From Henriciella sp. (GTDB lineage: Bacteria > Pseudomonadota > Alphaproteobacteria > Caulobacterales > Hyphomonadaceae): DNA of 64,000 nucleotides. A program made the position numbers and the translations under genes. Below are positions 1-64,000 of the stretch, piece after piece (the first letter of the stretch is position 1; each line of letters begins with the position of its first letter). The notes under the pieces were generated by a model. It was not told the DNA's origin and ran no database searches. It was given only the letters and a program-made list of their open reading frames with translations. The stretch is taken from assembly GCF_002733705.1 (NCBI RefSeq), contig NZ_NVWP01000034.1; one strand, written 5' to 3'.

Positions 1-1
1 G

Positions 2-355
2 GTCGGCCATGCGATCGAGTGCCGGATCAATGCCGAACACCCGGAAACCTTCGCGCCCTCCCCCGGTACGATCACCGAGTTCCATGCACCGGGCGGCCCC
101 GATGTACGTCTCGATAGCGCCGCCTATGCCGGCTACAAGATCCCACCCAATTATGACAGCCTTATCGGGAAGCTGATCGTGCATGGGCGCACGCGCAATG
201 AGTGCATCATGCGCCTGCGCCGGGCGCTGGATGAAATGGTGGTCGGGGGTATTCACACGACCCTGCCGCTGCACCAGCGTCTCGTGGATGCCAAGGATGT
301 GGTCGACGGCCATTATGACATCCACTGGCTGGAGCGTTTCCTGGCCGACAAATAG
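2..355 (+). CDS. accC: acetyl-CoA carboxylase biotin carboxylase subunit, C-terminal part (5' truncated by window)
   Basis: Manual frame-2 translation GHAIECRINAE...PSPG...PGGPDVRLDS...YDSLIGKLIVHG...; stop TAG at 353-355. Confidence 0.95.
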   Translation, partial: VGHAIECRINAEHPETFAPSPGTITEFHAPGGPDVRLDSAAYAGYKIPPNYDSLIGKLIVHGRTRNECIMRLRRALDEMVVGGIHTTLPLHQRLVDAKDVVDGHYDIHWLERFLADK

Positions 356-378
356 GTCCCGGGAAAGGCGCGAGCGCC

Positions 379-1047
379 ATGTCTGACCGATTCGATACCG
401 AGATGCTCCTCGACTGCTACCGGCAGGGCGTGTTTCCCATGGCGGATTCGCGCGAGGACATGAACCTCTTCCTGATCTCTCCAGAGATCAGGGGCATCCT
501 GCCGCTCAAGGGGTTTCATGTGCCACGCCGCCTGCGCAAGACAGTGCGCAAGGCGCCCTATCGCGTCACGGTAGACCTTGCCTTCAACCGGGTCATCGAG
601 GCCTGCGCGGAGGATATGCCAGACCGGCCCACCACATGGATCAATACACCGATCCAGAACATGTATGCCGCCCTCCACAGGCAGGGCCATGCCCATTCAA
701 TTGAGTGCTGGGACGATGAAGGATGGCTGGTGGGCGGGCTTTACGGGGTCTCGCTGGGCGCGGCCTTCTTTGGCGAAAGCATGTTTTCGCGGCGCACTGA
801 CGCGTCAAAGATCGCGCTTGTCCATCTGGTGGCACGGCTGATCGCCGGCGGCTACCAGCTGCTCGACGCGCAGTTCCACAACCCGCATCTGGAGCAGTTC
901 GGCCTGATCGAGATGAAAAAGTCGGACTTCATGCGCCGGCTCGAGGCCGCCCTCGCCATGGACGCTGACTTCTATTCGTCTGGCGAAGCGGGCGAGGACA
1001 GGCTTTCCGGCGAAGGCTGCTTGCACCTGATCACCCAGACATCATAG
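379..1047 (+). CDS. aat: leucyl/phenylalanyl-tRNA--protein transferase
   Basis: YRQGVFPM, HSIECW, LVGGLYGV...FFGESMFS...DASKIAL motifs. Confidence 0.95.
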   Translation: MSDRFDTEMLLDCYRQGVFPMADSREDMNLFLISPEIRGILPLKGFHVPRRLRKTVRKAPYRVTVDLAFNRVIEACAEDMPDRPTTWINTPIQNMYAALHRQGHAHSIECWDDEGWLVGGLYGVSLGAAFFGESMFSRRTDASKIALVHLVARLIAGGYQLLDAQFHNPHLEQFGLIEMKKSDFMRRLEAALAMDADFYSSGEAGEDRLSGEGCLHLITQTS

Positions 1048-1595
1048 ACGGGGTGTTCCAGCGCGCTGAGCCCCGGTGAGGACGCAAACATCCAGCCGGA
1101 AAAGAGCGGCCCGGCCTCTTCCTCTTTCTCTGCTGGCTGCCTAGGCGCCGTTTTTCTGTCCGCAGCATCGAGTTCTGCCTTAACGTCGGACAGGAGACGC
1201 GGCTCTGTCAGCGTGTTGGTTGCCACATAATCGGCTTCGGTAATCTGCAGGAAGGCAGCACTTTCCGGCGGCTCCTCCGGCGGGGTCTGGAAACAGACCT
1301 TCAGGTCGACTTCCAGCACGCCATAGACGACCGGCTTGCCGACTTCGATCTCAAAGTCGGTTGACCGGCCGGTGATCTTGTCGAGCGCGCGAAGCGTGGC
1401 CATACGTTCCTGATTATAGGTCGGACCGGGGTCTTCCTGCTCCTCTTCCTCGAGGCTTTCCATCCCGTCGGTCTCTTGCGCGCCCTCTTCGCTGGCTTCA
1501 TCGCCGGCGTCCAGCGCAGGATCGGTCTCATCCTGTGCGCTGGCGCCCAGACTGATCGCTGCTGCCGTCAGGGCGACGCAGAAAAGCTTTCTCAC
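972..1595 (-). CDS. DUF2155-type exported protein with acidic N-terminal region
   Basis: Signal peptide; LRALDKITGR, AAFLQI, FSGWMFASSPGLSALEHPVYDVWV; usual neighbour of aat/mlaD/NDUFA12; overlaps the aat 3' end convergently. Confidence 0.85.
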   Translation of the reverse strand: MRKLFCVALTAAAISLGASAQDETDPALDAGDEASEEGAQETDGMESLEEEEQEDPGPTYNQERMATLRALDKITGRSTDFEIEVGKPVVYGVLEVDLKVCFQTPPEEPPESAAFLQITEADYVATNTLTEPRLLSDVKAELDAADRKTAPRQPAEKEEEAGPLFSGWMFASSPGLSALEHPVYDVWVIRCKQPSPESLSSPASPDE

Positions 1596-2287
1596 TGATT
1601 GTCTCCTGCCGATTCCTCATCTTCTGTCTCATCGACAGAAGCCTCGGATTCAGGAGATTCTGTGTCGTCTTCTGCATTTTCCTGCGGTGTTTCGGCGCTG
1701 GAGGCCGAGGCATTGTCCGAAGCGGACGGGGCAGCCGGATAACCGCCTGACGCATCGCTGGATGAGCTGGAGCTGCTTCCACTGCCGCTGTCGCCATCAT
1801 CTCCGCCGCCGCTTGCAAAGGACGCCATGAGGGTGAGCAGGTCGACACTGCCCTGCGTGTAGAGGATTTCGCCGCAGCCGCTCTCGCCGAACAGCTCCTG
1901 ACCCTCGCCGCAAGGTTCGATCTGGCCGTAGCCGGCAGCAGGCTCGAGATTGATATAATTGCCGCCCAGCAGGCCTTCGGACTGGATACGGGCGGACGTG
2001 CCATCCTCGAGCGGGACCAGCCGGTCATCGATCGCCATTGTCACCAGCGCTTCTGCACGTTCCATATTGAGGTCAATCGCACGTACCGTGCCGACCTTGA
2101 CCCCGGCCATGCGAACATCGGTGCCGCGCTCGACCCCGCTCACACTATTGAACCGAGCGCCAAGCTCTACCGTGCCGGACGTGCTGGCCGAGCTGTCACT
2201 GCCCGTGCCGATGGCAAACCAGAGGAAGGCGCCGGCCACGACGAGGACCGCCGCGCCGATAATTGTTTCGAGCAGGGATTCACGCAT
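1592..2287 (-). CDS. mlaD: MlaD/MCE-family protein with long Ser/Asp/Glu-rich tail
   Basis: MRESLLETIIG TM helix; ARFNSVSGVERGTDVRMAGVKVG, SEGLLGGNYINLEP. Start placed at ATG 2287, coupled to the NDUFA12 stop. Confidence 0.85.
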   Translation of the reverse strand: MRESLLETIIGAAVLVVAGAFLWFAIGTGSDSSASTSGTVELGARFNSVSGVERGTDVRMAGVKVGTVRAIDLNMERAEALVTMAIDDRLVPLEDGTSARIQSEGLLGGNYINLEPAAGYGQIEPCGEGQELFGESGCGEILYTQGSVDLLTLMASFASGGGDDGDSGSGSSSSSSSDASGGYPAAPSASDNASASSAETPQENAEDDTESPESEASVDETEDEESAGDNQ

Positions 2288-2669
2288 CGGGGGTCCACGC
2301 CTCATAATCTGCATCAGAAGCCTGGCGCTTGCCGGCCTCATTGAGTGAGCCTTTCGGGTGATAGGCAAACAGGGTGCCGGTCATGTTCGGCTTATGGTCG
2401 ATTTCCCATTCGCGGCGATTGAGCGGCTTTTCCGTCGGCGGCTCATCCAGCGTGTGATGCAGCCAGCCATGCCAGTCTGCCGGCACCTTGGAGGGCTCTG
2501 CATAGCCATCATAGATGACATAGCGGCGGTGACGGCGCTCTATGGAGACCTTGCGGTCTTCATAATACTTGTTGCCGTACTCATCGGTGCCGACGAGCTG
2601 GCTGCGGCGCTTGATATCGAACAGGCCGCCGAGCGTGACGCCATTCCACCAGGTAAAGAGTCTGAGCAT
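2280..2669 (-). CDS. NADH:ubiquinone oxidoreductase accessory subunit, NDUFA12 (17.2 kDa) family
   Basis: VGTDEYGNKYY, RRYVIY, EPSKVPADWHGWLHH, HKPNMTGT, DYEAWTP. Confidence 0.92.
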   Translation of the reverse strand: MLRLFTWWNGVTLGGLFDIKRRSQLVGTDEYGNKYYEDRKVSIERRHRRYVIYDGYAEPSKVPADWHGWLHHTLDEPPTEKPLNRREWEIDHKPNMTGTLFAYHPKGSLNEAGKRQASDADYEAWTPDA

Positions 2670-2744
2670 GTCGCAATCCTGAAACTTCTGTGCGCAAACT
2701 GGAATATGGGGCAGGTCGTGCGGCGAATCCAGTTATGGATCGGC

Positions 2745-2760
2745 TCACAATATATGTGAC
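2745..2760 (+). promoter_or_regulatory. NrdR-box-like site
   Basis: TCACAATATATGTGAC versus NrdR consensus acaCwAtATaTwGtg (one base short), upstream of an nrdJ-like gene, inside inverted repeat CGGCTC...GAGCCG. Confidence 0.4.
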
Positions 2761-2835
2761 GAGCCGTCAAGCCTTCTGCATCATTGTGATGCGTCAGGAC
2801 AAGGCGGGTCCGCCGAGCCGTGAGAGGATGATGAC

Positions 2836-5103
2836 ATGGGACACAGGGAGTCGCCAGACGCACGCATCAAGGCAGCTGTGGAGGACGGGCGCATCGGCCC
2901 GGTTGCTCCGCTGGGCTCGCTTGCTCTCATGCCAAACGCACCATTCGCCGCAGATGGCGAAGCCGCCCTGCGAACGGCGATTGATGTGCAGACCAATGAG
3001 GCCCTCGAGAAACAGACACGGCTCGGGCTCGCCGATCTTGTCGAGCAGCTTGGCACGGCGCCGCGCAATGCAGACCTCGCCGAAGCGCTGAATGCGGGCC
3101 TGCCGGCACAGTTGATCGAGGCCGGTCTGACCCATCCTGACGGCTTTCCAGGCGTAGAAGCCTGGCTACGGTCCAGTGCCATGGCAGACGCCGACCAGGC
3201 GCCGCTCGCCCTCACCGCGGAACAATTTGCCGCAGCCCCGCTGATGGCCGAACATGCCCGCAGCGAAGGCATCAGCCTGAGCATCTGGCCGGGCCATATG
3301 CCGGACGCCGCCTCTGCTGGCTGCGCCCTGGATGTGAGCGGTTTCGTCTCGCCGGAGGGGTTCGAGACAGGTCTGCTGCGCGAGACTGTGGAGGCGCTTG
3401 CATCCGCCTGCAATGGCAGACCTCTAGTGATCCTGGCTCAGGGCGTGGCGGCAGCGACGCTTGCGCTGGGCGCCGACGATGAAACCTCTTTTGGACAGAT
3501 CGGCGCTGCGCTGATTTCAGGTCTCACAGCCCTCATCGAGGGGGGAGAGATGCCGCAGGATGCGCCAGACCTGCTTGGCACTGAGGTTCAGACCTGTTCC
3601 CCGATTGAGGGGGCAACGCTCGCCGCCATGCCGCTTCGCCTGTCAGAGGAAAGCCAGCTCATGCCCGCCAGCGACGGGCTTTCCGGCTCGATCTCGCTGA
3701 CGGTCCTGACCGAAGATGGCGCGGCAATTCCCTCTGCTGCCGCCATGACGGCACTGCAGCGCAGGGAGGCGGGCGGCCCGGACGCGCTTCGCGAAGCGCT
3801 TGAGGCTGGCTGCGACATTGACCGTCTGGAGGCCGTGAACAGCAAGGCCCTGCGCGCACGCGGATTTTCCGATGAAGGCATCTCGCGCGTGCGCAATGCC
3901 TTGCGCGAAGGCCTGCCGCTGGGCGCGGCCTTCTCACGCTGGGTTCTGGGCGACGATGTCATTGCAACAGAGCTAAAGCTGCAGCCTGAAGCCTTCGACA
4001 CCGACGGCCGGCCGCTGCTTCGCATGCTTGGCTTTTCCGCCGAGGAGATCGAGACAGCCGAACAGGCTGTCGGCGGCGCTGCGGAAGCAACGGCGCGGCG
4101 CTTCTTCGCGCAGCAAGGCATCACCCTGCCCTCAGCGTCGGGTTTTGCGCTGGCTGCCGCCAGGGGCCTGTCACAGGCCAGCGGGCATGGCTTTTGTGTC
4201 GATGCGAGCGACTGGACGCCGGACGCGCGTGAAGCCGCCCTGTCTGCGGGCATCGCCATCCATCTGGGCGCCCTGCCCCGCGAGGAGGAAGGCAAGGCGT
4301 CCGACCGCATGACGGCGGTCTTCGAACTCGCCGAAGAATTGCAGGCCGAAGAGGCGCGAGCCATGCAGGCTGGGGCCGCGCCCGGCACGGCCACCGGCGC
4401 CCAGCGCACGCGCCTGCCGGACCGGCGCAAGGGCTATATCCAGAAATCGACCGTCGGCGGCCACAAGGTGTATCTGCATACGGGCGAATTCGACGATGGC
4501 GCCCTCGGCGAGATCTTCATCGACATGCACAAGGAAGGCGCCGCTTTCCGCTCGATGATGAACAATTTTGCCATCGCCGTCTCACTCGGCCTTCAATATG
4601 GCGTGCCGCTGGATGAGTATGTCGACGCTTTCGTCTTCACGCGGTTCGAGCCGGCCGGCGAAGTCACTGGCAATGATCGCATCACCAAGGCGACCTCCAT
4701 CCTCGACTATATCTTCCGGGAGCTTGCAATCTCCTATCTTGGCCGTGACGACCTTGCCGAGCTTGGCGACGATGTCAGCCATGACGGCCTGGGCCGCGGT
4801 CTCAAGGACGGCACGCGCGAGGCGCCGCAGCCCCTGCCGGATGAGGCGGTGCAGTTCATTTCGCGCGGTTTCTCACGCGGGCAGCTGCCGGACAATATCG
4901 TCATTCTTGAGCGCAAGCGCGCCGAGCGGGACGAAGCCGCCTCAGCCAGCGCGGAAGAGGCTGAGGACGAGGAGACCGAAGACTATCTCAGCGACCCCTG
5001 CCCGCACTGTTCGAGCTTTACCCTGATGGCCACGGGCGATGAACGGGTGGCCCATTGCGCCACCTGTAACGAGCCGACCCGGTCCGAATCGGGATTCAAC
5101 TGA
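2836..5103 (+). CDS. degenerate class II (B12-dependent) ribonucleotide reductase homologue with conserved C-terminal (TSCPD/NrdJb-like) domain and Zn ribbon
   Basis: C-terminal [27 protein letters not shown]...[35 protein letters not shown]...TRFEPAG...[15 protein letters not shown] is NrdJ-like; no NPCxE catalytic motif; sits at the usual nrdJ position divergent from NDUFA12. Confidence 0.8.
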
Positions 5104-5172
5104 GCGGGGAATCTGGCAGCGCCTTTGCGTAGGAGATGCTGTGATCCAAAATCCAGCCCCTACAGGTGTGCC

Positions 5173-5664
5173 ATGCTGAAACATTTTTTCATTGCTCTCG
5201 CCACTATCGCCGCGCTCGCGCTTCCGGCCGCGGCTCAGAATGCCAGCGAGATCGCCAAGGTCCGCAACGGGCAGTCCTGTCCGGGCTGCAATCTGTTCCA
5301 GGCGGACCTTGCCTATTATGACGCCGACGGCATCGATGTTTCCGGCTCGCGCCTTCGCCAGAGCGATATGCAGCTGGGGACATTCGATAACTGGAATTTG
5401 CGCGGGGCCAATCTTTCGGTCGCCAACCTCTTCGGCGTGCGGTTCAATTCCTCGAACTTCTCCAATGTGAATTTCGAGAATGCGACGCTGGTGGGCGGCT
5501 ATTTTGGCGCGTCAAACTTCACCGGAGCAAACCTGTCCGGGGCCAATCTTTCTGGCGCTGATCTGCATCTGGTCCGCGGCCTGACGCAAGGGCAGCTGAA
5601 CCGCGCATGCGGCGATCGAACGACCCAGCTGCCCGGGGGACTGACCATTCCACGGTGCGGCTAG
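5173..5664 (+). CDS. exported pentapeptide-repeat protein
   Basis: Signal peptide MLKHFFIALA...; SCPGCNL cap; A(N/D)L(S/F)G-type 5-residue repeats; ACGDRTTQLP end. Confidence 0.88.
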   Translation: MLKHFFIALATIAALALPAAAQNASEIAKVRNGQSCPGCNLFQADLAYYDADGIDVSGSRLRQSDMQLGTFDNWNLRGANLSVANLFGVRFNSSNFSNVNFENATLVGGYFGASNFTGANLSGANLSGADLHLVRGLTQGQLNRACGDRTTQLPGGLTIPRCG

Positions 5665-5745
5665 CGGGCAACACATATGTACGTACTTGCAGTTATTACC
5701 GGGAATTCAGTTCAAAGCCTCCAGCTGAGCCCGTACATATAGCGC

Positions 5746-6528
5746 ATGCTTAATCTACGTCGTACCTCTGTCCTTCTGGCGCTTTCCGGTTCGGCGATGC
5801 TCATGGCCGGGCAAGCCAGCGCCCAATCGAAATCGACCCGTGTGTCCTGGGCGCCGTCCTATGGCGGGTCCTGCGTGAACTGTGATCTGCGCGGACGCAA
5901 CATGTCTGGCGGCGACATTTCAGCGGCGAACTATCCCCGCTCCAACCTCTCAGGCGCGTTCCTGCGCGGGACACGGGCGCTCAATATCAATCTGACGGAC
6001 GCGACAGCCAAAGGCACGGATTTCCGGCGCGCGACGCTGGACGGATCGCAACTGGTCAATGGCCATTTCGAGGGCTCCCGGTTTGAGCGGGCCAGCCTCG
6101 TCAATGCCGACATCTCCGGTGCGACCTTCAGCGATACGTATCTCAGCGGCGCCCATCTTGGCGCGGCCACGGCCACCGGCGCGAATTTCTCGCGTGCCAG
6201 GGCGTCGGGCACCGACTTCTCCGGCGCCAATTTGACTGGCGCGACATTCGAGGGCGCCGTCCTGCGTGAGGCCCAGTTCAATAATGCCATCCTGAGCGGG
6301 ACGAATTTCGCGGGCGCCGACCTTCAGAATGCGCGTATCACCAATACGAGGCTCATCGATGTGAGCTTTGAGGGCGCGAGCGGCCTGGAGCAGACCATTT
6401 TCGATGGCAGCTGCGCGGGCGAAAATACGGATGTTCCGGCCAGCCTGTCGCTGATCTCCTGCCAGAACGTTCAGCTGCCGGGCTCTGACGAACTTCGCGG
6501 CGGACTGATCCAGACCGCCGGCAAATAA
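5746..6528 (+). CDS. exported pentapeptide-repeat protein
   Basis: Signal peptide; SCVNCDL cap; long run of ADISG/ANFSR/TDFSG/ANLTG repeats. Confidence 0.88.
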   Translation: MLNLRRTSVLLALSGSAMLMAGQASAQSKSTRVSWAPSYGGSCVNCDLRGRNMSGGDISAANYPRSNLSGAFLRGTRALNINLTDATAKGTDFRRATLDGSQLVNGHFEGSRFERASLVNADISGATFSDTYLSGAHLGAATATGANFSRARASGTDFSGANLTGATFEGAVLREAQFNNAILSGTNFAGADLQNARITNTRLIDVSFEGASGLEQTIFDGSCAGENTDVPASLSLISCQNVQLPGSDELRGGLIQTAGK

Positions 6529-6558
6529 AAACGCCCCCGACCAAGCCAGGGGCGCTTT
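6529..6558. terminator. intrinsic terminator between convergent pentapeptide gene and aspS
   Basis: Stem CGCCCC (6532-6537)/GGGGCG (6549-6554); T-tract on the minus strand, weaker on plus. Confidence 0.65.
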
Positions 6559-6589
6559 CATTTCAATACAATTACTGGCGCGCAGCGCC

Positions 6590-8425
6590 CTATTCCTTCT
6601 TCGCCTGCGGAGCAAGGCGGATATGGAGCTCGCGCAGCTGCTTGTCGTCGACCGGCGATGGGGCCTGCATCATGAGGTCGCGCGCCTGCTGGTTCATCGG
6701 GAACAGCGTGACGTCGCGCAGATTGTCGACCTCAGCCAGCAGCATCACGATCCGGTCGACACCCGGTGCGATACCGCCGTGCGGCGGGGCACCGAAGCGG
6801 AAGGCGTTCAGCATGCCGCCAAACTCGGCCTCGACCACATCTGCGCCATAGCCTGCCAGTTCGAACGCCTTGAGCATGATGTCCGGACGGTGGTTCCGGA
6901 TGGCGCCGGAGGACAGCTCCACGCCATTACAGACAATGTCATACTGGAAGGCCTTGAGGTCGAGCTGCTTCTCGACCGTATCGGCCTGGTCCAGCGCGTC
7001 CATCCCGCCCTGCGGCATGGAGAACGGGTTGTGGGAGAAGTCGATCTTCTTGTTGTCCTCGTCCCACTCATACATCGGGAAATCGACGATCCAGCAGAAT
7101 TTGAAGATGCCCTGCTCGATGAGGTCCAGCTCCTCGCCGACCTTGGTACGGGCAGCGCCTGCCAGCTTGTAGGCTGCGTCGTGATTACCGGCCGAGAAGA
7201 AGATGCCGTCGCCAGCACCAAGGCCCATCGTCTCAAGGAAAGCCTTGAGATGGTCAGGGTCAAAATTCTTCAGGACGGGGTCCTGGCTGTCGACACCGCC
7301 GCCATCGGCCTCCTTGAGGCGCGCATAGCCAAGGCCGGGCGCCTGCATTTCCTTCTTCGCCCACTTGTCGAGGTCATCGAAGAATTTGCGGGATTTCTGC
7401 TCAGCCGCCTTTGGCGCGGGGATGGCGATAACCTTGCCACCGCCGCCAATGATCTTGGCAAAGATGGAAAAGCCGGTCTTGCTGTCATCGGCGAAGAAAT
7501 CGGTGACATCGGCAAGCTCGATCGGGTTACGCAGATCTGGCTTGTCGGAGCCATATTTGGCCATGGCTTCAGCATAGGGAATGCGCGGGAACGGGCCCTC
7601 GGGCATGGTGCGGCCCTTGCCCTGCCAGTCGGCGAATTCCTCGAACACGCCGCGCATGACAGGCTCGATCGCGTTGAACACATCTTCCTGCTCGACAAAG
7701 CTCATCTCGATATCGAGCTGATAGAACTCACCGGGGCTGCGGTCGGCGCGTGCGTCTTCATCGCGGAAACAGGGCGCGATCTGGAAGTAGCGGTCGAAAC
7801 CGGACACCATGAGCAGCTGCTTGAACTGCTGCGGCGCCTGCGGGAGGGCATAGAACTCACCCGGATGCAGACGCGATGGCACGAGGAAGTCGCGTGCGCC
7901 TTCGGGCGAAGAGGCCGTCAGGATCGGCGTCTGATATTCGGTGAAGCCCTGATCGACCATGCGGCGGCGAAGCGAGGTGATGACGTCGCTGCGCAGTTTC
8001 ATATTGGCGTGCAGCGTCTCACGGCGAAGGTCGAGATAGCGATGGCGCAGACGGATGTCTTCTGGATAATCCGGCTCACCAAACACAGGCAGCGGCAGTT
8101 CATCGGCGCGCGAGAGAACCTCGGCCTTGTCGACAACGACTTCGATACTGCCGGTCGCGAGGTTCGGATTGACGAGCGAGTCCTCACGGGCAACGACGCG
8201 GCCCTCAATCGTGATGACGCTTTCGGCGCGCAGATATTCAACGGTCTCAAAATCGGGCGTGCCCGGATTGAAGACGCACTGGGTCAGACCATAATGGTCG
8301 CGCAGGTCGATGAACATAACACCGCCATGGTCGCGGCGGCGGTGAAGCCAGCCTGAGAGTTTGACCGTGGCGCCGACGTCAGACTTGGTGAGTTCGCCGC
8401 AAGTATGGGTGCGGTAAGCGTGCAT
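6590..8425 (-). CDS. aspS: aspartyl-tRNA synthetase (probably non-discriminating)
   Basis: [58 protein letters not shown]. Start at ATG 8425; the longer ORF-track N-terminus overlaps rnd. Confidence 0.97.
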
Positions 8426-8513
8426 TCTCTCACTCCGAGGATTACTGTCAGGCGATGGGTTATGTGAACCTTCCCCTCGCCAATGTTGTGCGGATGCGAT
8501 ACGCGTGCGCGCC

Positions 8514-9686
8514 ATGACTGACAAGACACTGACGCCGATTACGAAGCAGGAAGAGCTGCAAAAGTTCTGTGATTCGCTTGCGGCGAGTGATTTCATCTGT
8601 GTCGATACCGAATTCCACCGGGAAACGACCTTCTGGCCAGAGCTCTGCCTGATCCAGGCGTCCGCGCCCGGCGTTGAAGGCGTGATCGACCCGAAAGCAG
8701 ACGGAATCGACCTCCAGCCTTTCCTCGACCTTCTGGCCGACACGTCCCGCGTGAAAGTGTTTCATGCCGCGCGCCAGGACATGGAGATCTTCAACAAGCT
8801 GATCGGCACCCCGCCTGCCCCGGTTTTCGATACACAGGTGGCGGCAATGGCTCTGGGCCTTGGCGATTCCATTTCCTATGACAATCTGATCCAGCGGGTG
8901 CTGCGCCGTCATATCGACAAGTCGAGCCAGTTCACCGACTGGAAGCGCCGGCCGCTCTCTGACAAGCAGCTCGCTTACGCCCTTGGTGACGTCACCCATC
9001 TGCGCGACGCCTATCTCTGGATGCGGGACGAACTGGAAAAGCGCGGCCGTATGGGCTGGGTGGCTGAGGAAATGGAAAGCCTTTCCGATCCTGCCCTTTA
9101 CGACACCGACCCGAAGAATGCCTGGCAGCGTCTCAAAATCCGCAAGACGCACAAGGAATACCTCGCCGTCTTTGCCGCTGTGGCGGAATGGCGCGAGCGC
9201 CAGGCCCAGACGCTGGACCGTCCGCGCAGGCGTATCCTGAAAGATGATGCGATCCAGGAGATCGCAGACCAGAAACCGAAGACCGAAGACCAGTTTGACC
9301 GTCTGCGCGCCGTGCCAAAGGGCTTTATCCGCTCGCGCAATGCCGACGGGCTTATGCAGACGGTGGAAACGGCGCTGGATGATCCTGATGCGCACGCCCC
9401 GCCTGCCCCCAAGCGCAAGCAGAACCCGCAGACGCCGGCAGGCGCCCCGGAAATGCTGAAAGTGCTGCTGAAATATGTCAGCGAGGATGTCGATGTCGTC
9501 CCGCGTCTGATTGCGAACGCCGCCGACATTGAACGTATTGCGCGCGGTGAGACCGATGACGACATTCCGGCCCTTACAGGCTGGCGCTATGATGTCTTCG
9601 GCCAGAAGGCGCGTGCGCTCCTGACCGGAAATCTCGCCCTCTCCTTCGAAAACGGGCAGGTCAGGCTTTTCGAACCTAAGAGCTGA
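8514..9686 (+). CDS. rnd: ribonuclease D
   Basis: [48 protein letters not shown]; HRDC domain. Confidence 0.95.
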
Positions 9687-9708
9687 TCTTTCCGGAAAAG
9701 GAGCCTTC

Positions 9709-11208
9709 CTAGTCCGCCGTGCTGATCTGCGCGTCGAGATCCAGGAAGGTCGCGAGCTGTTCGAACCGCTTCTTCACCGTGCCGGAAACCATGTCCGCAC
9801 AGCCTGGCTGCACTTCCAGCACGAGCTTGGACTTTGAGGGCTTCAGACGCGCCTGTTTCAGCAAGGGGGCAGACCGCCCAGAATAGACCGCGCCAAGGCG
9901 CATGGCGGCGCCCATGATGCGGGCAAGTTGATCATCGGAATCCAGGCCCAGACGCGTAAATGCCTTCGGGCGCTGAAATTTATGGGTGTAGCGCGCGCCG
10001 GTGGCATGCGCGAGCAGGACACGCTCATCATGGCTGATGCCTCGGATCGGTGAGCGCAGGATAAGGTAATAGGCCATGTCGGCGCGGTGGTCTGGGTGGA
10101 ACCTGCCACCGCAATCAGCCATCAGGCACGCGGCGCGGAACAGGCGTTGGCGCGAATGAGTGCGCGGAAGGACGGGCCGGATGAAGTCGTAAAGCGCCTC
10201 ACCGAAATCGAGCTGCGATTTCTCCAGCCGCAGAAAAGCGATCGTGCCGTCGATCAAGGCGTCGCCATAGGGCTCGCGCATCGTCTCGAACAGCATCTTC
10301 TCGCCCTGGTCGAAGAGAACGCCTTCGCGAAGCCCGTTGGCAGAAACCAGAACTTCCTTGAAGCCGCCGGCGTCGAAAACCTCATCCAGAACGAGCGCCG
10401 CGTGCACGATAGTGTCGAAGCGCCGGCCGACAATGCCGGAAATGTGTGAGGCAAGCTCCTTGTCGCGCTGCGTCGCAAGGATGGTCCTAACGACGGTGCG
10501 CACGGCCTGACCATTCAGGCGGTAACCGTGGAGGATGGCAAGCGGATAGGCTTTTATGTCCATATGGACGCTGGCGAGCGCGCGCCAGGACCCGCCAACG
10601 GCGTAGAGGCGCCTTGTCTTGGCGTTCAGAAGTTCTGAGGATTTGAGCACCTTGCGGATGGCCTTGCGCCGTTCTGCCGGCTTTGCGCCCTCCATATGCG
10701 ACATGGAAAACGGGCCGAGACGATGGGTTTCGCCTTGCCCATCCTGTCCGGCCGGCGTGATACGCTGAAATTCGAGACTGGAGCCGCCAAGGTCACTGAC
10801 GATCCCGTCGGGCTGGTCGAAGCCCATACGGACCCCCAGCGCTGACAGCCGACCTTCTTCGGCGCCCGACAGGATGCGCAGGCGCGCGCCAAGTTCGGTG
10901 GCCGCCATGCGGGCAAAGTCGGGCCCGTCCTCGGCGTCGCGCACAGCGGCGGTCGCAACAGCGGTGACCTGGGTGACACCCAGCCCGGTGAGGATGGCCC
11001 GGTAGCGCCGGATCGCCGCCATGGCATCCACCACACCTTCGGGGGAAAGCTTGCCCGTCTCCGGAAGGCCGCGGCCAAGACCTGCGAGGACCTTTTCATT
11101 GAAATATGGAAGCGCCGCAGCGCCCGTCACCTCATAGATAACCAGACGAACGGAGTTCGACCCAATATCGACAACGGCGGCTTTCTCAGGCTGCAGCGCA
11201 AGCCTCAT
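9709..11208 (-). CDS. ppx: Ppx/GppA exopolyphosphatase
   Basis: VVDIGSNSVRLVI, ATAAVRDA, LSGAEEG, DLGGSSLE, GLREG; downstream of ppk. Confidence 0.93.
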   Translation of the reverse strand: MRLALQPEKAAVVDIGSNSVRLVIYEVTGAAALPYFNEKVLAGLGRGLPETGKLSPEGVVDAMAAIRRYRAILTGLGVTQVTAVATAAVRDAEDGPDFARMAATELGARLRILSGAEEGRLSALGVRMGFDQPDGIVSDLGGSSLEFQRITPAGQDGQGETHRLGPFSMSHMEGAKPAERRKAIRKVLKSSELLNAKTRRLYAVGGSWRALASVHMDIKAYPLAILHGYRLNGQAVRTVVRTILATQRDKELASHISGIVGRRFDTIVHAALVLDEVFDAGGFKEVLVSANGLREGVLFDQGEKMLFETMREPYGDALIDGTIAFLRLEKSQLDFGEALYDFIRPVLPRTHSRQRLFRAACLMADCGGRFHPDHRADMAYYLILRSPIRGISHDERVLLAHATGARYTHKFQRPKAFTRLGLDSDDQLARIMGAAMRLGAVYSGRSAPLLKQARLKPSKSKLVLEVQPGCADMVSGTVKKRFEQLATFLDLDAQISTAD

Positions 11209-13403
11209 TTAGAGCCCCGCTTCTTGGGCGCGAGCCGGGGCGGGATGGACACGACAAGCGCATTGCCGCGACCGGAAAGCGAAGGATTTTCCATGAAGTA
11301 CCGGTGAGCACTGAAGCCTTTGCCTCTCTCCGGCGGGCGCAGGCGGTGGAATTCACCGTCGCCATCCATCTCCCAGCTCTGCTCGTCATCATTGAGGTTC
11401 GCGATCATGATCTGGTTCAGAACCTGACGATGCACCGTCGGATTTTCAACAGGCACCAGGGCTTCCACACGGCGCTTGAGGTTACGCTGCATCCAGTCCG
11501 CCGACGAAATCCAGACCTTGGCGCGCGCAGAGGGCAGATTCTCACCATTGGCGAAACAGACGATTCGCGAATGCTCAAGAAAGCGGCCGATCAGGCTTTT
11601 CACCTGAATGTTCTCCGACAGGCCGGGGACGCCGGGGCGCAGGCAGCAGATTCCGCGCACGACCAGCACGATGGGAACGCCCGCCTGGCTCGCCCTGTAA
11701 AGCGCATCGATCACATCGCCATCGACCAGTGAGTTCATCTTGGCCCAGACGCCGCTTGGCTTTCCGGCCTTTGCATTCTCGGCCTCTTTTTCCAGAAGCT
11801 CGATGATGTGAGGCTCCAGCGTCCGCGGCGACATGGCGATCTTTTCGAAGTCGGGCGCTTTCTCCGGCGGCTCGCGATAGGCGGTGATATAGTTGAACAG
11901 CTTGTTGGCATCGCGGCCGAGGGCGGGGTCGGAGGTGAACAGCGACAGGTCGGTATAGATCCGCGCCGTCACCGGGTGATAATTGCCGGTGCCATAATGG
12001 GTATAGGTCACCAGCTTGCCCCCTTCACGGCGCACAACAAGCGAGACCTTGGCGTGCGTCTTGTAGTCGATGAAGCCATAGACGACCTGAACGCCAGCGC
12101 GCTCAAGGTCACGGGCAAGGCGGAGATTGGTCTCTTCATCGAAGCGGGCCTTGATCTCCACCAGTGCGGTCACGTTCTTGCCCATCTCGGCGGCTTCCTG
12201 CAGCGCCGAAACGATGGGGGAATTCAGCGTGGTGCGGTAGAGCGTCTGCTTGATGGCCACGACGTCGGGGTCGATAGCGGCCTGCCGGATAAACTGGATC
12301 ACCACATCAAACGACTCGTAAGGGTGGTGGACCACAAAGTCCTTGGCCTTGATCGCGGCGAAACAGTCGCCGCCCATTTCCCGGATGCGCTCGGGATAGC
12401 GCGGCTCATAGGGTTTGAACTGAAGGTCCATCCTGTCTTCGATGATAAGCTCAGACAGGTTCTTCATGCCGAGGAGGCCATGCAGGATCATCACGTCGCG
12501 CGGCTCTGAGCCGATTTCACGCGTGATGAATCTCTCCAGCTCCTCAGGCGCGTCGCCATCGATGTGGATGCGCACAATGCGTCCCCGCCGGCGCTGTTTC
12601 AGAAGAATCTCGAACTCGTGGATGAGGTCTTCGGCCTCTTCCTCGATCTCGATATCGCTGTCGCGCACAATGCGGAAGACGCAGTGACCGAGCGAGCGGA
12701 AGCCCGGAAACAGCATGTCCATGAAAGTTGCAATGACGCTTTCCAGGCGCACGAACCGGATCGACTGGCGGTTGCGGTCCGGCAGACGGATAAAGCGAGG
12801 CGAGAAGGCAGGCATCGGCACCAGTCCGACCATCGCTTCGCCGGAGTCTTCGGGCACAAGCTGGAAAGCGACCGCGAAGCCGAGATTGGGGATAAAGGGA
12901 AACGGATGCGCCGGGTCGACCGCCTGCGGCGTCAGCATCGGAAAGACGTGGTTCTCGAAATGATCGCGCAGCCAGTTCTTGTCGGTCCTGGTCAGGTCCG
13001 CCATTTTCTTGACTTCGATCTTTTCTTCATCGAGCAGGCCCCGCAGCTCGCGCCAGCAGGCCTGCTGGGCCTCCATCAGCTTGGCCGACTGTTTCTCGAT
13101 CGCCTCGACCTGCTGCGAGGGCGTCATCCCCTCCTGACTGGTGCGCAGGACGCCGGCACGGAGCTGTTCGCGAAGGCCCGCATAGCGGACCATGAAAAAC
13201 TCATCGAGATTGTTGGCGGAGATCGACAGGAAGCGTAACCGCTCAAGCAGCGGATGGGTCACATTGTGCGCTTCTTCCAGGACCCGCTCATTGAACTTCA
13301 GCCAGGATAGCTCGCGATTGAGAAAGCGTTCCGGCCGCTCCATCAGCGGCTTTGCGGCACGTCCTGCCGGTTTTTCCGTCGTGTCTGTGTCAGTCGTGCT
13401 CAT
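11205..13403 (-). CDS. ppk1: polyphosphate kinase 1
   Basis: FLNRELSWL.FN.RVL, HHPYESF, IKQTLYRT, ARFDEE, HYGTGNY, GRFLEHSRI, SSADWM.RNL. Confidence 0.97.
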   Translation of the reverse strand: MSTTDTDTTEKPAGRAAKPLMERPERFLNRELSWLKFNERVLEEAHNVTHPLLERLRFLSISANNLDEFFMVRYAGLREQLRAGVLRTSQEGMTPSQQVEAIEKQSAKLMEAQQACWRELRGLLDEEKIEVKKMADLTRTDKNWLRDHFENHVFPMLTPQAVDPAHPFPFIPNLGFAVAFQLVPEDSGEAMVGLVPMPAFSPRFIRLPDRNRQSIRFVRLESVIATFMDMLFPGFRSLGHCVFRIVRDSDIEIEEEAEDLIHEFEILLKQRRRGRIVRIHIDGDAPEELERFITREIGSEPRDVMILHGLLGMKNLSELIIEDRMDLQFKPYEPRYPERIREMGGDCFAAIKAKDFVVHHPYESFDVVIQFIRQAAIDPDVVAIKQTLYRTTLNSPIVSALQEAAEMGKNVTALVEIKARFDEETNLRLARDLERAGVQVVYGFIDYKTHAKVSLVVRREGGKLVTYTHYGTGNYHPVTARIYTDLSLFTSDPALGRDANKLFNYITAYREPPEKAPDFEKIAMSPRTLEPHIIELLEKEAENAKAGKPSGVWAKMNSLVDGDVIDALYRASQAGVPIVLVVRGICCLRPGVPGLSENIQVKSLIGRFLEHSRIVCFANGENLPSARAKVWISSADWMQRNLKRRVEALVPVENPTVHRQVLNQIMIANLNDDEQSWEMDGDGEFHRLRPPERGKGFSAHRYFMENPSLSGRGNALVVSIPPRLAPKKRGSK

Positions 13404-13426
13404 CGCCTGCCTCTGGCTATCAGGTG

Positions 13427-14137
13427 TCAGTCTTCGAACAGCGGGCGCGTGCCGTCCATCTCGTCCAGTATTTCCCGGGCCAGAGGTATAGTCACCTCCC
13501 GCTCATCACTGAGCTCGTGCAGCTCCTTCACGAAGCTTTCGATCGCCGCATAGCTGCGCTCAAGCCGCATGATGACATAGTCCTCCACCGCTTCGGGAAG
13601 TTTCAGGTAACGGCGTTTCATTGCAGCTCTGAGACGGATGCGGAGCATTTCATCATCTGGGGGCCCGAGTTCGAGCAATGTCATCGCGCTGAGCCGCGAC
13701 TGAAGATCGGGCAAACGCGCCCGCCAGCGCGCCGGTGGCTGGCGTCCTGTCAGCAGAAGTGTGCCGCCATGGCTAGCTGAAAGATTGATAAGCGAGAGAA
13801 GATTGTCGTCATTCTCGACCTTGTCGGCCCGGTCAATCGCGACCGGGGCTTCGGCGAGTGCGCTGATCTTCTTATGGGAAAGTTTGCCGAGCGCCTTGGC
13901 ACTCAACAAGGATCCACCGGAAAGGTCGCACCAGGCCTGGGCCGCTGTCGTCAGGCCTGAGCGCTTTTCGCCGACCAGGCAAAAGGCGGCTGTCCGCCAG
14001 TCCGGCCAGCGTTTGAGCAGAGAAATGGCCGTACGATTGGCGTCTGTCACCGCCAGCGTGTCGAGTGTGTGCCCCGTTTCGGGGAAATCGAACTTCAGCT
14101 GACGGTTTTTCCTTGGAGAACGATCCGTACCTTGCAC
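13427..14137 (-). CDS. hdaA: DnaA regulatory inactivator HdaA (AAA+, clamp-binding)
   Basis: N-terminal QLKFDF clamp-type motif, PDLQSRL arginine finger, MERS-like LERS; DUF2066-hda-ppk-ppx context. Start codon uncertain. Confidence 0.82.
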   Translation of the reverse strand: MQGTDRSPRKNRQLKFDFPETGHTLDTLAVTDANRTAISLLKRWPDWRTAAFCLVGEKRSGLTTAAQAWCDLSGGSLLSAKALGKLSHKKISALAEAPVAIDRADKVENDDNLLSLINLSASHGGTLLLTGRQPPARWRARLPDLQSRLSAMTLLELGPPDDEMLRIRLRAAMKRRYLKLPEAVEDYVIMRLERSYAAIESFVKELHELSDEREVTIPLAREILDEMDGTRPLFED

Positions 14138-14142
14138 CTAGA

Positions 14143-15159
14143 CTAGCTCGGGGTTCGTGTGATGGCTGAGGTCATGACCCAGCCCATATCATCTGTCTCG
14201 ACCTCTACACCTCTCTCACGCAGGCTGGAGACGAGCCGCTGACGGTCGCCCGCATAGGCGAATTTCACGACGGCACCCTGACGCGAAAGACCGGCGATCT
14301 CGAAGTCGAAGACAAGCGGGGACCGTGCCAGTGCGGCGCGAAGCGAATTCCATTCGGGCAGCGAGGTGAAGAGAATTGTCGTTTCCACTGGCGTACGTTC
14401 ACTGGAGCGGATGATCGCCGAACGCTTCCAGGCTTCCTCCATGAGGGTGGCGGCGAGATCGGCCGCATCCTCGAGTGTTGCAGCGCTGTTCGTAGTGCCC
14501 AGATCGGTCTCGCCCGCCGCGGTCACACTGACGACGCGGACGCGATAACTGCCCTCCCCGCCCAGAAGCTCAGCCTTGATGGCCCGGCGCGCATCAGCGG
14601 CCAACACATCGCCCGACAGGGTTTCCCAGCCCGACGAGACGGTCGCTGTATTTCCGCGCGCGGTCTCAAAAGGCGCAAGGCGTCCGCGGGAGGCATCGGG
14701 CCAGGCTTCGTTCCAGGCATAGGCATCGCCGCCGGACTGCACGGGAAAGACGACAGATTTCGGCGCTGTCTGATCGGTATATGGAATATTCCGCTCATTG
14801 AGGAAGTCACGGACCATGGACGGATTATAGACCACGGCCAGTTCGCCGACATATCTGCCGCCGCCGCGCTCTTCCTTTTCGACATCGACCGCCGCGGCGA
14901 GCCTGTCCGCCAGAGCTGCGCTGACCGATCCCGACCCAAGCCGACCGGACCTGTCCTCAGGCAAGGTCAGACGCTCAAAGAGCCGGTAGGCGCCTTTGAT
15001 GCGCGCAGAGGCGAAGGCCTGCTGCTGGGCCTGGATCACGCTGCCGGCCGATTCCTCGACTTCGATTTCCCTGATCGTATAGATTTCCCGGAGCTGAGCA
15101 GCAGCGGTGCCGGCAGCGAAAAATACCACAGCAATCATCAGCAAGATTCGTCTGGTCAT
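14143..15159 (-). CDS. DUF2066-type exported protein
   Basis: Signal peptide MTRRILLMIAVV; conserved position between purM and hdaA; YVGELAVVYNPSMVRDFL. Confidence 0.7.
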   Translation of the reverse strand: MTRRILLMIAVVFFAAGTAAAQLREIYTIREIEVEESAGSVIQAQQQAFASARIKGAYRLFERLTLPEDRSGRLGSGSVSAALADRLAAAVDVEKEERGGGRYVGELAVVYNPSMVRDFLNERNIPYTDQTAPKSVVFPVQSGGDAYAWNEAWPDASRGRLAPFETARGNTATVSSGWETLSGDVLAADARRAIKAELLGGEGSYRVRVVSVTAAGETDLGTTNSAATLEDAADLAATLMEEAWKRSAIIRSSERTPVETTILFTSLPEWNSLRAALARSPLVFDFEIAGLSRQGAVVKFAYAGDRQRLVSSLRERGVEVETDDMGWVMTSAITRTPS

Positions 15160-15244
15160 TTGGTCGCCTTTCCGACTCCGGTTTGGAACTGTCCTTAGCA
15201 AGGCCGCTGGCACGATGGAACCGCCATGTCGGCTAGTCGAACAC

Positions 15245-15253
15245 TCATCCACA
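15245..15253 (+). promoter_or_regulatory. DnaA-box-like site
   Basis: TCATCCACA (8/9 to TTATCCACA) in the DUF2066-hdaA / purM divergent region. Confidence 0.45.
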
Positions 15254-15270
15254 TGGTAACGCGCTTGCCT

Positions 15271-16296
15271 ATGACTTCAAAAGATAAACCCTCCCTTTCC
15301 TACAAGGACGCTGGTGTCGATATTGAGGCAGGCGAACGCCTTGTCGATGCGATCTCTCCCATGGCCAAGGCGACCCGCCGTGCGGGCGTCATGGGTGGGC
15401 TCGGCGGCTTTGGTGCCCTCTTCGACCTGAAAAAGGAAAACTGGAAGGATCCGATCCTCGTTTCCGGGACCGATGGGGTCGGCACAAAACTGATGCTGGC
15501 CTTCGAGACAGGCATTCACGATACGGTCGGGATCGACCTTGTCGCCATGTGCGCAAATGACGTGCTGGCCCAAGGCGCAGAACCGCTTTTCTTCCTCGAT
15601 TATTTCGCGTGCGGGAAGCTGGAAGCTGGCATTGCCGAAGCCGTCGTCTCCGGCATCGCGGAAGGTTGCCGCCAGGCCGGATGCGCACTCGTGGGCGGTG
15701 AAACCGCCGAGATGCCGGGCATGTATCCCCCCGGCCATTATGATCTTGCCGGCTTCGTTGTCGGCGCGGTGGAGCGTGAAAATGTGCTGCCGCGCTTTGC
15801 AGAGATGAAGGCAGGCGACGTGCTGATCGGGATTGCCTCTTCTGGCCCGCACTCCAATGGCTATTCGCTGGTCCGGCGGATTGTTGAGCGCTCTGGCCTT
15901 GGCTGGGATTCGGCCGCGCCCTTTACCGACAAGCCACTTGGCGAAGCCCTGCTGACCCCGACCCGGCTCTATTCCCACGCCGCCCTGCCCCTTATTCGCA
16001 ATGAGCGCATCAAGGGTCTTGCCCATATTACCGGCGGTGGCCTTACGGAAAATGTGCCGCGCATGCTGCCCGATGACCTCACGGCGCGCTTCGACCGCGC
16101 CGCCTGGCCGGTGCCGGACGTGTTCCGCTGGCTGCAGGAGGAAGGCAATGTCGCTGAAGACGAGATGCACCGCACCTTCAATATGGGGATCGGGCTAGTC
16201 TTCGCCGTGGCGCCGGATCAGGCCGACCGCGCCATCGCAGAGCTGGAAGCGGTCGGCGAAACCCCGGTCGTGATCGGTGACATCGTTCCGGCATGA
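15271..16296 (+). CDS. purM: phosphoribosylformylglycinamidine cyclo-ligase
   Basis: [55 protein letters not shown]. Confidence 0.97.
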
Positions 16297-16886
16297 GCCG
16301 CCTCAACCTTGCCATCCTGATTTCGGGCCGCGGGACCAATATGGACCAGATCCTGCGGGCGACGACGTCCGAAGACTATCCGGCCCGCGCGCGGCTGGTC
16401 CTCTCGAACCGTGAAGATGCAGCGGGGCTGGAGGCTGCGCGCGCCTTTGGCGTGGCGACAGAAACGGTGCCGCACACGGATTATGAGGACCGCCAAAGCT
16501 TTGAGCGCGCCATGCATGAGGCGCTGACCCGGCATGAAATAGAGATCATCGCCCTTGCCGGCTTCATGCGGGTCCTGACGCCGTGGTTCGTCGAAAAATG
16601 GGCGGGGCGGATGGTCAACATCCACCCCTCACTCCTGCCGGACTATCCGGGGCTGAACACTCATGCTCGAGCGCTGCAGGCCGGCGACAGCGAAGCCGGC
16701 TGCACCGTCCACTGGGTCAGCGAAGGGGTCGATGAAGGCGATATCATCCGCCAGGCCCGCGTGCCGGTGAAGTCAGGCGATACGCCAGCCACGCTGGCAA
16801 ACCGTGTGCTGGAGGCCGAACACAGGCTGTATCCGCAGGCGCTGGCAGAAGCCTGCCGCTATATTATTGCACGGCAAGCGAGCTGA
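16293..16886 (+). CDS. purN: phosphoribosylglycinamide formyltransferase
   Basis: [37 protein letters not shown]. Confidence 0.97.
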
Positions 16887-17304
16887 AACTGTCCAGAAGG
16901 GCACGCAGATAGACCTCCATCGCCCAGCGGTCGGCATCCGTTGGACGCTTCGCGAGGCGTTCTGCGCATTCCACGATGTCGGCAAGCTGGCGGACCTGGC
17001 TGCGCTCAAGGTCACGGCCGGCGCGATATACAAGCGGCCATCCAGGAAACAGCCGGTCCGGGACGCTGTCATGGAAGACGACCTGACACGCGTCATGGCG
17101 CCAGTCGCGGCGGATGCGCGAGAAACAGTCGCGAACGGCGCCCTCTTCGCCTTCGATCACCTGCAGGCACAGACTATCCTGATGGATGAACAGGCCCGTC
17201 AGCCCGTTGTCCCGATTGCTCTGGCGCGCTTGCGCGAGCAGATCGTACAGGGTTTCGTCCTTTAGAGTCGGACGGCATCTCGACAGATAGATCAGGCGTT
17301 TCAT
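16864..17304 (-). CDS. stand-alone BLUF blue-light photoreceptor
   Basis: LIYLS (Tyr), N..NGLTG, LQVIEG (Gln), RI..D.RH, RLF..W signature residues. Confidence 0.88.
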   Translation of the reverse strand: MKRLIYLSRCRPTLKDETLYDLLAQARQSNRDNGLTGLFIHQDSLCLQVIEGEEGAVRDCFSRIRRDWRHDACQVVFHDSVPDRLFPGWPLVYRAGRDLERSQVRQLADIVECAERLAKRPTDADRWAMEVYLRALLDSFSSLAVQ

Positions 17305-17349
17305 GGAAGATCCTTTGCCAGTGACGAATCGATCATGGCGCCCGAAAGG

Positions 17350-17364
17350 TTAATTCGCGTTTAC
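17350..17364 (+). promoter_or_regulatory. CtrA-box-like site upstream of BLUF gene
   Basis: TTAA-ttcgcgt-TTAC (TTAA-N7-TTAA with one mismatch). Confidence 0.5.
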
Positions 17365-17370
17365 CAAATA

Positions 17371-17403
17371 AGAAAAGCCCTCACGCACAGGGCGAGAGGG
17401 CTT
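17371..17403 (-). terminator. intrinsic terminator after ndk
   Basis: Stem AAGCCCTC/GAGGGCTT followed by TTCT on the minus strand. Confidence 0.7.
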
Positions 17404-17426
17404 CCTCAAATCACGCAAAAAGCGAG

Positions 17427-17849
17427 CTAGCCAACGATCTCGGCTTCAGAGAAGAACTGGCGGATTTCGAGGTCAGCATTCTCTTCGCTGTCGGAGCCGT
17501 GAACGGAGTTTTCGCCGATCGACTTTGCATAGAGCTTGCGGATCGTGCCCTCTTCAGCGTCAGCCGGATTGGTGGCGCCCATGACATCGCGATAGGCCTT
17601 CACGGCGTTCTCGCCCTGCAGCACCTGAACGACGACCGGAGCAGAGGTCATGAAATCGACCAGCTCACCGAAGAAGGGACGTTCCTTGTGAACGTCATAG
17701 AAACGCTCGGCCTGTTCGCGGGTCATCTTGATGCGGCGCTGGGCGATGATGCGCAGACCGGCCTTTTCGATGACGGCATTCACCGCGCCGGTGAGGTTCC
17801 GCTCGGTTGCATCCGGCTTGATGATCGAAAACGTACGTTGGATAGCCAT
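17427..17849 (-). CDS. ndk: nucleoside diphosphate kinase
   Basis: [35 protein letters not shown]. Confidence 0.98.
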
Positions 17850-17985
17850 GAAAGGCTCCTTTTGAATAGACTTTATTGGTGTGAAACTCTCGCGGCGCCT
17901 ATAGCGAGCGGGCTGCCTTCGGGCAACTCCTGCTGACATGGCCTGCAGACGTTGATTGCCGGCCGGCGTGGCCCCGCGGCGCGGA

Positions 17986-18456
17986 TCAACCGGCTTCCTT
18001 CCAGCCACCTTGTTCGGTCTGCTGAAAATAGCGTGTGGTTAGGCCCGCATCTGACGCGGCCTTGTAGAGCTGGCGGGCCTTGTTGCGGACTGGCGCGTCC
18101 CCATCATCGAACATCACCATGCAGCGCTCATAGGCCGAATCGACCGGCATGTCGGCGCCGTCCATGAGCAGGGCCACGGCGGCTTCATTCTGGTTGTCTG
18201 TGGTTTCGCTGATTAGGACCGGCTGGCGCGCCGGATCCAGCCCGGCAGCCTCTGCCTGGCCGTGTGGCAGGAAACTCTGGTCGTCATACGTCCAGAGGGC
18301 CTGATCCAGCGCGCCGCGGCGCCGGATGTCGGGGCTGACAGCAAGCACGCGCCAGCCCCGTTCCAGGCATTTTTCAAGAAGCGGTCCGGCCGCCTGCTCA
18401 AGCGTGGTTCGCTTGAGATGGTAGAACCACCATTCAGGCTTTCCGGTCGCGCTCAA
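17986..18456 (-). CDS. holC: DNA polymerase III chi subunit
   Basis: WFYHL, LLEKCL.RGWR, LWTYDD.SFLPHG, QPVLI; downstream of pepA. Confidence 0.92.
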
Positions 18457-18458
18457 GA

Positions 18459-19925
18459 CTAGCTCTCGTAATTGTCCGCAATCCAGCGATCGAGCAGGCG
18501 CGGACCGAAGCCGGAGGCCCAGCTTGGATCAAGCGGAGACTTCTCGCTTTCGACCCAGGCGACGCCAGCGATATCGAGGTGCGTCCAGGCCTGCCCCTCA
18601 TTCACGAACCGCTTGAGAAATTGCGCGGCCGTGATGGAACCCGCCGACTTGCCGCCAATATTCTTCATGTCGGCGAATTGAGACTTGAGCTGGGCATCGT
18701 ATTCGGGACCAATCGGCAGGCGCCAGACACGCTCACCTTCGGCGAGGCCAGCCTTGCTGAGCTGATCTGCCATATTGTCATTATCCGTAAAGAGACCGGC
18801 ATGGTGATGGCCGAGCGACACAACGATGGCGCCGGTGAGGGTCGCCAGATCCACGATGGATTTCGGCTTGAACTGCTTCTGGGCGTACCAGAGCACATCG
18901 GCCAGAACGAGACGGCCTTCAGCATCGGTGTTGAGCACCTCGATGGTCTGACCGGAAGCAGAGGTGAGAATATCCCCGGGGCGGATCGCATTGCCGTCCG
19001 GCATATTCTCGACAAGGCCAACGAGGCCGACAACATTTGCTTTCGCCTTACGCTTGGCGAGCGCGAGCATGGCGCCCGTCACAGCGGCCGCGCCGCCCAT
19101 GTCGCCGCGCATATTCTCCATGCCTGGTCCGGGCTTGAGGGAGATACCGCCGGTGTCGAAACAGACACCCTTGCCGCAGAGGGCGACAGGCGCGTCGTCC
19201 TTCTTGCCGCCCATCCACTTCATGATACCGAGCTTGGATTCCTTGACCGAGCCCTGTCCGACGCCGAGGAGCGAGCCCATGCCGAGCTTTTCCATTTCCT
19301 TCTCGCCGAGGATCTCGACCTCTATGCCGTGCTTTTCCAGCTCCTTGATCTTGTCGGCAAACGTGGCCGGATAGAGCAGGTTTGGCGGCATGTTCATGAG
19401 GTCGCGGGCAAGGAAGGTGCCGTCAGCCGCAGCGTCCATCGGCTTCCATGCAGCTTTCGCGGCGCGCTCGTCCGGGACGACCAGTGTGAAGGCTTTGAGG
19501 CTCGGCTTGTCATCGTCCTTGAGCTTGGTGAAATACTCGTCAAAGCGGTAAGAGGCCAGCTTCGCGCCAATGGCAGCGCGGGCGGCGAACTCAGCATCAT
19601 CGACGTGAAGGCCGATAGACTTGAAACCGCTGCCGGCCTGGCCCTTCACAAGAAGCGCACCGATCTTTTCCTGCGCCCGGGCGTCGCGGTCTTTTGGTTT
19701 ACCGCCACCGATCAGCACGGCGCGGCGCGCTTCACATGCCTTGGGCAGGACGATGACAGCCATCTGCCCATGCTTGCCAGTAAAGCGCTTCTGTCCGAGC
19801 GCTTCGCTCAGCAGGCCTCCGCTTTCCTCATCCAGCGAGGCGGCTGCTTCTGGCAGCTTTCCATCCTGATCGATGACATATGCAACGATATCTGTTTCGG
19901 CTTTTTCAGCGAAATTGATTTTCAT
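18459..19925 (-). CDS. pepA: leucyl aminopeptidase (M17)
   Basis: GKGVCFDTGGISLK, DMGGAA, NTDAEGRLVLAD, DLATLTGA. Confidence 0.97.
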   Translation of the reverse strand: MKINFAEKAETDIVAYVIDQDGKLPEAAASLDEESGGLLSEALGQKRFTGKHGQMAVIVLPKACEARRAVLIGGGKPKDRDARAQEKIGALLVKGQAGSGFKSIGLHVDDAEFAARAAIGAKLASYRFDEYFTKLKDDDKPSLKAFTLVVPDERAAKAAWKPMDAAADGTFLARDLMNMPPNLLYPATFADKIKELEKHGIEVEILGEKEMEKLGMGSLLGVGQGSVKESKLGIMKWMGGKKDDAPVALCGKGVCFDTGGISLKPGPGMENMRGDMGGAAAVTGAMLALAKRKAKANVVGLVGLVENMPDGNAIRPGDILTSASGQTIEVLNTDAEGRLVLADVLWYAQKQFKPKSIVDLATLTGAIVVSLGHHHAGLFTDNDNMADQLSKAGLAEGERVWRLPIGPEYDAQLKSQFADMKNIGGKSAGSITAAQFLKRFVNEGQAWTHLDIAGVAWVESEKSPLDPSWASGFGPRLLDRWIADNYES

Positions 19926-20020
19926 GAATAAACTCCGTTTGATGCCGAAACTAAGCATCGACGCGCGCCAATCAACTCGCTAGGCAGAGGCCCGCACAGA
20001 AAAACTGCACCCAAGGCGCA

Positions 20021-21136
20021 ATGAAACGCATTCAGAGCTATCTTTTCAGACAAGTCTTTCGCTCTGTCATTATCATTGTGGGCGGCCTGACCCTGCTCGC
20101 CATTCTGGCCCAGGGGCTTTCGCAGACTGACATCATCATCGAAAGCCGTCAGTCGGCCTTCACCTATTTCTATATCGTTGCGCTCGGGGCCCCGCAGGTT
20201 ATCGCCCTTCTCACGCCGCTCGCTGTCTTTGTCGCGACGATCTGGTCGCTCAACCGGCTTCACCGCGACAATGAGATCGTGGTCGCCGGCGCCGCAGGCA
20301 TGACGCGATGGGACATCGCCTCACCCGTCTTGCGCTTTGCGGTCATGGCTGCGCTTGTCCATCTTGCGGTCAATCTGTGGGTTCAGCCGACAGCGCAGCG
20401 TCTGCTTCGCGAAACGATCCAGGATGCCCGCGCCGATCTTGCAACCTCCCTTGTGCGGCCCGGCCAGTTCACTACTGCGGGCGACGGCCTTACCGTCTAT
20501 GCACGCGACACCCAGGACGGCGACCTCATCGGCGTGCTGATCTCCGACAATCGCAAGACAGAGACCGAATCGCGCGACTATCTCGCCCAGCGCGGCCGCT
20601 TTGTCGAAGTGGATGGCGTCCCCAGCATCATCATGTGGGAAGGTCAGATTCACCAGATCGACGTCAATGGCGCTCTCTCCATCCTGAATTTCGATCAGTC
20701 GACATTCGACCTTTCGCCCTTCATCGAGAACCGGGCCGCCGTCATCCTCAAAGCGTCCGACCGTTATCTGCACGAGCTCCTCTACATCGACACGACAAGT
20801 TATCAGGAGCTCAACGACCAGGAGGCCTTTCTGGCCGAAGCCAATGCCCGCCTGACGACGCCGCTGGTTTCCATCGCCATGGCGCTGATTGCGGTGATGG
20901 CGGTGCTGGGCGGCGACTTCAACAGACGGGGCTATTCGCGGCGTATCGTGATCGCCACAGCGGGCGCCCTGCTGCTTGTGATCGTCCAGCTTGCGGTACA
21001 GTCGGCAAGCCGAAGCAGCGTGGGCGTGAATGTGGCCCAGTGGCTCGTGCCTCTAGGCACCACCGCCGTTCTCTCCTTCATTTTCTTCAACTGGCGAATG
21101 AAAGTGCCGGCAAGGAAAGTCGGGGTGACGCGGTGA
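20021..21136 (+). CDS. lptF: LPS export ABC transporter permease LptF
   Basis: YjgP/Q topology; RLHRDNEIVV..AAG; divergent from pepA. Confidence 0.9.
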   Translation: MKRIQSYLFRQVFRSVIIIVGGLTLLAILAQGLSQTDIIIESRQSAFTYFYIVALGAPQVIALLTPLAVFVATIWSLNRLHRDNEIVVAGAAGMTRWDIASPVLRFAVMAALVHLAVNLWVQPTAQRLLRETIQDARADLATSLVRPGQFTTAGDGLTVYARDTQDGDLIGVLISDNRKTETESRDYLAQRGRFVEVDGVPSIIMWEGQIHQIDVNGALSILNFDQSTFDLSPFIENRAAVILKASDRYLHELLYIDTTSYQELNDQEAFLAEANARLTTPLVSIAMALIAVMAVLGGDFNRRGYSRRIVIATAGALLLVIVQLAVQSASRSSVGVNVAQWLVPLGTTAVLSFIFFNWRMKVPARKVGVTR

Positions 21137-22254
21137 TGCTGCTTTCCAGAATACAGCGCTATATTATCTGGCAGCTCCTTTCGGGGCTGGCGCTGGTCCT
21201 TGCGATTTTCACCGCGACCATCCTGCTGGTCGATGTCGTCGAGCAGCTGCGCACAGTCGGGACGGATGTCGATCTTTCACCATTCGACGCGGTCCTCCTT
21301 TCCCTCATGAAACTGCCGGGCCTCATTGAACAGACCCTGCCCTTTGCTGTCCTGGTCGCCGCCATGATTGCCTATAGCCGTCTCAACAAGCGTTCTGAGC
21401 TCTCGGTGATCCGCGCCAGTGGCCTGTCGGCATGGCAGTTCCTTACGCCCGTCATCCTGATGTCCGTCGTGCTGGGCTTTTTCTCGATGATGGTGCTCAA
21501 CCCGCTGGGCGCGACCCTGGCGGGCAAGTTCGAGGAGTCCCGCAACTCGCTTCTCATTTCTGGTGGGGTACGCCTTGATTCCAGCCGCGAGGATGTCTGG
21601 CTGCGTCAGGGCGACGGAAACACCCAAATCGTCATCAGCGCGCAGTCGGTCGATGCGACCGGGCAGATCTTCAAGGATGTGAAGATGCTCGAGGAGACGC
21701 GCGTCTATGAGAATGGGCGCCCCCTCGACCGCTATGAATTCACCCGCCGGATTGATGCAAAGACCGCCCGCATTATCGACGGCTTCTGGCAGATCGAGAA
21801 TCTGATCGAGAATGTGCCCGGTCAGCCACCAGAGCGGATGGACGCGCTTGCCATACCGACCGACCTCGATCCCGACCGCCTTCTGGACAGGTTCACCTCG
21901 CCGAACACGATCGGTTTCTGGAAACTGCCTGCCTTTGTACGTCAGACCAGCCAGGCCGGGCTCGACACGTCGCGCTTCACGGTCCGGCTGTTCGGTCTGA
22001 CGGCCATGCCTGTCTTTTTCACCGCGATGGGCCTGATCGGCGCGCTGGTCTGTTTGCGGCTCTCGCGCCTTGGTGGGACCAGCCGGCTTGTTGCCTCCGG
22101 CGCGCTGGCGGCAGTTGGCGTCTTCTTCATCATGCAGTTTTCCTCCAGCCTCGGCGCTTCCGGTGCCCTGCCTCCGTTCGTGGCCGCCTGGGCACCTGCA
22201 CTCTTTGCTTTGTTTGCAAGCCTGGCTGTGCTGGCCTATCGCGAAGATGGCTAG
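21136..22254 (+). CDS. lptG: LPS export ABC transporter permease LptG
   Basis: ATG overlaps the lptF TGA (TGATG); RLNKRSELSVIRASGLSAWQFL; AAWAP..LF ending. Confidence 0.9.
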   Translation: MLLSRIQRYIIWQLLSGLALVLAIFTATILLVDVVEQLRTVGTDVDLSPFDAVLLSLMKLPGLIEQTLPFAVLVAAMIAYSRLNKRSELSVIRASGLSAWQFLTPVILMSVVLGFFSMMVLNPLGATLAGKFEESRNSLLISGGVRLDSSREDVWLRQGDGNTQIVISAQSVDATGQIFKDVKMLEETRVYENGRPLDRYEFTRRIDAKTARIIDGFWQIENLIENVPGQPPERMDALAIPTDLDPDRLLDRFTSPNTIGFWKLPAFVRQTSQAGLDTSRFTVRLFGLTAMPVFFTAMGLIGALVCLRLSRLGGTSRLVASGALAAVGVFFIMQFSSSLGASGALPPFVAAWAPALFALFASLAVLAYREDG

Positions 22255-22268
22255 CTCCCCCTCTCGGG

Positions 22269-22297
22269 TTGACAGGGGACAGCCACACACCCAAGTT
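22269..22297 (+). promoter_or_regulatory. putative sigma70 promoter for topA
   Basis: Perfect TTGACA at 22269-22274; -10 element weak. Confidence 0.4.
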
Positions 22298-22323
22298 CCG
22301 CCGCGCTCTGGAGGTTGCCCTAT

Positions 22324-24918
22324 ATGAAAGTCGTTGTTGTTGAGTCGCCGGCAAAAGCGAAGACGATCAACAAATATCTGGGAAAGGACTACAAGGTCCT
22401 CGCCTCCTATGGGCATGTGCGGGATCTGCCGTCAAAGGACGGGTCGGTCGATCCAGAGAATGATTTCGAGATGATCTGGCAGGCCGATTCCAAATCGGCA
22501 AGCCGCATCAAGGAAATTGCGGAAGCCACCAAGACGGCCGACAAGCTGATCCTCGCGACTGACCCTGATCGCGAAGGCGAGGCGATCTCCTGGCACCTCC
22601 TGGAAGCGCTGGAAAAGCGTAAGGCGCTGAAGGGCATTCCGGTCGAGCGCGTTGTCTTCAACGCGATCACAAAGAATGCAGTCACTAACGCGATGGAGCA
22701 GCCGCGCGAGATCGATCAGGAACTGGTGGACGCCTATCTCGCCCGCCGCGCCCTCGACTATCTCGTCGGATTCAACTTGTCGCCGGTGCTCTGGCGCAAG
22801 CTGCCCGGTTCGCGCTCTGCGGGGCGCGTGCAGTCGGTTGCCCTGCGCATCATCTGCCAGCGCGAGCTGGAGATAGAGACGTTCCAGCCGCAGGAATACT
22901 GGTCGATCGAGGCAGACCTTCGCGCCAAGGACGGCACCAGCTTCAAGGCGCGCCTGCATGCGCTGGACGGCGAAAACCTGAAGAAATTCTCCCTGCCCGA
23001 CGAGAAAACGGCCACCGCCGCGCTCGAAGCGGTGAAGGTCGGCGGCTATACGGTAAGCTCGGTTGAATCCAAGCCCGTCAAACGCAATCCGCCCCCGCCC
23101 TTCATTACGTCGACGCTCCAGCAGGAAGCCTCGCGCAAGCTCGGTTTTACCGCCAAGCGCACGATGGGCGCCGCCCAGAAGCTCTATGAAGAAGGCCGCA
23201 TCACCTATATGCGGACCGACGGCATCAATATGGCCGAAGAGGCCTATCACGCCTCACGAAAGCAGATCGAAAGCGATTATGGGGCGCGCTATCTGCCGGA
23301 GAAGCCGCGCCGCTATTCCTCCAAGGCCAAGAACGCCCAGGAAGCGCACGAAGCCATTCGCCCGACCGATTTCTCGATCCGCCCCGAGGAGTATCGCGGC
23401 GATGGGGACCTTAAAAAGCTCTACACGCTGATCTGGCGGCGCGCCGTCGCCTCGCAGATGGAAGCGGCTGTCTTTGAGCGCACGACGCTGGATTTCATGT
23501 CCAAGGACAAGCGCGCCCAGCTGCGCGCCACGGGCCAGGTCGTGCAGTTTGATGGCTTCATCAAGCTCTACACCGAAGGCCGCGATGATGGCGACGAGGA
23601 CGAGGATGCTGAAGGCCGCCTGCCAAAGATGAAGGAAAGCGACCACGCCGACCTAGTCGAGGCAAAGTCGGACCAGCATTTCACCCAGCCGCCGCCCCGC
23701 TATACCGAAGCCTCGCTCGTCAAACGCCTGGAAGAGCTCGGCATTGGCCGTCCGTCTACCTACGCATCGACCCTGTCTACGCTGGAAGACCGTGACTATG
23801 TGCGGCTTGAAAAGAAGCAGCTGATCCCGGAGGACAAGGGTCGGCTGGTGACGGCCTTCCTGGAGAACTTCTTCGCCCGATATGTGGAGTATGACTTCAC
23901 GGCCGAGCTAGAAGAACAACTCGACGTCATCTCGGATGGCAAGCTCGACTGGAAGGCCTTCCTGCGTGAGTTCTGGGTACAGTTCCAGGCCGCCATCGAC
24001 GAGACGAAAGAACTTCGCGTGTCGAACGTGCTCGACGCGCTGAACGAGGCGCTTGGGCCTTATGTGTTTCCGAAGACTGACGAGAACGGTAATCCGAAGG
24101 AAAACCCGCGCGAATGCCCGCTCTGCGGCGAGGGTGAGCTATCGCTGAAACTTGGCCGGCATGGCGCTTTTGTCGGTTGTTCGCGTTATCCCGAATGCAA
24201 GTTCACGCGGCCCTTCTCGGCAGACAGTGAACAGGACGGCGCGATCAACCCGGAAGGCGAGGAGCTGGGCCTGCACCCTGAAACGGGCGAGCCCGTCTTC
24301 CTGAAGACGGGCCGGTTCGGACCCTATGTGGAAATGTCACTCGGTGAGGACGAAAAACCCAAGCGCACAAGTGTACCCAAGGGCTGGGATGTGAAAGCCG
24401 TGACGCTGGACCAGGGCGTCAAGCTTCTCTCCCTGCCGCGCGATGTCGGCGAACATCCCGACGATGGTGAGATGATCCGCGCCAATCTCGGCCGCTATGG
24501 CCCTTACGTTCAGCATCATCGCACCTTTGCCAATGTGCAGACCGTCGAGGAGCTGTTCGACATCGGCCTTAACCGTGCCGTGACGCTGATCGAGGACAAG
24601 AAAGCAAAACGTGGCGGGGGCCGCGGGGCCGAACCGCTCAAGGAGCTCGGCAAACACCCTGCTGATGACGAGCCGATCCACGTCTATGAGGGCCGCTATG
24701 GCCCCTATGTGAAGCACAAGAAGACGAATGCGACGCTTCCGAAGGACACCACGCCGGACACGGTCACACTGGAACAGGCGATTGAACTGATCGACGCCAA
24801 GGCGAAGAAGCCGGCCAAGAAAAAGGCGCCAGCGAAGAAGAAGGCCACCGCGAAAAAAACAACGGCCAAAAAGACATCGACGACGAAGAAGACGTCGACG
24901 ACGAAGGCGAAGGACTAG
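22324..24918 (+). CDS. topA: DNA topoisomerase I
   Basis: VVVESPAKAKTI, LATDPDREGEAI, SAGRVQS, ITYMRTD (catalytic Tyr), GIGRPSTY, one Zn ribbon, C-terminal repeats, Lys-rich tail. Confidence 0.98.
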   Translation: MKVVVVESPAKAKTINKYLGKDYKVLASYGHVRDLPSKDGSVDPENDFEMIWQADSKSASRIKEIAEATKTADKLILATDPDREGEAISWHLLEALEKRKALKGIPVERVVFNAITKNAVTNAMEQPREIDQELVDAYLARRALDYLVGFNLSPVLWRKLPGSRSAGRVQSVALRIICQRELEIETFQPQEYWSIEADLRAKDGTSFKARLHALDGENLKKFSLPDEKTATAALEAVKVGGYTVSSVESKPVKRNPPPPFITSTLQQEASRKLGFTAKRTMGAAQKLYEEGRITYMRTDGINMAEEAYHASRKQIESDYGARYLPEKPRRYSSKAKNAQEAHEAIRPTDFSIRPEEYRGDGDLKKLYTLIWRRAVASQMEAAVFERTTLDFMSKDKRAQLRATGQVVQFDGFIKLYTEGRDDGDEDEDAEGRLPKMKESDHADLVEAKSDQHFTQPPPRYTEASLVKRLEELGIGRPSTYASTLSTLEDRDYVRLEKKQLIPEDKGRLVTAFLENFFARYVEYDFTAELEEQLDVISDGKLDWKAFLREFWVQFQAAIDETKELRVSNVLDALNEALGPYVFPKTDENGNPKENPRECPLCGEGELSLKLGRHGAFVGCSRYPECKFTRPFSADSEQDGAINPEGEELGLHPETGEPVFLKTGRFGPYVEMSLGEDEKPKRTSVPKGWDVKAVTLDQGVKLLSLPRDVGEHPDDGEMIRANLGRYGPYVQHHRTFANVQTVEELFDIGLNRAVTLIEDKKAKRGGGRGAEPLKELGKHPADDEPIHVYEGRYGPYVKHKKTNATLPKDTTPDTVTLEQAIELIDAKAKKPAKKKAPAKKKATAKKTTAKKTSTTKKTSTTKAKD
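24871..24906 (+). repeat. 18-bp tandem repeat in topA tail (KTSTTK x2)
   Basis: aagacatcgacgacgaag / aagacgtcgacgacgaag, 17/18 identical. Confidence 0.85.
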
Positions 24919-24944
24919 CCGATGGAATGTGAGGACCGGCAGCC

Positions 24945-25403
24945 ATGAACGTCAGGCCCGCCACGCTCGATGACCTGCCAGCCCTGCTTGAGTTCGAGCA
25001 GGGCATCATCACCGCAGAACGGCCTTATAACCCACTGCTGAAGCCCGACCCGATCACCTACTACGATATCGGCGAGATGATCGAGGCAGACGATGCCGAG
25101 GTCATGGTGGTGGAGATCGATAGCGAACTCGTCGCATCGGGCTATGCGAAGACCAAGCGGTCCCGGCATTACACCTCACCCGACTGGCACGCCTTTCTCG
25201 GTTTCATGTTCGTGAAGGAAGCGTTCCGCGGACGGGGCCTGAACCGGATTCTTCTCGACGCCCTGCTCGACTGGTCTCGCAAGCGAGGCCTTACCGAAGT
25301 CCGACTCACGGTCTATCCTGGCAACGAGCCGGCTATACGCGCCTATGAAAAAGCCGGCTTTTCGCCCTATCTCACAGAAATGAGGCTTGGCCTGAATGAG
25401 TAG
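24945..25403 (+). CDS. GNAT family N-acetyltransferase
   Basis: MNVRPATLDDL; FMFVKEAFRGRG; N..AIRAYEKAGF. Confidence 0.9.
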   Translation: MNVRPATLDDLPALLEFEQGIITAERPYNPLLKPDPITYYDIGEMIEADDAEVMVVEIDSELVASGYAKTKRSRHYTSPDWHAFLGFMFVKEAFRGRGLNRILLDALLDWSRKRGLTEVRLTVYPGNEPAIRAYEKAGFSPYLTEMRLGLNE

Positions 25404-25513
25404 GCCCATTCCACCTTGCTTTCATGGCAAGCCGAACCAGATCCTCTGGAAGAGGTTCAATAGCTTTGTGAAATAAAAACAAGGCATTTCAAATGCCACC
25501 GGAAGGACAGATC

Positions 25514-25645
25514 ATGACAGATCCGAAACTGAAAGAAGAAAAAGCACGCCAGGGCGAGACCGGAAAAGGCGTTCGCTATGTACTTGTTATATCCACGATC
25601 GCCGCAGTGATCGGGCTGGGCCTCATCTTTGCTTTCGTGATCTGA
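25514..25645 (+). CDS. 43-aa small membrane protein (below ORF-track cutoff)
   Basis: RBS GGAAGGA; MTDPKLKEEKARQGETGKGVRYVLVISTIAAVIGLGLIFAFVI; one C-terminal TM helix. Confidence 0.75.
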   Translation: MTDPKLKEEKARQGETGKGVRYVLVISTIAAVIGLGLIFAFVI

Positions 25646-25705
25646 AGAGAACGTCCAGGCTGAAAGAGTCCGGGCAAATCGCGCAGAATCCCCTATATGG
25701 GGAGC

Positions 25706-27973
25706 ATGAGTTTTCCCGACCGAGAGACAGTTCTCGACTTTATCGCCAAGAATCCGTCCGCGACGACGAAACAGGACATTGCGCGTGGCCTGAAAGTGAA
25801 AGGGCGTGAGCGTCAGAACCTCAGGCAAGTTCTGAAGGATCTGGAGGCTGACGGCACCCTGGAACGCACAGGCAAGCGCGCCTGGGCCAAGACCGATACG
25901 CCTCCGCCAACAGGCGTCATCATTTTCGAGGAAATCGATGATGATGGCGAGCTGATGGCCCGGTCCGTCGGGCGCGACGGCGCCTTCGGTCCGCCTATCC
26001 GCTTTGCCGGTTATAGCGGCAAATCAAAGGGTCCGGCCCCCGGCATCGGGGACAAGGGCCTTGCCCGCATCAATGAGGCGAATGGCGAATATCACGCCAA
26101 GCTCCTGAAACTTTTCGAGAAACGCGATGAAGAATCGCAGCTGACCGGCCGGTTCGAACGCAATCCGAAAGGCGGACGCGTTATCCCGGCGAGCCGCAAG
26201 GACAAGCGGACACTCCTTATCGACAAGAGCGACACCAAGGGCGCCGAGGATGGCGACCTTGTTACCGCCATGCCCAAACCGGGCAAGCCGAACGGACCCG
26301 CGTTCGGTGTCGTCACGGAAATCATCGGTCGCATGGACGACCCACGCGCAGCCTCGCTGCTCGCCATTTATGGTCACGATATACCGGTCGAATTCCCCAA
26401 GGACGTCCTCAACGAGGCGGAGACCATCAAGCCGCTGAACGCGCCGCGTGAGGATCTCACCCATATCCCGCTCATTACCATCGATCCGCATGATGCGCGC
26501 GACCATGACGATGCCGTCTATGCCGAAAAGCTCGACGATGGCTGGAAGGTGATCGTCGCGATTGCGGACGTGGCCGCCTATGTGCGCCCCGGCACTGCGC
26601 TCGACCGCGAGGCGCAGAAGCGCGGCAACTCTACCTATTTTCCGGACCGGGTCGTCCCGATGCTGCCTTTTGAGCTGTCGGCCGATGCCTGCTCGCTGGT
26701 CGACAATGAGGACCGCCCCTGCATGGCGGTCGAGATGATCTTCGACCAGTCGGGTACGAAGCGCTCCCATCGCTTCATTCGCGGCACAATGCGGTCCCAT
26801 GCAAAGCTCTCCTATGAAGAAGCGCAGGCGGCCATTGATGGCAAAACGGGCGGCGCTGGGGAGCCTTGGCTCAAGCCCGTGCTGAAGCCGCTATGGGGCG
26901 CTTTCGAAGCGTTGGGCGAGGCCCGCGCCCGCCGTGCCCCGCTGGCGCTCGACCTGCCGGAAAAGCGTGTCGAGATCAGCGAGGATGGCAAGGTCACGGG
27001 GATTGTGGAGAAAGAACGCTTCGATGCGCACAAGCTCATCGAGGAATTCATGATTCAGGCCAATGTGGCCGCCGCCGAGACGCTGGAGAAGCTCGGCTCA
27101 CCCCTGCTCTACCGGGTTCACGATCAGCCGTCCGATGCCAAGCTCGCCGCGCTGGCCGATTTTCTCCAGACGATGGACATCAAATGGGCGCTGGGGGAGC
27201 GCCCCCAGACGCACCGCTTCAACCGGCTCCTCAGCGATCATGCAGACACCGAACATGCCGGCACAATTTCCGAAATCGTTCTGCGCTCTCAGGCCCAGGC
27301 CATCTATGCGCCGGAGAATGCAGGCCATTTCGGTCTTAACCTCTCCAAATATGCCCACTTCACCTCGCCTATCCGGCGCTATAGCGACCTCATCGTCCAC
27401 CGGGCTCTGATCTCGGCGCTTGGTCTTGGTGACGACGGGCTGACCAAGGAAATGGCCGCCTCGCTTGAGGATATTGCGAGCCATCTGGTCGATACCGAAC
27501 GCCGCTCCATGGCAGCCGAACGCGAAGCGACGGACCGCTATCTTGCACTCTATCTTGCCGACAAGGTCGGTGCCGAGTTTGAAGGGCGGATTACGGGCGT
27601 CACACCAGCTGGCCTTTTCATCCGCCTAGGCGGTACCGGCGCCGACGGCTTTTCTCCAATTTCCAAGCTCTCTGACGACTATTGGGTGCATGATGAAGGC
27701 GCAATGGCGCTGATCGCACGCGGCTCGGGCAAACGGTTCGAGATGGGTCAGGTCGTGAAAGTTGAACTTGCCGAAGTCACCCCGCTTCAGGGCGGCCTTC
27801 TGCTCAAGGTTCTCTCTCCACCCCGCCCCAAGAAGCCTGGTGAAAAGCCACCGGCCTCGCGCGGGGGCAGGTCTGGTCCGCCCGGGCGTTCGCGTGGCAA
27901 GATGTCGAAGGCGCGCAAGAAGACGCGGCAGAAAACCTCCCGCAAAAAGGGAGCCAAGGGAGGAAAAAGCTGA
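25706..27973 (+). CDS. rnr: ribonuclease R
   Basis: ITIDPHDARDHDDA, RGNSTYFP.RVVPMLP, HFTSPIRRYSDL, S1 domain, basic tail; GGGAG RBS before ATG 25706. Confidence 0.96.
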   Translation: MSFPDRETVLDFIAKNPSATTKQDIARGLKVKGRERQNLRQVLKDLEADGTLERTGKRAWAKTDTPPPTGVIIFEEIDDDGELMARSVGRDGAFGPPIRFAGYSGKSKGPAPGIGDKGLARINEANGEYHAKLLKLFEKRDEESQLTGRFERNPKGGRVIPASRKDKRTLLIDKSDTKGAEDGDLVTAMPKPGKPNGPAFGVVTEIIGRMDDPRAASLLAIYGHDIPVEFPKDVLNEAETIKPLNAPREDLTHIPLITIDPHDARDHDDAVYAEKLDDGWKVIVAIADVAAYVRPGTALDREAQKRGNSTYFPDRVVPMLPFELSADACSLVDNEDRPCMAVEMIFDQSGTKRSHRFIRGTMRSHAKLSYEEAQAAIDGKTGGAGEPWLKPVLKPLWGAFEALGEARARRAPLALDLPEKRVEISEDGKVTGIVEKERFDAHKLIEEFMIQANVAAAETLEKLGSPLLYRVHDQPSDAKLAALADFLQTMDIKWALGERPQTHRFNRLLSDHADTEHAGTISEIVLRSQAQAIYAPENAGHFGLNLSKYAHFTSPIRRYSDLIVHRALISALGLGDDGLTKEMAASLEDIASHLVDTERRSMAAEREATDRYLALYLADKVGAEFEGRITGVTPAGLFIRLGGTGADGFSPISKLSDDYWVHDEGAMALIARGSGKRFEMGQVVKVELAEVTPLQGGLLLKVLSPPRPKKPGEKPPASRGGRSGPPGRSRGKMSKARKKTRQKTSRKKGAKGGKS

Positions 27974-28701
27974 TGGCCGGAAAACTGGGCACAGCCTTTG
28001 ACAAGGAAAGGGACGGCGATGTCATCCAGAGGGACCGCCCCACCCCTCGGCCGAAGGATGCAGCCACGCTCATCCTGGTGCGGCGCGATCAAGCCAAGCC
28101 GCGCCTTCTGATGGGCAAGCGGTCGGGCGGCCACACCTTCATGCCGGACAAATATGTTTTCCCTGGCGGACGTGTGGATACGGCGGACGGACGGGTGCCT
28201 TCCCTGAGTGAGCTGCGCGAGAGCGAGCACCGTAAAGTGGCGCACAGGACGCGCCGCAAGCCGCGTGCCTTCGGCCTTACCGCTATCCGGGAAACATTTG
28301 AGGAAACAGGACTCATTGTCGGGCGTGCCAATGCGTTTCCAGGCCGTGTGGCGCAGGACTGGCGTAAATATGCCGATCAGGGCGCAGCGCCCTGCCTGCG
28401 GGGCTTCACGATGATCGGCCGCGCAATAACCCCGCCCTATCGTCCCAAAAGGTTCGATGCACGCTTCTTCATGGCCGAGGCCGAAGACGTCCTGATCGAT
28501 GAGCGCCCGCCGGTTGACGGTGCCGAGTTGCACGACCTGCAATGGGTGACGCTGGACGATGCCCTGGCGCTCGACCTGCCAAATGTGACACGCTTCATGC
28601 TGGGCGAGATCGCAGAACGTCTGAAGCAGAAGGATGTCGGCGCCCTGCGCCCGCCATTCCTGCGCTGGACCGCTGGTGGCCACTCGCAGGACCGTATCTG
28701 A
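27973..28701 (+). CDS. NUDIX hydrolase
   Basis: AATLILVR, FMPDKYVFPGG.VD, AIRETFEETG Nudix box, RFDARFF. Confidence 0.9.
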   Translation: MAGKLGTAFDKERDGDVIQRDRPTPRPKDAATLILVRRDQAKPRLLMGKRSGGHTFMPDKYVFPGGRVDTADGRVPSLSELRESEHRKVAHRTRRKPRAFGLTAIRETFEETGLIVGRANAFPGRVAQDWRKYADQGAAPCLRGFTMIGRAITPPYRPKRFDARFFMAEAEDVLIDERPPVDGAELHDLQWVTLDDALALDLPNVTRFMLGEIAERLKQKDVGALRPPFLRWTAGGHSQDRI

Positions 28702-28730
28702 AGACGCAGGTCCCGGGTGCGCACAGGCGC

Positions 28731-28760
28731 TTGACTTTAAAAGCCCACCCCTCCATTAAG
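28731..28760 (+). promoter_or_regulatory. putative sigma70 promoter for rpmG
   Basis: TTGACT-N17-CATTAA. Confidence 0.55.
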
Positions 28761-28803
28761 CGCCCTTCGAATTTCTCAGAACACGCGAGCAAGAGCACCC
28801 GTC

Positions 28804-28971
28804 ATGGCCAAGCCGACAACCATCAAGATTCGCCTGAACTCGACTGCCGGGACGGGCTTTTTCTATGTGACCAAGAAAAACCCGCGCAACATCACCGAAA
28901 AGCTGGTGATGCGGAAATATGATCCGATCGCGAAGAAGCATGTCGAATTCAAGGAAGGCAAGATCAAATAG
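28804..28971 (+). CDS. rpmG: 50S ribosomal protein L33 (Zn-free form)
   Basis: Manual translation [55 protein letters not shown]; not in ORF track. Confidence 0.97.
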
Positions 28972-28999
28972 GTCTTCGCTTTCATAGCAATTCAGATCC

Positions 29000-29029
29000 A
29001 GCCGGACCTTTGCGTCCGGCTTTTTCTTT
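29000..29029 (+). terminator. intrinsic terminator after rpmG
   Basis: AGCCGGAC-ctttgc-GTCCGGCT followed by TTTTCTTT. Confidence 0.85.
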
Positions 29030-29104
29030 GGGGTCTACGTAAAAGTCTCTATGGACCTGCCCCCCTTCTCGCACGTTATACTCCCTGAAAATTGGAGGTG
29101 ACCC

Positions 29105-29575
29105 ATGGCACTTGAATTCAACAAGGTTGTTGCCGTCATTGATGTCGATGACGATCTCGCCAGTCTGATCATGGAAACGGCGTCGAAGCTGACCGCAGAT
29201 GCCGGCGAACTTCACGCAATCGATTCCAACCCCTTCATTACGACATTCGAGTCGCCCTATGCGGCCGGCGCCCTTGAGGCGGATACCCAGGCCCACCAGG
29301 CGGACGCCAAACGCCGCAAGGAAGATATGAACGCGCTGAAGGCCAAGTTCGCCCCAGGGGCGACTGTGGCGGTTCTGGACGGCGACCCGTCGCGAGATGC
29401 GGCCAGCTATGCCAAGAAGATCGATGCAGACCTCATTGTCATCGGTTCGCAGCAGAAGACCTGGTGGAAACGCCTGTTGCTCGGATCTGAGAGCCTCGAC
29501 ATGTTGCGGGAGGCCCCCTGCGCGGTGTTTGTCGTAACGAACGCGCATGTGAAGCGTGTAAAGGCAAAGGGTTAG
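29105..29575 (+). CDS. universal stress protein (UspA family)
   Basis: ADLIVIGS...LLLGS...LREAPCAVFVV; GGAGG RBS. Confidence 0.88.
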   Translation: MALEFNKVVAVIDVDDDLASLIMETASKLTADAGELHAIDSNPFITTFESPYAAGALEADTQAHQADAKRRKEDMNALKAKFAPGATVAVLDGDPSRDAASYAKKIDADLIVIGSQQKTWWKRLLLGSESLDMLREAPCAVFVVTNAHVKRVKAKG

Positions 29576-29601
29576 ATTGCTTTTGGCGGCCGGTCAGCAG
29601 C

Positions 29602-30972
29602 TCAGGCGGCAATACTCTTGACCTGATTGCGGCCGGCTGTCTTGGCTCGGTACAGCGCATCATCCGCGCGGCGCAGCATGTCTGCGATCGTGTCTTGTTC
29701 ACCATGAAAAGTCGAAACACCGGCGCTCACCGTGATCACCAGCTTGCGCGCATCACGCACACCTGCGTCAAAGGGGTCTGACGCGATCGCGCGGCGGATG
29801 CGCTCAGCCGCCGAACAGGCAAGATCGCCGTCCGTTTCCGGCATGATGACCAGGAATTCCTCCCCGCCGGGCCGGCAGACAATATCTTTCGGGCGGACAT
29901 TCGCCATCAGCCTCTCGGCGAATAGCTTGAGGACCGCATCTCCCGCTTCATGGCCATAAATATCGTTCACTCTCTTGAAATAGTCGATGTCCACAGAGAC
30001 AACCGAAAGCGGTTTGCCGCCCATACCGGCCCGTTTGATCCAGAGCGCGAGCTGGTTGTTCATATAGCGGCGGTTATAGAGACCCGTGAGCTGGTCGATC
30101 ACTGAGAGCTCCAGCCCTGTATCGACGCGATTTCGCAGGATCTCCACATAGCGCGACTTGCGTGTCTGGGTGCGGATGCGTGCGAGCAGTTCCTCGGTGG
30201 TGAAGGGCTGCTGGATCACATCGCTGGCCCCGAGCTCAAGCGCCCGGCCGGCGAGTGCATTGTCGGTGTCTTCGGCCGTCACGATGATCGACAGGGCCCG
30301 TGTTTCGTCATTCGTACGCAGATGCGCGCACAGACGAAGGGGATCATAGGCCTGATCGCTGAGCCCGAGCAGGACGAGGTCCAGCTTGCCTCGCCGGGTC
30401 ATATTCGGCCCCTCAGCCTCTTCCAGAGTAAAAACATGATGGCCGGCCGCTTCCAGAGGTTCTCGCAAGCGCCGGACATTGTAGGGATTTGTGTCGACAA
30501 CGAGCACATTCACGTCGCGGTTCAGCGTTTCATTCTCTTCCTCACTGAATGCCCCGAACCGGACGCCGCTCGCCTCGCGCTGGCGAAGTTCCCTTGTGAC
30601 CGCATTGTAGCGGATCAGCGCGCTCAGCCTGGAAGCCAGCGCAAAATCATCGACCGGCTTTGTCAGGAAGTCGTCCGCCCCCGCATCCAGTCCGCGAACG
30701 CGGTCAGCGGTCTCGCTGAGCGCACTCAGCATGACGACGGGAATATGCGCAGTCTCCGGCGATGCCTTGAGCTGCCGGCAGACTTCATATCCGTCCATAC
30801 CCGGCATCATGATATCCAGAAGTATGATTTCCGGCGCTTCGGTACATGCGAGTTTTAGCGCCTCGGGCCCGTTTTCCGCCAGAATGACCGAATAGTATCT
30901 TGCGGCCAGCTTGGCCTGCATCAGGCGCCGGTTCGCCAGGATATCGTCAACAACGAGGATGCGCGCGCTCAT
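29602..30972 (-). CDS. pleD: response regulator diguanylate cyclase PleD
   Basis: REC-REC'-GGDEF; DQLTGLYNRRY, DIDYFK.VND, RxxD I-site, GGEEF; coupled to divK. Confidence 0.95.
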   Translation of the reverse strand: MSARILVVDDILANRRLMQAKLAARYYSVILAENGPEALKLACTEAPEIILLDIMMPGMDGYEVCRQLKASPETAHIPVVMLSALSETADRVRGLDAGADDFLTKPVDDFALASRLSALIRYNAVTRELRQREASGVRFGAFSEEENETLNRDVNVLVVDTNPYNVRRLREPLEAAGHHVFTLEEAEGPNMTRRGKLDLVLLGLSDQAYDPLRLCAHLRTNDETRALSIIVTAEDTDNALAGRALELGASDVIQQPFTTEELLARIRTQTRKSRYVEILRNRVDTGLELSVIDQLTGLYNRRYMNNQLALWIKRAGMGGKPLSVVSVDIDYFKRVNDIYGHEAGDAVLKLFAERLMANVRPKDIVCRPGGEEFLVIMPETDGDLACSAAERIRRAIASDPFDAGVRDARKLVITVSAGVSTFHGEQDTIADMLRRADDALYRAKTAGRNQVKSIAA

Positions 30973-31361
30973 GCCGCCCGCCTGTCTCCAATAAGATCCT
31001 CGACTGCCGCGCGGAAGGAACGCATCTGAATAGGTTTGGACAGATAGGCCTCGCAGCCTGCCTCGCGCACCAGCTTCTCATCGGAGCGCATCGCAAATGC
31101 GGTAACAGCAAGGACCGGTATGGAGGCGATCGATTCATCATCCTTGATCCAGCGGGTGATATCGAGCCCCGAGACGTCCGGCAGCTGGATATCCATGACG
31201 ATGAGGGCGGGCTTATGCTGGCGGGTAAGTTCAACTGCACGCGCGCCGTCGCGGCATTGCAGCGTGTCATATCCGAAGGCATCAAGAAGATCACAGAACA
31301 GGCGCATGTTCAGTTCATTGTCCTCGACAACGAGAACCGTTTTGCGAGCGCCTGACGTCAT
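30969..31361 (-). CDS. divK: single-domain response regulator DivK
   Basis: VLVVEDNELNMRLF, LIVMDIQLP, VLAVTAFAM..DE, GCEAYLSKPI. Confidence 0.95.
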   Translation of the reverse strand: MTSGARKTVLVVEDNELNMRLFCDLLDAFGYDTLQCRDGARAVELTRQHKPALIVMDIQLPDVSGLDITRWIKDDESIASIPVLAVTAFAMRSDEKLVREAGCEAYLSKPIQMRSFRAAVEDLIGDRRAA

Positions 31362-31420
31362 TTCCCCTGCTTCACCCTCACATCAAAGTCTTCTTCAATA
31401 TCCACATAGCCCGAAGAGTC

Positions 31421-31435
31421 TTAATCTTTGTTTGA
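31421..31435 (+). promoter_or_regulatory. CtrA-box-like site upstream of divK
   Basis: TTAA-tctttgt-TTGA in the divK/dinB divergent region. Confidence 0.45.
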
Positions 31436-31483
31436 ATTCAGCCGGTAACTTGCCGCTCCGGCAGGAACATGAGAAGAACAAGC

Positions 31484-32764
31484 ATGATGTCGCTATGCCG
31501 GGACTGCTCGTCTGTCCAATCAGGTCAGGTCGCGAAATGCCCGGTCTGTCAGGGCGAGCGCATGATCAGTCATGACCAGCTCGGCGAGCTGACGGTTGCC
31601 CATATCGATTGCGATGCATTCTACGCAGCCATTGAAAAAAGGGACAATCCCGAGCTTCGAAACAAGCCCGTCATCGTCGGTGGCGGCCAGCGCGGCGTGG
31701 TCGCCACCTGTTGCTACATTGCCCGGCTGGACGGCGTGCGCTCTGCCATGCCCATGTTCAAGGCGCTCAAGGCGTGCCCCAACGCTATCGTGATCCGGCC
31801 GGACTTCCGCAAGTATACAGCCGTCTCGCGCGATATACGGGCCAGACTGGAGACGTTGAGCCCGATGGTCCAGATGGTCAGTATCGATGAGGGGTATATC
31901 GACCTGTCGGGCACGCAGCGCCTGCATGCCCACCTGCCGGCCGCCCTGCTCGCCACGCTTGCCCGCGATATCGAACGAGACCTTGGCATCACCATATCCA
32001 TCGGGCTGGCCGAGAACAGATTCCTTGCCAAGATGGCGAGCGAAATGGACAAGCCGCGCGGCTTTGCCGTTCTTTCCAAGGCTGATGCGAAATCGATTCT
32101 CGGCCCGATGCCGGTGACGGCGATCCATGGCGTTGGACCGGCCTTTGCCAAACGGCTGTCGCGCGACGGGCTCCACCTGATCGGGGACGTCCAGGCACGC
32201 GGCCGGGCAGACATGATGCGCCAATATGGCGAGGGCGGCCAGCATCTGTGGGACCGGGCCAACGGCATCGATCACCGGCGCGTCTCACCAGGACGTGAGC
32301 GCAAATCAGTTTCTGCCGAGCGCACCTTCAACACCGATATCTCCGACCCGACGGTACTGGAGGACCGCCTCTGGGCCGTCTGCGAAGAAACGGCGACGCG
32401 TGCCAAGGCGCATGGCGTATCGGGCTATGTGGTCACGCTGAAACTAAAGACGAAAACATTCAGAAGTCTGACCCGGAGTGTCACCCTCTCTGAGCCGACG
32501 CAGCTTGCCCAGACGCTTTTTCGCACGGCGCGCCCGCTGCTCAGCCGCGAGACATCGGGCACCACGGCCTACCGGCTGATCGGTATCGGCATTTCGGACC
32601 TTCATCCGGCCGGTCTCGACCAGATAGATCTTGTTGATCCGGCTGTGGCAAAACGCGCGGCAGCCGAACGCGCCATAGATCGCGCCCGCGGAAAATTCGG
32701 TGACCAGGCCGTCCAGACCGGCCGGGCCATGCGTTCAGAGCGGCGAAAGCGCACGCCGGACTAA
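31484..32764 (+). CDS. dinB: DNA polymerase IV
   Basis: N-terminal CRDC..CPVC; AHIDCDAFYA, VATCCY.AR, SIDEGY, AKMASEMDKP.G. Confidence 0.95.
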   Translation: MMSLCRDCSSVQSGQVAKCPVCQGERMISHDQLGELTVAHIDCDAFYAAIEKRDNPELRNKPVIVGGGQRGVVATCCYIARLDGVRSAMPMFKALKACPNAIVIRPDFRKYTAVSRDIRARLETLSPMVQMVSIDEGYIDLSGTQRLHAHLPAALLATLARDIERDLGITISIGLAENRFLAKMASEMDKPRGFAVLSKADAKSILGPMPVTAIHGVGPAFAKRLSRDGLHLIGDVQARGRADMMRQYGEGGQHLWDRANGIDHRRVSPGRERKSVSAERTFNTDISDPTVLEDRLWAVCEETATRAKAHGVSGYVVTLKLKTKTFRSLTRSVTLSEPTQLAQTLFRTARPLLSRETSGTTAYRLIGIGISDLHPAGLDQIDLVDPAVAKRAAAERAIDRARGKFGDQAVQTGRAMRSERRKRTPD

Positions 32765-32832
32765 AGCGTGCCTTGCCGGGGGCGGGCCCATGTGTTCAAG
32801 AGGTGAAAAGATAACCACCGGAGCCCCTGTCC

Positions 32833-33294
32833 ATGAGCACACCCGAAGCCCGCCTGGTCAATCTCGGCATCACGCTGCCAGAACCGATGAAAGCGGTGGC
32901 CAATTACGTTCCCTTCGTGATCTCAGGCCAGCACCTTTATATCTCCGGCCAGGTCAGCTCTACGCCTGACGGGCTTGTGACAGGGCGTCTTGGCGAGACA
33001 ATGGACCTGCCCGCCGGCCAGCAGGCGGCAAAGCGCTGCGGCATCAATCTCATCGCCCAGTGCAAGGCTGCCGTGGGCGACCTTTCCCGAATCAAGCGCG
33101 TCGTGAAACTTGGCGGCTTTGTGAACTCGCATCCGCTCTTCATCGACATCCCACAGGTCATCAATGGCTGCTCGGACCTGATGGTCGAGGTATTTGGAGA
33201 CGCCGGTCGCCACGCCCGCTCGGCCGTGGCCTGCCCCACCCTGCCGCTGGGCGTTGCTGTAGAGATCGACGGAATATTCGAAATCGAAAGCTGA
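32833..33294 (+). CDS. RidA/YjgF family protein
   Basis: VANYVP, LYISGQ, VVKLGGFVNS, NGCSDL..EVFG..GRHARSAV. Confidence 0.92.
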   Translation: MSTPEARLVNLGITLPEPMKAVANYVPFVISGQHLYISGQVSSTPDGLVTGRLGETMDLPAGQQAAKRCGINLIAQCKAAVGDLSRIKRVVKLGGFVNSHPLFIDIPQVINGCSDLMVEVFGDAGRHARSAVACPTLPLGVAVEIDGIFEIES

Positions 33295-33302
33295 GGACTG
33301 TT

Positions 33303-34028
33303 TTGGCCGAAAGATTCAATCTGCTAGCCTACCACTATGCCCATCGCGGACTGTGGTCGAACGAAACCTATCCGGAAAACAGCCTGGAGGCGATCCTGGC
33401 CGCTGGTGGCGGTGGGATCGGGTGCGAGATCGATGTGCGTCCGGCTGCCTGTGGCACACCGGTCGTCTTTCACGACGCCATCCTTGACCGGATGACTGAC
33501 ACGACCGGTTTCGTCTCCAATCATTCGGCCGAAGAGCTGACAAAGCTGAACCTCAAGGGTAACGGCACATTCGTCACACTGGATCAGGTCCTGGAGGCCT
33601 GGACATCCGACACCCCGCTTCTGATCGAGCTGAAGATCGATGGGGAAACCGATGCTGAAGGCTTTACCAATATCGTATCGGAACGCGTCGCCGCCTATGA
33701 CGGGCCGGCTGCGCTGATGAGCTTCAGCCGCCGGGCCGTTTCTGCCGTACCTGCCGGCATCATGAAGGGCGCCCTCATCCTGCCGAGCCGCATGTCGCAG
33801 GACATTACCCTGCAGGCGCTGGTCAGCACGTCTGCTGCGCTCATGCCGGATTTCATCGCCGCCCACTGGTCCGACGCTGCGGAGGCGACGACGACAGCTA
33901 CCGATTACGGCCTGCCACTGGCGGTCTGGACGATAGATACGGCGGACCGGGCGCAGGAGCTGAAATCGCTGCCCATCGCCCAGATCTTCGAAGGCTTCGA
34001 TCCAGCCTTTGTCAGGCCGGAGGCATGA
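33303..34028 (+). CDS. glycerophosphodiester phosphodiesterase family protein
   Basis: AHRGL...PENSL, EIDV, VVFHD..LDRMT, LLIELK; TTG start inferred from GAGGA RBS. Confidence 0.88.
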   Translation: MAERFNLLAYHYAHRGLWSNETYPENSLEAILAAGGGGIGCEIDVRPAACGTPVVFHDAILDRMTDTTGFVSNHSAEELTKLNLKGNGTFVTLDQVLEAWTSDTPLLIELKIDGETDAEGFTNIVSERVAAYDGPAALMSFSRRAVSAVPAGIMKGALILPSRMSQDITLQALVSTSAALMPDFIAAHWSDAAEATTTATDYGLPLAVWTIDTADRAQELKSLPIAQIFEGFDPAFVRPEA

Positions 34029-34043
34029 GCTAGATTCCACTCT

Positions 34044-35207
34044 ATGGATGAAGCGCGCCTCGAAATCAGACTGATCCGGAGCCTCAGCGAGATCGGGGCC
34101 GAGGACTGGAATGCGGTCGCCAATCCACCGGGCGAACCCTATGACCCTTTTCTGAGCTGGCAGTTTCTTCAGGCACTGGAGGAAAGCGGCGCCGCAGCGC
34201 CAGAGACAGGCTGGGCGCCCCACCACATCCTTGTCGAGGAGATCGGCCGCGGCCTTGTCGGGGCCATGCCGCTCTATCTGAAATCCCACTCGCAGGGTGA
34301 GTTTGTCTTCGACCATAGCTGGGCCGATGCCTATGAGCGCGCGGGCGGGCATTACTACCCCAAACTTCTCTCGGCGGTGCCGTTCACGCCCGTCACCGGC
34401 CGACGCCGCCTCGTCAAGCCGGGGCCGGACGCCCAGCGCATTGGCGACGCCCTGCTCGGCGCGGCCGTAAAGATTGCGGCCGACAATGATATTTCCTCGC
34501 TCCATATCAATTTCCTGCCACCCGAAGAGGCGCTTCGGCTCGAGGCGGCAGGCCTTCTCATCCGCACGGACCAGCAGTTTCACTGGCACAATGAGGGCTA
34601 TGAGAGCTTTGATGATTTCCTGGCCGCGCTTTCTTCATCAAAGCGCAAGAATCTCCGCAAGGAACGGCAGAAAGCCCAGGACGGTCTCGTCTTTCGCCAC
34701 ATTACCGGCGCCGATATCACCGAAGACCACTGGGACGTCTTCTACGAATTCTATATGGACACCGGCGCGCGAAAATGGGGCTCTCCCTATCTCAACCGTG
34801 AGACCTTTTCGCTGCTGGGTGAGCGTATAGCAGACGATATTCTGCTCGTTTTCGCCGAAGAGGATGGCCATCCGATCGCAGGCGCACTCAACATGATCGG
34901 CGGCGACCGGCTTCTCGGGCGCTATTGGGGCACGACGTCCCCCCGCCCCATGCTTCACTTCGAGACCTGCTACTATCAGGCCATCGATTTTGCCATCGCC
35001 CATGACCTAAAGACGGTAGAGGCCGGCGCGCAGGGCGGCCACAAACTCGCGCGCGGCTATGTGCCTTCCACCACCTATTCCGCGCACTGGATCGCGCATG
35101 AGGGCCTGGCGCAGGCCGTTGAGGAATACCTTGGCCGGGAACGCCAGATGGTTGAAAAAGAAGCTGATTTCCTGAAAGAAAGAACGCCGTTCAAGAAGGA
35201 CGGCTAA
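34044..35207 (+). CDS. FemAB-like GNAT family protein (peptidoglycan biosynthesis/recognition family)
   Basis: PLYLKSHSQGEFVFDHSWADAYERAGG.YYPKL, LHFETCYYQAI, EAGAQG.HKLARGY. Confidence 0.9.
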   Translation: MDEARLEIRLIRSLSEIGAEDWNAVANPPGEPYDPFLSWQFLQALEESGAAAPETGWAPHHILVEEIGRGLVGAMPLYLKSHSQGEFVFDHSWADAYERAGGHYYPKLLSAVPFTPVTGRRRLVKPGPDAQRIGDALLGAAVKIAADNDISSLHINFLPPEEALRLEAAGLLIRTDQQFHWHNEGYESFDDFLAALSSSKRKNLRKERQKAQDGLVFRHITGADITEDHWDVFYEFYMDTGARKWGSPYLNRETFSLLGERIADDILLVFAEEDGHPIAGALNMIGGDRLLGRYWGTTSPRPMLHFETCYYQAIDFAIAHDLKTVEAGAQGGHKLARGYVPSTTYSAHWIAHEGLAQAVEEYLGRERQMVEKEADFLKERTPFKKDG

Positions 35208-35223
35208 GACGAGAGAGCGAGAC

Positions 35224-35658
35224 ATGGCCCTGCACGGCGACTACGATACCGATAACATCTTCGCAAAAATGCTACGCGGGGAAATGCCCTGCGTGAAGGT
35301 CTTTGAGGACGACGTCGCCCTCGCCTTCATGGACATCTTTCCGCAGGCCGAGGGCCACACGCTGGTCATCCCGAAGGATGTAAAGGCGCGCAATTTTCTG
35401 GAGCTCAAACCCAAGAAGATCGGGCCCTATATGGAGCGGGTCCAGACCGTCGCGAAAGCCGTGGAGAAGGCGCTAAAACCCGATGGGCTTCGGATTGTGC
35501 AGTTCAACGGCGCCCCGGCCGGGCAGACCGTGTATCACCTCCACTTCCACATCCTGCCCGTCATGGAAGGCCAGAGCGCCCGCCCCCATGCCAGCGGCAA
35601 ACCCGCAGACACTGAAGAGCTTCAGGCGCTGGCGGAGAAGATTGCGGCCTATCTTTAA
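35224..35658 (+). CDS. HIT family hydrolase
   Basis: NIFAKMLRGE, FMDIFP, GHTLVIPK, GQTVYHLHFHILP. Confidence 0.93.
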   Translation: MALHGDYDTDNIFAKMLRGEMPCVKVFEDDVALAFMDIFPQAEGHTLVIPKDVKARNFLELKPKKIGPYMERVQTVAKAVEKALKPDGLRIVQFNGAPAGQTVYHLHFHILPVMEGQSARPHASGKPADTEELQALAEKIAAYL

Positions 35659-35702
35659 ACCCCGATAGGAGGGCGCGGGTGCAGGCGAAACTAATCATCG
35701 GT

Positions 35703-35737
35703 GTCCCGGGTCTCATTTCAGTCGCCCGGGATGACGA
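35703..35737. repeat. REP-like palindrome / bidirectional terminator between convergent HIT and gatB
   Basis: TCCCGGG (35704-35710) pairs with CCCGGGA (35725-35731), ending GATGACG. Confidence 0.5.
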
Positions 35738-35759
35738 AAATTCCGAATATCGGCGAGAC

Positions 35760-37271
35760 CTAGAGGCCCAGCTTCTGCTTCAGGATCTCATTCACCGCCT
35801 GCGGGTTAGCCTTGCCACCAGAGGCTTTCATCACCTGTCCGACAAACCAGCCCATCGCTTTCGGCTTTTCCTTCACGGACTCTGCCTGCTCTGGATTGGC
35901 GGCGATGATCTCATCGACAATGGCTTCGATGGCGCCGGTATCGGTGACCTGTTTGAGGCCGTGCTTCTCGACAATGTCACCCGGGTCGCCTTCGCCGTCG
36001 ATCATGCGCGCGAACACGTCCTTGGCGATCTTGCCCGAGATGGTGTCATTGGAAATGAGATCGACCAGCTCGCCCAGCTGCTTGGCTGAGACCGGGCTGT
36101 CGGCCAGCTCCAGATCCTCGCGGTTGAGATAGCCGAACAGCTCCTGACTGACCCAGTTGGCGGCGAGCTTTGCATCGCGACCCTTTGCAACAGCCTCAAA
36201 GAATTCGGCGCGCTCACTGTCAGCCGTCAGAACACCGGCATCATAGCGTGAGAGCCCATATTCGCTCTCGAAGCGCTGGCGTTTCTCGTCCGGGAGCTCC
36301 GGCAGGCTTTCACGGATATTGTCGATGAAGAGGTCGTCAATCTCCAGCGGCAGCAGGTCCGGGTCGGGGAAATAGCGATAATCGTGCGCGTCTTCCTTGG
36401 AGCGCATGGACCGCGTCTCGCCCTTGTTCGGGTCGAACAGGCGCGTTTCCTGATCGACCTTGCCACCGCTCTCGATGATCTCGATCTGGCGGCGCGCCTC
36501 ATATTCGATGGCCGCCTGAATGAAGCGGAACGAGTTCATGTTCTTGATCTCGCAGCGCGTGCCGAGATGGCTGAAGTCGCCCGTCTCACGGAACTTCTCA
36601 TAGGCGCCAGGCTTGCAGACCGAGACGTTTACGTCTGCACGCAGATTACCCTTCTCCATGTCACCGTCGCAGGTGCCAAGCGCGACCACAATGGATTTGA
36701 GCTTCTTCACGTAAGCTGCTGCTTCCAAAGGCGTTCTGACGTCCGGCTTGGACACGATCTCCATCAGCGCGACGCCGGACCGGTTAAGGTCCACATAGGT
36801 CGCGGTCGGGTCCATGTCGTGAATCGACTTGCCCGCATCCTGTTCAAGGTGAAGGCGTTCTATCCGTACAGGGAAGGAATAGGCCGGGTCGCCATGAGCC
36901 GGTTCGACATCGACCTCGATCTCACCCTCACCGACGATGGGGTGGTCGAACTGGCTGATCTGATAGCCCTGCGGCAGGTCCGGATAGAAATAATTCTTGC
37001 GGTCGAAGCGGGAATATTTGTTGATCTTCGCCTTGAGGCCAAGCCCCGTGCGCACCGCCTGCTCGACGCATTTGCGGTTGATTACCGGCAGCATGCCGGG
37101 CATGGCGGCGTCCACCAGCGAGACATTGCAGTTGGGATCGGCGCCAAACTCAGTCGACGCGCCGGAAAAAAGCTTCGCCTGCGAGGCGACCTGCGCATGG
37201 ACTTCTAAGCCCATGACAAGTTCCCAGTCTCCGGTGTCGCCTTTCAGCGTGTAAGTCGGCCGCTCGGACAT
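35760..37271 (-). CDS. gatB: Asp/Glu-tRNA amidotransferase subunit B
   Basis: [51 protein letters not shown]. Confidence 0.97.
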
Positions 37272-37364
37272 GCTCAAAAATCCCGATTCAATTCTCTTGT
37301 CAGCGCGCGTTTAAGCATAGCTCGCAAGGCCTTGCCATAGGCGCGCATGCGGCGCTTGCAGCAC

Positions 37365-37691
37365 CTAGCTCGTTTTGTCCTGGCCGGCCTTCTTCTGGGC
37401 GGCAGCCACCCGGGCCTTGCGGGCCGCCATACGGTCCTTGATATTGGCACTGAGCCGGCTTGGCGCTTCTGTGTCGTCAGCCTTGCGTTCGCGGCGATAC
37501 TGGAGCCGCTCAACGAATATCGCGCCACGAAGCGAGATGTAGAGCGCCGCGACAACAGCTGCCAGCCAGTACATCCGCGTGCGCGGATGGAACGGGTTCA
37601 CCCCATTGTACCAGGCCATCGACAGGATGAGCAGCAGCATGAGGATAAAGGCCAGAGCTGCATAAAGGACGGTGCGGGTTTTTCTCGACAT
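37365..37691 (-). CDS. hypothetical two-TM membrane protein
   Basis: Two hydrophobic helices and a basic tail; fills the gap between gatA and gatB co-directionally. Confidence 0.65.
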   Translation of the reverse strand: MSRKTRTVLYAALAFILMLLLILSMAWYNGVNPFHPRTRMYWLAAVVAALYISLRGAIFVERLQYRRERKADDTEAPSRLSANIKDRMAARKARVAAAQKKAGQDKTS

Positions 37692-37740
37692 GGCAGCAAA
37701 CTAGCACCGCAAGGCGCGCGCCGTCACGCATACAGATGCG

Positions 37741-38010
37741 TTATTCCTTATGGTTCTTCTCGTCCCATTCATCTGCCAGCGGCAGAAGCGGAAGCAGAAT
37801 GAGAAACAACGCAAAAAGGAACAGGAGCGCCGGGATCGCGATGCTTTTGTCCTGTCCATCGAGCGCCATTCCAGAGGTCACCGAATAAACGGCAAGACCA
37901 CCGAGAAAGACAGCAATTGGCCAGCGTACAGCACGGAAGCGGAACACCCTCGCACCGAAAACCGAACTGATCAGCTTTTCGAGTGTGTTGCGGTGGCCCC
38001 GGGTCGACAT
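37741..38010 (-). CDS. hypothetical two-TM membrane protein
   Basis: Start moved to ATG 38010 (MSTRGHRNTLEK...) to avoid overlap with gatA; two hydrophobic segments. Confidence 0.55.
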   Translation of the reverse strand: MSTRGHRNTLEKLISSVFGARVFRFRAVRWPIAVFLGGLAVYSVTSGMALDGQDKSIAIPALLFLFALFLILLPLLPLADEWDEKNHKE

Positions 38011-38020
38011 AGGCTGAAGC

Positions 38021-39493
38021 CTACCACCACTTCTCCGGCTTTGCGACAAAGCCCGCAGCTTCTTCCAGCGCGCCTGCGACGCGGAAACAGGTTGTCTCAT
38101 CCAGCGCCTTGCCGATCACCTGAAGGCCAAGCGGCAGACCCTGACTGTCGAGCGCGGCGGGCACCGAAATACTCGGCAGTCCGGCGAGGTTTGCGGTCAC
38201 GGTGAAGATGTCATTGAGGTACATCTGCACCGGGTCGGCCTTCTCCCCATAGACAAAAGCCGCCGACGGACAGGTCGGGGTCAGGAGCGCGTCACATTTC
38301 TCGTATGCCTCAATGAAATCATTGAGGATTTTCTTTCGCACCTTCTGCGCGCGCAGATAATAGGCATCATAATAGCCCGATGAGAGCACATAGGTGCCAA
38401 TCATCAGGCGGCGCTGGACCTCTGCCCCGAAACCTTCGGACCGCGTACCTTCATAGGTCTTGATGAGGTTGTCACCCTGAACGCGTGCGCCATAGCGCAT
38501 CCCGTCATAGCGCGCGAGGTTCGAGGAGGCTTCAGCCGGCGCCACGATATAATAGGCCGGCAGCGCATATTTGGTGTGCGGCAGGGAGACATCCACGATC
38601 TCGGCGCCCTGCTCTTTCAGCCAGTCGATGCCCTGCGTCCACAGCGCCTCGATCTCTTCGGGCATATCATCCACGCGGTATTCTTTGGGGATACCGATCT
38701 TCATGCCCTGCACGCCGCGATGGACCGCGTCACGCCAGTTCGGCACCGGCTCCGGCAGGGAGGTGGAATCCTTGGCATCATGGCCGCACATCGCTTCCAG
38801 AAGGATGGCACTGTCCTCAACCGTCTTGGCGATGGGGCCGGCCTGATCCAGCGAAGAGGCAAAGGCGACCATGCCATAGCGGCTGGCGCGCCCATAGGTC
38901 GGTTTGATGCCCACCGTGCCTGTAAAGCTCGCTGGCTGACGGATAGAGCCGCCGGTGTCGGACGCCGTCGCGGCGAGGCAGAGATTGGCCGACACGGCTG
39001 TTGCAGACCCACCCGACGACCCGCCGGGGGTCAGCGTCTGGTTGGAGCCCGATCGCCGCCATGGGTTGGCAGGCGGCCCGAAACGCGATGTTTCGTTGGA
39101 GGAGCCCATGGCGAACTCATCCATGTTGAGCTTGCCGAGCATCACCGCGCCGCGGTCCCAGAGCTGCTGGGTCACGGTCGATTCATAGGTCGGGGTAAAC
39201 TCGCCCAGGATATTCGAGCACGCTGTCGTGCGCACGCCCTTCGTACAATACAGGTCCTTCACGCCAATCGGCGCGCCTTCGAGCGCCCGCGCCTCACCTG
39301 CCGCGATCTTCGCATCGGCGGCATCTGCCATTTCCAGCGCCTTTTCCGGTGTCTTCACGACATAGGCATTCAGCGTGTCGTTCGACGCTTCGATCTCCTG
39401 GATGAAGGCCTCGGTCAGTTCACGCGAGGAGAAGGCCTTGGAAGACAGCCCGTCGAGGGCTGCAGCAAGGGTGAGTTTCGGGAGGTCAGTCAT
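38021..39493 (-). CDS. gatA: Asp/Glu-tRNA amidotransferase subunit A
   Basis: [50 protein letters not shown]. Confidence 0.97.
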
Positions 39494-39660
39494 CTGGCAA
39501 TGATCCACATACAGAGGTTTGCGCCTTCGTATGCTGGCCCGGCTCGAGGTTTCAAGCCCCGTCTACTGAAAGGCCGCACATGAAATTTTGCGCGTGTGAG
39601 CTAAATACGTGTAATATCACGCATAGTCTCCCGCTCGGGTTGTAAATCAACAGGAGGAAA

Positions 39661-40119
39661 ATGATGAAACGTTCCCACATCCTGACCGCCCTTCCCGCGC
39701 TGGCCTTGATGGCCGCAGCAGCCTGCACGACATCCCCGCAACAGGATTCAGAGGCGGAGGCTGAGAATTGGCGGACCGATGCGCGTCTCGGCGAACAGGT
39801 TGACCGGATTTGCTTTGCATCCGCTGTCGATGACTTTCAAATGACGACGCGGCGGAGCGTCGTGGTCGAGCGCGGCGTCAATGATCACTACCTGATCGAG
39901 ACCATGGGAAACTGCCAGGATCTGCGTAACGCTCTGTCGATGTCTTTCGATACGTTTCCGGGCTCAAGCTGTATCAGCAAGGGCGACAGCATCTACGCCT
40001 ATGACAGCCTGTTTGGCCCCGACCGGATGGACATTCCGCCAATCCGTTGCCCTATTAAAGCAATCTATAGATGGAGCGAAGATGCTTCTGATCAGGACGC
40101 GACAGCCGAAGAAAGATAA
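39661..40119 (+). CDS. Cys-rich lipoprotein, paralogue 1 (resembles DUF6491)
   Basis: GGAGG RBS; lipobox-like AAAAC; RLGEQVDRICF...YLIET..NC..L...SC...RCPIKAIYRW. Confidence 0.75.
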   Translation: MMKRSHILTALPALALMAAAACTTSPQQDSEAEAENWRTDARLGEQVDRICFASAVDDFQMTTRRSVVVERGVNDHYLIETMGNCQDLRNALSMSFDTFPGSSCISKGDSIYAYDSLFGPDRMDIPPIRCPIKAIYRWSEDASDQDATAEER

Positions 40120-40334
40120 CGGCGCGAGTCCAGACTGCCCCCAAGGTTTGCCGGCCGAAAATGTCCAGAAAGCCTGGATCGCAGTCGTCGAGTGCGGGCG
40201 TTTTTAATCCCGCGCCAAAAGCTCCACATGGAAGCCAGACCAATATTGTGGCTTGCAGTCGTTTGACCGCAACCGGTAATGGCGATACATTCTAGCTTCA
40301 GTTGCAAAACTATCCCTTAGCCAAGGAAGTTGCC

Positions 40335-40784
40335 ATGTCTCCAAATACCTTCGCTGCCACACTTGCAAGCGCCGCTGGATTAACTCTCCTAGCACTTCCC
40401 TCGCATGCCGATGACGCGGGCACACAAGTCAGTGCACTTCAAGACGGCCGTCTTGGCGAACAGGTCGATCAACTTTGTATCAATGCCAAAGGCTTCAACT
40501 TCCGCGACATGACAGATCGGACGGTTATCATCGAAACCGCCGGCGAGGACTTCCTTGTGGAAACGGTCAAGAAATGCGGCAATCTTTCCACCGCCAGAAA
40601 TCTCTACGTTCATTCGGAGCAGAGAAATTCCCGATGCATCAAGGCGAGCAATTTGCTTGTGGCGGAAGCGCCCTTTACTTACTCTACATTTATTCCTTCG
40701 GAGTCTCGTAGCAGTCATTGCCGGATCGGATCCATCTATGAATGGAACGAAGACGCCTTAGAAGCTTCGGAAGCCAGTTCATAA
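40335..40784 (+). CDS. Cys-rich secreted protein, paralogue 2 (resembles DUF6491)
   Basis: Signal peptide; RLGEQVDQLCI...FLVET..KC..L...RC...HCRIGSIYEW. Confidence 0.75.
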   Translation: MSPNTFAATLASAAGLTLLALPSHADDAGTQVSALQDGRLGEQVDQLCINAKGFNFRDMTDRTVIIETAGEDFLVETVKKCGNLSTARNLYVHSEQRNSRCIKASNLLVAEAPFTYSTFIPSESRSSHCRIGSIYEWNEDALEASEASS

Positions 40785-40880
40785 GTCAGACCCAAAAAAA
40801 GCTTATCATTGAAAAGCTCAAACGACTTAGCTTTTGATTGGGTCCTAGTTTTTGCAGCTCTACACAAGAAGGAGTTTCTC

Positions 40881-41318
40881 ATGAAACTATTTGCGATGAT
40901 CGGTGCAGCGTCCTCTGCCACGTTCTACTTTGGAGCCGCAGCGATCGCTGAAGCGCCAACTTTGGGACCCGCTGATTACCTCAACGACGTCCGTCTCGGA
41001 GAGAAGGTCGACCGCATCTGCTTTCGCGATCAGGTCGATGATTTTCGCGAGGGCACCGAAAGCACTATCATCCTGGAACGAGGCGCCAAGGATTACCTCG
41101 TAGAGACCGAGGAACCTTGCGGTGAGCTTGATGGAGCCCAAACGCTTTCCCTGAACAACGCATTCTCAAGCGGACGGTGCATTACCACTCACGATCAATT
41201 CTATGCGTCCCAGAACCGGTTTAGCAGCGTGGGCGATACGTCAGATCTTTGCCGGATCAAAGCGATCTACAGGTGGAATGAAGACGCACGAGTGCAAGAT
41301 GGCGAATCCATAGGCTAG
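40881..41318 (+). CDS. Cys-rich secreted protein, paralogue 3 (resembles DUF6491)
   Basis: AGGAG RBS; signal peptide; RLGEKVDRICF...YLVET..PC..L...RC...LCRIKAIYRW. Confidence 0.75.
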   Translation: MKLFAMIGAASSATFYFGAAAIAEAPTLGPADYLNDVRLGEKVDRICFRDQVDDFREGTESTIILERGAKDYLVETEEPCGELDGAQTLSLNNAFSSGRCITTHDQFYASQNRFSSVGDTSDLCRIKAIYRWNEDARVQDGESIG

Positions 41319-41341
41319 TCGCCTGAAATCCCGCCTTATCC

Positions 41342-41380
41342 ACCCCCGCAGAAGCCTATGGCTCTGCGGGGGTTCTTTTT
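41342..41380 (+). terminator. intrinsic terminator after the paralogue triplet
   Basis: ACCCCCGCAGA-N10-TCTGCGGGGGT followed by TCTTTTT. Confidence 0.88.
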
Positions 41381-41382
41381 GC

Positions 41383-41670
41383 CTATTCCACAGCCTTGGG
41401 AACAACGAAGAAGCCGTCTTCGCTCTTTGGCGCATTCGCCAGGACCTGGTCCTGGATATTGCCATCGGTCACGACATCGTCGCGCATCGGCAGTGTGGCC
41501 TCGACAACGGACGTCATCGGCTCGACGCCCTCTACATCGACCTCATTGAGCTGCTCAATCCAGCCCATGATTGCCGACAGCTCATTTGCCAGCGGCTCAA
41601 GCCGGTCTTCGCTCACGGCGATGCGTGAGAGGCGGGCAACCTTGCGGACGTCTTCCTTCGTGACACTCAT
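41383..41670 (-). CDS. gatC: Asp/Glu-tRNA amidotransferase subunit C
   Basis: MSVTKEDVRKVARLSRI, EQLNEVDVEGVEPM, NAP...DGFFVVPKAVE. Confidence 0.96.
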   Translation of the reverse strand: MSVTKEDVRKVARLSRIAVSEDRLEPLANELSAIMGWIEQLNEVDVEGVEPMTSVVEATLPMRDDVVTDGNIQDQVLANAPKSEDGFFVVPKAVE

Positions 41671-41750
41671 GAGCGCTCTCTCCAATCGACAGAAGCGTGC
41701 GATACGCGCTAGGCAGGTCAAATTCAAGAGACGGGGGCACCGCACATTCC

Positions 41751-42209
41751 ATGGCAATCACCGATCTCTTCGATCTTCCCCCGTCCGGGCCGCTTGTCGG
41801 TATAGACCCCGGCTCGAAGACGCTCGGGATTGCCGCGTGCGACGCAGGCCGTCTGATCGCCTCACCGGTGGAAACGATACGGAAGGGCCGCAAGCTCGCC
41901 CCCTCGCTGGACCGCCTGTTCGAGATTATGGACCAGCGGCACACCGTGGGTCTCGTGATTGGCCTGCCTCTGAACATGGATGGCAGCGAAGGTCCGCGGG
42001 CGCAGTCCGCACGGGCGCTGGCCCGCAACATCATCGCCCGGCGCGACATTCCCATCGCCTTTCAGGATGAGCGCCTCTCCAGCTCGGAGGCTGAGCGGGC
42101 CATGATCGCGGGCGACCTGTCGCGCGCACGCCGCGCAGAGCTGATCGACGCCTCAGCGGCCGCGATCATCCTGCAGACAGCCATCGACCGCCTGGCCAAC
42201 GCCTCATGA
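41751..42209 (+). CDS. ruvX: Holliday junction resolvase-like RuvX/YqgF
   Basis: GIDPGSKTLGIA, GLPLNMDGSEGP, DERLSS, IDA.AA.IILQ. Confidence 0.93.
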   Translation: MAITDLFDLPPSGPLVGIDPGSKTLGIAACDAGRLIASPVETIRKGRKLAPSLDRLFEIMDQRHTVGLVIGLPLNMDGSEGPRAQSARALARNIIARRDIPIAFQDERLSSSEAERAMIAGDLSRARRAELIDASAAAIILQTAIDRLANAS

Positions 42210-43132
42210 GCGCCTTTCTGGCCGCCCTCGTCCCGGTCATCCTGATCACGGCGCTGGGCCGCTTTCTTGGCTGGCGAAAAACTCTCCCGGACGATGGCTG
42301 GCGCGCAGTCGAGCGGCTGGCCTATGTCGTTCTCTTACCGGCTCTCATCATCCGCGCGCTTGCCAATGCCCCTTTTGAAGAGGCGCCATGGGCGCTCATG
42401 GCCGTCCTGATCGGTGCGCAATGCCTGCTTGGCGCCGTCGGAATTCTGGCCCGCGTCTGGCCAGGCATCCGGCGCCCCGAAATCGGTACGATCATCCAGT
42501 CCAATGTCCGCTGGAACACTTTCGTGGCCCTCTCCATCGGTAGCGCCCTCTTTGGTGAAGAAGGTCTTGCGCTTGTCTCTATCGCGGCTGCGGCCATGAT
42601 CCCCACCGCCAACATATTGAGCGTCACCGCCCTCACCGCTCACGCAGAGCGAGATGGGCTGCCAAAACGGAACCCGGTTACAGAGCTTGCCCGCAATCCG
42701 CTCATCATCGCCTGCCTCATCGGCGGCGCGCTTGCTGCATTCGACATCGCCATTCCGGAACTGCTCGAGCTCACCATAGATCTTCTGGGTCAGGGCACGA
42801 TTGCGCTTGGCCTTCTCGCAGCCGGGGCTGGGATGGATATCGCCGCGCTTGGCGGGGCGGGGGTAAAGACAGTCACCTGGTCTATGGTACGGCTTGTCGG
42901 GCTACCCTTGATCGCGATTGCCGGGGCGCTTCTGCTCGGCGTTACCGGCATTCCGCTTGCGATTGCCGTGATCAGCGCCTCGGTGCCGACCGCGACCAGC
43001 TCCTATATCCTGGCGCGTCAGCTTGGCGGAGACGCACCGCTCGCGGCCAATCTCATCGCCATGCAGACCGTGCTTTCCATGGTAACGATGCCGCTCATCT
43101 GGTTCGCCTGTCTCAGTCTTGGGCTGTTCTAG
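42206..43132 (+). CDS. AEC (auxin efflux carrier) family transporter
   Basis: Multi-TM; ERLAYVVLLPAL, NPLIIAC, PTATSSYILARQLGGD. Confidence 0.88.
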   Translation: MSAFLAALVPVILITALGRFLGWRKTLPDDGWRAVERLAYVVLLPALIIRALANAPFEEAPWALMAVLIGAQCLLGAVGILARVWPGIRRPEIGTIIQSNVRWNTFVALSIGSALFGEEGLALVSIAAAAMIPTANILSVTALTAHAERDGLPKRNPVTELARNPLIIACLIGGALAAFDIAIPELLELTIDLLGQGTIALGLLAAGAGMDIAALGGAGVKTVTWSMVRLVGLPLIAIAGALLLGVTGIPLAIAVISASVPTATSSYILARQLGGDAPLAANLIAMQTVLSMVTMPLIWFACLSLGLF

Positions 43133-43186
43133 CACTTGCCCGCCACTGGAATCGTGCCTAAACCGCCGAAAATCGAGAGGCAGCGC

Positions 43187-44134
43187 ATGTCCATTCCGGG
43201 CTATAGCTACAAGTTCAGTCACGAGCACCTGTTGAGCATTGAGGACCTGTCCCGGCTCGACATCGAACACATTCTCGACCTCTCAGAGGAATTCGCTGAA
43301 GCGACGCGTGCCGGCAAGCGGCCTGAGCCTCATCTTAAGAACATGACGGTGATCAATCTCTTCTTCGAGAATTCGACCCGGACCATGTCCAGCTTCGAGA
43401 TCGCCGCGAGACGCCTTGGCGCCGACGTCATTGCCATGCCGGTCGCGCAATCAAGCGTGAAGAAGGGCGAAACGCTGATCGATACGGCCATGACGCTGAA
43501 TGCGATGGCGCCTGACGCCATCGTCATCCGCCATTCTGCGTCGGGCGGGGTGAAGCTCCTCTCGCGCAAGGTGGACTGCGCCGTCATTAATGCCGGGGAC
43601 GGCACCCACCAGCATCCGACACAGGGCCTGCTCGACACGCTGACCATAAGGCGGGCCAAGGGACGGATCGAAGGGCTGAAAGTCACCATATGCGGCGACA
43701 TCCTGCATTCGCGTGTTGCCCGGTCGACCACGCTGGCGCTGCATCTGCTTGGAGCAGAGGTCACACTCTGCGGGCCCGCAACACTTCTGCCATCGGGCAC
43801 GGAACATTGGGGCGCGGCGCGCACGACCCATCACTTCGATGAAGCCATTGAGGGCGCCGATGTTGTCATGATGCTGCGCCTCCAGATGGAGCGTATGAAT
43901 GGCGGCTACCTTCCGAGCCAGCGCGAATACTTCCGTAATTTCGGTCTCACCAAGGAACGCCTTTCCCGCGCCGCCCCCGATGTCACCGTGATGCATCCCG
44001 GCCCGATGAATCGCGGCATCGAGATCGAGAGCGCCATCGCGGACGGCGAACATTCGGTCATCACCCAGCAGGTCGAGATGGGCGTTGCCGTGCGCGAGGC
44101 GGTCCTCAAACTCCTCGCCGGGAGGCGCGTATGA
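43187..44134 (+). CDS. pyrB: aspartate carbamoyltransferase catalytic subunit
   Basis: [50 protein letters not shown]. Confidence 0.97.
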
Positions 44135-45402
44135 GCCGCACGCTGATCACCAATGCCCGCCTGCTCTGCCCGGCTGCGGGCCTTGATGAGCCAGGCAGCC
44201 TTCTCATTGAGAATGGCGAGATCGCCACCATCGGCGATGTTTCGGGGGCGGCCGAAACGACGATCGACGCTCAGGGACTTTGCCTCGCGCCGGGCCTCAT
44301 CGACCTTCGCGTCAAGACGGGGGAGCCCGGCGCCGAGCAACGTGAGACACTTGAGACAGCCTCCCGCGCCGCTGTCTCAGGCGGGGTCACCACAATGGTG
44401 GTCATGCCCGATACCAATCCAGTCATCGACGATGTCGCCCTTGTCCAGTTCATCGCCAATCGTGGCCGCGAAACGTCGAAGACGCGTGTCTATCCCGCTG
44501 CGGCACTGACCATGGGCCTCAAGGGCGAGGCAATGTCAGAGATCGGCCTCATGCAGGGCTCGGGCGCCGTCTTCTTCACCAATGGCGACTGGCCGGTCGC
44601 CGACACCTCTGTTCTACGCCGCACAATGGCCTACGCGGCCAGCTGCGACGTCATGGTGGCAAGCCGCGCCGACACCCATGCGCTATCGGCACGCGGTGTG
44701 ATGAATTCCGGCGCCCGTGCCGCCCGTATGGGCCTTACCGGCCTGCCACGCGAAGCAGAATGGATCGGCCTTGCCCGCGACCTTCTCCTGGCAGAGGCCA
44801 CGGGCTGCCGTCTTCTGGTCGATCAGGTCTCGACGGGGCGCAGCCTCGACATGATCCGCGACGCGCGCGAGCGCGGCGTCGAGGTCTATGTCAGCGTCGC
44901 CGCCCACCATCTGTTTTTCAATGAGACCGATGTCGGCGACTATCTCACCTACTGCAAGGTGAACCCGCCTTTCCGGAGCGAGGAAGACCGCCAGGCCCTG
45001 ATCGAAGGTCTGGCCGCAGGTGAGATCGACGCCGTCGTTTCCGCGCATGACCCTCAACCCCCAGAAGAAAAGCGCCTGCCATTCGGAGAAGCTGCGTTTG
45101 GAGCGGCAGGCCTTGAGACCGTGCTCTCTGCCCTGCTCGCGCTGGTGCAGGATGAGCGGCTTGGCCTGCTTGACGCCTTGCGGTCAGTGACCGCCGCGCC
45201 CGCAAGTCTTATCGGCGTCCCGCAGGGTCGTCTCGCGGCGGGCCTGCCGGCGGACCTCATCCTGTTCGATCCGGAAAAGCCCTGGTTCTGCGAACGTGAG
45301 AACCTTCTCTCCCGCTCAGTGAATTCCCCATTCGACGGGCGGCGCATGGTCGGCCGTGTGATGCACACGCTTGTTGGCGGTGAAACGGTCTTTCAACGCT
45401 AA
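44131..45402 (+). CDS. pyrC: dihydroorotase-like protein, probably inactive PyrC'
   Basis: Amidohydrolase fold (GEPG, AA..GG.TT, KVNPP.R), but DLRVK replaces DxHxH and SAHDP replaces SDHAP. Confidence 0.85.
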
Positions 45403-45406
45403 GGCA

Positions 45407-45982
45407 TCAACGTGCAAGCAGCGCCAGGAGGCGGGCTTCCAGCGCGACAAGGTCAACGCTCTTACCCCGGGCCAGAATATCGAACTCCACACCGCGGCAG
45501 TAACGCACCAGCAGGTCGACAGCGTCCTGCGGCGTAGGATGGCCAAGCCGCTCGAGCGTGCGCACCAACCTTACCGGTAACAGTCCTGCCCAGTCGCTGA
45601 CTTCACGCTGGAGGAGCTCGTCGCGCTGCGCATAGGCGATCATCGCATATTCGATCCGCGCAAGCTCCGCACGGTCCGGATCGGTCGCAATCAACATCAT
45701 CAGAAACTGCACGACGTCACGCTCTGAAGACAGCGGGCGCGCGGTCAGCGCCCCGTCCAGACCGGCTTCATAGTCTGCCATATAGAGGCGAAATGCGTCC
45801 GCGAGCAGCGCGTCTATCGTGTCGAAATGATAGGTGATGGTGCCGGGCGAGACGCCGGCCTGCGAAGAAACGAGGCGATGCGTGATACGGTCAGCGCCCC
45901 AGTCCGGGACAAGATCGAGCGTCGCCTGGAGAATTTTCTCCCGCGCGGGCACATCCTCAAGGGGGTCGCTCTGGCCTGCCAT
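45407..45982 (-). CDS. TetR family transcriptional regulator
   Basis: REKILQATLDLV...ITHRLVSSQAGVSPGTITYHF HTH; start at ATG 45982. Confidence 0.88.
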   Translation of the reverse strand: MAGQSDPLEDVPAREKILQATLDLVPDWGADRITHRLVSSQAGVSPGTITYHFDTIDALLADAFRLYMADYEAGLDGALTARPLSSERDVVQFLMMLIATDPDRAELARIEYAMIAYAQRDELLQREVSDWAGLLPVRLVRTLERLGHPTPQDAVDLLVRYCRGVEFDILARGKSVDLVALEARLLALLAR

Positions 45983-46016
45983 GACGGGATCAGCGCTAGT
46001 CCATATAGGCAAAGCG

Positions 46017-46024
46017 ATGGTTAA
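46017..46024 (-). promoter_or_regulatory. CtrA half-site TTAACCAT
   Basis: ATGGTTAA on + = TTAACCAT on -, in the tetR / plsY-dprA divergent region. Confidence 0.4.
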
Positions 46025-46130
46025 GATTGCTCGCACGAGAACCCGTATGGTCCGTCCGCCCGCCTTGACCTCGCCGCAAGACGCGCACACAAGACCCGTC
46101 CGCCTCAAGGCTTCAACCGGGACGAGACAT

Positions 46131-46739
46131 ATGGACGGGTTCCCCTTTATCATCGCAGCGCTCGGCGGCTATCTGCTGGGCTCCATCCCCTTCGGCCTGT
46201 TCATCACGCGGGCTGCCGGGCTCGGCGATATCCGCCAGATCGGCTCTGGTAATATCGGCGCGACAAATGTCCTTCGCACCGGCCGCAAGGATCTGGCCCT
46301 CGCTACCCTGCTTCTGGACAGTTTCAAGGCCGGCCTTGCCATTCTCGGCTTCGCGCTCCTCTTTGGAGACCGCAATGTCGGTCTGATCGCTGGGGTCTTT
46401 GCCTTTCTCGGCCATTGCTATCCCGTCTGGCTGCGTTTCAAGGGCGGCAAGGGCGTCGCGACCTATGCCGGCCTTCTTCTGTTTGCCTCCTGGAAAGGCT
46501 TCCTGGTCGCTGCGCCGATCTGGCTTGCTGTCTTTTTCCTCTCGCGCATCTCGTCACTCGCCGCCCTGACCGCAGCCCTGCTCGTGCCCATCGGCGCCTG
46601 TTTTCTCGGTGAGACGCCGTTTGCCGTGGGCGTCCTCGCAGCGTTGAGCGTCCTTGTCTTCTGGACGCACCGGGCAAACCTTGTCCGCCTTCTGAAAGGT
46701 ACCGAACCGCGCTTCGGACAGAAGAAAGACGCCGGATGA
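46131..46739 (+). CDS. plsY: glycerol-3-phosphate acyltransferase PlsY
   Basis: YLLGSIPFG, GSGNIGATNVLR, GHCYP..L.FKGGKGVAT, HRANL.RL..G.E. Confidence 0.96.
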   Translation: MDGFPFIIAALGGYLLGSIPFGLFITRAAGLGDIRQIGSGNIGATNVLRTGRKDLALATLLLDSFKAGLAILGFALLFGDRNVGLIAGVFAFLGHCYPVWLRFKGGKGVATYAGLLLFASWKGFLVAAPIWLAVFFLSRISSLAALTAALLVPIGACFLGETPFAVGVLAALSVLVFWTHRANLVRLLKGTEPRFGQKKDAG

Positions 46740-47809
46740 GTAGCGCCTTCGGGGACGCCGCGCGCCTCGCCTGGCTGGCCCTCGCCCGTGCCCCGCAGGT
46801 TGGTCCCGTTACATTTTTCCAGCTACTTGCCCGGTTTGGGTCGCCCGAGGCGGCGCTGAGAGGCGTGCCCTCGATCCGCCCTGACATGGATGCAGCAAGA
46901 CGCGAGCTGGAGGCGACACATGAAGCTGGCGGAAGGCTTCTCTATGCCGAAGATGACGCCTACCCGGCCGCCCTGGGCGAGCTCTCGCCGCCACCCCCTG
47001 TCCTGACGGTTTTCGGCGACGCCGCCCTCTTTCAGCGCTCCGCTGTCGCGATAGTAGGTGCACGCGACGCGTCTGCGGCAGGGCGGCGGATGGCGCGAGA
47101 GCTCGCCAGCGCGCTTGGCGAGGCCGGCCTTGTGATTGCCTCCGGTCTTGCCCGCGGCATTGATGGCGAGGCGCATGCCGCCAGTCTCGATACCGGAACG
47201 ATTGCGGTTCTCGCCGGTGGCGCCGATCAGGTCTATCCGCCGCAGCATGGAGACCTCTATGCCGCCATCCGCGAACGCGGGCTCATCGTCTCCGAGCGTC
47301 CTCTGGGCCGCCGCGCGACCGCGCAGGACTTTCCCCGGCGCAACCGGATCATTACCGGCCTGTCTGTCGGCACTGTCATCGTGGAAGCGGCAGAAAGGTC
47401 GGGGTCGCTCATTTCCGCCCGCATGGCCGGCGAGCAGGGACGAGAGGTCATGGCTGTGCCAGGCTCGCCGCTCGACCGCCGCGCCGCCGGCACCAACAGG
47501 CTGCTGCGCGAGGGCGCGACACTGATTCGTCATGGCGAAGACGTGCTGGAGGCGATTTCCAGTCAGATCGGTGTATCCAGTACCGGCTTTCATCCTGTCC
47601 TGCCACTCGACCCACCTGACCGCCCGGATGTGGAAGATACCGGCCTTCCTGCGCGGATCCTTGAAGCGCTTTCTCCGACGCCACTTCCAATCGCAGAAAT
47701 TGCTCGCGCAAGTGGCTGTAGCGCCCGCCAGTGCGCCGCCTGCCTGATGGAGCTTGAACTGGAAGGCCGTGCCCTCACTCATACGGGTGGGCTGGCGTCC
47801 CGGGTCTGA
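46736..47809 (+). CDS. dprA: DNA-processing protein DprA
   Basis: VAIVGAR, IASGLARGIDG.AH, FPRRNRII.GL, VEAAERSGSLISA, AVPGSPLD. Confidence 0.95.
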   Translation: MSSAFGDAARLAWLALARAPQVGPVTFFQLLARFGSPEAALRGVPSIRPDMDAARRELEATHEAGGRLLYAEDDAYPAALGELSPPPPVLTVFGDAALFQRSAVAIVGARDASAAGRRMARELASALGEAGLVIASGLARGIDGEAHAASLDTGTIAVLAGGADQVYPPQHGDLYAAIRERGLIVSERPLGRRATAQDFPRRNRIITGLSVGTVIVEAAERSGSLISARMAGEQGREVMAVPGSPLDRRAAGTNRLLREGATLIRHGEDVLEAISSQIGVSSTGFHPVLPLDPPDRPDVEDTGLPARILEALSPTPLPIAEIARASGCSARQCAACLMELELEGRALTHTGGLASRV

Positions 47810-47925
47810 GGACTGTATCAGCCCGGCAATCAGGCTTAATAAAAGATTCTTTCCTGACGAGAAAATATGGACGCGCCATAGGACTTGTGCGATCCGGGCG
47901 GACCTTAGGAGTTGAGGGAGACGGG

Positions 47926-50127
47926 ATGACCGGCTGGAGATCAATACTCGCGACGCTGTTGATGGCGGCTGCGTCCGCTCCGGCATTGGCGCAGGTCTCC
48001 GAAAAACCCTCCGGTGCGGCTAGCGAAGAGAAATCCGAAGCACGGGTCACGCTGGACGCTGACAGCGTCTATGTCCTGCAGGACGAGGATCTCGTTGTCG
48101 CCGAAGGCAATGTGCGCGCCGAATATCAGGGCCGCGTGATGACAGCGGAAAGGCTGACCTATAACCGCACTAGCGGAAGCGTTCGCGCCCAGGGGAACGT
48201 CGTCGTGACCGAGCCTGATGGCACACAGCGCTTTGCCGAGGAGTTCGAGACCGACGCCACGCTGGCTAACGGATATGCCGTCGGCTTCGCCCTCCAGACA
48301 CCGCTCGGCGAGACGGCCGCGGCAAATGCGGCCCAGCGCCGTAATGAAACCTATAATGTGTTGGACCAGGTTCTCTTCACCGCCTGCGAACTCTGTGAGG
48401 ACGGCTCCAGTCCCACTTGGGCGATCCGCGCAGGCAAAGCCGTGATCGATGAAGAAGAAGGCATGTTCAGCTATCGCAATGCTGTGCTCGAGATCGCAGG
48501 CGTTCCTGTTGTCTACTTCCCCTATTTCGCTCATCCCGACCCGCAAGCAGACCGCCGTTCCGGTTTCCTTTTCCCGCGCTTTGGCATGTCCTCCAAATAT
48601 GGCGTCTTCCTGCAGCCGCAATATTACTGGTCGATTTCGCCCTATCAGGACGTGGTCATCGCCCCGGCCTTCTATTCAAAGATCGATCCGCGCCTGGCAT
48701 TGGACTACCGCAAACGCTTCTATTCCGGTGACGTGCGCGTCGATATGAGCATGACCAATGAGGCGCGCTTCGACGATGATGGCGACCGCCTCAACAACAA
48801 GGCTTTTCGCGGTCATCTTTTTGCCGACGGCAGGTTCCGGATCAATAACAAATGGCGCTGGGGCTTTGCGGTCGAAGAGGTCACCGACGACCTTTATATC
48901 GAACGCTACGACATTCCCGGTCAAAATGAGCAACGGGGGATATATCGGGGGCAACCCAATGTCCTCCTGTCGCAGCTCTACACCCAAGGACAATCGCACA
49001 ACTGGTATGTGGACGCCTCCGCGCAAACCTTCGACAATCTCGGGGCGAGCGGTGACGCCGAAGACGCGATTGCCGATGTCCTGCCCTACATCAACTCACA
49101 ATACGATCTCGACCTGGGCAGCTACGGCTTTGTCAGCCTGACCGCGTCCAGTGCGTTTCTCCAGCGCGTGCTTGGTGTCGACAGCCGGCGTGTTTCAACC
49201 GGCGCTGAATGGTCGACCCAGCGGGTCATCCCCGGCGGGGTCCTGGTCGAGCCGTTCGCGAATGCCAGGTTTGACTATTACGACCTCGCTGATTTCCCTT
49301 CTCGCGGCGATAATGAGCGAGTGTCGCGCGGTCTTGGTGCCGCCGGCGTCAAGATGTCGATGCCTTTCTACCGCCCCGGCCGCACAGTGGACGTACTGGT
49401 GGAACCGACCGTCATGGGGGCAGTCGCCACCGCCTCTCCGAATGATGAGAACATTCCTGTTGAAGACGGCGCGTTTTACGAACTCAACACCGCCTCGCTC
49501 TTCGATGCGAGTGCGCAAGGCGGTTACGATCTCTATGAGGGCGATCAGAAAATCGCCGCAGGTATTTCAACGGTCGCCCGCTGGAAAAACGGTGTCGAAA
49601 TTTCAAGCCTGGTCGGCCGACGGTGGCGCAGCGAGAATGATGAGACCTTCAGCGAGGCCAGCAATCTTGACGGCACCGTCAGCGACTGGATCGCGACCCT
49701 CGGCCTGAATGTTCCCAACCGATTCAGTTTCAGCACCAAGATCCGCCTTGATGACGAGAATCTTGCTCTGAACGGGATCGACACGTCCTTGAATTTTCAG
49801 TTCGACCGGGCACGCGCCACGGCGATGTACTATATGATCAATGAAGAAGTTTCCCGCTCGGGCATTCGCCAGGAAGGCGTCATGCTGGCTGGAGAGGTCA
49901 GTGTTACGGACAATCTCTTCGTACTCGGTTCGATCCGTCGCGAAATCCAGCTCAACCTGAATATCGCTCAATCACTCGGCGTCGGGTATCAGGATGAATG
50001 TTCCCGCTTCGAGCTTGTCTATGAACGCCAGGGCACGTTGAACCGGGAACTCGGCCCGTCTGAATCCATCGTTTTCCGCTTCTCGCTGAAATCCATCGGA
50101 CAGTTCGGGAGCAGTGAATTCGACTAG
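47926..50127 (+). CDS. lptD: LPS-assembly outer membrane protein LptD
   Basis: Signal peptide; OstA-like N-domain; FTACELC, W.IRA, P..YFPY, RRSGFLFP; YQDECSRF near end; precedes surA-pdxA-rsmA. Confidence 0.93.
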   Translation: MTGWRSILATLLMAAASAPALAQVSEKPSGAASEEKSEARVTLDADSVYVLQDEDLVVAEGNVRAEYQGRVMTAERLTYNRTSGSVRAQGNVVVTEPDGTQRFAEEFETDATLANGYAVGFALQTPLGETAAANAAQRRNETYNVLDQVLFTACELCEDGSSPTWAIRAGKAVIDEEEGMFSYRNAVLEIAGVPVVYFPYFAHPDPQADRRSGFLFPRFGMSSKYGVFLQPQYYWSISPYQDVVIAPAFYSKIDPRLALDYRKRFYSGDVRVDMSMTNEARFDDDGDRLNNKAFRGHLFADGRFRINNKWRWGFAVEEVTDDLYIERYDIPGQNEQRGIYRGQPNVLLSQLYTQGQSHNWYVDASAQTFDNLGASGDAEDAIADVLPYINSQYDLDLGSYGFVSLTASSAFLQRVLGVDSRRVSTGAEWSTQRVIPGGVLVEPFANARFDYYDLADFPSRGDNERVSRGLGAAGVKMSMPFYRPGRTVDVLVEPTVMGAVATASPNDENIPVEDGAFYELNTASLFDASAQGGYDLYEGDQKIAAGISTVARWKNGVEISSLVGRRWRSENDETFSEASNLDGTVSDWIATLGLNVPNRFSFSTKIRLDDENLALNGIDTSLNFQFDRARATAMYYMINEEVSRSGIRQEGVMLAGEVSVTDNLFVLGSIRREIQLNLNIAQSLGVGYQDECSRFELVYERQGTLNRELGPSESIVFRFSLKSIGQFGSSEFD

Positions 50128-50249
50128 GCGTCGCGTGTATCAAACCCTGCTCAACTGAAGGCGCCCCGTTGCGCGCATCATGGTGAAGGTTATGGTTCCG
50201 CGCTAGCAAGTAAGAGGCGAAGGCTGGATCGCCATCTTGGAGGTTTGCG

Positions 50250-51494
50250 ATGATGAAAGTTCTATTGGCATCCGCAATGGTCGCGATATCTGCCGGACCG
50301 GCGGTCCTGCATGCAGAGGCGCAGGAAAACACGCAGACGATCGAAGGTATCGTCGCGATCGTTAACGATCAGCCGATTTCCTATAGTGACGTGCGCGAAC
50401 GTGCGAGCCTTTTGCTCCTCACGCTTGGCGCCCAGAACCCGTCGCAGCAGCAGATCCAGCAGGTCACCTCTCAGGCGCTCGATGAGCTGATCGACGAAAA
50501 GCTTCAGCTTCAGGAAGCGCAGGAATACGAAGTTGAGGTCTCCGAAACCGACATCAACAATGCCATTGCTGACATGGCGAACCAGTCGGGCATGGACCGC
50601 GAAGGTCTGGTCAATGTACTGCTTTCCTCAGGCGTCAATCCGTCGAGCCTGGAGGCGCAGATGCGCGCCGAGATCGCCTGGCGGCGAATCATGGGCGGGC
50701 TTTACGGCTCACGTATCCGCATTTCGCCCAACCAGATCGATGAGGCACTCGAGCAGCGCCGCGCAGCCCTGACAAAAGTGCAGTACAATCTCGATGAGCT
50801 TTTCCTTTATGCTCCGAGCGAGGAAGAAAAGAGTCAGGCCCTTCAGGGCGCGCAAACCATTATGGAGCAGCTGGACGCCGGCGCGCCGTTCTCTCTCGCT
50901 GCCCAGCGGCTCTCGTCTGCGCCAACAGCCGCCTCAGGCGGCGACATGGGCTGGGTGTCGCTTGATGATATCGATCCCGAAGTTGCGGAGACCGTGCGTA
51001 ACATGTCCAGCCCGGGCGTGTCGGACCCCATCGTCGTGAATGACGGGATCTATCTCATAAACTACAAGGCCAAGCGCGACCCGGATGATCTGGAAACCCG
51101 CGTTGACCTGGTACGGCTTGCTGTTCTCGACGGGTCCGAGGATGCGCTGCGCGAAGCGGCCAGCGAGGCCAATAGCTGTGAAGCAGCCATTGAGGTGGCA
51201 GCAGATAACGACAATCTGGATGCTACTGAGATTGAGGATATCCGCATGGAAGACCTCGGTCAGGAAGGCCAGAACATGATCAACGAGGTCGAGATCGGTC
51301 AGCCCACCCAGGTCTTCGCGCTCTCTGGCCGTCTGGCCGTCATGTATGTCTGTGACCGCCGCCAGTCCGGCGCGGCCCTGCCGACGCGCGAGGAAATGGA
51401 AGACCGCCTCTTCGCACGCGAACTTTCGATGATTTCCGACCGCTCACTGCGCAATCTGCGTCGCGAGGCAACGATCATCCAGCGCGGCAGCTAG
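50250..51494 (+). CDS. surA: SurA-type peptidyl-prolyl isomerase / chaperone
   Basis: IVAIVNDQPIS, LDELIDEKLQLQEA, S.APTAASGGDMGW, LRNLRREA.I. Confidence 0.9.
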   Translation: MMKVLLASAMVAISAGPAVLHAEAQENTQTIEGIVAIVNDQPISYSDVRERASLLLLTLGAQNPSQQQIQQVTSQALDELIDEKLQLQEAQEYEVEVSETDINNAIADMANQSGMDREGLVNVLLSSGVNPSSLEAQMRAEIAWRRIMGGLYGSRIRISPNQIDEALEQRRAALTKVQYNLDELFLYAPSEEEKSQALQGAQTIMEQLDAGAPFSLAAQRLSSAPTAASGGDMGWVSLDDIDPEVAETVRNMSSPGVSDPIVVNDGIYLINYKAKRDPDDLETRVDLVRLAVLDGSEDALREAASEANSCEAAIEVAADNDNLDATEIEDIRMEDLGQEGQNMINEVEIGQPTQVFALSGRLAVMYVCDRRQSGAALPTREEMEDRLFARELSMISDRSLRNLRREATIIQRGS

Positions 51495-51529
51495 GCAGAG
51501 GTCCCGGGGCACATCAGGGCAGCAAGACG

Positions 51530-52540
51530 ATGAGCCATTCAGGGCAACTGCCACTCGCTGTTACCATGGGCGACCCGGCCGGCTGCGGCCCGCAGATCAC
51601 CCTGCGCGCCTGGCAGGCCCTCGCGAAAGAGGACGCGGCGCCCCCTTTCTATGTCATCGCCGATCCGGCCCTTTTTGGAGACGCCGCTGAGATCATTGCC
51701 TCCCCCGGTGATGCAGCCAGCCTCTTTGCCCGCAAGCTCCCGGTGGTGCCGCTCAGCTCTCCCTTGCCAGCTTTTGAAACCGGAGTCCCCAATCCGGAAC
51801 TGGCACCAGCCATCCTTGAAAGCATCGACAAGGCCATGGCCGACAGTTTCGCGGAGAAGGCTGGCGGCGTTGTGACGAACCCGATCTCCAAGGCGGTGCT
51901 CTATTCTGCCGGTTTCAAACACCCCGGGCACACCGAATACCTTGCCGACCTCTCGAAGAAGGAAACCGGCAGGACCACGCCGCCCGTCATGATGCTCGTC
52001 GGCGGTGGACTGCGGGTGTCGCTAGCCACCATCCATGTGCCGCTGATGCGGGTTCTCGACCATCTCACACCGTCCGCGCTTGAACATGTCATCCGCGTCA
52101 CTGCCGCCGCCATGGAGCGCGACTTCGGTCTCAGCACGCCGCGCATCGGCCTCACAGGCCTCAACCCGCATGCCGGGGAAAGCGGCACGATCGGACTTGA
52201 AGAGCGTGACATCATCAACCCCGTGGCCGGCCGGTTGCGCGCTGAAGGCATCAACGTTTCCGACGCCCGGCCTGGCGATACGATTTTTGCCGAAGCGCTG
52301 GACGGGCGGTTCGACGCCGTCATTGCGATGACACACGATCAGGGGCTCATCCCGGTCAAGACGCTCGATATATGGGGCGGCGTAAACACCACGCTCGGCC
52401 TGCCTGTCATCCGCACCAGTCCCGACCATGGCACCGCCTATGACGCGGCCGCCGAAAACAAGGCGCGTCCCGACAGTCTCATCGCGGCCATTCGCCTTGC
52501 CAGCAAAATGGCCGCCGAGCGGGCGCTTCATGACGGATGA
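51530..52540 (+). CDS. pdxA: 4-hydroxythreonine-4-phosphate dehydrogenase
   Basis: TMGDPAGCGP, PGHTEYL, GLNPHAGE, AMTHDQGLIPVK, IRTSPDHGTA. Confidence 0.96.
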   Translation: MSHSGQLPLAVTMGDPAGCGPQITLRAWQALAKEDAAPPFYVIADPALFGDAAEIIASPGDAASLFARKLPVVPLSSPLPAFETGVPNPELAPAILESIDKAMADSFAEKAGGVVTNPISKAVLYSAGFKHPGHTEYLADLSKKETGRTTPPVMMLVGGGLRVSLATIHVPLMRVLDHLTPSALEHVIRVTAAAMERDFGLSTPRIGLTGLNPHAGESGTIGLEERDIINPVAGRLRAEGINVSDARPGDTIFAEALDGRFDAVIAMTHDQGLIPVKTLDIWGGVNTTLGLPVIRTSPDHGTAYDAAAENKARPDSLIAAIRLASKMAAERALHDG

Positions 52541-53369
52541 GACCCCCGAATTCTCGCAGGCCCGCGCCCGTAAAGCGCTTGGCCAGCATTTCCTGTTCGA
52601 CCCGGACATATTGCGGCGCACAGCGTTAGCAGCTGGCCCCGTGGATGGGCGCACCGTCATAGAGGTCGGGCCGGGGCCCGGTGGCCTGACCCACGCGCTC
52701 CTGAAGGAAGGGGCGGCGAAAGTGATTGCGGTCGAGGCCGACACCCGCTTTGCCGAAGCCCTGAATGAATGGCCGGATGCCTTGTCCGGCCGGCTCAAAG
52801 TCTATCAGCGCGATGCCCGAAAGGTGAACTGGCCTGAACTGATCGACGATGCGGGCGGCAGCCAGCCAGCCATGATCGTCGCCAATCTCCCCTACAATGT
52901 CGGCACGCCGCTTCTTATCGACTGGCTGAAGGCTGGTGACTGGCGCGGGGAGATGGCGCTGATGTTCCAGAAAGAGGTCGCAGAACGTATCGTCGCTGGG
53001 CCGAACACACCCCATTACGGGCGCCTCGCCGTTCTCACGCACGCCGTCTGCGACGCCCATATCGCCTTCACGCTGCCGCCCGGGGCTTTCAGGCCGCCGC
53101 CAAAGGTGGACAGCGCAGTCGCCGTCCTGACGCCGCTCCAGCCGGAGAAACGCTTTGGCGACCTCGACACGCTGGAAAAGGTCTCCACGGCGGCCTTCGG
53201 TCAGCGCCGCAAGATGCTCCGCGCCAGCCTCAAAGCCCTCGCAAAGACCCGTGGGATTGACCCAATCGACTGGATCGAAAGCTGCGGTATCGATCCGACG
53301 GCGCGCGCCGAAACCCTGACGCAGGATGAATTCCGGGCGCTCGCCAGTCATCTGGCCAAGCAGAGCTAG
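52530..53369 (+). CDS. rsmA: 16S rRNA adenine dimethyltransferase
   Basis: KALGQHFL, EVGPGPGGLT, VANLPYNV, MFQKEVA.RI, F.PPPKVDSAV. Confidence 0.96.
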   Translation: MTDETPEFSQARARKALGQHFLFDPDILRRTALAAGPVDGRTVIEVGPGPGGLTHALLKEGAAKVIAVEADTRFAEALNEWPDALSGRLKVYQRDARKVNWPELIDDAGGSQPAMIVANLPYNVGTPLLIDWLKAGDWRGEMALMFQKEVAERIVAGPNTPHYGRLAVLTHAVCDAHIAFTLPPGAFRPPPKVDSAVAVLTPLQPEKRFGDLDTLEKVSTAAFGQRRKMLRASLKALAKTRGIDPIDWIESCGIDPTARAETLTQDEFRALASHLAKQS

Positions 53370-53387
53370 CCTTCGAGCCTGACCGGC

Positions 53388-54041
53388 TTACGCCTCGCCC
53401 ATCAGCTCGCGTACATGGTCTTCAAGGCTGAGCTGGCGCAAGCGCTTCAGGCGCTCGACCAGCAGAATTCGCTTCAGCCGTTGATAGGCCACATCGAGGT
53501 CGTCATTCACGATAGCATAGTCGTAGCGCCGCCAGTGGCGCATCTCCGCCTTGGCGTCGCGCATCCGGCGCTCGACGATCTCGTCATCGGAGCCCTCACG
53601 TGCCGCCAGGCGCGACTTCAGCGCCTCGATGCTCGGCGGCAGGATGAAGACCGACACGACATCGCGCGGCATCTGATCATGCAGCGCATCGGCGCCCTGC
53701 CAGTCCACATCGAACAGGACGTCATGCCCGGTTTCCAGCAGGCGCTCCGTGTCGGCGCGCGGTGTGCCATAGAGGTTATCGAAGACCAGCGCCCATTCGA
53801 GAAATTCGCGCTTGCCGATCATGTCGCGGAACTCTTCGCGCGACTTGAAATGATAATCGACGCCGTCGGTTTCCCCAGGACGCGGGGGCCGCGTGGTGGC
53901 CGAAACCGACAGCTTGATGTCGGAAAACTCTTCCATCAGTTTGCGGCAGAGCGTTGTCTTGCCCGCCCCCGATGGTGAGGAGATGACAAGCATCAGTCCC
54001 CGGCGTTCGCCTGCGTCTTTCGGATGGCCGCTATTCGACAT
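53388..54041 (-). CDS. gmk: guanylate kinase
   Basis: ISSPSGAGKTT, SATTRPPRPGE.DG.DYHF, YGT, DVDWQG, YDYAIVND. Confidence 0.97.
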   Translation of the reverse strand: MSNSGHPKDAGERRGLMLVISSPSGAGKTTLCRKLMEEFSDIKLSVSATTRPPRPGETDGVDYHFKSREEFRDMIGKREFLEWALVFDNLYGTPRADTERLLETGHDVLFDVDWQGADALHDQMPRDVVSVFILPPSIEALKSRLAAREGSDDEIVERRMRDAKAEMRHWRRYDYAIVNDDLDVAYQRLKRILLVERLKRLRQLSLEDHVRELMGEA

Positions 54042-54918
54042 TGGCTGCCTGCTCCTTGAACTGATCCACCAGCCCTTTGAGGGCGAGTCCTGCATTCGTC
54101 AAATCAAGGCTGGCTGATTTCGAACACAGCGTATTGGCTTCGCGGTTGAATTCCTGCGCCAGAAAATCGAGCTTGCGGCCGATGGGGCCGCCCTCGCTCA
54201 TCAGAGTGCGCGCGCTGGCAATATGGGCGCGAAGACGGTCGATCTCTTCGCGCACATCCGCTTTTGCCACTGACAGAGCGATCTCGGCGGCCAGACGCTC
54301 GCTGTCGACCTTGTCGCTGGCATCCAGCTCTGCCAGCTGCTTTTCGAGCCGGGCCTTGAGAAGCTGGGGCTGCTCTGCCGCAACGCTCTCAGCCTTCGCG
54401 ACCAGGGCGTCCATCTCATCCAGATAGCCGGTCATCATGGTTTCCAGCGCCGCACCTTCGGCGAGGCGGGCAGCTTCAAGATCGGACAGGCATTCCTCAC
54501 CCGCCGCGCCCAGCATCTCGACGGTCTCTTCGCTGGCGAGGGTGCGCGTGGACTGGTTGCCGGTCTCCACGACGCCCTTGATACTCATCAGTGTCGCAAT
54601 CGCGCCAAGGTCGGCCGCATGGCCGGAGGCCGCCTCGAAAGCTCTCAGAAGCTGTTGCAGGGCCGCGTGATTGACACTCAGCGTCTCTGCCGTGCCTGTG
54701 AACTCGATCCTCAGGCCAACCTGCATATTGCCGCGCGCAAACCGCTTCGACGCGGCCTGCTTGATGAGGCGGTCCAGCACTTCAAATCCGCCGGGGACGT
54801 TCACCCGCACATCGAGTGAGCGGCCGTTGACGCTCTTTGCCTCTATGGCCCAGCTACCCCACGCCGCCTCACCGGCAACGCGGGCAAACCCTGTCATGGA
54901 TGAAACCTTGCCGCTCAA
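54031..54918 (-). CDS. yicC: YicC/YloC family endoribonuclease
   Basis: SMTGFAR, KSVNGRSLD, DVREEIDRL..H, GRKLDFL.QEFNREANTLCSKS. Confidence 0.94.
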   Translation of the reverse strand: MSGKVSSMTGFARVAGEAAWGSWAIEAKSVNGRSLDVRVNVPGGFEVLDRLIKQAASKRFARGNMQVGLRIEFTGTAETLSVNHAALQQLLRAFEAASGHAADLGAIATLMSIKGVVETGNQSTRTLASEETVEMLGAAGEECLSDLEAARLAEGAALETMMTGYLDEMDALVAKAESVAAEQPQLLKARLEKQLAELDASDKVDSERLAAEIALSVAKADVREEIDRLRAHIASARTLMSEGGPIGRKLDFLAQEFNREANTLCSKSASLDLTNAGLALKGLVDQFKEQAANVE

Positions 54919-55952
54919 TCTTCACTCCGTTCGCGCGCAATCTCCCGGCGCTCATATTCACGATAGGCCGCGACATTGCGGTTATGTTCTGCCAACGTCT
55001 CTGCAAAGGCATGCCCGCCAGACCCGTCGGCCACGAAGAAGATAAAGTCGGTCTCCGGCGGGTTGAGCACGGCCGCAATGGAGGCCCTGCCCGGATTGCA
55101 GATCGGCGTCTTTGGCAGTCCGTCGATCTCATACGTGTTCCAGTCTGTCACCCTGTCGAGCTCTGACCGGTAAAGCGTGCGCCGTACCTTTTTACCGTTC
55201 AGCGTACGATAGAGCGGCTCGCCCCGCGAGACGCCGTAGATGACGGTCGGATCGCTTTCCAGGCGCATGCCCCGGCGAAGGCGGTTGGTGAACAGGCCGG
55301 CGACCAGCTGGCGCTCCTCTGCATGACCTGTCTCCTTCTCGACCACAGAGGCCAGAATGATCGCTTCTTCCGACGTGGATACGGGAATATCGTCGGCGCG
55401 CTGCGGCCAGAGCTCTTCCAGAAGGTCGTCCTGCGCCTTTTCCATCCGCTCGATAATGGCCGTGCGCGACTTCTCGGCTGAGAAAATGTAGGTGTCGGGC
55501 AGCAGAGTCCCCTCCCCGATCTCACGGTCCGGCATGTCGCCTTCCAGATCCTCATGGTTTTCGACAAGGCGCAGGATCTGCGCGGTCGTCAGCCCCTCGG
55601 GTACGGTAATCCGGTAGGTAAGGACATCACCAGAGACAAGACGCTCCAGAATGGAGGCGACGCTAGCGCGAGGCGGAATAGCGTATTCGCCAACCTTCAG
55701 GCCCGCCTCCATATCGGAAATGCGTGCATGCAGCTTCATCGTCGTGGCGCTGGAGATGATCCCCTGCTCTTCCAGTCTCTGCGCCACCGCACTGACGGAA
55801 TCCCCCTGGCGCACCTCAAAGACCGTGCTTTCGACAAGCGGCCCCGGCTCGGCGATCTCGTTCTGAAGCCAGAACCAGCTAGCGACAACGGCGATGCCGG
55901 CCAGACCGGCAAGGACAAAGGCCAGCGCCACGAGCGCCTTAATGAACCGCAT
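54915..55952 (-). CDS. mltG: endolytic transglycosylase MltG
   Basis: ITVPEGLT, EGTLLPDTY, ILASVVEKET, NRLRRGMRLESDPTV.YG, YEIDGLP.TPICNPG. Confidence 0.95.
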   Translation of the reverse strand: MRFIKALVALAFVLAGLAGIAVVASWFWLQNEIAEPGPLVESTVFEVRQGDSVSAVAQRLEEQGIISSATTMKLHARISDMEAGLKVGEYAIPPRASVASILERLVSGDVLTYRITVPEGLTTAQILRLVENHEDLEGDMPDREIGEGTLLPDTYIFSAEKSRTAIIERMEKAQDDLLEELWPQRADDIPVSTSEEAIILASVVEKETGHAEERQLVAGLFTNRLRRGMRLESDPTVIYGVSRGEPLYRTLNGKKVRRTLYRSELDRVTDWNTYEIDGLPKTPICNPGRASIAAVLNPPETDFIFFVADGSGGHAFAETLAEHNRNVAAYREYERREIARERSED

Positions 55953-56012
55953 ATCGAAGCCCCCGCTGATTCAAGCTCATCCTGTTTTGCCTGAGCTTTG
56001 TCGCTTAGGGAA

Positions 56013-57296
<1,284 letters not shown>

Positions 57297-57308
57297 CAGC
57301 TAACCCTC

Positions 57309-57545
57309 TTAAGAGACGTGAGCCTTGATGTGGGTGACAGCGTCACCAACGGTGCGGATATTTTCCTGAACATCGTCAGGAATCTCGATGTTGAATTCTT
57401 CTTCGAAAGCCATGACCAGCTCGACCAGGTCGAGGGAGTCAGCACCGAGATCGTCGATAAAGCTCGCCGATTCAGTCACTTTGTCTGCTTCAACGTCGAG
57501 ATTCTCGACAACGATCTTTTTAACACGCTCGAAAACGTCAGACAT
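57309..57545 (-). CDS. acpP: acyl carrier protein
   Basis: [23 protein letters not shown]. Confidence 0.98.
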
Positions 57546-57652
57546 GGAAACCTCTCTCATAATGTCTGATGGGAAGACTATTTGTCTTGGGTTGCCCGTT
57601 AGCACACTGATAAAGATATCGCCAAGGGCTGCAACTGTTGGGTGACCCTCGG

Positions 57653-58393
57653 TCAGATCATGGCCATGCCGCCATTCACGTGCAGCGTCTGGCCTGTGAC
57701 ATAGGCCGCCTCGGCCGATGCTAGGTAGACCGCCGCTGCTGCAATATCGCTGCCCTGACCCAGTTTACCCGCCGGAATCTGGCCCAGAAGCGCTTCTTTC
57801 TGAGCGTCTGGCAGGACATCCGTCATTGGCGATTCGATGAAGCCAGGTGCGATGCAGTTGGCGGTAATGCCGCGGCTGGCGACTTCCTGGGCGAGTGATT
57901 TGGTAAAGCCGATCATGCCAGCCTTGGAGGCACAATAATTGGCCTGCCCAGGATTGCCGGTAACGCCGACAATGGAGGTGATGCCGATAATACGGCCATG
58001 ACGGCGCTTCATCATACCGCGCACGACCGATTTGGTCAGCCTGTAATAGGAGCCGAGATTGACGTTCATCACATCGTCGAAATCTTCCGGCTTCATCTGC
58101 ATGAGAAGCTTGTCGCGCGTGATACCGGCATTGGCGACCAGAATGTCGAGCCCGCTGCCCAGCGCCTCTTCGGCGCGGCTGACAAGGCTGTCGACCGATT
58201 CGGCATCGGAAAGGTTCGCCGTTACCACGGCGCCTTCGCCTTTCAGCCCTGCCTTCACCTCTTCCAGCACACCTTCGCGCGTGCCCGACAGGGCAACTTT
58301 TGCGCCCGCTTCGGACAGGGCGGCGGCAATGGCGCTTCCGATGCCACCCGAGGCACCCGTGACGAGGGCGGTGCGTCCGCTCAGATCAAACAT
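57653..58393 (-). CDS. fabG: 3-oxoacyl-ACP reductase
   Basis: [39 protein letters not shown]. Confidence 0.97.
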
Positions 58394-58461
58394 GCGGCTG
58401 TCATCCTTCCTGTGTTGCGGCTTCTGCCGTCTCGTGTCGCTTCCTGAGAGACCTTGTCGCC

Positions 58462-59406
58462 CTAGCGGAGGCGGCTGGCAACCGATTCTATGTCTTCGGG
58501 TGTCCCAAGCGTCAGTCCCTCGATCTCTTTTGCCGTGCGCCGGTTCATGACACTCAGCACCTTGCCTGCACCGGCCTCGACTGTCAGCTCGATGCCCTGG
58601 GCGGCCATATATTCAACGCTTTCGCGCCAGCGAACCTGCCCGCAGACCTGTTCGATGAGATACTGGCGGATCTCCACCGGGTCTGTGGTCGGCGTGGCCG
58701 TGACATTTGCGATAAGTGGTACGCTCGGCGCCTTGATCTCGATCTCCGAGAGCGCCTTCATCATCTCATCGGCAGCTGGCTGCATCATGGAGCAATGGAA
58801 GGGGGCGCTGACGGGCAGCATCATCGCCTTCTTGATCCCCACCTCGCCGGTCTTTGACGCGGCAAGCTCAATCGCTGCCTTCGACCCCGAAATCACGATC
58901 TGTCCCGGCGCATTGTCATTGGCGATCTCACAAACCCCGCCCTCAGCGCGGCCGAGCTCACAGAGCGCGACGGCCTGCTCCGGCGTTGCGCCCAGCAGGG
59001 CCGCCATCGCGCCCTCTCCGGGCGGCACGGCAGCCTGCATGGCATTGCCGCGTATGCGTAGGATACGTGCCGCGTCGGCCAGTTCGATCGCCCCACTGGC
59101 TGCAAGCGCGGAATACTCACCCAGCGAATGACCCGCGACGAAGGCTGCTTTTTCCGGGCCAACGCCTTCGGCCTGCAGCGCGCGCATCGCGGCGACACTG
59201 ACGGCCATCAGGGCCGGCTGCGTATTCGCCGTCAGCTTCAGCTCTTCCTCGCTGCCTTCCCAGATCAGCATGGAAAGGTCCTGATGAAGCGCGGCGTCAA
59301 CAGCCTCGAAGACCTCCTGCGCCTGCGGATAGGCTTCGGCCAGGTCCTTGCCCATGCCGATGAACTGGCTGCCCTGTCCGGGAAAAATGAACGCGAACTT
59401 GGTCAT
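58462..59406 (-). CDS. fabD: malonyl CoA-ACP transacylase
   Basis: FPGQGSQ, GHSLGEYSAL, ANDNAPGQIVISG, VSAPFHC, QV...VRWRES. Confidence 0.97.
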   Translation of the reverse strand: MTKFAFIFPGQGSQFIGMGKDLAEAYPQAQEVFEAVDAALHQDLSMLIWEGSEEELKLTANTQPALMAVSVAAMRALQAEGVGPEKAAFVAGHSLGEYSALAASGAIELADAARILRIRGNAMQAAVPPGEGAMAALLGATPEQAVALCELGRAEGGVCEIANDNAPGQIVISGSKAAIELAASKTGEVGIKKAMMLPVSAPFHCSMMQPAADEMMKALSEIEIKAPSVPLIANVTATPTTDPVEIRQYLIEQVCGQVRWRESVEYMAAQGIELTVEAGAGKVLSVMNRRTAKEIEGLTLGTPEDIESVASRLR

Positions 59407-59545
59407 GCGGTCCTGCCCTTGTTGTGACATTTCTTTTTCGATTGGCGCATTGCCTAGAAGCCCCTTTCACGATGCGCAAGTATCGGGTGGAGTCCCTTCG
59501 GCCGATGGGTCAATGACAAGGGGCAACAGAATGACAGGGAAATAC

Positions 59546-60370
59546 ATGATCACCCAGCACGACAAGGCTGTCGCCTTTCAGGCCCTCCATGACGGCGGGT
59601 GCTTCCTCATTCCCAACCCCTGGAATGTCGGGTCTGCCCGCATCCTTCAGGGGCTCGGGTTTCAGGCGCTTGCCACGACCAGCGCCGGCTTTGCGAATGC
59701 CAATGGCCTCAACGATTATGAAGTGACCCGCGAGATGGTGATGGCGCATGCGGGCTCTCTCTGCGCCGCTACGCACCTTCCTGTCTCGGCAGATCTTGAA
59801 AATGGCTTCGGCGATGAGCCGGCCACCTGCGCGGAAACCATACAGCTTGCCGCAGCGGCTGGTCTGGTCGGCGGCTCGATTGAGGATTTCAGCCCTGGAC
59901 GCAAAGCCCAGTATGAGATTGCCGAAGCGCGCGACAGGGTCGCCGCCGCCGTCGAAGCCGCCAACTCCCTGCCCTTTCCCTTTATCCTCACGGCACGGGC
60001 GGAAAATTTCTTCACCGGCATACCGGACCTGGCCGACACCATCCAGCGTCTGCAGGCCTATCAGGAGGCCGGCGCCCATGTTCTCTACGCACCGGGGCTC
60101 CGGTCGCTGGAGGATATCCGCACGGTTCTATCCTCTATAGACAGGCCCCTGAACGTGTTGATGGGGCCACGTGATGGCTTCGTTCCAGTCGAGGAGCTGG
60201 CCGCGCTCGGCGTACGGCGGGTCAGCCTCGGCGCCTCGCTATCCAACGCCGCCAATGGCGCGCTGATCCGGGCTGCGAAGGAGCTTCTGCGACCGGGCAC
60301 ATTCGGCTTTACGCAAGATGGCGTTGGCGGCGCGCAGCTCATGGCCGTCATGGATGCTGAAAAAGCCTGA
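59546..60370 (+). CDS. isocitrate lyase / PEP mutase family protein
   Basis: PNPWNVGSARIL..LGF.ALATTS, PVSADLENGFG, GSIED, ARAE, AYQEAGA..LYAPG. Alternative start 59531. Confidence 0.88.
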   Translation: MITQHDKAVAFQALHDGGCFLIPNPWNVGSARILQGLGFQALATTSAGFANANGLNDYEVTREMVMAHAGSLCAATHLPVSADLENGFGDEPATCAETIQLAAAAGLVGGSIEDFSPGRKAQYEIAEARDRVAAAVEAANSLPFPFILTARAENFFTGIPDLADTIQRLQAYQEAGAHVLYAPGLRSLEDIRTVLSSIDRPLNVLMGPRDGFVPVEELAALGVRRVSLGASLSNAANGALIRAAKELLRPGTFGFTQDGVGGAQLMAVMDAEKA

Positions 60371-60389
60371 AGCCACTGGGCTTTCAGCC

Positions 60390-60418
60390 TTGATTTTATC
60401 CACAGTCTGGGCTTTAAG
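60390..60418 (+). promoter_or_regulatory. putative rpsF operon promoter with perfect DnaA box in the spacer
   Basis: TTGATT (60390-60395), TTATCCACA (60396-60404), TTTAAG (60413-60418). Confidence 0.6.
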
Positions 60419-60488
60419 CCCCCTCTTCACACGGGGTGCGGTCCCGATATCCGGAATGAGCCGGATGACCGGGGGCCATCGCCGGAAC

Positions 60489-60533
60489 GTCTTCCCGCGT
60501 TCCAGCGCCGCATCGCGAACACCAGGGAAAGAC
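60489..60533 (+). promoter_or_regulatory. candidate S6:S18-type autoregulatory leader hairpin
   Basis: GTCTTCCC (60489-60496) pairs with SD-containing GGGAAAGAC (60525-60533); CCG adjacent to the 5' arm. Confidence 0.35.
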
Positions 60534-60537
60534 AATT

Positions 60538-60873
60538 ATGGCACTTTATGAACACGTGCTGATCTCACGTCCGGACATCTCGCCTGCACAGGTCGAGAGC
60601 CAGATCGAAGAGCTCGGCCAATGGCTTGAAAGCCAGGGCGCAAAAGTCGGCAAGACCGAGTATTGGGGCCTGCGCAATCTGTCCTATCCGATCAACAAGC
60701 AGCGCAAGGGACACTATTCCCTGCTCAACGTCGACGGCCCTGCCGAGGCGATCCATGAGCTTGAGCGCCGTCACCGCATCTCCGACGACGTCATCCGCTA
60801 CATGACCATCAAGGTCGATGAGCTGGACGACGAGCCGTCCCCGATGATGGGCCGCAAGGGCCGCAAGGACTAG
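60538..60873 (+). CDS. rpsF: 30S ribosomal protein S6
   Basis: YEHVLISRPD, EYWGLRNLSYPI.K.RKGHY, VIRYMT. Confidence 0.97.
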   Translation: MALYEHVLISRPDISPAQVESQIEELGQWLESQGAKVGKTEYWGLRNLSYPINKQRKGHYSLLNVDGPAEAIHELERRHRISDDVIRYMTIKVDELDDEPSPMMGRKGRKD

Positions 60874-60885
60874 GGAGACAGAGAC

Positions 60886-61158
60886 ATGTCATCAGAAAAC
60901 AACCAGGGTGATATCAACATCACCAACATCCCGGCCCGGCGTACCTTCAACCGCCGCCGCAAGGTCGATCCGTTTTCGGGCGAAGGCGCTCCGAAGATCG
61001 ACTATAAGGATGTAAAGCTGCTGCAACGCTACATTTCGGAAAAGGGCAAGATCGTCCCTTCCCGGATCACTGCAGTGAACGTCAAGAACCAGCGCAAGCT
61101 CGCCCGTGCCATCAAGCGCGCCCGCATGCTCGCGCTTCTGCCATTCACCGTGAAGTAG
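60886..61158 (+). CDS. rpsR: 30S ribosomal protein S18
   Basis: [42 protein letters not shown]. Confidence 0.97.
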
Positions 61159-61170
61159 GAGGCCCAAAAC

Positions 61171-61764
61171 ATGGACATCATCCTTCTTGAACGCGTCGAG
61201 AACCTCGGCGAACTCGGTGAAGAAGTCACAGTGAAGAACGGCTTTGCCCGTAACTTCCTGCTTCCGCGTGGCAAGGCCCTCATCGCGAACGACCGCAACC
61301 GCGCCCGTTTCGCCGCTGAGCGTGACATCATCGAGAAGCGCAACGCAGACGCGCGCGCTGAAGCCCAGCAGACCGGCGACAGCCTGGACGGCACAGAGCT
61401 CGTCCTGATCCGCCAGTCTTCGGACACCGGCAACCTTTACGGTTCCGTCTCGACCCGCGACATCGTCGATGCGCTGGACGAGAAAGGCTTCAAGGTCCGC
61501 CGCGGCCAGATCAAGCTCGACCAGCCGATCAAGACCATCGGCATCTACGAAATGGGCGTTCGCCTTCACGCAGAAGTCCTCGTCGACATCTCCGTGAACG
61601 TTGCCCGTTCGATGGAAGAAGCCGAGCGTCAGGCTGCCGGTGAGAACGTCATCGAGACGATCCAGGCCGAACAGCAAGGCGCTGCCGCCGAGCAATCGGC
61701 CGAGCTGGCTGAAGCTTCAGCCGAGCGCGAAGAAGAGACCCGCGAAGCCCCCGAAGAGGAATAG
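61171..61764 (+). CDS. rplI: 50S ribosomal protein L9
   Basis: ILLERVENLG..G..V.VK.GFARNFLLP.GKA, LYGSVSTRDI, IKTIG. Confidence 0.97.
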   Translation: MDIILLERVENLGELGEEVTVKNGFARNFLLPRGKALIANDRNRARFAAERDIIEKRNADARAEAQQTGDSLDGTELVLIRQSSDTGNLYGSVSTRDIVDALDEKGFKVRRGQIKLDQPIKTIGIYEMGVRLHAEVLVDISVNVARSMEEAERQAAGENVIETIQAEQQGAAAEQSAELAEASAEREEETREAPEEE

Positions 61765-61793
61765 GCAACGCGGCGTTTCACGCCAGACTTTTG

Positions 61794-61827
61794 AAAAAGG
61801 CCGTGCCCGCCGGGCGCGGCCTTTTTT
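61794..61827 (+). terminator. intrinsic terminator after rplI
   Basis: AAAAAGGCCGTGCCC-gcc-GGGCGCGGCCTTTTTT. Confidence 0.9.
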
Positions 61828-61987
61828 GTTGGGCACCAGACTGATTCGAATCGCTGTATTCCACGACATGGAGTCAACTGTGGACATCGGGGAAAGCTTC
61901 GTGAACATCGCTGAAGTCAAGAGTGCAATCTTCCCCCCTCAGGCGTAAAGTTTACCCATCGGTAAGAGCCTTTTCGAGGACGCGCGC

Positions 61988-63472
61988 ATGAACGATATGT
62001 CCAATACGCCACAGACGGTCGAGGCGCCGCACAACCTGTCTGCAGAAGCCGGTGTTCTGGGCGCGATCCTGTATGACAACAATGCGTTCCAGCGCGTGGC
62101 GGATATTCTCCGCACAAGCGATTTTTATTCCATCCCCCATCAGGAAATCTTCGAGGTCTGCTCGACAATGATCCAGGGCGGCCGTGTGGCCGACGGCATC
62201 ACGCTGCGCGAGCATTTCGAGAAGGCTGACAAGCTGCAGGAAATCGGCGGCGCCTCCTATCTGGCAGAGCTTCTGGACTCGGCCGCCTTCGGTCCGGAAA
62301 TCTCCGACTATGCGCGCATGATCCGCGATTTCGCGATGCGCCGGGAGCTGATCGACATCGGCGCCACCGTCCAGCACCGCGCCTTCAAGCCCGCCCCTGA
62401 AGAAGATGGGGACAAGCAGCTGGAGCTTGCTGAGCGTCAGCTCTTCGACCTTGCAGACCGGGGCTCGTCCGGCAGGGGCTTTCACTCCTTTTCCACGGCC
62501 CTCAAAGAGTCGCTCGCCATGGCGGAAGCCGCCTTCAAGCGAGACGGCAAGATCGCAGGTATCGCCTCACAGCTGGATGACCTCGACACCATGCTGGGCG
62601 GCTTCCACAAGTCCGACCTCGTCATTCTTGCTGGCCGCCCGTCCATGGGGAAGACGACGCTCGCCACCAATATCGCCTTCAACGCCGCGCAGGCCTGCCG
62701 GCGTGAGACACAGCCGGATGGGTCGAAGAAGACCGTCGAAGGCGCTGTTGTTGCGTTCTTTTCTCTCGAAATGTCGTGCGAACAGCTTGCCACGCGGATC
62801 ATCGCAGACCGCACCGGCCTCAACGCCCACCACATCCGTCAGGGCGATCTCGATGCCAGCGATTTCGAGAAGATCCGCCAGGCCACCGAAGAACTGCAAA
62901 ATCTGCCGCTCTATATCGATGATCAGGGCGGCATCTCGATCAGCCAGCTTGCCGCCCGCGCCCGGCGTTTGAAACGGACCAGCGGTCTCGACATGGTCGT
63001 GATCGACTATCTGCAGCTGCTGACATCGACGACCGGAAAGGCGAGCGATTCCCGCGTGCAGGAGATCACGCAGATCACCATGGGCCTCAAAGCCCTCGCC
63101 AAGGAACTCAACGTCCCTGTCATCGCCCTTTCGCAGCTATCGCGTCAGGTGGAACAGCGCGAAGACAAGCGTCCGCAGCTCTCAGACCTTCGCGAATCCG
63201 GCTCAATCGAGCAGGACGCCGATGTCGTCATGTTCGTCTATCGCGAGTCCTATTATCTGGAGCGGACCGAGCCCCAATCGGGAGGCGACGACCCGCAGGC
63301 GGCCGAGAAATGGACAAAATGGCGCCAGCGCATGGATGAGGTTCTCGGCACCGCAGAGGTCATCATCGGCAAACAGCGTCACGGCCCGATTGGCCGGGTC
63401 ACGCTGGCTTTCGATGCCAACACGACCCGTTTCGGCAATCTTCGACGCCAGCAGGAGCCAGATTTTGTATAG
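61988..63472 (+). CDS. dnaB: replicative DNA helicase
   Basis: APHNLSAEAGVLG, LAGRPSMGKT, FSLEMS, IDYLQL, LSQLSR.VEQREDKRPQLSDLRESGSIEQDAD, KQRHGP.G. Confidence 0.98.
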   Translation: MNDMSNTPQTVEAPHNLSAEAGVLGAILYDNNAFQRVADILRTSDFYSIPHQEIFEVCSTMIQGGRVADGITLREHFEKADKLQEIGGASYLAELLDSAAFGPEISDYARMIRDFAMRRELIDIGATVQHRAFKPAPEEDGDKQLELAERQLFDLADRGSSGRGFHSFSTALKESLAMAEAAFKRDGKIAGIASQLDDLDTMLGGFHKSDLVILAGRPSMGKTTLATNIAFNAAQACRRETQPDGSKKTVEGAVVAFFSLEMSCEQLATRIIADRTGLNAHHIRQGDLDASDFEKIRQATEELQNLPLYIDDQGGISISQLAARARRLKRTSGLDMVVIDYLQLLTSTTGKASDSRVQEITQITMGLKALAKELNVPVIALSQLSRQVEQREDKRPQLSDLRESGSIEQDADVVMFVYRESYYLERTEPQSGGDDPQAAEKWTKWRQRMDEVLGTAEVIIGKQRHGPIGRVTLAFDANTTRFGNLRRQQEPDFV

Positions 63473-63514
63473 AAGCGCTTGCGGGCGCACGTCACAGCAG
63501 ACTATGCCGCCCGC

Positions 63515-64000
63515 ATGAGCCTCAGTCCCCACGCCCTTGTCCATACGCGAAATATCGTCGCCAACTGGCGCGCGATCGGTGCGCTGGTACCTGGCAGCGA
63601 GGCGGGCGCAGTGGTGAAAGCCAACGCCTATGGGCATGGCGCCGGACCCGTCGTAACTGCCCTTCATGCAGCAGGCTGCCGCACATTTTTCGTCGCCTAT
63701 GTCGAGGAAGGCGCTGAACTTCGCAGCATTGTCGGCGGAGACGCTACAATTCTTGCCTTCAACGGAGCGGGGCCCGACGATGCGAACATTGTGCGCGAAA
63801 GCGCGATCCTGCCCGTCATCAATTCCATTCCCGCACTCAAGGACTGGCTCGCCCTCCCCAACATGCCGGACTATGCCGTCCATATCGACACCGGCATGAA
63901 CCGGCTTGGTGTGCGGATGGAGGATGTTGGCGAACTGGCAGCGCTCACCGCCCATGCACCGCCCGGCCACATCATGTCGCACCTTGTGGACTCAGACGAC
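63515..64000 (+). CDS. alr: alanine racemase (3' truncated by window)
   Basis: Manual translation ...AVVKANAYGHG...FFVA..EE...HIDTGMNRLG...HIMSHL. Confidence 0.93.
   Translation, partial: MSLSPHALVHTRNIVANWRAIGALVPGSEAGAVVKANAYGHGAGPVVTALHAAGCRTFFVAYVEEGAELRSIVGGDATILAFNGAGPDDANIVRESAILPVINSIPALKDWLALPNMPDYAVHIDTGMNRLGVRMEDVGELAALTAHAPPGHIMSHLVDSDD

Follow-up and report, generated by a model that had tools for sequence, protein, structure and literature searches.

A probable pseudoenzyme derived in place from a class II ribonucleotide reductase in Henriciella and related alphaproteobacteria

The class II ribonucleotide reductase (RNR) gene of alphaproteobacteria, nrdJ, is usually found divergent from NDUFA12, and synteny places a gene of a Henriciella genome precisely in this slot, as an earlier note on the same DNA had pointed out. 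The encoded protein offers a puzzling picture, being NrdJ-like at its C-terminal part and highly diverged elsewhere, which led that note to propose an intact but catalytically dead NrdJ that had been repurposed. Can such a protein still reduce ribonucleotides, and what else could it be kept for? We have addressed these questions by computational analysis of the window (the whole stretch of DNA considered, 64 kb) and of related loci and proteins.

The locus and its reading frame

An uninterrupted frame of 755 aa, already recognised in the earlier note, covers positions 2836-5103 of the plus strand, opening with ATG and with no internal stops. A Shine-Dalgarno-like GAGAGG is located 8 nt 5' of the ATG at 2836, and a TGA in the same frame precedes this start codon (2821-2823). 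The other frames over 2836..5103 carry chance ORFs of at most 280 aa. The protein is acidic (pI 4.5, net charge -58), as are all its domains, for which reason a DNA- or RNA-binding role considered for its zinc ribbon was judged unlikely. The features discussed in this work are the following (analysis in brackets):

2670..2835, no strand: divergent intergenic region, common to the gene and NDUFA12 (NrdR-box scan, Rfam, intergenic alignment)
2836..5103, plus strand: whole gene, a degenerate NrdJd orthologue (pseudo-NrdJ) of 755 aa (ORF and hhalign)
2836..3825, plus strand: N-terminal body, a putative remodelled remnant of the RNR alpha/beta barrel, aa 1-330 (MSA, hhalign, AF2)
3289..3339, plus strand: deleted finger-loop site, aa 152-168 (MSA)
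3616..3651, plus strand: degenerated substrate-phosphate loop, aa 261-272 (hhalign residue pairing)
3826..4080, plus strand: conserved helical insert of the R. sphaeroides NrdJd type, aa 331-415 (phmmer, hhalign)
4081..4395, plus strand: remnant of the last barrel strands, I and J, with a long helix, aa 416-520 (hhalign, AF2)
4396..4770, plus strand: IscU-like/TSCPD domain, aa 521-645 (Pfam PF12637)
4855..4902, plus strand: conserved linear motif ISxGFxRGxxPDN, aa 674-689 (alignment)
4981..5100, plus strand: C-terminal zinc ribbon with four Cys, aa 716-755 (alignment of C-termini)

The synteny of aat-DUF2155-MlaD-NDUFA12 with nrdJ is common to dead and live genes. In the divergent intergenic region, a palindrome at positions 2745-2759 (TCACAATATATGTGA) matches the NrdR box at a half-site only, and the intergenic alignment shows it to be kept just in close Henriciella. 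The NrdR-box scan gave matches of at least 13/16 upstream of three true nrdJ loci, none of at least 12/16 upstream of the degenerate genes of Hyphomonadaceae and Maricaulaceae, and a single 12/16 match at each of two degenerate Caulobacteraceae loci (L026 and L039). Neither a cobalamin riboswitch nor any other Rfam family was detected in positions 1-10000 of the window. Downstream, the neighbours are pentapeptide-repeat genes, with no terminator-like site between them and the 755-aa gene.

Relationship to NrdJ, element by element

A profile of the degenerate family aligns with true NrdJ across aa 258-749 (hhalign, P 100%, E 7e-100). Direct comparison of the N-terminal part (query aa 1-262) gave a weak but collinear pairing of aa 43-260 with NrdJ residues 288-607 (E 0.011, P 3.8%), which became significant (P 96%, E 3.4e-9) once bridged through the Maricaulis/Caulobacter-type forms, themselves matching true NrdJ from end to end (E 1e-155). 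These alignments, together with the MSA, bear out the proposal made by eye that 'IWPGHM...AGCAL' occupies the position of 'NPCSE...TACNL'. Such profile comparisons and the location show that the gene descends in place from the long class II RNR of alphaproteobacteria, the NrdJd type, of which it is a positional orthologue. True alphaproteobacterial NrdJ proteins of our comparison set are 1197-1348 aa long, in agreement with the longer full-length enzyme mentioned in the earlier note.

The N-terminal body begins just past the point that corresponds to strand C in true NrdJ (~residue 288 of the Microvirga protein); in the MSA it lacks strands A-C together with the first redox Cys (ACFIQ) and the GSGTG...RRAAKMVVVD block. 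It evolves fast (37-53% identity among Henriciella for the N-terminal two thirds), and no match to the Pfam RNR barrel (PF02867) was obtained at E<=1 anywhere in the protein. A phmmer search with aa 1-330 against 1.84 billion representatives recovered 28 matches, all from its own family and none longer than 795 aa. AF2 models the body with pLDDT >90, and aa 1-520 re-predicted alone (pLDDT 92, pTM 0.86) improve on the full-length model. For this shorter model RNRs head the Foldseek results (7b9q_B with E 0.05, followed by T. maritima NrdJ; TM 0.1-0.2), with no match at E<0.01; the full-length model gave nothing significant against the PDB, RNR and IscU chains being among its weak top matches. 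It is mainly sequence profiles that identify the body as a barrel remnant, and about two thirds of the barrel topology seem to be left, confidently folded. The N-terminal residues that are invariant in the family are almost all Gly, Ala or Pro, which argues against a new pocket. In the last part of the barrel (aa 416-520), where AF2 places strands at 453-456 and 474-477 and a helix at 483-512, neither ISGAISKTINM nor ALYRDGSKLSQP, both invariant motifs of true NrdJ, can be recognised.

Losses also affect the active site. In true NrdJ, aa 152-168 correspond to 'ASNPCSEYMFLDDTACNLAS', which supplies the Asn, the Glu, the thiyl-radical Cys and, 11 residues beyond this Cys, the second redox Cys; the first redox Cys is that of the strand A 'ACFIQ'. 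Every degenerate form shows a ~19-column gap at the position of this finger loop. C163 pairs with the second redox Cys in the alignment and is not conserved across the family, so that with the strand A block deleted the active-site redox pair is missing, and no Cys outside the zinc ribbon is invariant in the family. NPCxE, found in all complete true NrdJ, and ACF are absent from 146 database proteins and from all 38 degenerate loci that are complete or nearly so. In the substrate-phosphate loop the 'VIAPTGTIG' of true NrdJ is substituted (PTGT 675-678 pairs with L267-S270 in hhalign), and PTGT is missing from the ORFs of all degenerate loci and from all but one of the 146 database proteins. 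The segment between strands A and C, which builds the effector (specificity) site in solved class II RNRs such as T. maritima NrdJ, has been lost from all degenerate forms. In these RNRs the adenosyl pocket is situated between strand J and the Cys of the finger loop, and its elements (the finger loop and the strand J motif) are missing together with those of the effector site. A superposition of catalytic residues on structural models is not meaningful here, because the elements are deleted and not substituted. With its catalytic and allosteric apparatus lost, the 755-aa protein, as judged from alignments and motif census, cannot reduce ribonucleotides, which upholds the view of a catalytically dead protein of NrdJ origin; the dNTPs of these organisms would have to come from another RNR.

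Other modules have been kept. The insert at aa 331-415 matches residues 745-827 of 7b9p_A (phmmer, E 0.0075) inside the hhalign match, confirming that '...LGFSAEEI' belongs to the NrdJ insert; its invariant residues are R342, G343, S367, R368, W369, G372, D373, D388 and G399, and its dN/dS is 0.01-0.15. We take it to be the 'HUG' dimer-stabilising domain, and Fietze et al. reportedly found in 2022 that the insert of R. sphaeroides NrdJ stabilises the dimer.

The IscU-like domain, devoid of Cys, is the best-conserved part and is near identical between dead and active alphaproteobacterial NrdJd. The NrdJ likeness described earlier for aa ~520-650 is supported by Pfam TSCPD (PF12637, aa 537-631, E 3e-10) and by PRK07562, the NCBIfam family of alphaproteobacterial NrdJ, whose profile positions 967-1155 match aa 522-713. 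As many as 89 columns are at least 90% conserved with the same residue in the degenerate and true NrdJ sets. AF2 predicts three strands plus helices for this domain, with weak IscU matches in Foldseek, and the domain of class II RNRs at the TSCPD position has been assigned as IscU-like, with a suggested role in oligomerisation (PMC9669993). Databases name the 755-aa protein 'TSCPD domain-containing protein'. As in the stand-alone TSCPD/IscU-like proteins of PF12637, one TSCPD domain scores above the Pfam threshold, but it represents only ~15% of the protein, ATSILDY replaces TSCPD, and the four Cys typical of many members are missing.

The motif ISxGFxRGxxPDN sits in a low-confidence linker (pLDDT <50 at 663-695). 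In the Hyphomonadaceae-type alignment S676, G678, S680, R681, G682, P685, D686, N687, I688 and V689 are invariant, and D686 and N687, unconserved in true NrdJ, are found in at least 97% of degenerate proteins. Regarding the C-terminal ribbon, the Cys of NrdJd comprise four proposed Zn ligands and a redox-shuttle pair, C933/C945 in the S. nassauensis enzyme, for which turnover needed all six Cys (PMC5704485). C722, C725, C741 and C744 pair in the alignment with the four proposed ligands, and the places of C933 and C945 are taken by V738 and S750. The shuttle pair is lost in all members of the family and the Zn-ligand Cys are retained: in our census tails with four Cys go with proteins without NPCxE, and tails with six Cys with proteins that have it.

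Distribution, selection and expression

The reading of a repurposed NrdJ has turned out to extend well beyond the Henriciella genome. Full-length homologues of ~745-810 aa are present in Henriciella, Hyphomonas and Ponticaulis, and more than 150 intact relatives from Hyphomonadaceae, Maricaulaceae and Caulobacteraceae share the same losses, with start and end conserved. A database search with the full-length protein yielded 29 relatives, its candidate list being saturated by Ala-rich words, and one with the C-terminal domain alone returned mainly fragments. All dead forms make up a single clade within alphaproteobacterial NrdJd in a neighbour-joining tree, with Hellea, which retains a live enzyme, as sister. 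In the course of this deep radiation the proteins have shortened in steps, from about 990 to 850-930 and finally to 750 aa.

Frameshifts in relatives and dN/dS near 1, which the earlier note had named as the marks of simple decay, are not seen: ORFs are intact and dN/dS is 0.075-0.22 overall, with 0.09-0.2 for the N-terminal part and about 0-0.07 for the IscU-like domain. The pair L007/L008 gives 0.075 for the whole protein, 0.088 for its N-terminal part and 0.000 for the IscU-like domain, and the pair L006/L007 gives 0.21 and 0.043; the fastest domains, where dS is unsaturated, give 0.09-0.24. Strong constraint was thus rightly predicted, but not its restriction to one domain, since these ratios indicate that every domain is under purifying selection and that the gene is not a decaying pseudogene. 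The signs by which a pseudoenzyme is recognised occur together in this protein: it is homologous to an enzyme family, its catalytic residues are lost and it is under purifying selection; expression is only partly shown, by metatranscriptome contigs identical to pieces of the 755-aa gene and by translation of a syntenic gene in C. crescentus. Bacteria here offer a clear example of how an enzyme from an essential pathway became a pseudoenzyme in place.

Synteny and other Caulobacter genomes indicate that the 'NrdJ' of C. crescentus, CCNA_01966, is very probably a dead form as well, and cluster look-ups around it led to proteins of C. segnis and Caulobacter sp. 73W. This syntenic gene is translated at ~1000-1200 units, compared to 3700-6700 for NrdB, and C. 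crescentus has a class I NrdE/NrdB. In the window and 80 loci, a search for other RNRs with E. coli NrdA/NrdB and true NrdJ found only a bona fide NrdJ of 765 aa in Maricaulis, 5 kb from the dead gene and with its own TSCPD and a complete six-Cys domain; tblastn with the N-terminal 900 aa of true NrdJ and E. coli NrdA/NrdB detected nothing else in the 64-kb window and 14 orthologous loci. No description of a dead NrdJ was found in the literature on TSCPD, the HUG domain, NrdJd and Rhodobacter, or CC1889/CCNA_01966.

Possible roles and meaning of the retained protein

Some comparisons help to frame the question of function. The long NrdJd (PRK07562; R. sphaeroides 7B9P/7B9Q; S. nassauensis, Loderer et al. 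2017) occupies the same NDUFA12 slot and shares with the 755-aa protein collinear homology over the whole length, the insert, a near-identical IscU-like/TSCPD domain and the four Zn-ligand Cys. The 755-aa protein, on the other hand, is about 450-500 residues shorter and lacks strands A-C, the finger loop, the redox pairs, PTGT and the strand I/J motifs, and the dead genes are not preceded by an NrdR box that scores like those of true nrdJ. Pseudomonas aeruginosa NrdJb also carries a cysteine-rich domain without a working catalytic site, but it has all six Cys, is encoded beside nrdJa and forms an active enzyme with NrdJa, whereas the 755-aa protein has lost two of the six, keeps a barrel remnant and the insert, and has no nrdJa nearby. 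RNR homologues without catalytic function exist elsewhere: MCMV M45 and HCMV UL45 are dead large-subunit homologues of betaherpesviruses, the former an inhibitor of cell death, and yeast Rnr4 is an inactive small subunit acting as a structural partner. All these are likewise RNR-derived proteins that lost catalytic residues and were retained, either repurposed or as structural partners. They are, however, of class I origin and keep the complete fold, whereas pseudo-NrdJ comes from a bacterial class II enzyme, is short of a third of the barrel, and has been passed on vertically, as a chromosomal gene, throughout a bacterial clade of order level.

Among the possible explanations, an RNR that still works through an unconventional active site or radical source would agree with the label '(vitamin B12-dependent) ribonucleotide reductase' used by several databases and with the Caulobacter papers, which treat CCNA_01966 as NrdJ. 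Such chemistry is scarcely conceivable in a protein that has neither the finger loop nor the phosphate loop, is without either redox pair and without three of the ten barrel strands, has conserved Cys in the zinc ribbon only, and scores far below the family cut-off of PRK07562 (307.6 bits for the whole protein, cut-off 1737). It is also very improbable that the gene is a functionless relic, whether its ORF survives slow decay by chance or it is kept only for transcription or translation of the downstream genes. Long spurious ORFs do arise in GC-rich DNA, the N-terminal two thirds diverge quickly within Henriciella and a terminator-like site before the pentapeptide-repeat genes is absent, but chance would hardly leave intact ORFs in more than 150 proteins of three families, the low dN/dS of even the fastest domains with unsaturated dS, a pLDDT of 92 for the divergent part, 89 columns as tightly held as in live enzymes and a newly fixed, clade-specific motif. 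Hence the earlier judgement that this is no ordinary pseudogene holds.

More serious candidates are a ligand sensor and a partner of a live RNR, both foreseen in the earlier note. The ancestor bound B12 and dNTPs, much of the barrel topology seems to be left, and the C. crescentus literature groups the gene with B12-dependent functions, so that a dead enzyme binding adenosylcobalamin or (deoxy)nucleotides could report their level to a regulatory target. This role is improbable, and a nucleotide/B12-binding regulator has lost favour, because the specificity-site segment and the finger loop forming one wall of the adenosyl pocket are deleted, the strand J motif is unrecognisable, invariant polar residues are missing from the body, and the locus shows neither a cobalamin riboswitch nor an NrdR box scoring like those of true nrdJ. 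A trans-acting partner, NrdJb-like or 'prozyme'-like, would form hetero-oligomers with a live RNR through the cysteine-rich domain or the insert, thereby activating, inhibiting or stabilising it. In this regard, split NrdJa plus NrdJb systems have their cysteine-rich domain on its own polypeptide and NrdJd subunits pass electrons to one another (PMC5704485), the modules retained are those used in oligomerisation, and Maricaulis carries a live NrdJ near the dead gene. That enzyme, however, already possesses its complete six-Cys domain; moreover, tblastn found no adjacent nrdJa-like gene (catalytic subunit) in the 64-kb window, and nothing points to co-regulation with dNTP synthesis, as the dead genes lack NrdR boxes of true-nrdJ score. 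As exactly the two shuttle Cys are lost in all members while the four Zn ligands are kept, a redox partner of the NrdJb kind is disfavoured, and a partner in trans of any sort is on the whole unlikely.

Elimination of these alternatives, and the identity of the surviving modules, make a scaffold the most likely role, and it remains the best fit among those suggested earlier. Taken as a whole, we lean towards a dead, in-place NrdJd descendant kept under selection as a non-catalytic scaffold or adaptor that would act as a dimer or oligomer. Selection would here preserve ancestral protein-protein interaction modules: the insert (aa 331-415) as a dimer-stabilising module, the IscU-like domain, implicated in active NrdJd in oligomerisation and in positioning of the C-terminal tail, and the four-Cys zinc ribbon as a structural element, with the remodelled barrel remnant as structural body. 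ISxGFxRGxxPDN, newly fixed in the flexible linker, might dock a further partner. The scaffold would share a putative partner with active NrdJd, on whose cysteine-rich domain this partner would dock, and would no longer have affinity for substrate, effector nucleotides or adenosylcobalamin; deoxyribonucleotides are presumably made in these organisms by another RNR. A more tentative possibility is that the cysteine-rich domain of NrdJd has a second constrained function, free of reduction and electron delivery, such as the docking of a partner (e.g., the physiological reductase or a replication/cell-cycle component), and that the dead enzyme is kept solely for it; the Caulobacter/Hyphomonas/Maricaulis lineage would then have kept the dead protein once another RNR took over dNTP synthesis.

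Whatever the role, the label '(vitamin B12-dependent) ribonucleotide reductase' is borne by more than 150 proteins that, by their sequences, cannot be RNRs, and a B12-dependent dNTP route in metabolic reconstructions of these bacteria is probably wrong, including the published C. crescentus schemes with CCNA_01966 as NrdJ. For the enzymology of class II RNRs, most of which have the IscU-like cysteine-rich domain, and for the search for their physiological reductant, the dead family is in effect a natural separation-of-function allele: it has lost catalysis and the redox pair, and its IscU-like domain is conserved as tightly as in the live enzymes. If the proposed reading is true, CCNA_01966 would be a pseudoenzyme of the model organism C. 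crescentus, and its function would be open to genetic dissection.

Homology to long NrdJ and the missing catalytic parts

The locus of the gene comprises the following features:
972-2669, minus strand: DUF2155, MlaD-domain and NDUFA12-like proteins, with aat upstream; conserved alphaproteobacterial cluster
2745-2759: palindrome TCACAATATATGTGA in the divergent NDUFA12/dead-nrdJ promoter region
2836-5103, plus strand: uninterrupted 755-aa ORF
5170-5664 and 5746-6528: two tandem pentapeptide-repeat proteins with signal-peptide-like N-termini, directly downstream of the dead nrdJ

The ORF at 2836-5103 begins with an ATG, with GAGAGG 5' of it and an in-frame stop at 2821-2823. The one Pfam domain recognised in its product was TSCPD (aa 537-631, E 3e-10), an RNR barrel not being among the hits. 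Against PRK07562 (1222 positions), NCBIfam's equivalog for NrdJ of alphaproteobacteria, the C-terminal part alone aligned (aa 522-713 to positions 967-1155), with 307.6 bits against a cut-off of 1737, and the sole solved structure matched by sequence was the R. sphaeroides class II RNR (7b9p, residues 745-827 to aa 333-415). All that the earlier note described was recovered, including the unbroken ORF, its NrdJ-like C-terminal stretch and the more diverged N-terminal two thirds. In profile-profile comparison, the Hyphomonadaceae family matched true long NrdJ, the NPCxE-bearing enzymes of NrdJd type (six sequences of 1203-1267 aa), with P 100% and E 7e-100, aa 258-749 of the window protein corresponding to 666-1231 of Microvirga NrdJ. 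Its N-terminal 262 residues alone gave a collinear but weak match to true NrdJ (43-260 to 288-607, E 0.011) and a firmer one (P 96%, E 3.4e-9) to Maricaulis/Caulobacter-type forms, which themselves match true NrdJ end to end (E 1e-155). From these collinear alignments, both direct and through the Maricaulis/Caulobacter-type forms, the whole protein is therefore a collinear NrdJ derivative which, as aligned, starts just past barrel strand C.

All the shortened, or dead, forms in the multiple alignment lack the strand A Cys block (ACFIQ) and GSGTG...RRAAKMVVVD, a region that, going by the T. maritima NrdJ structures, we take to include the effector-site segment. They also lack the finger loop ASNPCSEYMFLDDTACNL, which carries the thiyl-radical Cys, the Asn, the Glu and the second redox Cys, in agreement with the absence of NPCxE claimed previously. 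In the profile alignment, LRLS stands in place of the PTGT loop in the window protein, and the motifs of strands I and J, invariant in true NrdJ, are unrecognisable in dead forms. The family alignment contains no family-conserved Cys outside the C-terminal zinc ribbon. From its sequence, the window protein is shown to be incapable of RNR chemistry.

The tail of true alphaproteobacterial NrdJ reads C-x2-C-x10-C-x2-C-x2-C-x5-C, and that of the shortened forms C-x2-C ... C-x2-C only. In the NrdJd of S. nassauensis, the proposed Zn ligands are C920, C923, C936 and C939, and the proposed redox shuttle to the active site is the pair C933 and C945, turnover requiring all six Cys (PMC5704485). Exactly the equivalents of C933 and C945 are missing from the dead proteins, the window protein having V738 and S750 there. 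Among 80 genomic loci, complete ORFs without NPCxE, ACF and PTGT have four tail Cys each (five in one), and ORFs with NPCxE have six each (seven in one case); exactly four were counted in 114 of 118 Caulobacteraceae-type and 27 of 28 Hyphomonadaceae-type proteins. In these counts, the correlation of tail-Cys number with catalytic-motif presence is essentially perfect. Catalysis and its electron supply disappeared jointly, with the structural zinc site retained.

True long NrdJd has two more conserved Cys clusters, C-x2-C-x6-C-F-D-P and F-D-C-A-N-P-C-G, found in Microvirga NrdJ (locus L025) at aa ~325-336 and 846-853. The C-x6-C of the first (columns C175/C182 of alignment A4) is retained in dead forms of Caulobacteraceae and Maricaulaceae, and both clusters are gone in the Hyphomonadaceae forms, window protein included.

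Locus, distribution and history of the family

The order aat, DUF2155, (MlaD), NDUFA12, divergent from nrdJ, is common to the dead genes and to the true nrdJ of Microvirga, Bradyrhizobium, Devosia, Magnetospirillum, Pelagibacteraceae and others, and the dead gene is therefore a positional orthologue, not a stray paralogue. The listed MlaD ORF (1592-2368) shares 89 nt with the end of the NDUFA12 ORF (2280-2669); the actual start of MlaD is thus probably further downstream. On the other side, the order dead nrdJ, the two pentapeptide-repeat genes and aspS (minus strand) is retained in Caulobacteraceae, Maricaulaceae and Hyphomonadaceae. The three genes may be co-transcribed, since the gap from 5103 to 5170 is free of terminator-like sites and such a site occurs at 6577-6589.

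Full-length relatives of ~745-810 aa, with 100% to ~40% identity, are present in Henriciella, the genus of the window organism, and in Hyphomonas, Ponticaulis and further Hyphomonadaceae, and many marine metagenomes contain the window-protein sequence unchanged. NrdJ-like ORFs cut to 813-1089 aa were found in Caulobacter, Brevundimonas, Phenylobacterium, Maricaulis, Marinicauda, Oceanicaulis, Glycocaulis and one Maricaulaceae MAG. A profile of the Caulobacteraceae form retrieved 211 proteins at E <= 1e-10, under names including 'ribonucleotide reductase', 'ribonucleotide reductase-related protein', 'TSCPD domain-containing protein' and 'vitamin B12-dependent ribonucleotide reductase'. An exhaustive phmmer search with aa 1-330 against 1.84 billion representatives gave 28 proteins in all, each of at most 795 aa, and at the single-sequence level this N-terminal body is now an orphan domain. 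In one Henriciella MAG (L003:9215-12211) the frame is open further 5', for a nominal ORF of 998 aa; alignment with relatives indicates a real start near position 9970-10000. Truncated NrdJ ORFs of the true type occur in two long-read MAGs, one of 754 aa (L022:9218-11482) and one of 452 aa (L079, match at 10001-11158), with six tail Cys and, in L022, PTGT; these are probably frameshift assembly errors, not a second kind of shortened protein.

In a neighbour-joining tree of the shared C-terminal 439 columns, which carries no support values, the dead forms make one clade that branches by family and is nested within alphaproteobacterial NrdJd, with the live Hellea enzyme as sister. This topology fits an enzyme that was inactivated once, long ago, and was then inherited vertically while shrinking in steps. 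Given the missing support values and the NCBI taxonomy, which assigns Hellea and Maricaulis to one order, it may also stem from two or more losses or from long-branch attraction.

Every sampled Caulobacter genome, C. segnis included, has a dead form at this slot. For C. crescentus, we take CC1887 to be of the NDUFA12 family and CC1886 to be DUF2155. They were described as a 105-aa signature protein with eukaryotic homologues too and a 223-aa alpha-specific signature protein, respectively (PMC1182365), and Table S1 of PMC6538847 equates CCNA_01963, CCNA_01964 and CCNA_01966 with CC1886, CC1887 and CC1889. From these identities and the numbering, the gene called NrdJ in PMC6538847 and a 2024 preprint, CCNA_01966, therefore occupies the syntenic slot, and we infer that it is a dead form. 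Its translation is ~1020-1209 units versus 3730-6732 for NrdB (PMC6538847). In a pull-down with the stress sRNA GsrN, a 50-nt internal window of its transcript region was enriched 11-fold (PMC5869019), making a post-transcriptional link possible.

Selection, fold and expression

Wherever dS was unsaturated, dN/dS was far below 1 in every domain. For the Hyphomonas pair L007/L008 (dS 0.74), it was 0.088 in the N-terminal part, 0.039 in the insert (aa 331-415), 0.000 in the IscU-like domain and 0.075 overall; for L006/L007 the values were 0.21, 0.15, 0.043 and 0.19. This per-domain check on relatives (0.000-0.21) bears out the earlier view that the gene is not an ordinary pseudogene. Its claim of one domain under strong selection suits the IscU-like domain, with the lowest ratios, but was too narrow, the N-terminal part and the insert being constrained as well. 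AlphaFold2 gave the divergent aa 1-520 a pLDDT of 92 and a pTM of 0.86; the low-confidence parts of the protein are linkers 516-527 and 646-713. By the model and these ratios, the protein is shown to be folded and maintained by selection. The top Foldseek hits were RNRs, led by 7b9q_B (E 0.05) and followed by many chains of T. maritima NrdJ and of class I enzymes, at TM 0.1-0.2, and the modelled body is a heavily remodelled remnant.

The same residue is at least 90% conserved in dead and live proteins at 89 alignment columns, nearly all of them in the IscU-like domain (aa 524-640) or the four zinc Cys. The insert retains R342, G343, R368, W369, G372, D373, D388 and G399; Fietze et al. are said to have reported in 2022 that the active dimer of the R. 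sphaeroides enzyme is stabilised by its insert. In class II enzymes, the C-terminal extension has been described as an IscU-like domain and a zinc finger, the former suggested to mediate oligomerisation (PMC9669993, PMC5704485). All sequences of the Hyphomonadaceae-type alignment share the motif I-S-x-G-F-x-R-G-x-x-P-D-N-(I/L)-V (aa 675-689) in the disordered linker, and its D686 and N687 are at least 97% conserved in dead proteins, not in live enzymes.

Three true nrdJ loci are preceded by NrdR-box-like sites with matches at 13-14 of 16 positions, Ensifer having two candidate boxes 32 bp apart. No match of at least 12/16 was found upstream of Hyphomonadaceae or Maricaulaceae dead genes, and the Caulobacteraceae dead loci L026 and L039 have one 12/16 match each. 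The left half of the palindrome at 2745-2759 is identical to an NrdR-box half-site. The palindrome is conserved in H. marina, decayed in other Henriciella and missing from Hyphomonas, and may be what is left of an operator. No riboswitch was found at the dead-nrdJ locus. Metatranscriptome contigs are identical to segments of the gene (e.g., 3633-3783, 4647-4814 and 4821-4977).

Possible roles of a dead NrdJ

Most likely, the window protein would work as a scaffold or adaptor, dimeric or oligomeric and without catalysis, by way of the interaction modules that it has kept. Its partner would be whichever one binds the cysteine-rich domain in live NrdJd, and the new linker motif would possibly recruit an added one. 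We rank lower a B12 or nucleotide sensor; the N-terminal invariants are Gly, Ala or Pro almost throughout, which argues against a new ligand pocket. A pI of 4.5 with a net charge of -58 argues against nucleic-acid binding. A functionless relic, to be set against the low dN/dS, and an unconventional RNR, to be set against the lost catalytic Cys, rank lower too.

A trans-acting partner of a live RNR is likewise ranked lower. As to which enzyme makes dNTPs, there is no second RNR within the 64-kb window, class I NrdE/NrdB are present in C. crescentus according to the literature, and the Maricaulis locus contains:
L021:16153-18450, minus strand: complete 765-aa class II NrdJ (PF02867 E 1.5e-122, NPCGE, six-Cys tail), 5 kb from the dead long-NrdJ orthologue
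L021:18634-19089, minus strand: small adjoining ORF, an Rrf2-type regulator as judged by eye from sequence

Dead RNR subunits exist elsewhere, as in herpesvirus M45/UL45 and yeast Rnr4, and the searchable literature yielded no account of a dead NrdJ family. Its recognition corrects a widespread annotation, in a family probably present in a genetic model organism, and gives a natural means of dissecting the enigmatic C-terminal domain of class II RNRs.

Follow-up and report, generated by a model that had tools for sequence, protein, structure and literature searches.

Large replication-associated inversions and exchanges between replichores are the dominant form of structural change in bacteria, and they are frequent in Caulobacter (PMC9584773; PMC4889656). 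Inversions symmetric about ori and ter, together with the inter-replichore "translocations" that result from them, are credited in PMC4889656 to Eisen et al. 2000 and Tillier & Collins 2000. In rearrangements of this kind, a single reciprocal exchange between intergenic spacers that lie far apart yields both new junctions together, and a second, overlapping exchange shifts the end segments and restores the middle, without the participation of a mobile element. The history proposed below for a locus of Henriciella sp. shares these features, although for this lineage we infer both the inversion and the ori/ter symmetry. It is also unusual in its outcome, as the two halves of one conserved cluster have been re-joined, swapped, inside another conserved cluster, and a living lineage keeps the halfway state.

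Two alphaproteobacterial gene clusters are the closest references for this locus: the one running from gatB to HIT, and the lptF-lptG-lptD-surA-pdxA-rsmA cluster. In the window, which is the whole stretch of 64,000 nucleotides analysed here, the order is holC-pepA-lptF-lptG, then topA…HIT, then (convergent with HIT) gatB…dprA, and finally lptD-surA-pdxA-rsmA. The genes of the gatB…HIT cluster are the same as elsewhere and keep their relative orientations, and each half is internally collinear with outgroups; however, the cluster is cut between dprA and topA and its halves are swapped. Likewise, both flanks match the lptF…rsmA cluster gene for gene, the match reaching fabF-acpP-fabG at one end and holC at the opposite end, but lptD-surA-pdxA-rsmA lies downstream of dprA instead of lptG, and lptG and lptD are 25.6 kb apart. 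Checking of gene identity and order with NCBIfam and Pfam bears out the gene order and the three junction positions given in the preliminary description of this DNA, with one correction: gatA and gatC are separated by three tandem DUF6491 genes. The features are as follows, the flanks and half-blocks being assigned with NCBIfam.

17986-22254: left flank C, with holC (-), pepA (-), lptF (+) and lptG (+)
17986-18456, (-) strand: holC
18459-19958, (-) strand: pepA
20021-21136, (+) strand: lptF
about 21133-22254, (+) strand: lptG
22255-22314: junction J1, the lptG/topA spacer, 60 bp
22315-35658, (+) strand except as marked: half-block B, with topA, a GNAT gene, rnr, a NUDIX-like hypothetical gene, rpmG, usp, pleD (-), divK (-), dinB, a Rid-like gene, GDPD, a FemAB-like gene and HIT
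22315-24918: topA, followed by the GNAT gene
25697-27973: rnr
28804-28971: rpmG, with the NUDIX-like gene upstream and usp downstream
31469-32764: dinB, after pleD (-) and divK (-)
34044-35207: FemAB-like gene
35224-35658: HIT
35659-35759: junction J2, the convergent HIT/gatB spacer, 101 bp
35760-47809: half-block A, with gatB (-), two small ORFs (-), gatA (-), three DUF6491 genes (+), gatC (-), ruvX (+), an AEC transporter gene (+), pyrB (+), pyrC (+), tetR (-), plsY (+) and dprA (+)
35760-37277, (-) strand: gatB
38021-39508, (-) strand: gatA
39661-41318, (+) strand: three tandem DUF6491 paralogues, between gatA and gatC
41383-41670, (-) strand: gatC
46736-47809, (+) strand: dprA
47810-47886: junction J3, the dprA/lptD spacer
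47887-57296: right flank D, with lptD, surA, pdxA and rsmA (+), then gmk, yicC, mltG and fabF (-)
47887-50127, (+) strand: lptD

GC skew in the window tracks the coding strand, and hence it is no guide to the direction of replication.

The arrangement of both clusters in outgroups establishes what the order was before these changes. Overlapping collinear stretches of A and B in about 50 outgroup loci recover the cluster gatB-gatA-gatC-ruvX-pyrB-pyrC-plsY-dprA-topA-rnr-rpmG-pleD-divK-dinB-rid-GDPD-FemAB-HIT. The dprA-topA adjacency is found across six alphaproteobacterial groups, and it is collinear with the remaining cluster, again in overlapping stretches, in Hellea, Algimonas, Litorimonas, Glycocaulis, Euryhalocaulis, Caulobacter, Phenylobacterium, Mesorhizobium, Hyphomicrobium, Sphingomonadales and Rhodospirillales; in one outgroup locus (L136) the run from dprA-topA to HIT lies on a single contig. 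In many outgroup contigs, including L136, L151, L164 and L167, where dprA precedes the core B genes and these stand in window order, HIT is followed by clpA and clpS, both on the (-) strand. On the other hand, lptF-lptG-lptD-surA-pdxA-rsmA is contiguous in Maricaulis (L088) and in a Caulobacteraceae MAG (L089), with holC-pepA-lptF-lptG directly upstream of lptD in the former and lptF-lptG upstream of it in the latter, and flank D of the window is collinear with both, as well as with Ponticaulis (L176/L184). The preliminary description had proposed that the block corresponds, in rotated form, to a cluster contiguous in other genomes, and that lptG and lptD adjoin each other elsewhere; the outgroups uphold both points, the latter in Maricaulis and the Caulobacteraceae MAG, whose outer flanks match those of the window. 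The ancestral state was therefore X-[A: gatB…dprA]-[B: topA…HIT]-clpA-clpS, plus a separate [C: holC-pepA-lptF-lptG]-[D: lptD-surA-pdxA-rsmA…]. X is a placeholder here, as the neighbour on the gatB side varies among outgroups: Caulobacter-type loci have RcnB-like and GST genes in this position, and a Brevundimonas-type MAG has hda/aspS.

The rearranged order is present in every Henriciella and Hyphomonas locus sampled. J1 is also found in Hyphomonas polymorpha (L090) and in MAG OZ243114 (L091), and J3 in H. marina, H. litoralis, H. barbarensis, Hyphomonas johnsonii, Hyphomonas sp. and many MAGs. J2, which within Henriciella is seen only in the window itself, recurs in a group of MAGs (L013/L014/L024) and in Hyphomonas-like loci (L097-L099), and in three further loci (L016/L018/L094) with an additional spacer of about 0.8 kb. 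In MAG OZ243114, two loci lying 2.8 kb apart (L091 and L018) jointly hold all three junctions. The recurrence of J1 to J3 across Henriciella, Hyphomonas-type loci and allied MAGs speaks against an event that is recent or peculiar to this genome; the preliminary description had anticipated that an order shared by the whole family would be old and not novel, and for this clade the order is indeed shared. The rearrangement is thus old and was inherited by all Henriciella and Hyphomonas.

The order of events is recorded in Ponticaulis. In Ponticaulis sp., a taxon assigned by exact protein matches, the arrangement reads holC-pepA-lptF-lptG followed by topA…HIT-S41-clpA-clpS-DUF1499-phasin, with J1 in two loci (L172/L173), while J3 is present in Ponticaulis profundi, P. 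koreensis and Ponticaulis sp. In the isolate P. koreensis, plsY-dprA is joined to lptD on scaffold 1, and the run rnr…HIT-S41-clpA-clpS belongs to scaffold 2; in P. profundi a cysH-like gene adjoins gatB…dprA/lptD. J2 is therefore absent in this genus, as HIT is followed by S41-clpA-clpS and gatB by the cysH-like gene. In all assemblies examined, the two halves fall on separate contigs or scaffolds, and a distance of at least 0.2 Mb lies between them. Ponticaulis thus has both reciprocal junctions, J1 and J3, observed in different assemblies (that of P. koreensis shows J3 and HIT-clpA), it keeps the HIT-clpA flank, and its outer flanks of C and D match Maricaulis. In a neighbour-joining tree of two proteins, PlsY and DprA, computed without support values, Ponticaulis branches as the sister group of all final-state taxa and every taxon with dprA/lptD falls into one clade, and the identity tables agree with it. 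J1 and J3 formed first; since Ponticaulis has both while HIT is still at clpA-clpS, the HIT/gatB junction arose later, in a separate event. A TSCPD gene of the window (2836-5103) was considered as a marker of the old clpA side and discarded, as the TSCPD gene beyond clpA in Ponticaulis is only 37-38% identical and its orthology is uncertain.

Taken together, the block is probably vertically inherited, chromosomal core DNA whose order results from two successive ancient rearrangements in the Hyphomonas/Henriciella lineage. The first step would date to the last ancestor shared by Ponticaulis, Hyphomonas and Henriciella: the dprA/topA and lptG/lptD spacers would have recombined reciprocally to give lptG/topA and dprA/lptD, leaving intact the outer flank HIT-clpA, which is the state that survives in Ponticaulis. 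The most parsimonious form of this step would be one large inversion between oppositely oriented clusters. In a second step, after the split of Ponticaulis, breaks just outside HIT and gatB would have joined the halves as C-B-A-D, and this may again have been an inversion, of almost the same arc, that restored the orientation of the intervening chromosome. Two overlapping inversions yield exactly the apparent circular permutation placed between the two lpt genes, and a mobile element is not required.

No similarity beyond shuffled controls is found between J1 and J3, whose alignment score equals the shuffle mean, and the score of 23 between J2 and J3 is not meaningful, the shuffle maximum being 25. 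Microhomology between the junction spacers was consequently rejected, and no repeats were found at the junctions. J2 holds an inverted repeat with a CCCGGG stem (35693-35742) that resembles a terminator.

The same two-step order might also have been reached by routes other than inversion, for instance by resolution of the chromosome into two circles at directly oriented sites and re-fusion elsewhere, or by duplication, transposition and loss of large segments. While the order of the events is observed, the orientation of the loci is presumed, and Brevundimonas-type genomes have rearranged the same neighbourhoods differently, their dprA-topA being cut from rnr and placed 5-8 kb from ppk-ppx-rnd-purMN-ndk/holC-pepA; both points leave some room for such routes. 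Nevertheless, they demand more events per step than a single inversion, and among large rearrangements inversion is by far the most frequent type (PMC9584773), so that we consider them unlikely. Tandem duplication followed by random loss was discarded separately: the outer neighbours of the block are lptG and lptD, whereas in outgroups the cluster has clpA-clpS beyond HIT and a variable set of genes beyond gatB, and lptG and lptD are adjacent to each other.

Much less probable is the model of the preliminary description, in which gatB…HIT was excised as a circle closed at HIT/gatB and reintegrated by a crossover between the dprA/topA and lptG/lptD spacers, all three junctions arising simultaneously. 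Such a model requires only two recombination events, and in formal terms the order in the window is the ancestral cluster circularly permuted, at a site whose sides adjoin each other elsewhere. The single circle is contradicted by Ponticaulis, with its J1 and J3 on halves at least 0.2 Mb apart on different scaffolds, its lack of J2 and its HIT still beside clpA-clpS, as this lineage would need to have split the block exactly at J2 and rebuilt the ancestral HIT-clpA adjacency. In addition, the circle would bear topA, gatCAB, plsY, rpmG and pyrBC without a replication origin. These genes are indispensable in model bacteria.

A mobile or horizontally acquired island (an ICE, a transposon or a prophage-like element) that inserted between lptG and lptD is hardly credible as an explanation of the block. 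A discrete block between genes that neighbour each other in relatives does recall genomic islands and other integrative elements, and superficially looks like an insertion. Yet the block consists throughout of housekeeping orthologues of the core genome, with identities that follow the species tree, outgroups hold the same genes as one chromosomal cluster elsewhere, and the patchy distribution of such elements is lacking. NCBIfam and Pfam scans of candidate ORFs across 379-63472 detected no integrase, recombinase or transposase; no tRNA that might serve as a target was found in the window, and no direct att-like repeats at the block ends. The G+C content is 0.58-0.64 inside and outside the block, the only dip being the DUF6491 spot (about 0.55). 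Domain scans and repeat and tRNA searches thus agree with the earlier remark that no integrase, IS or att-like repeat is visible at the junctions; given the age of the event, however, this absence is to be expected and is uninformative.

Finally, a chimeric contig is a natural concern, as the window derives from a metagenome-assembled organism, but misassembly is ruled out by comparison of contigs and reads and by independent contigs: in four independent metagenome runs, single contigs without any mismatch run across all three junctions, in keeping with the junction-spanning check that had been proposed, the lptG/topA stretch is present in 20 runs, which belong to at least 13 studies, the exact DprA protein adjoins lptD (J3) on at least 22 contigs of independent assemblies, and the isolates H. 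marina, H. litoralis, H. barbarensis, Hyphomonas polymorpha and Hyphomonas johnsonii carry the same junctions.

Two successive rearrangements therefore represent ordinary chromosome evolution, leaving a clade-defining synteny marker of a known kind; neither a new type of element nor a new mechanism is involved. The locus illustrates how a cut-rotate-paste event can be mimicked by a pair of ordinary reciprocal rearrangements, with the halfway stage alive in Ponticaulis, and gene-order patterns of the "circular permutation" type alone do not imply circular intermediates. As a synteny character, dprA/lptD together with lptG/topA defines Ponticaulis, Hyphomonas and Henriciella, while HIT/gatB defines Hyphomonas and Henriciella. 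The junction states can help to order the genera of Hyphomonadaceae and to classify MAGs. The breakage of the conserved dprA-topA and lptG-lptD adjacencies also means that topA now follows lptG and lptD-surA-pdxA-rsmA now follow dprA, so their transcriptional context may have changed.

A more speculative idea, to which we attach a rather low probability, is that the topA and lpt clusters have been brought together repeatedly in Caulobacterales, with topA placed after lptG in the Hyphomonas clade and, independently, near holC-pepA in Brevundimonas-type genomes. If so, these loci would be habitual recombination partners through contacts within the folded chromosome (inter-replichore contact), or else selection would link envelope-export genes with topA. 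In that case, the dprA/topA and lptG/lptD spacers would be reusable fragile sites and not chance breakpoints. In a more modest form of the idea, the two junction states would be a clean rare-genomic-change marker that orders Ponticaulis, Hyphomonas/Henriciella and the Hellea-Litorimonas-Algimonas group.

Besides its order, the block differs from the outgroup cluster in some of its content. The usp and GNAT genes were not found in the outgroup loci examined, and the three DUF6491 genes, over which the G+C content dips to about 55%, and tetR are lineage-specific additions. In none of the outgroup loci are gatA and gatC separated by a DUF6491 homologue; five of these loci have coordinates for both genes, which are adjacent there or within about 250 bp of each other. 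The number of DUF6491 copies varies within the clade, with three in the window, two in H. marina and H. barbarensis, and one in H. litoralis, Hyphomonas and Ponticaulis.

Scans of the window with NCBIfam and Pfam families confirmed the gene calls and gene order of the preliminary description, and place the 25.6-kb block between lptG and lptD, its two halves converging at HIT/gatB.

Left flank, lptG end at 22254: holC (minus strand), pepA (minus strand), lptF, lptG
Block, first half, topA start at 22315, HIT end at 35658: topA, GNAT, rnr, NUDIX-like hypothetical, rpmG, usp, pleD (minus strand), divK (minus strand), dinB, Rid-like, GDPD, FemAB-like, HIT
Block, second half, first part, gatB at 35760-37277 (minus strand): gatB, two small ORFs, gatA (minus strand), three DUF6491 ORFs, gatC (minus strand)
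39661-41318, between gatA and gatC: the three tandem DUF6491 paralogues, small, secreted or lipoprotein-like
Block, second half, second part, dprA end at 47809: ruvX, AEC-family transporter, pyrB, pyrC, tetR (minus strand), plsY, dprA
Right flank, lptD start at 47887: lptD, surA, pdxA, rsmA; then, on the opposite strand, gmk, yicC, mltG, fabF
Remaining genes, first set: aat, mlaD, TSCPD protein, pentapeptide proteins, aspS, rnd, ppx, ppk, hda
Remaining genes, second set: purMN, BLUF protein, ndk, fabG, fabD, rpsF-rpsR-rplI, dnaB

The closest named relatives of the window are Henriciella (DprA 76% identical to that of H. marina, TopA 89% to that of H. mobilis), with Hyphomonas next.

The arrangement is real. 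At least 22 contigs have the exact window DprA beside lptD; they come from independent assemblies, namely a JGI metagenome, two NCBI MAGs and an ENA assembly. At least 13 studies contribute to the 20 public runs in which a 2-kb stretch over lptG|topA is present. In four of these 20 runs, each of the three junctions (lptG|topA, HIT|gatB and dprA|lptD) is crossed by single contigs with zero mismatches. A minor contig of run X16 (depth 35 versus about 360) links 35640, near the HIT end, to 42138 within ruvX; with 18 unmatched letters at the join and a shorter side of only 21 letters, it is probably a related-strain fragment or a k-mer coincidence.

The ancestral order was sought with a DprA profile scan of one genome per species, which gave 80 loci onto which the window proteins were mapped. 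The order gatB-gatA-gatC-ruvX-(AEC)-pyrB-pyrC-plsY-dprA-topA-rnr-hyp-rpmG-pleD-divK-dinB was recovered as overlapping collinear stretches in Hellea, Algimonas, Litorimonas, Glycocaulis, Euryhalocaulis, Marinicaulis, Caulobacter, Phenylobacterium, Mesorhizobium, Aliihoeflea, Hyphomicrobium, Sphingomonadales and one Rhodospirillales MAG. With the FemAB-like gene as anchor, a scan of metagenomes showed that the outgroup cluster runs on as dinB-rid-GDPD-FemAB-HIT, usually followed by clpA and clpS (both minus strand), a phasin and a D-Ala-D-Ala carboxypeptidase; one locus (L136) carries dprA-topA…HIT on a single contig. Maricaulis and a Caulobacteraceae MAG have lptF-lptG, in Maricaulis after holC-pepA, leading directly into lptD-surA-pdxA-rsmA-gmk-yicC-mltG-fabF-acpP, that is, both window flanks with nothing in between. 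The contiguity of dprA-topA and of lptG-lptD, previously assumed, is thus borne out by outgroup loci, and the block is a rotated ancestral cluster set between ancestral neighbours.

The dprA|lptD junction occurs in H. marina, H. litoralis, H. barbarensis, Hyphomonas johnsonii, a Hyphomonas sp. MAG, about 12 Hyphomonadaceae MAGs and Ponticaulis; lptG|topA in Hyphomonas polymorpha and MAG OZ243114, in which two loci 2.8 kb apart jointly carry all three junctions; and HIT|gatB in MAGs of the OZ243114 type as well as in contigs sharing 83-87% DNA identity with a Hyphomonas MAG. Since so many lineages share these junctions and their DprA is only 55-60% identical to that of the window, the rearrangement is ancient, not recent as had been implied, and the window displays the normal synteny of its clade. 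Family scans and a tRNA check found no transposase, integrase or tRNA within the window, and the junction spacers show no similarity beyond shuffled controls, in agreement with the earlier reading that no integrase or shared repeat is visible; such absence of scars is expected of an ancient event.

Ponticaulis provides a halfway state. In P. profundi, gatB…dprA|lptD is present and the gatB neighbour is cysH-like, not HIT. In two metagenome contigs clpA-clpS comes after the topA…HIT half and there is no gatB within 9.5 kb; these contigs are the closest relatives of the rearranged clade (TopA 70% versus 59-64% for outgroups), have Ponticaulis-like G+C, and their proteins match 'Ponticaulis sp.' exactly. 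The Ponticaulis sp. locus reads holC-pepA-lptF-lptG|topA-rnr-NUDIX-rpmG-pleD-divK-dinB-rid-GDPD-FemAB-HIT-S41 peptidase-clpA-clpS-DUF1499-phasin, and pyrC-plsY-dprA|lptD is also present in Ponticaulis sp. MAGs. The P. koreensis isolate has dprA|lptD and rnr…HIT-S41-clpA-clpS on separate scaffolds of 2.35 and 0.61 Mb, respectively, and the two loci are separated by at least 0.2 Mb. A PlsY+DprA neighbour-joining tree groups every dprA|lptD taxon into a single clade, with Ponticaulis sister to all taxa having the full arrangement. The two adjacencies generated when the dprA|topA and lptG|lptD spacers exchanged reciprocally are thus both present in Ponticaulis, which keeps the ancestral HIT-clpA; HIT|gatB therefore formed later, in the Hyphomonas/Henriciella stem.

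The circular permutation proposed in the preliminary description holds as a pattern, the block being rotated and inserted when compared with the ancestral state. The mechanism proposed there, a single excised and reintegrated circle, is not supported: it predicts three simultaneous junctions, whereas Ponticaulis has two of them with HIT-clpA kept, and would have had to rebuild that ancestral adjacency exactly. Two successive steps, both probably inversions, would suffice. With A for gatB…dprA, B for topA…HIT, X and Y for their outer neighbours (Y the clpA-clpS side), C for holC-pepA-lptF-lptG and D for lptD onwards, the simplest first step would be one inversion between two clusters in opposite orientation on a single circular chromosome, turning X·A·B·Y…-D·-C into X·A·D…-Y·-B·-C. 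If X|A and Y|B were then the breakpoints of another inversion, the result would be X·Y…-D·-A·-B·-C, which on the other strand reads C-B-A-D, the window order. This model agrees with known bacterial chromosome dynamics (PMC9584773; PMC4889656). The block is a clade-specific case of a known kind of rearrangement, of value as a synteny marker and also as a well-resolved cautionary example.

In the window gatC does not adjoin gatA: the three DUF6491 genes stand between them in a patch where G+C falls to about 55%. There are two copies in H. marina and H. barbarensis and one in H. litoralis, Hyphomonas and Ponticaulis (in the last on the opposite strand). No outgroup locus has a homologue between gatA and gatC, which are adjacent or at most about 250 bp apart in the five outgroup loci with both genes and printed coordinates. 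The insertion seems to mark the same clade as a second synapomorphy and to have been amplified locally in recent times. Two small minus-strand ORFs without family match (108 and 89 aa; 37365-38010) lie between gatB and gatA; both have homologues in H. marina, the 108-aa ORF also in H. barbarensis and H. litoralis. A PEP-mutase-family ORF (59348-60370) separates fabD from rpsF, which are directly adjacent in two Ponticaulis loci (L176, L184). A stand-alone BLUF blue-light sensor gene (16864-17304) lies between purN and ndk, a position with no window homologue or Pfam match for it in the Hyphomonas polymorpha (L090), MAG OZ243114 (L091) and Maricaulis (L088) loci.

The gatB…dprA half is further eroded in several MAG lineages of the clade (L009, L010, L012, L017; L013-L018, L024, L094), some retaining only plsY-dprA before lptD and others lacking AEC-pyrB-pyrC between ruvX and plsY. 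About 0.8 kb extra lies between HIT and gatB in L016, L018 and L094; in H. litoralis, a CMD-family gene adjoins gatB and the locus stops short of HIT. Brevundimonas-type genomes (L023, 11177-20995; L025, 9728-19641) have dprA-topA without rnr next, followed by ppk-ppx-rnd-purM-purN-ndk in L025 and, after about 5 kb, by holC-pepA in L023, where gatB is flanked by an hda-like gene and aspS. The genes after dprA-topA are those upstream of lptF in the window, and this order is an independent rearrangement of the same two neighbourhoods. In an unrelated alphaproteobacterial metagenome contig (L113, 11182-12569), rid-FemAB-HIT follows ispDF-cinA and an IS110-family transposase stands directly after HIT, which makes the outer side of HIT a breakpoint in a further lineage as well, there with an IS.
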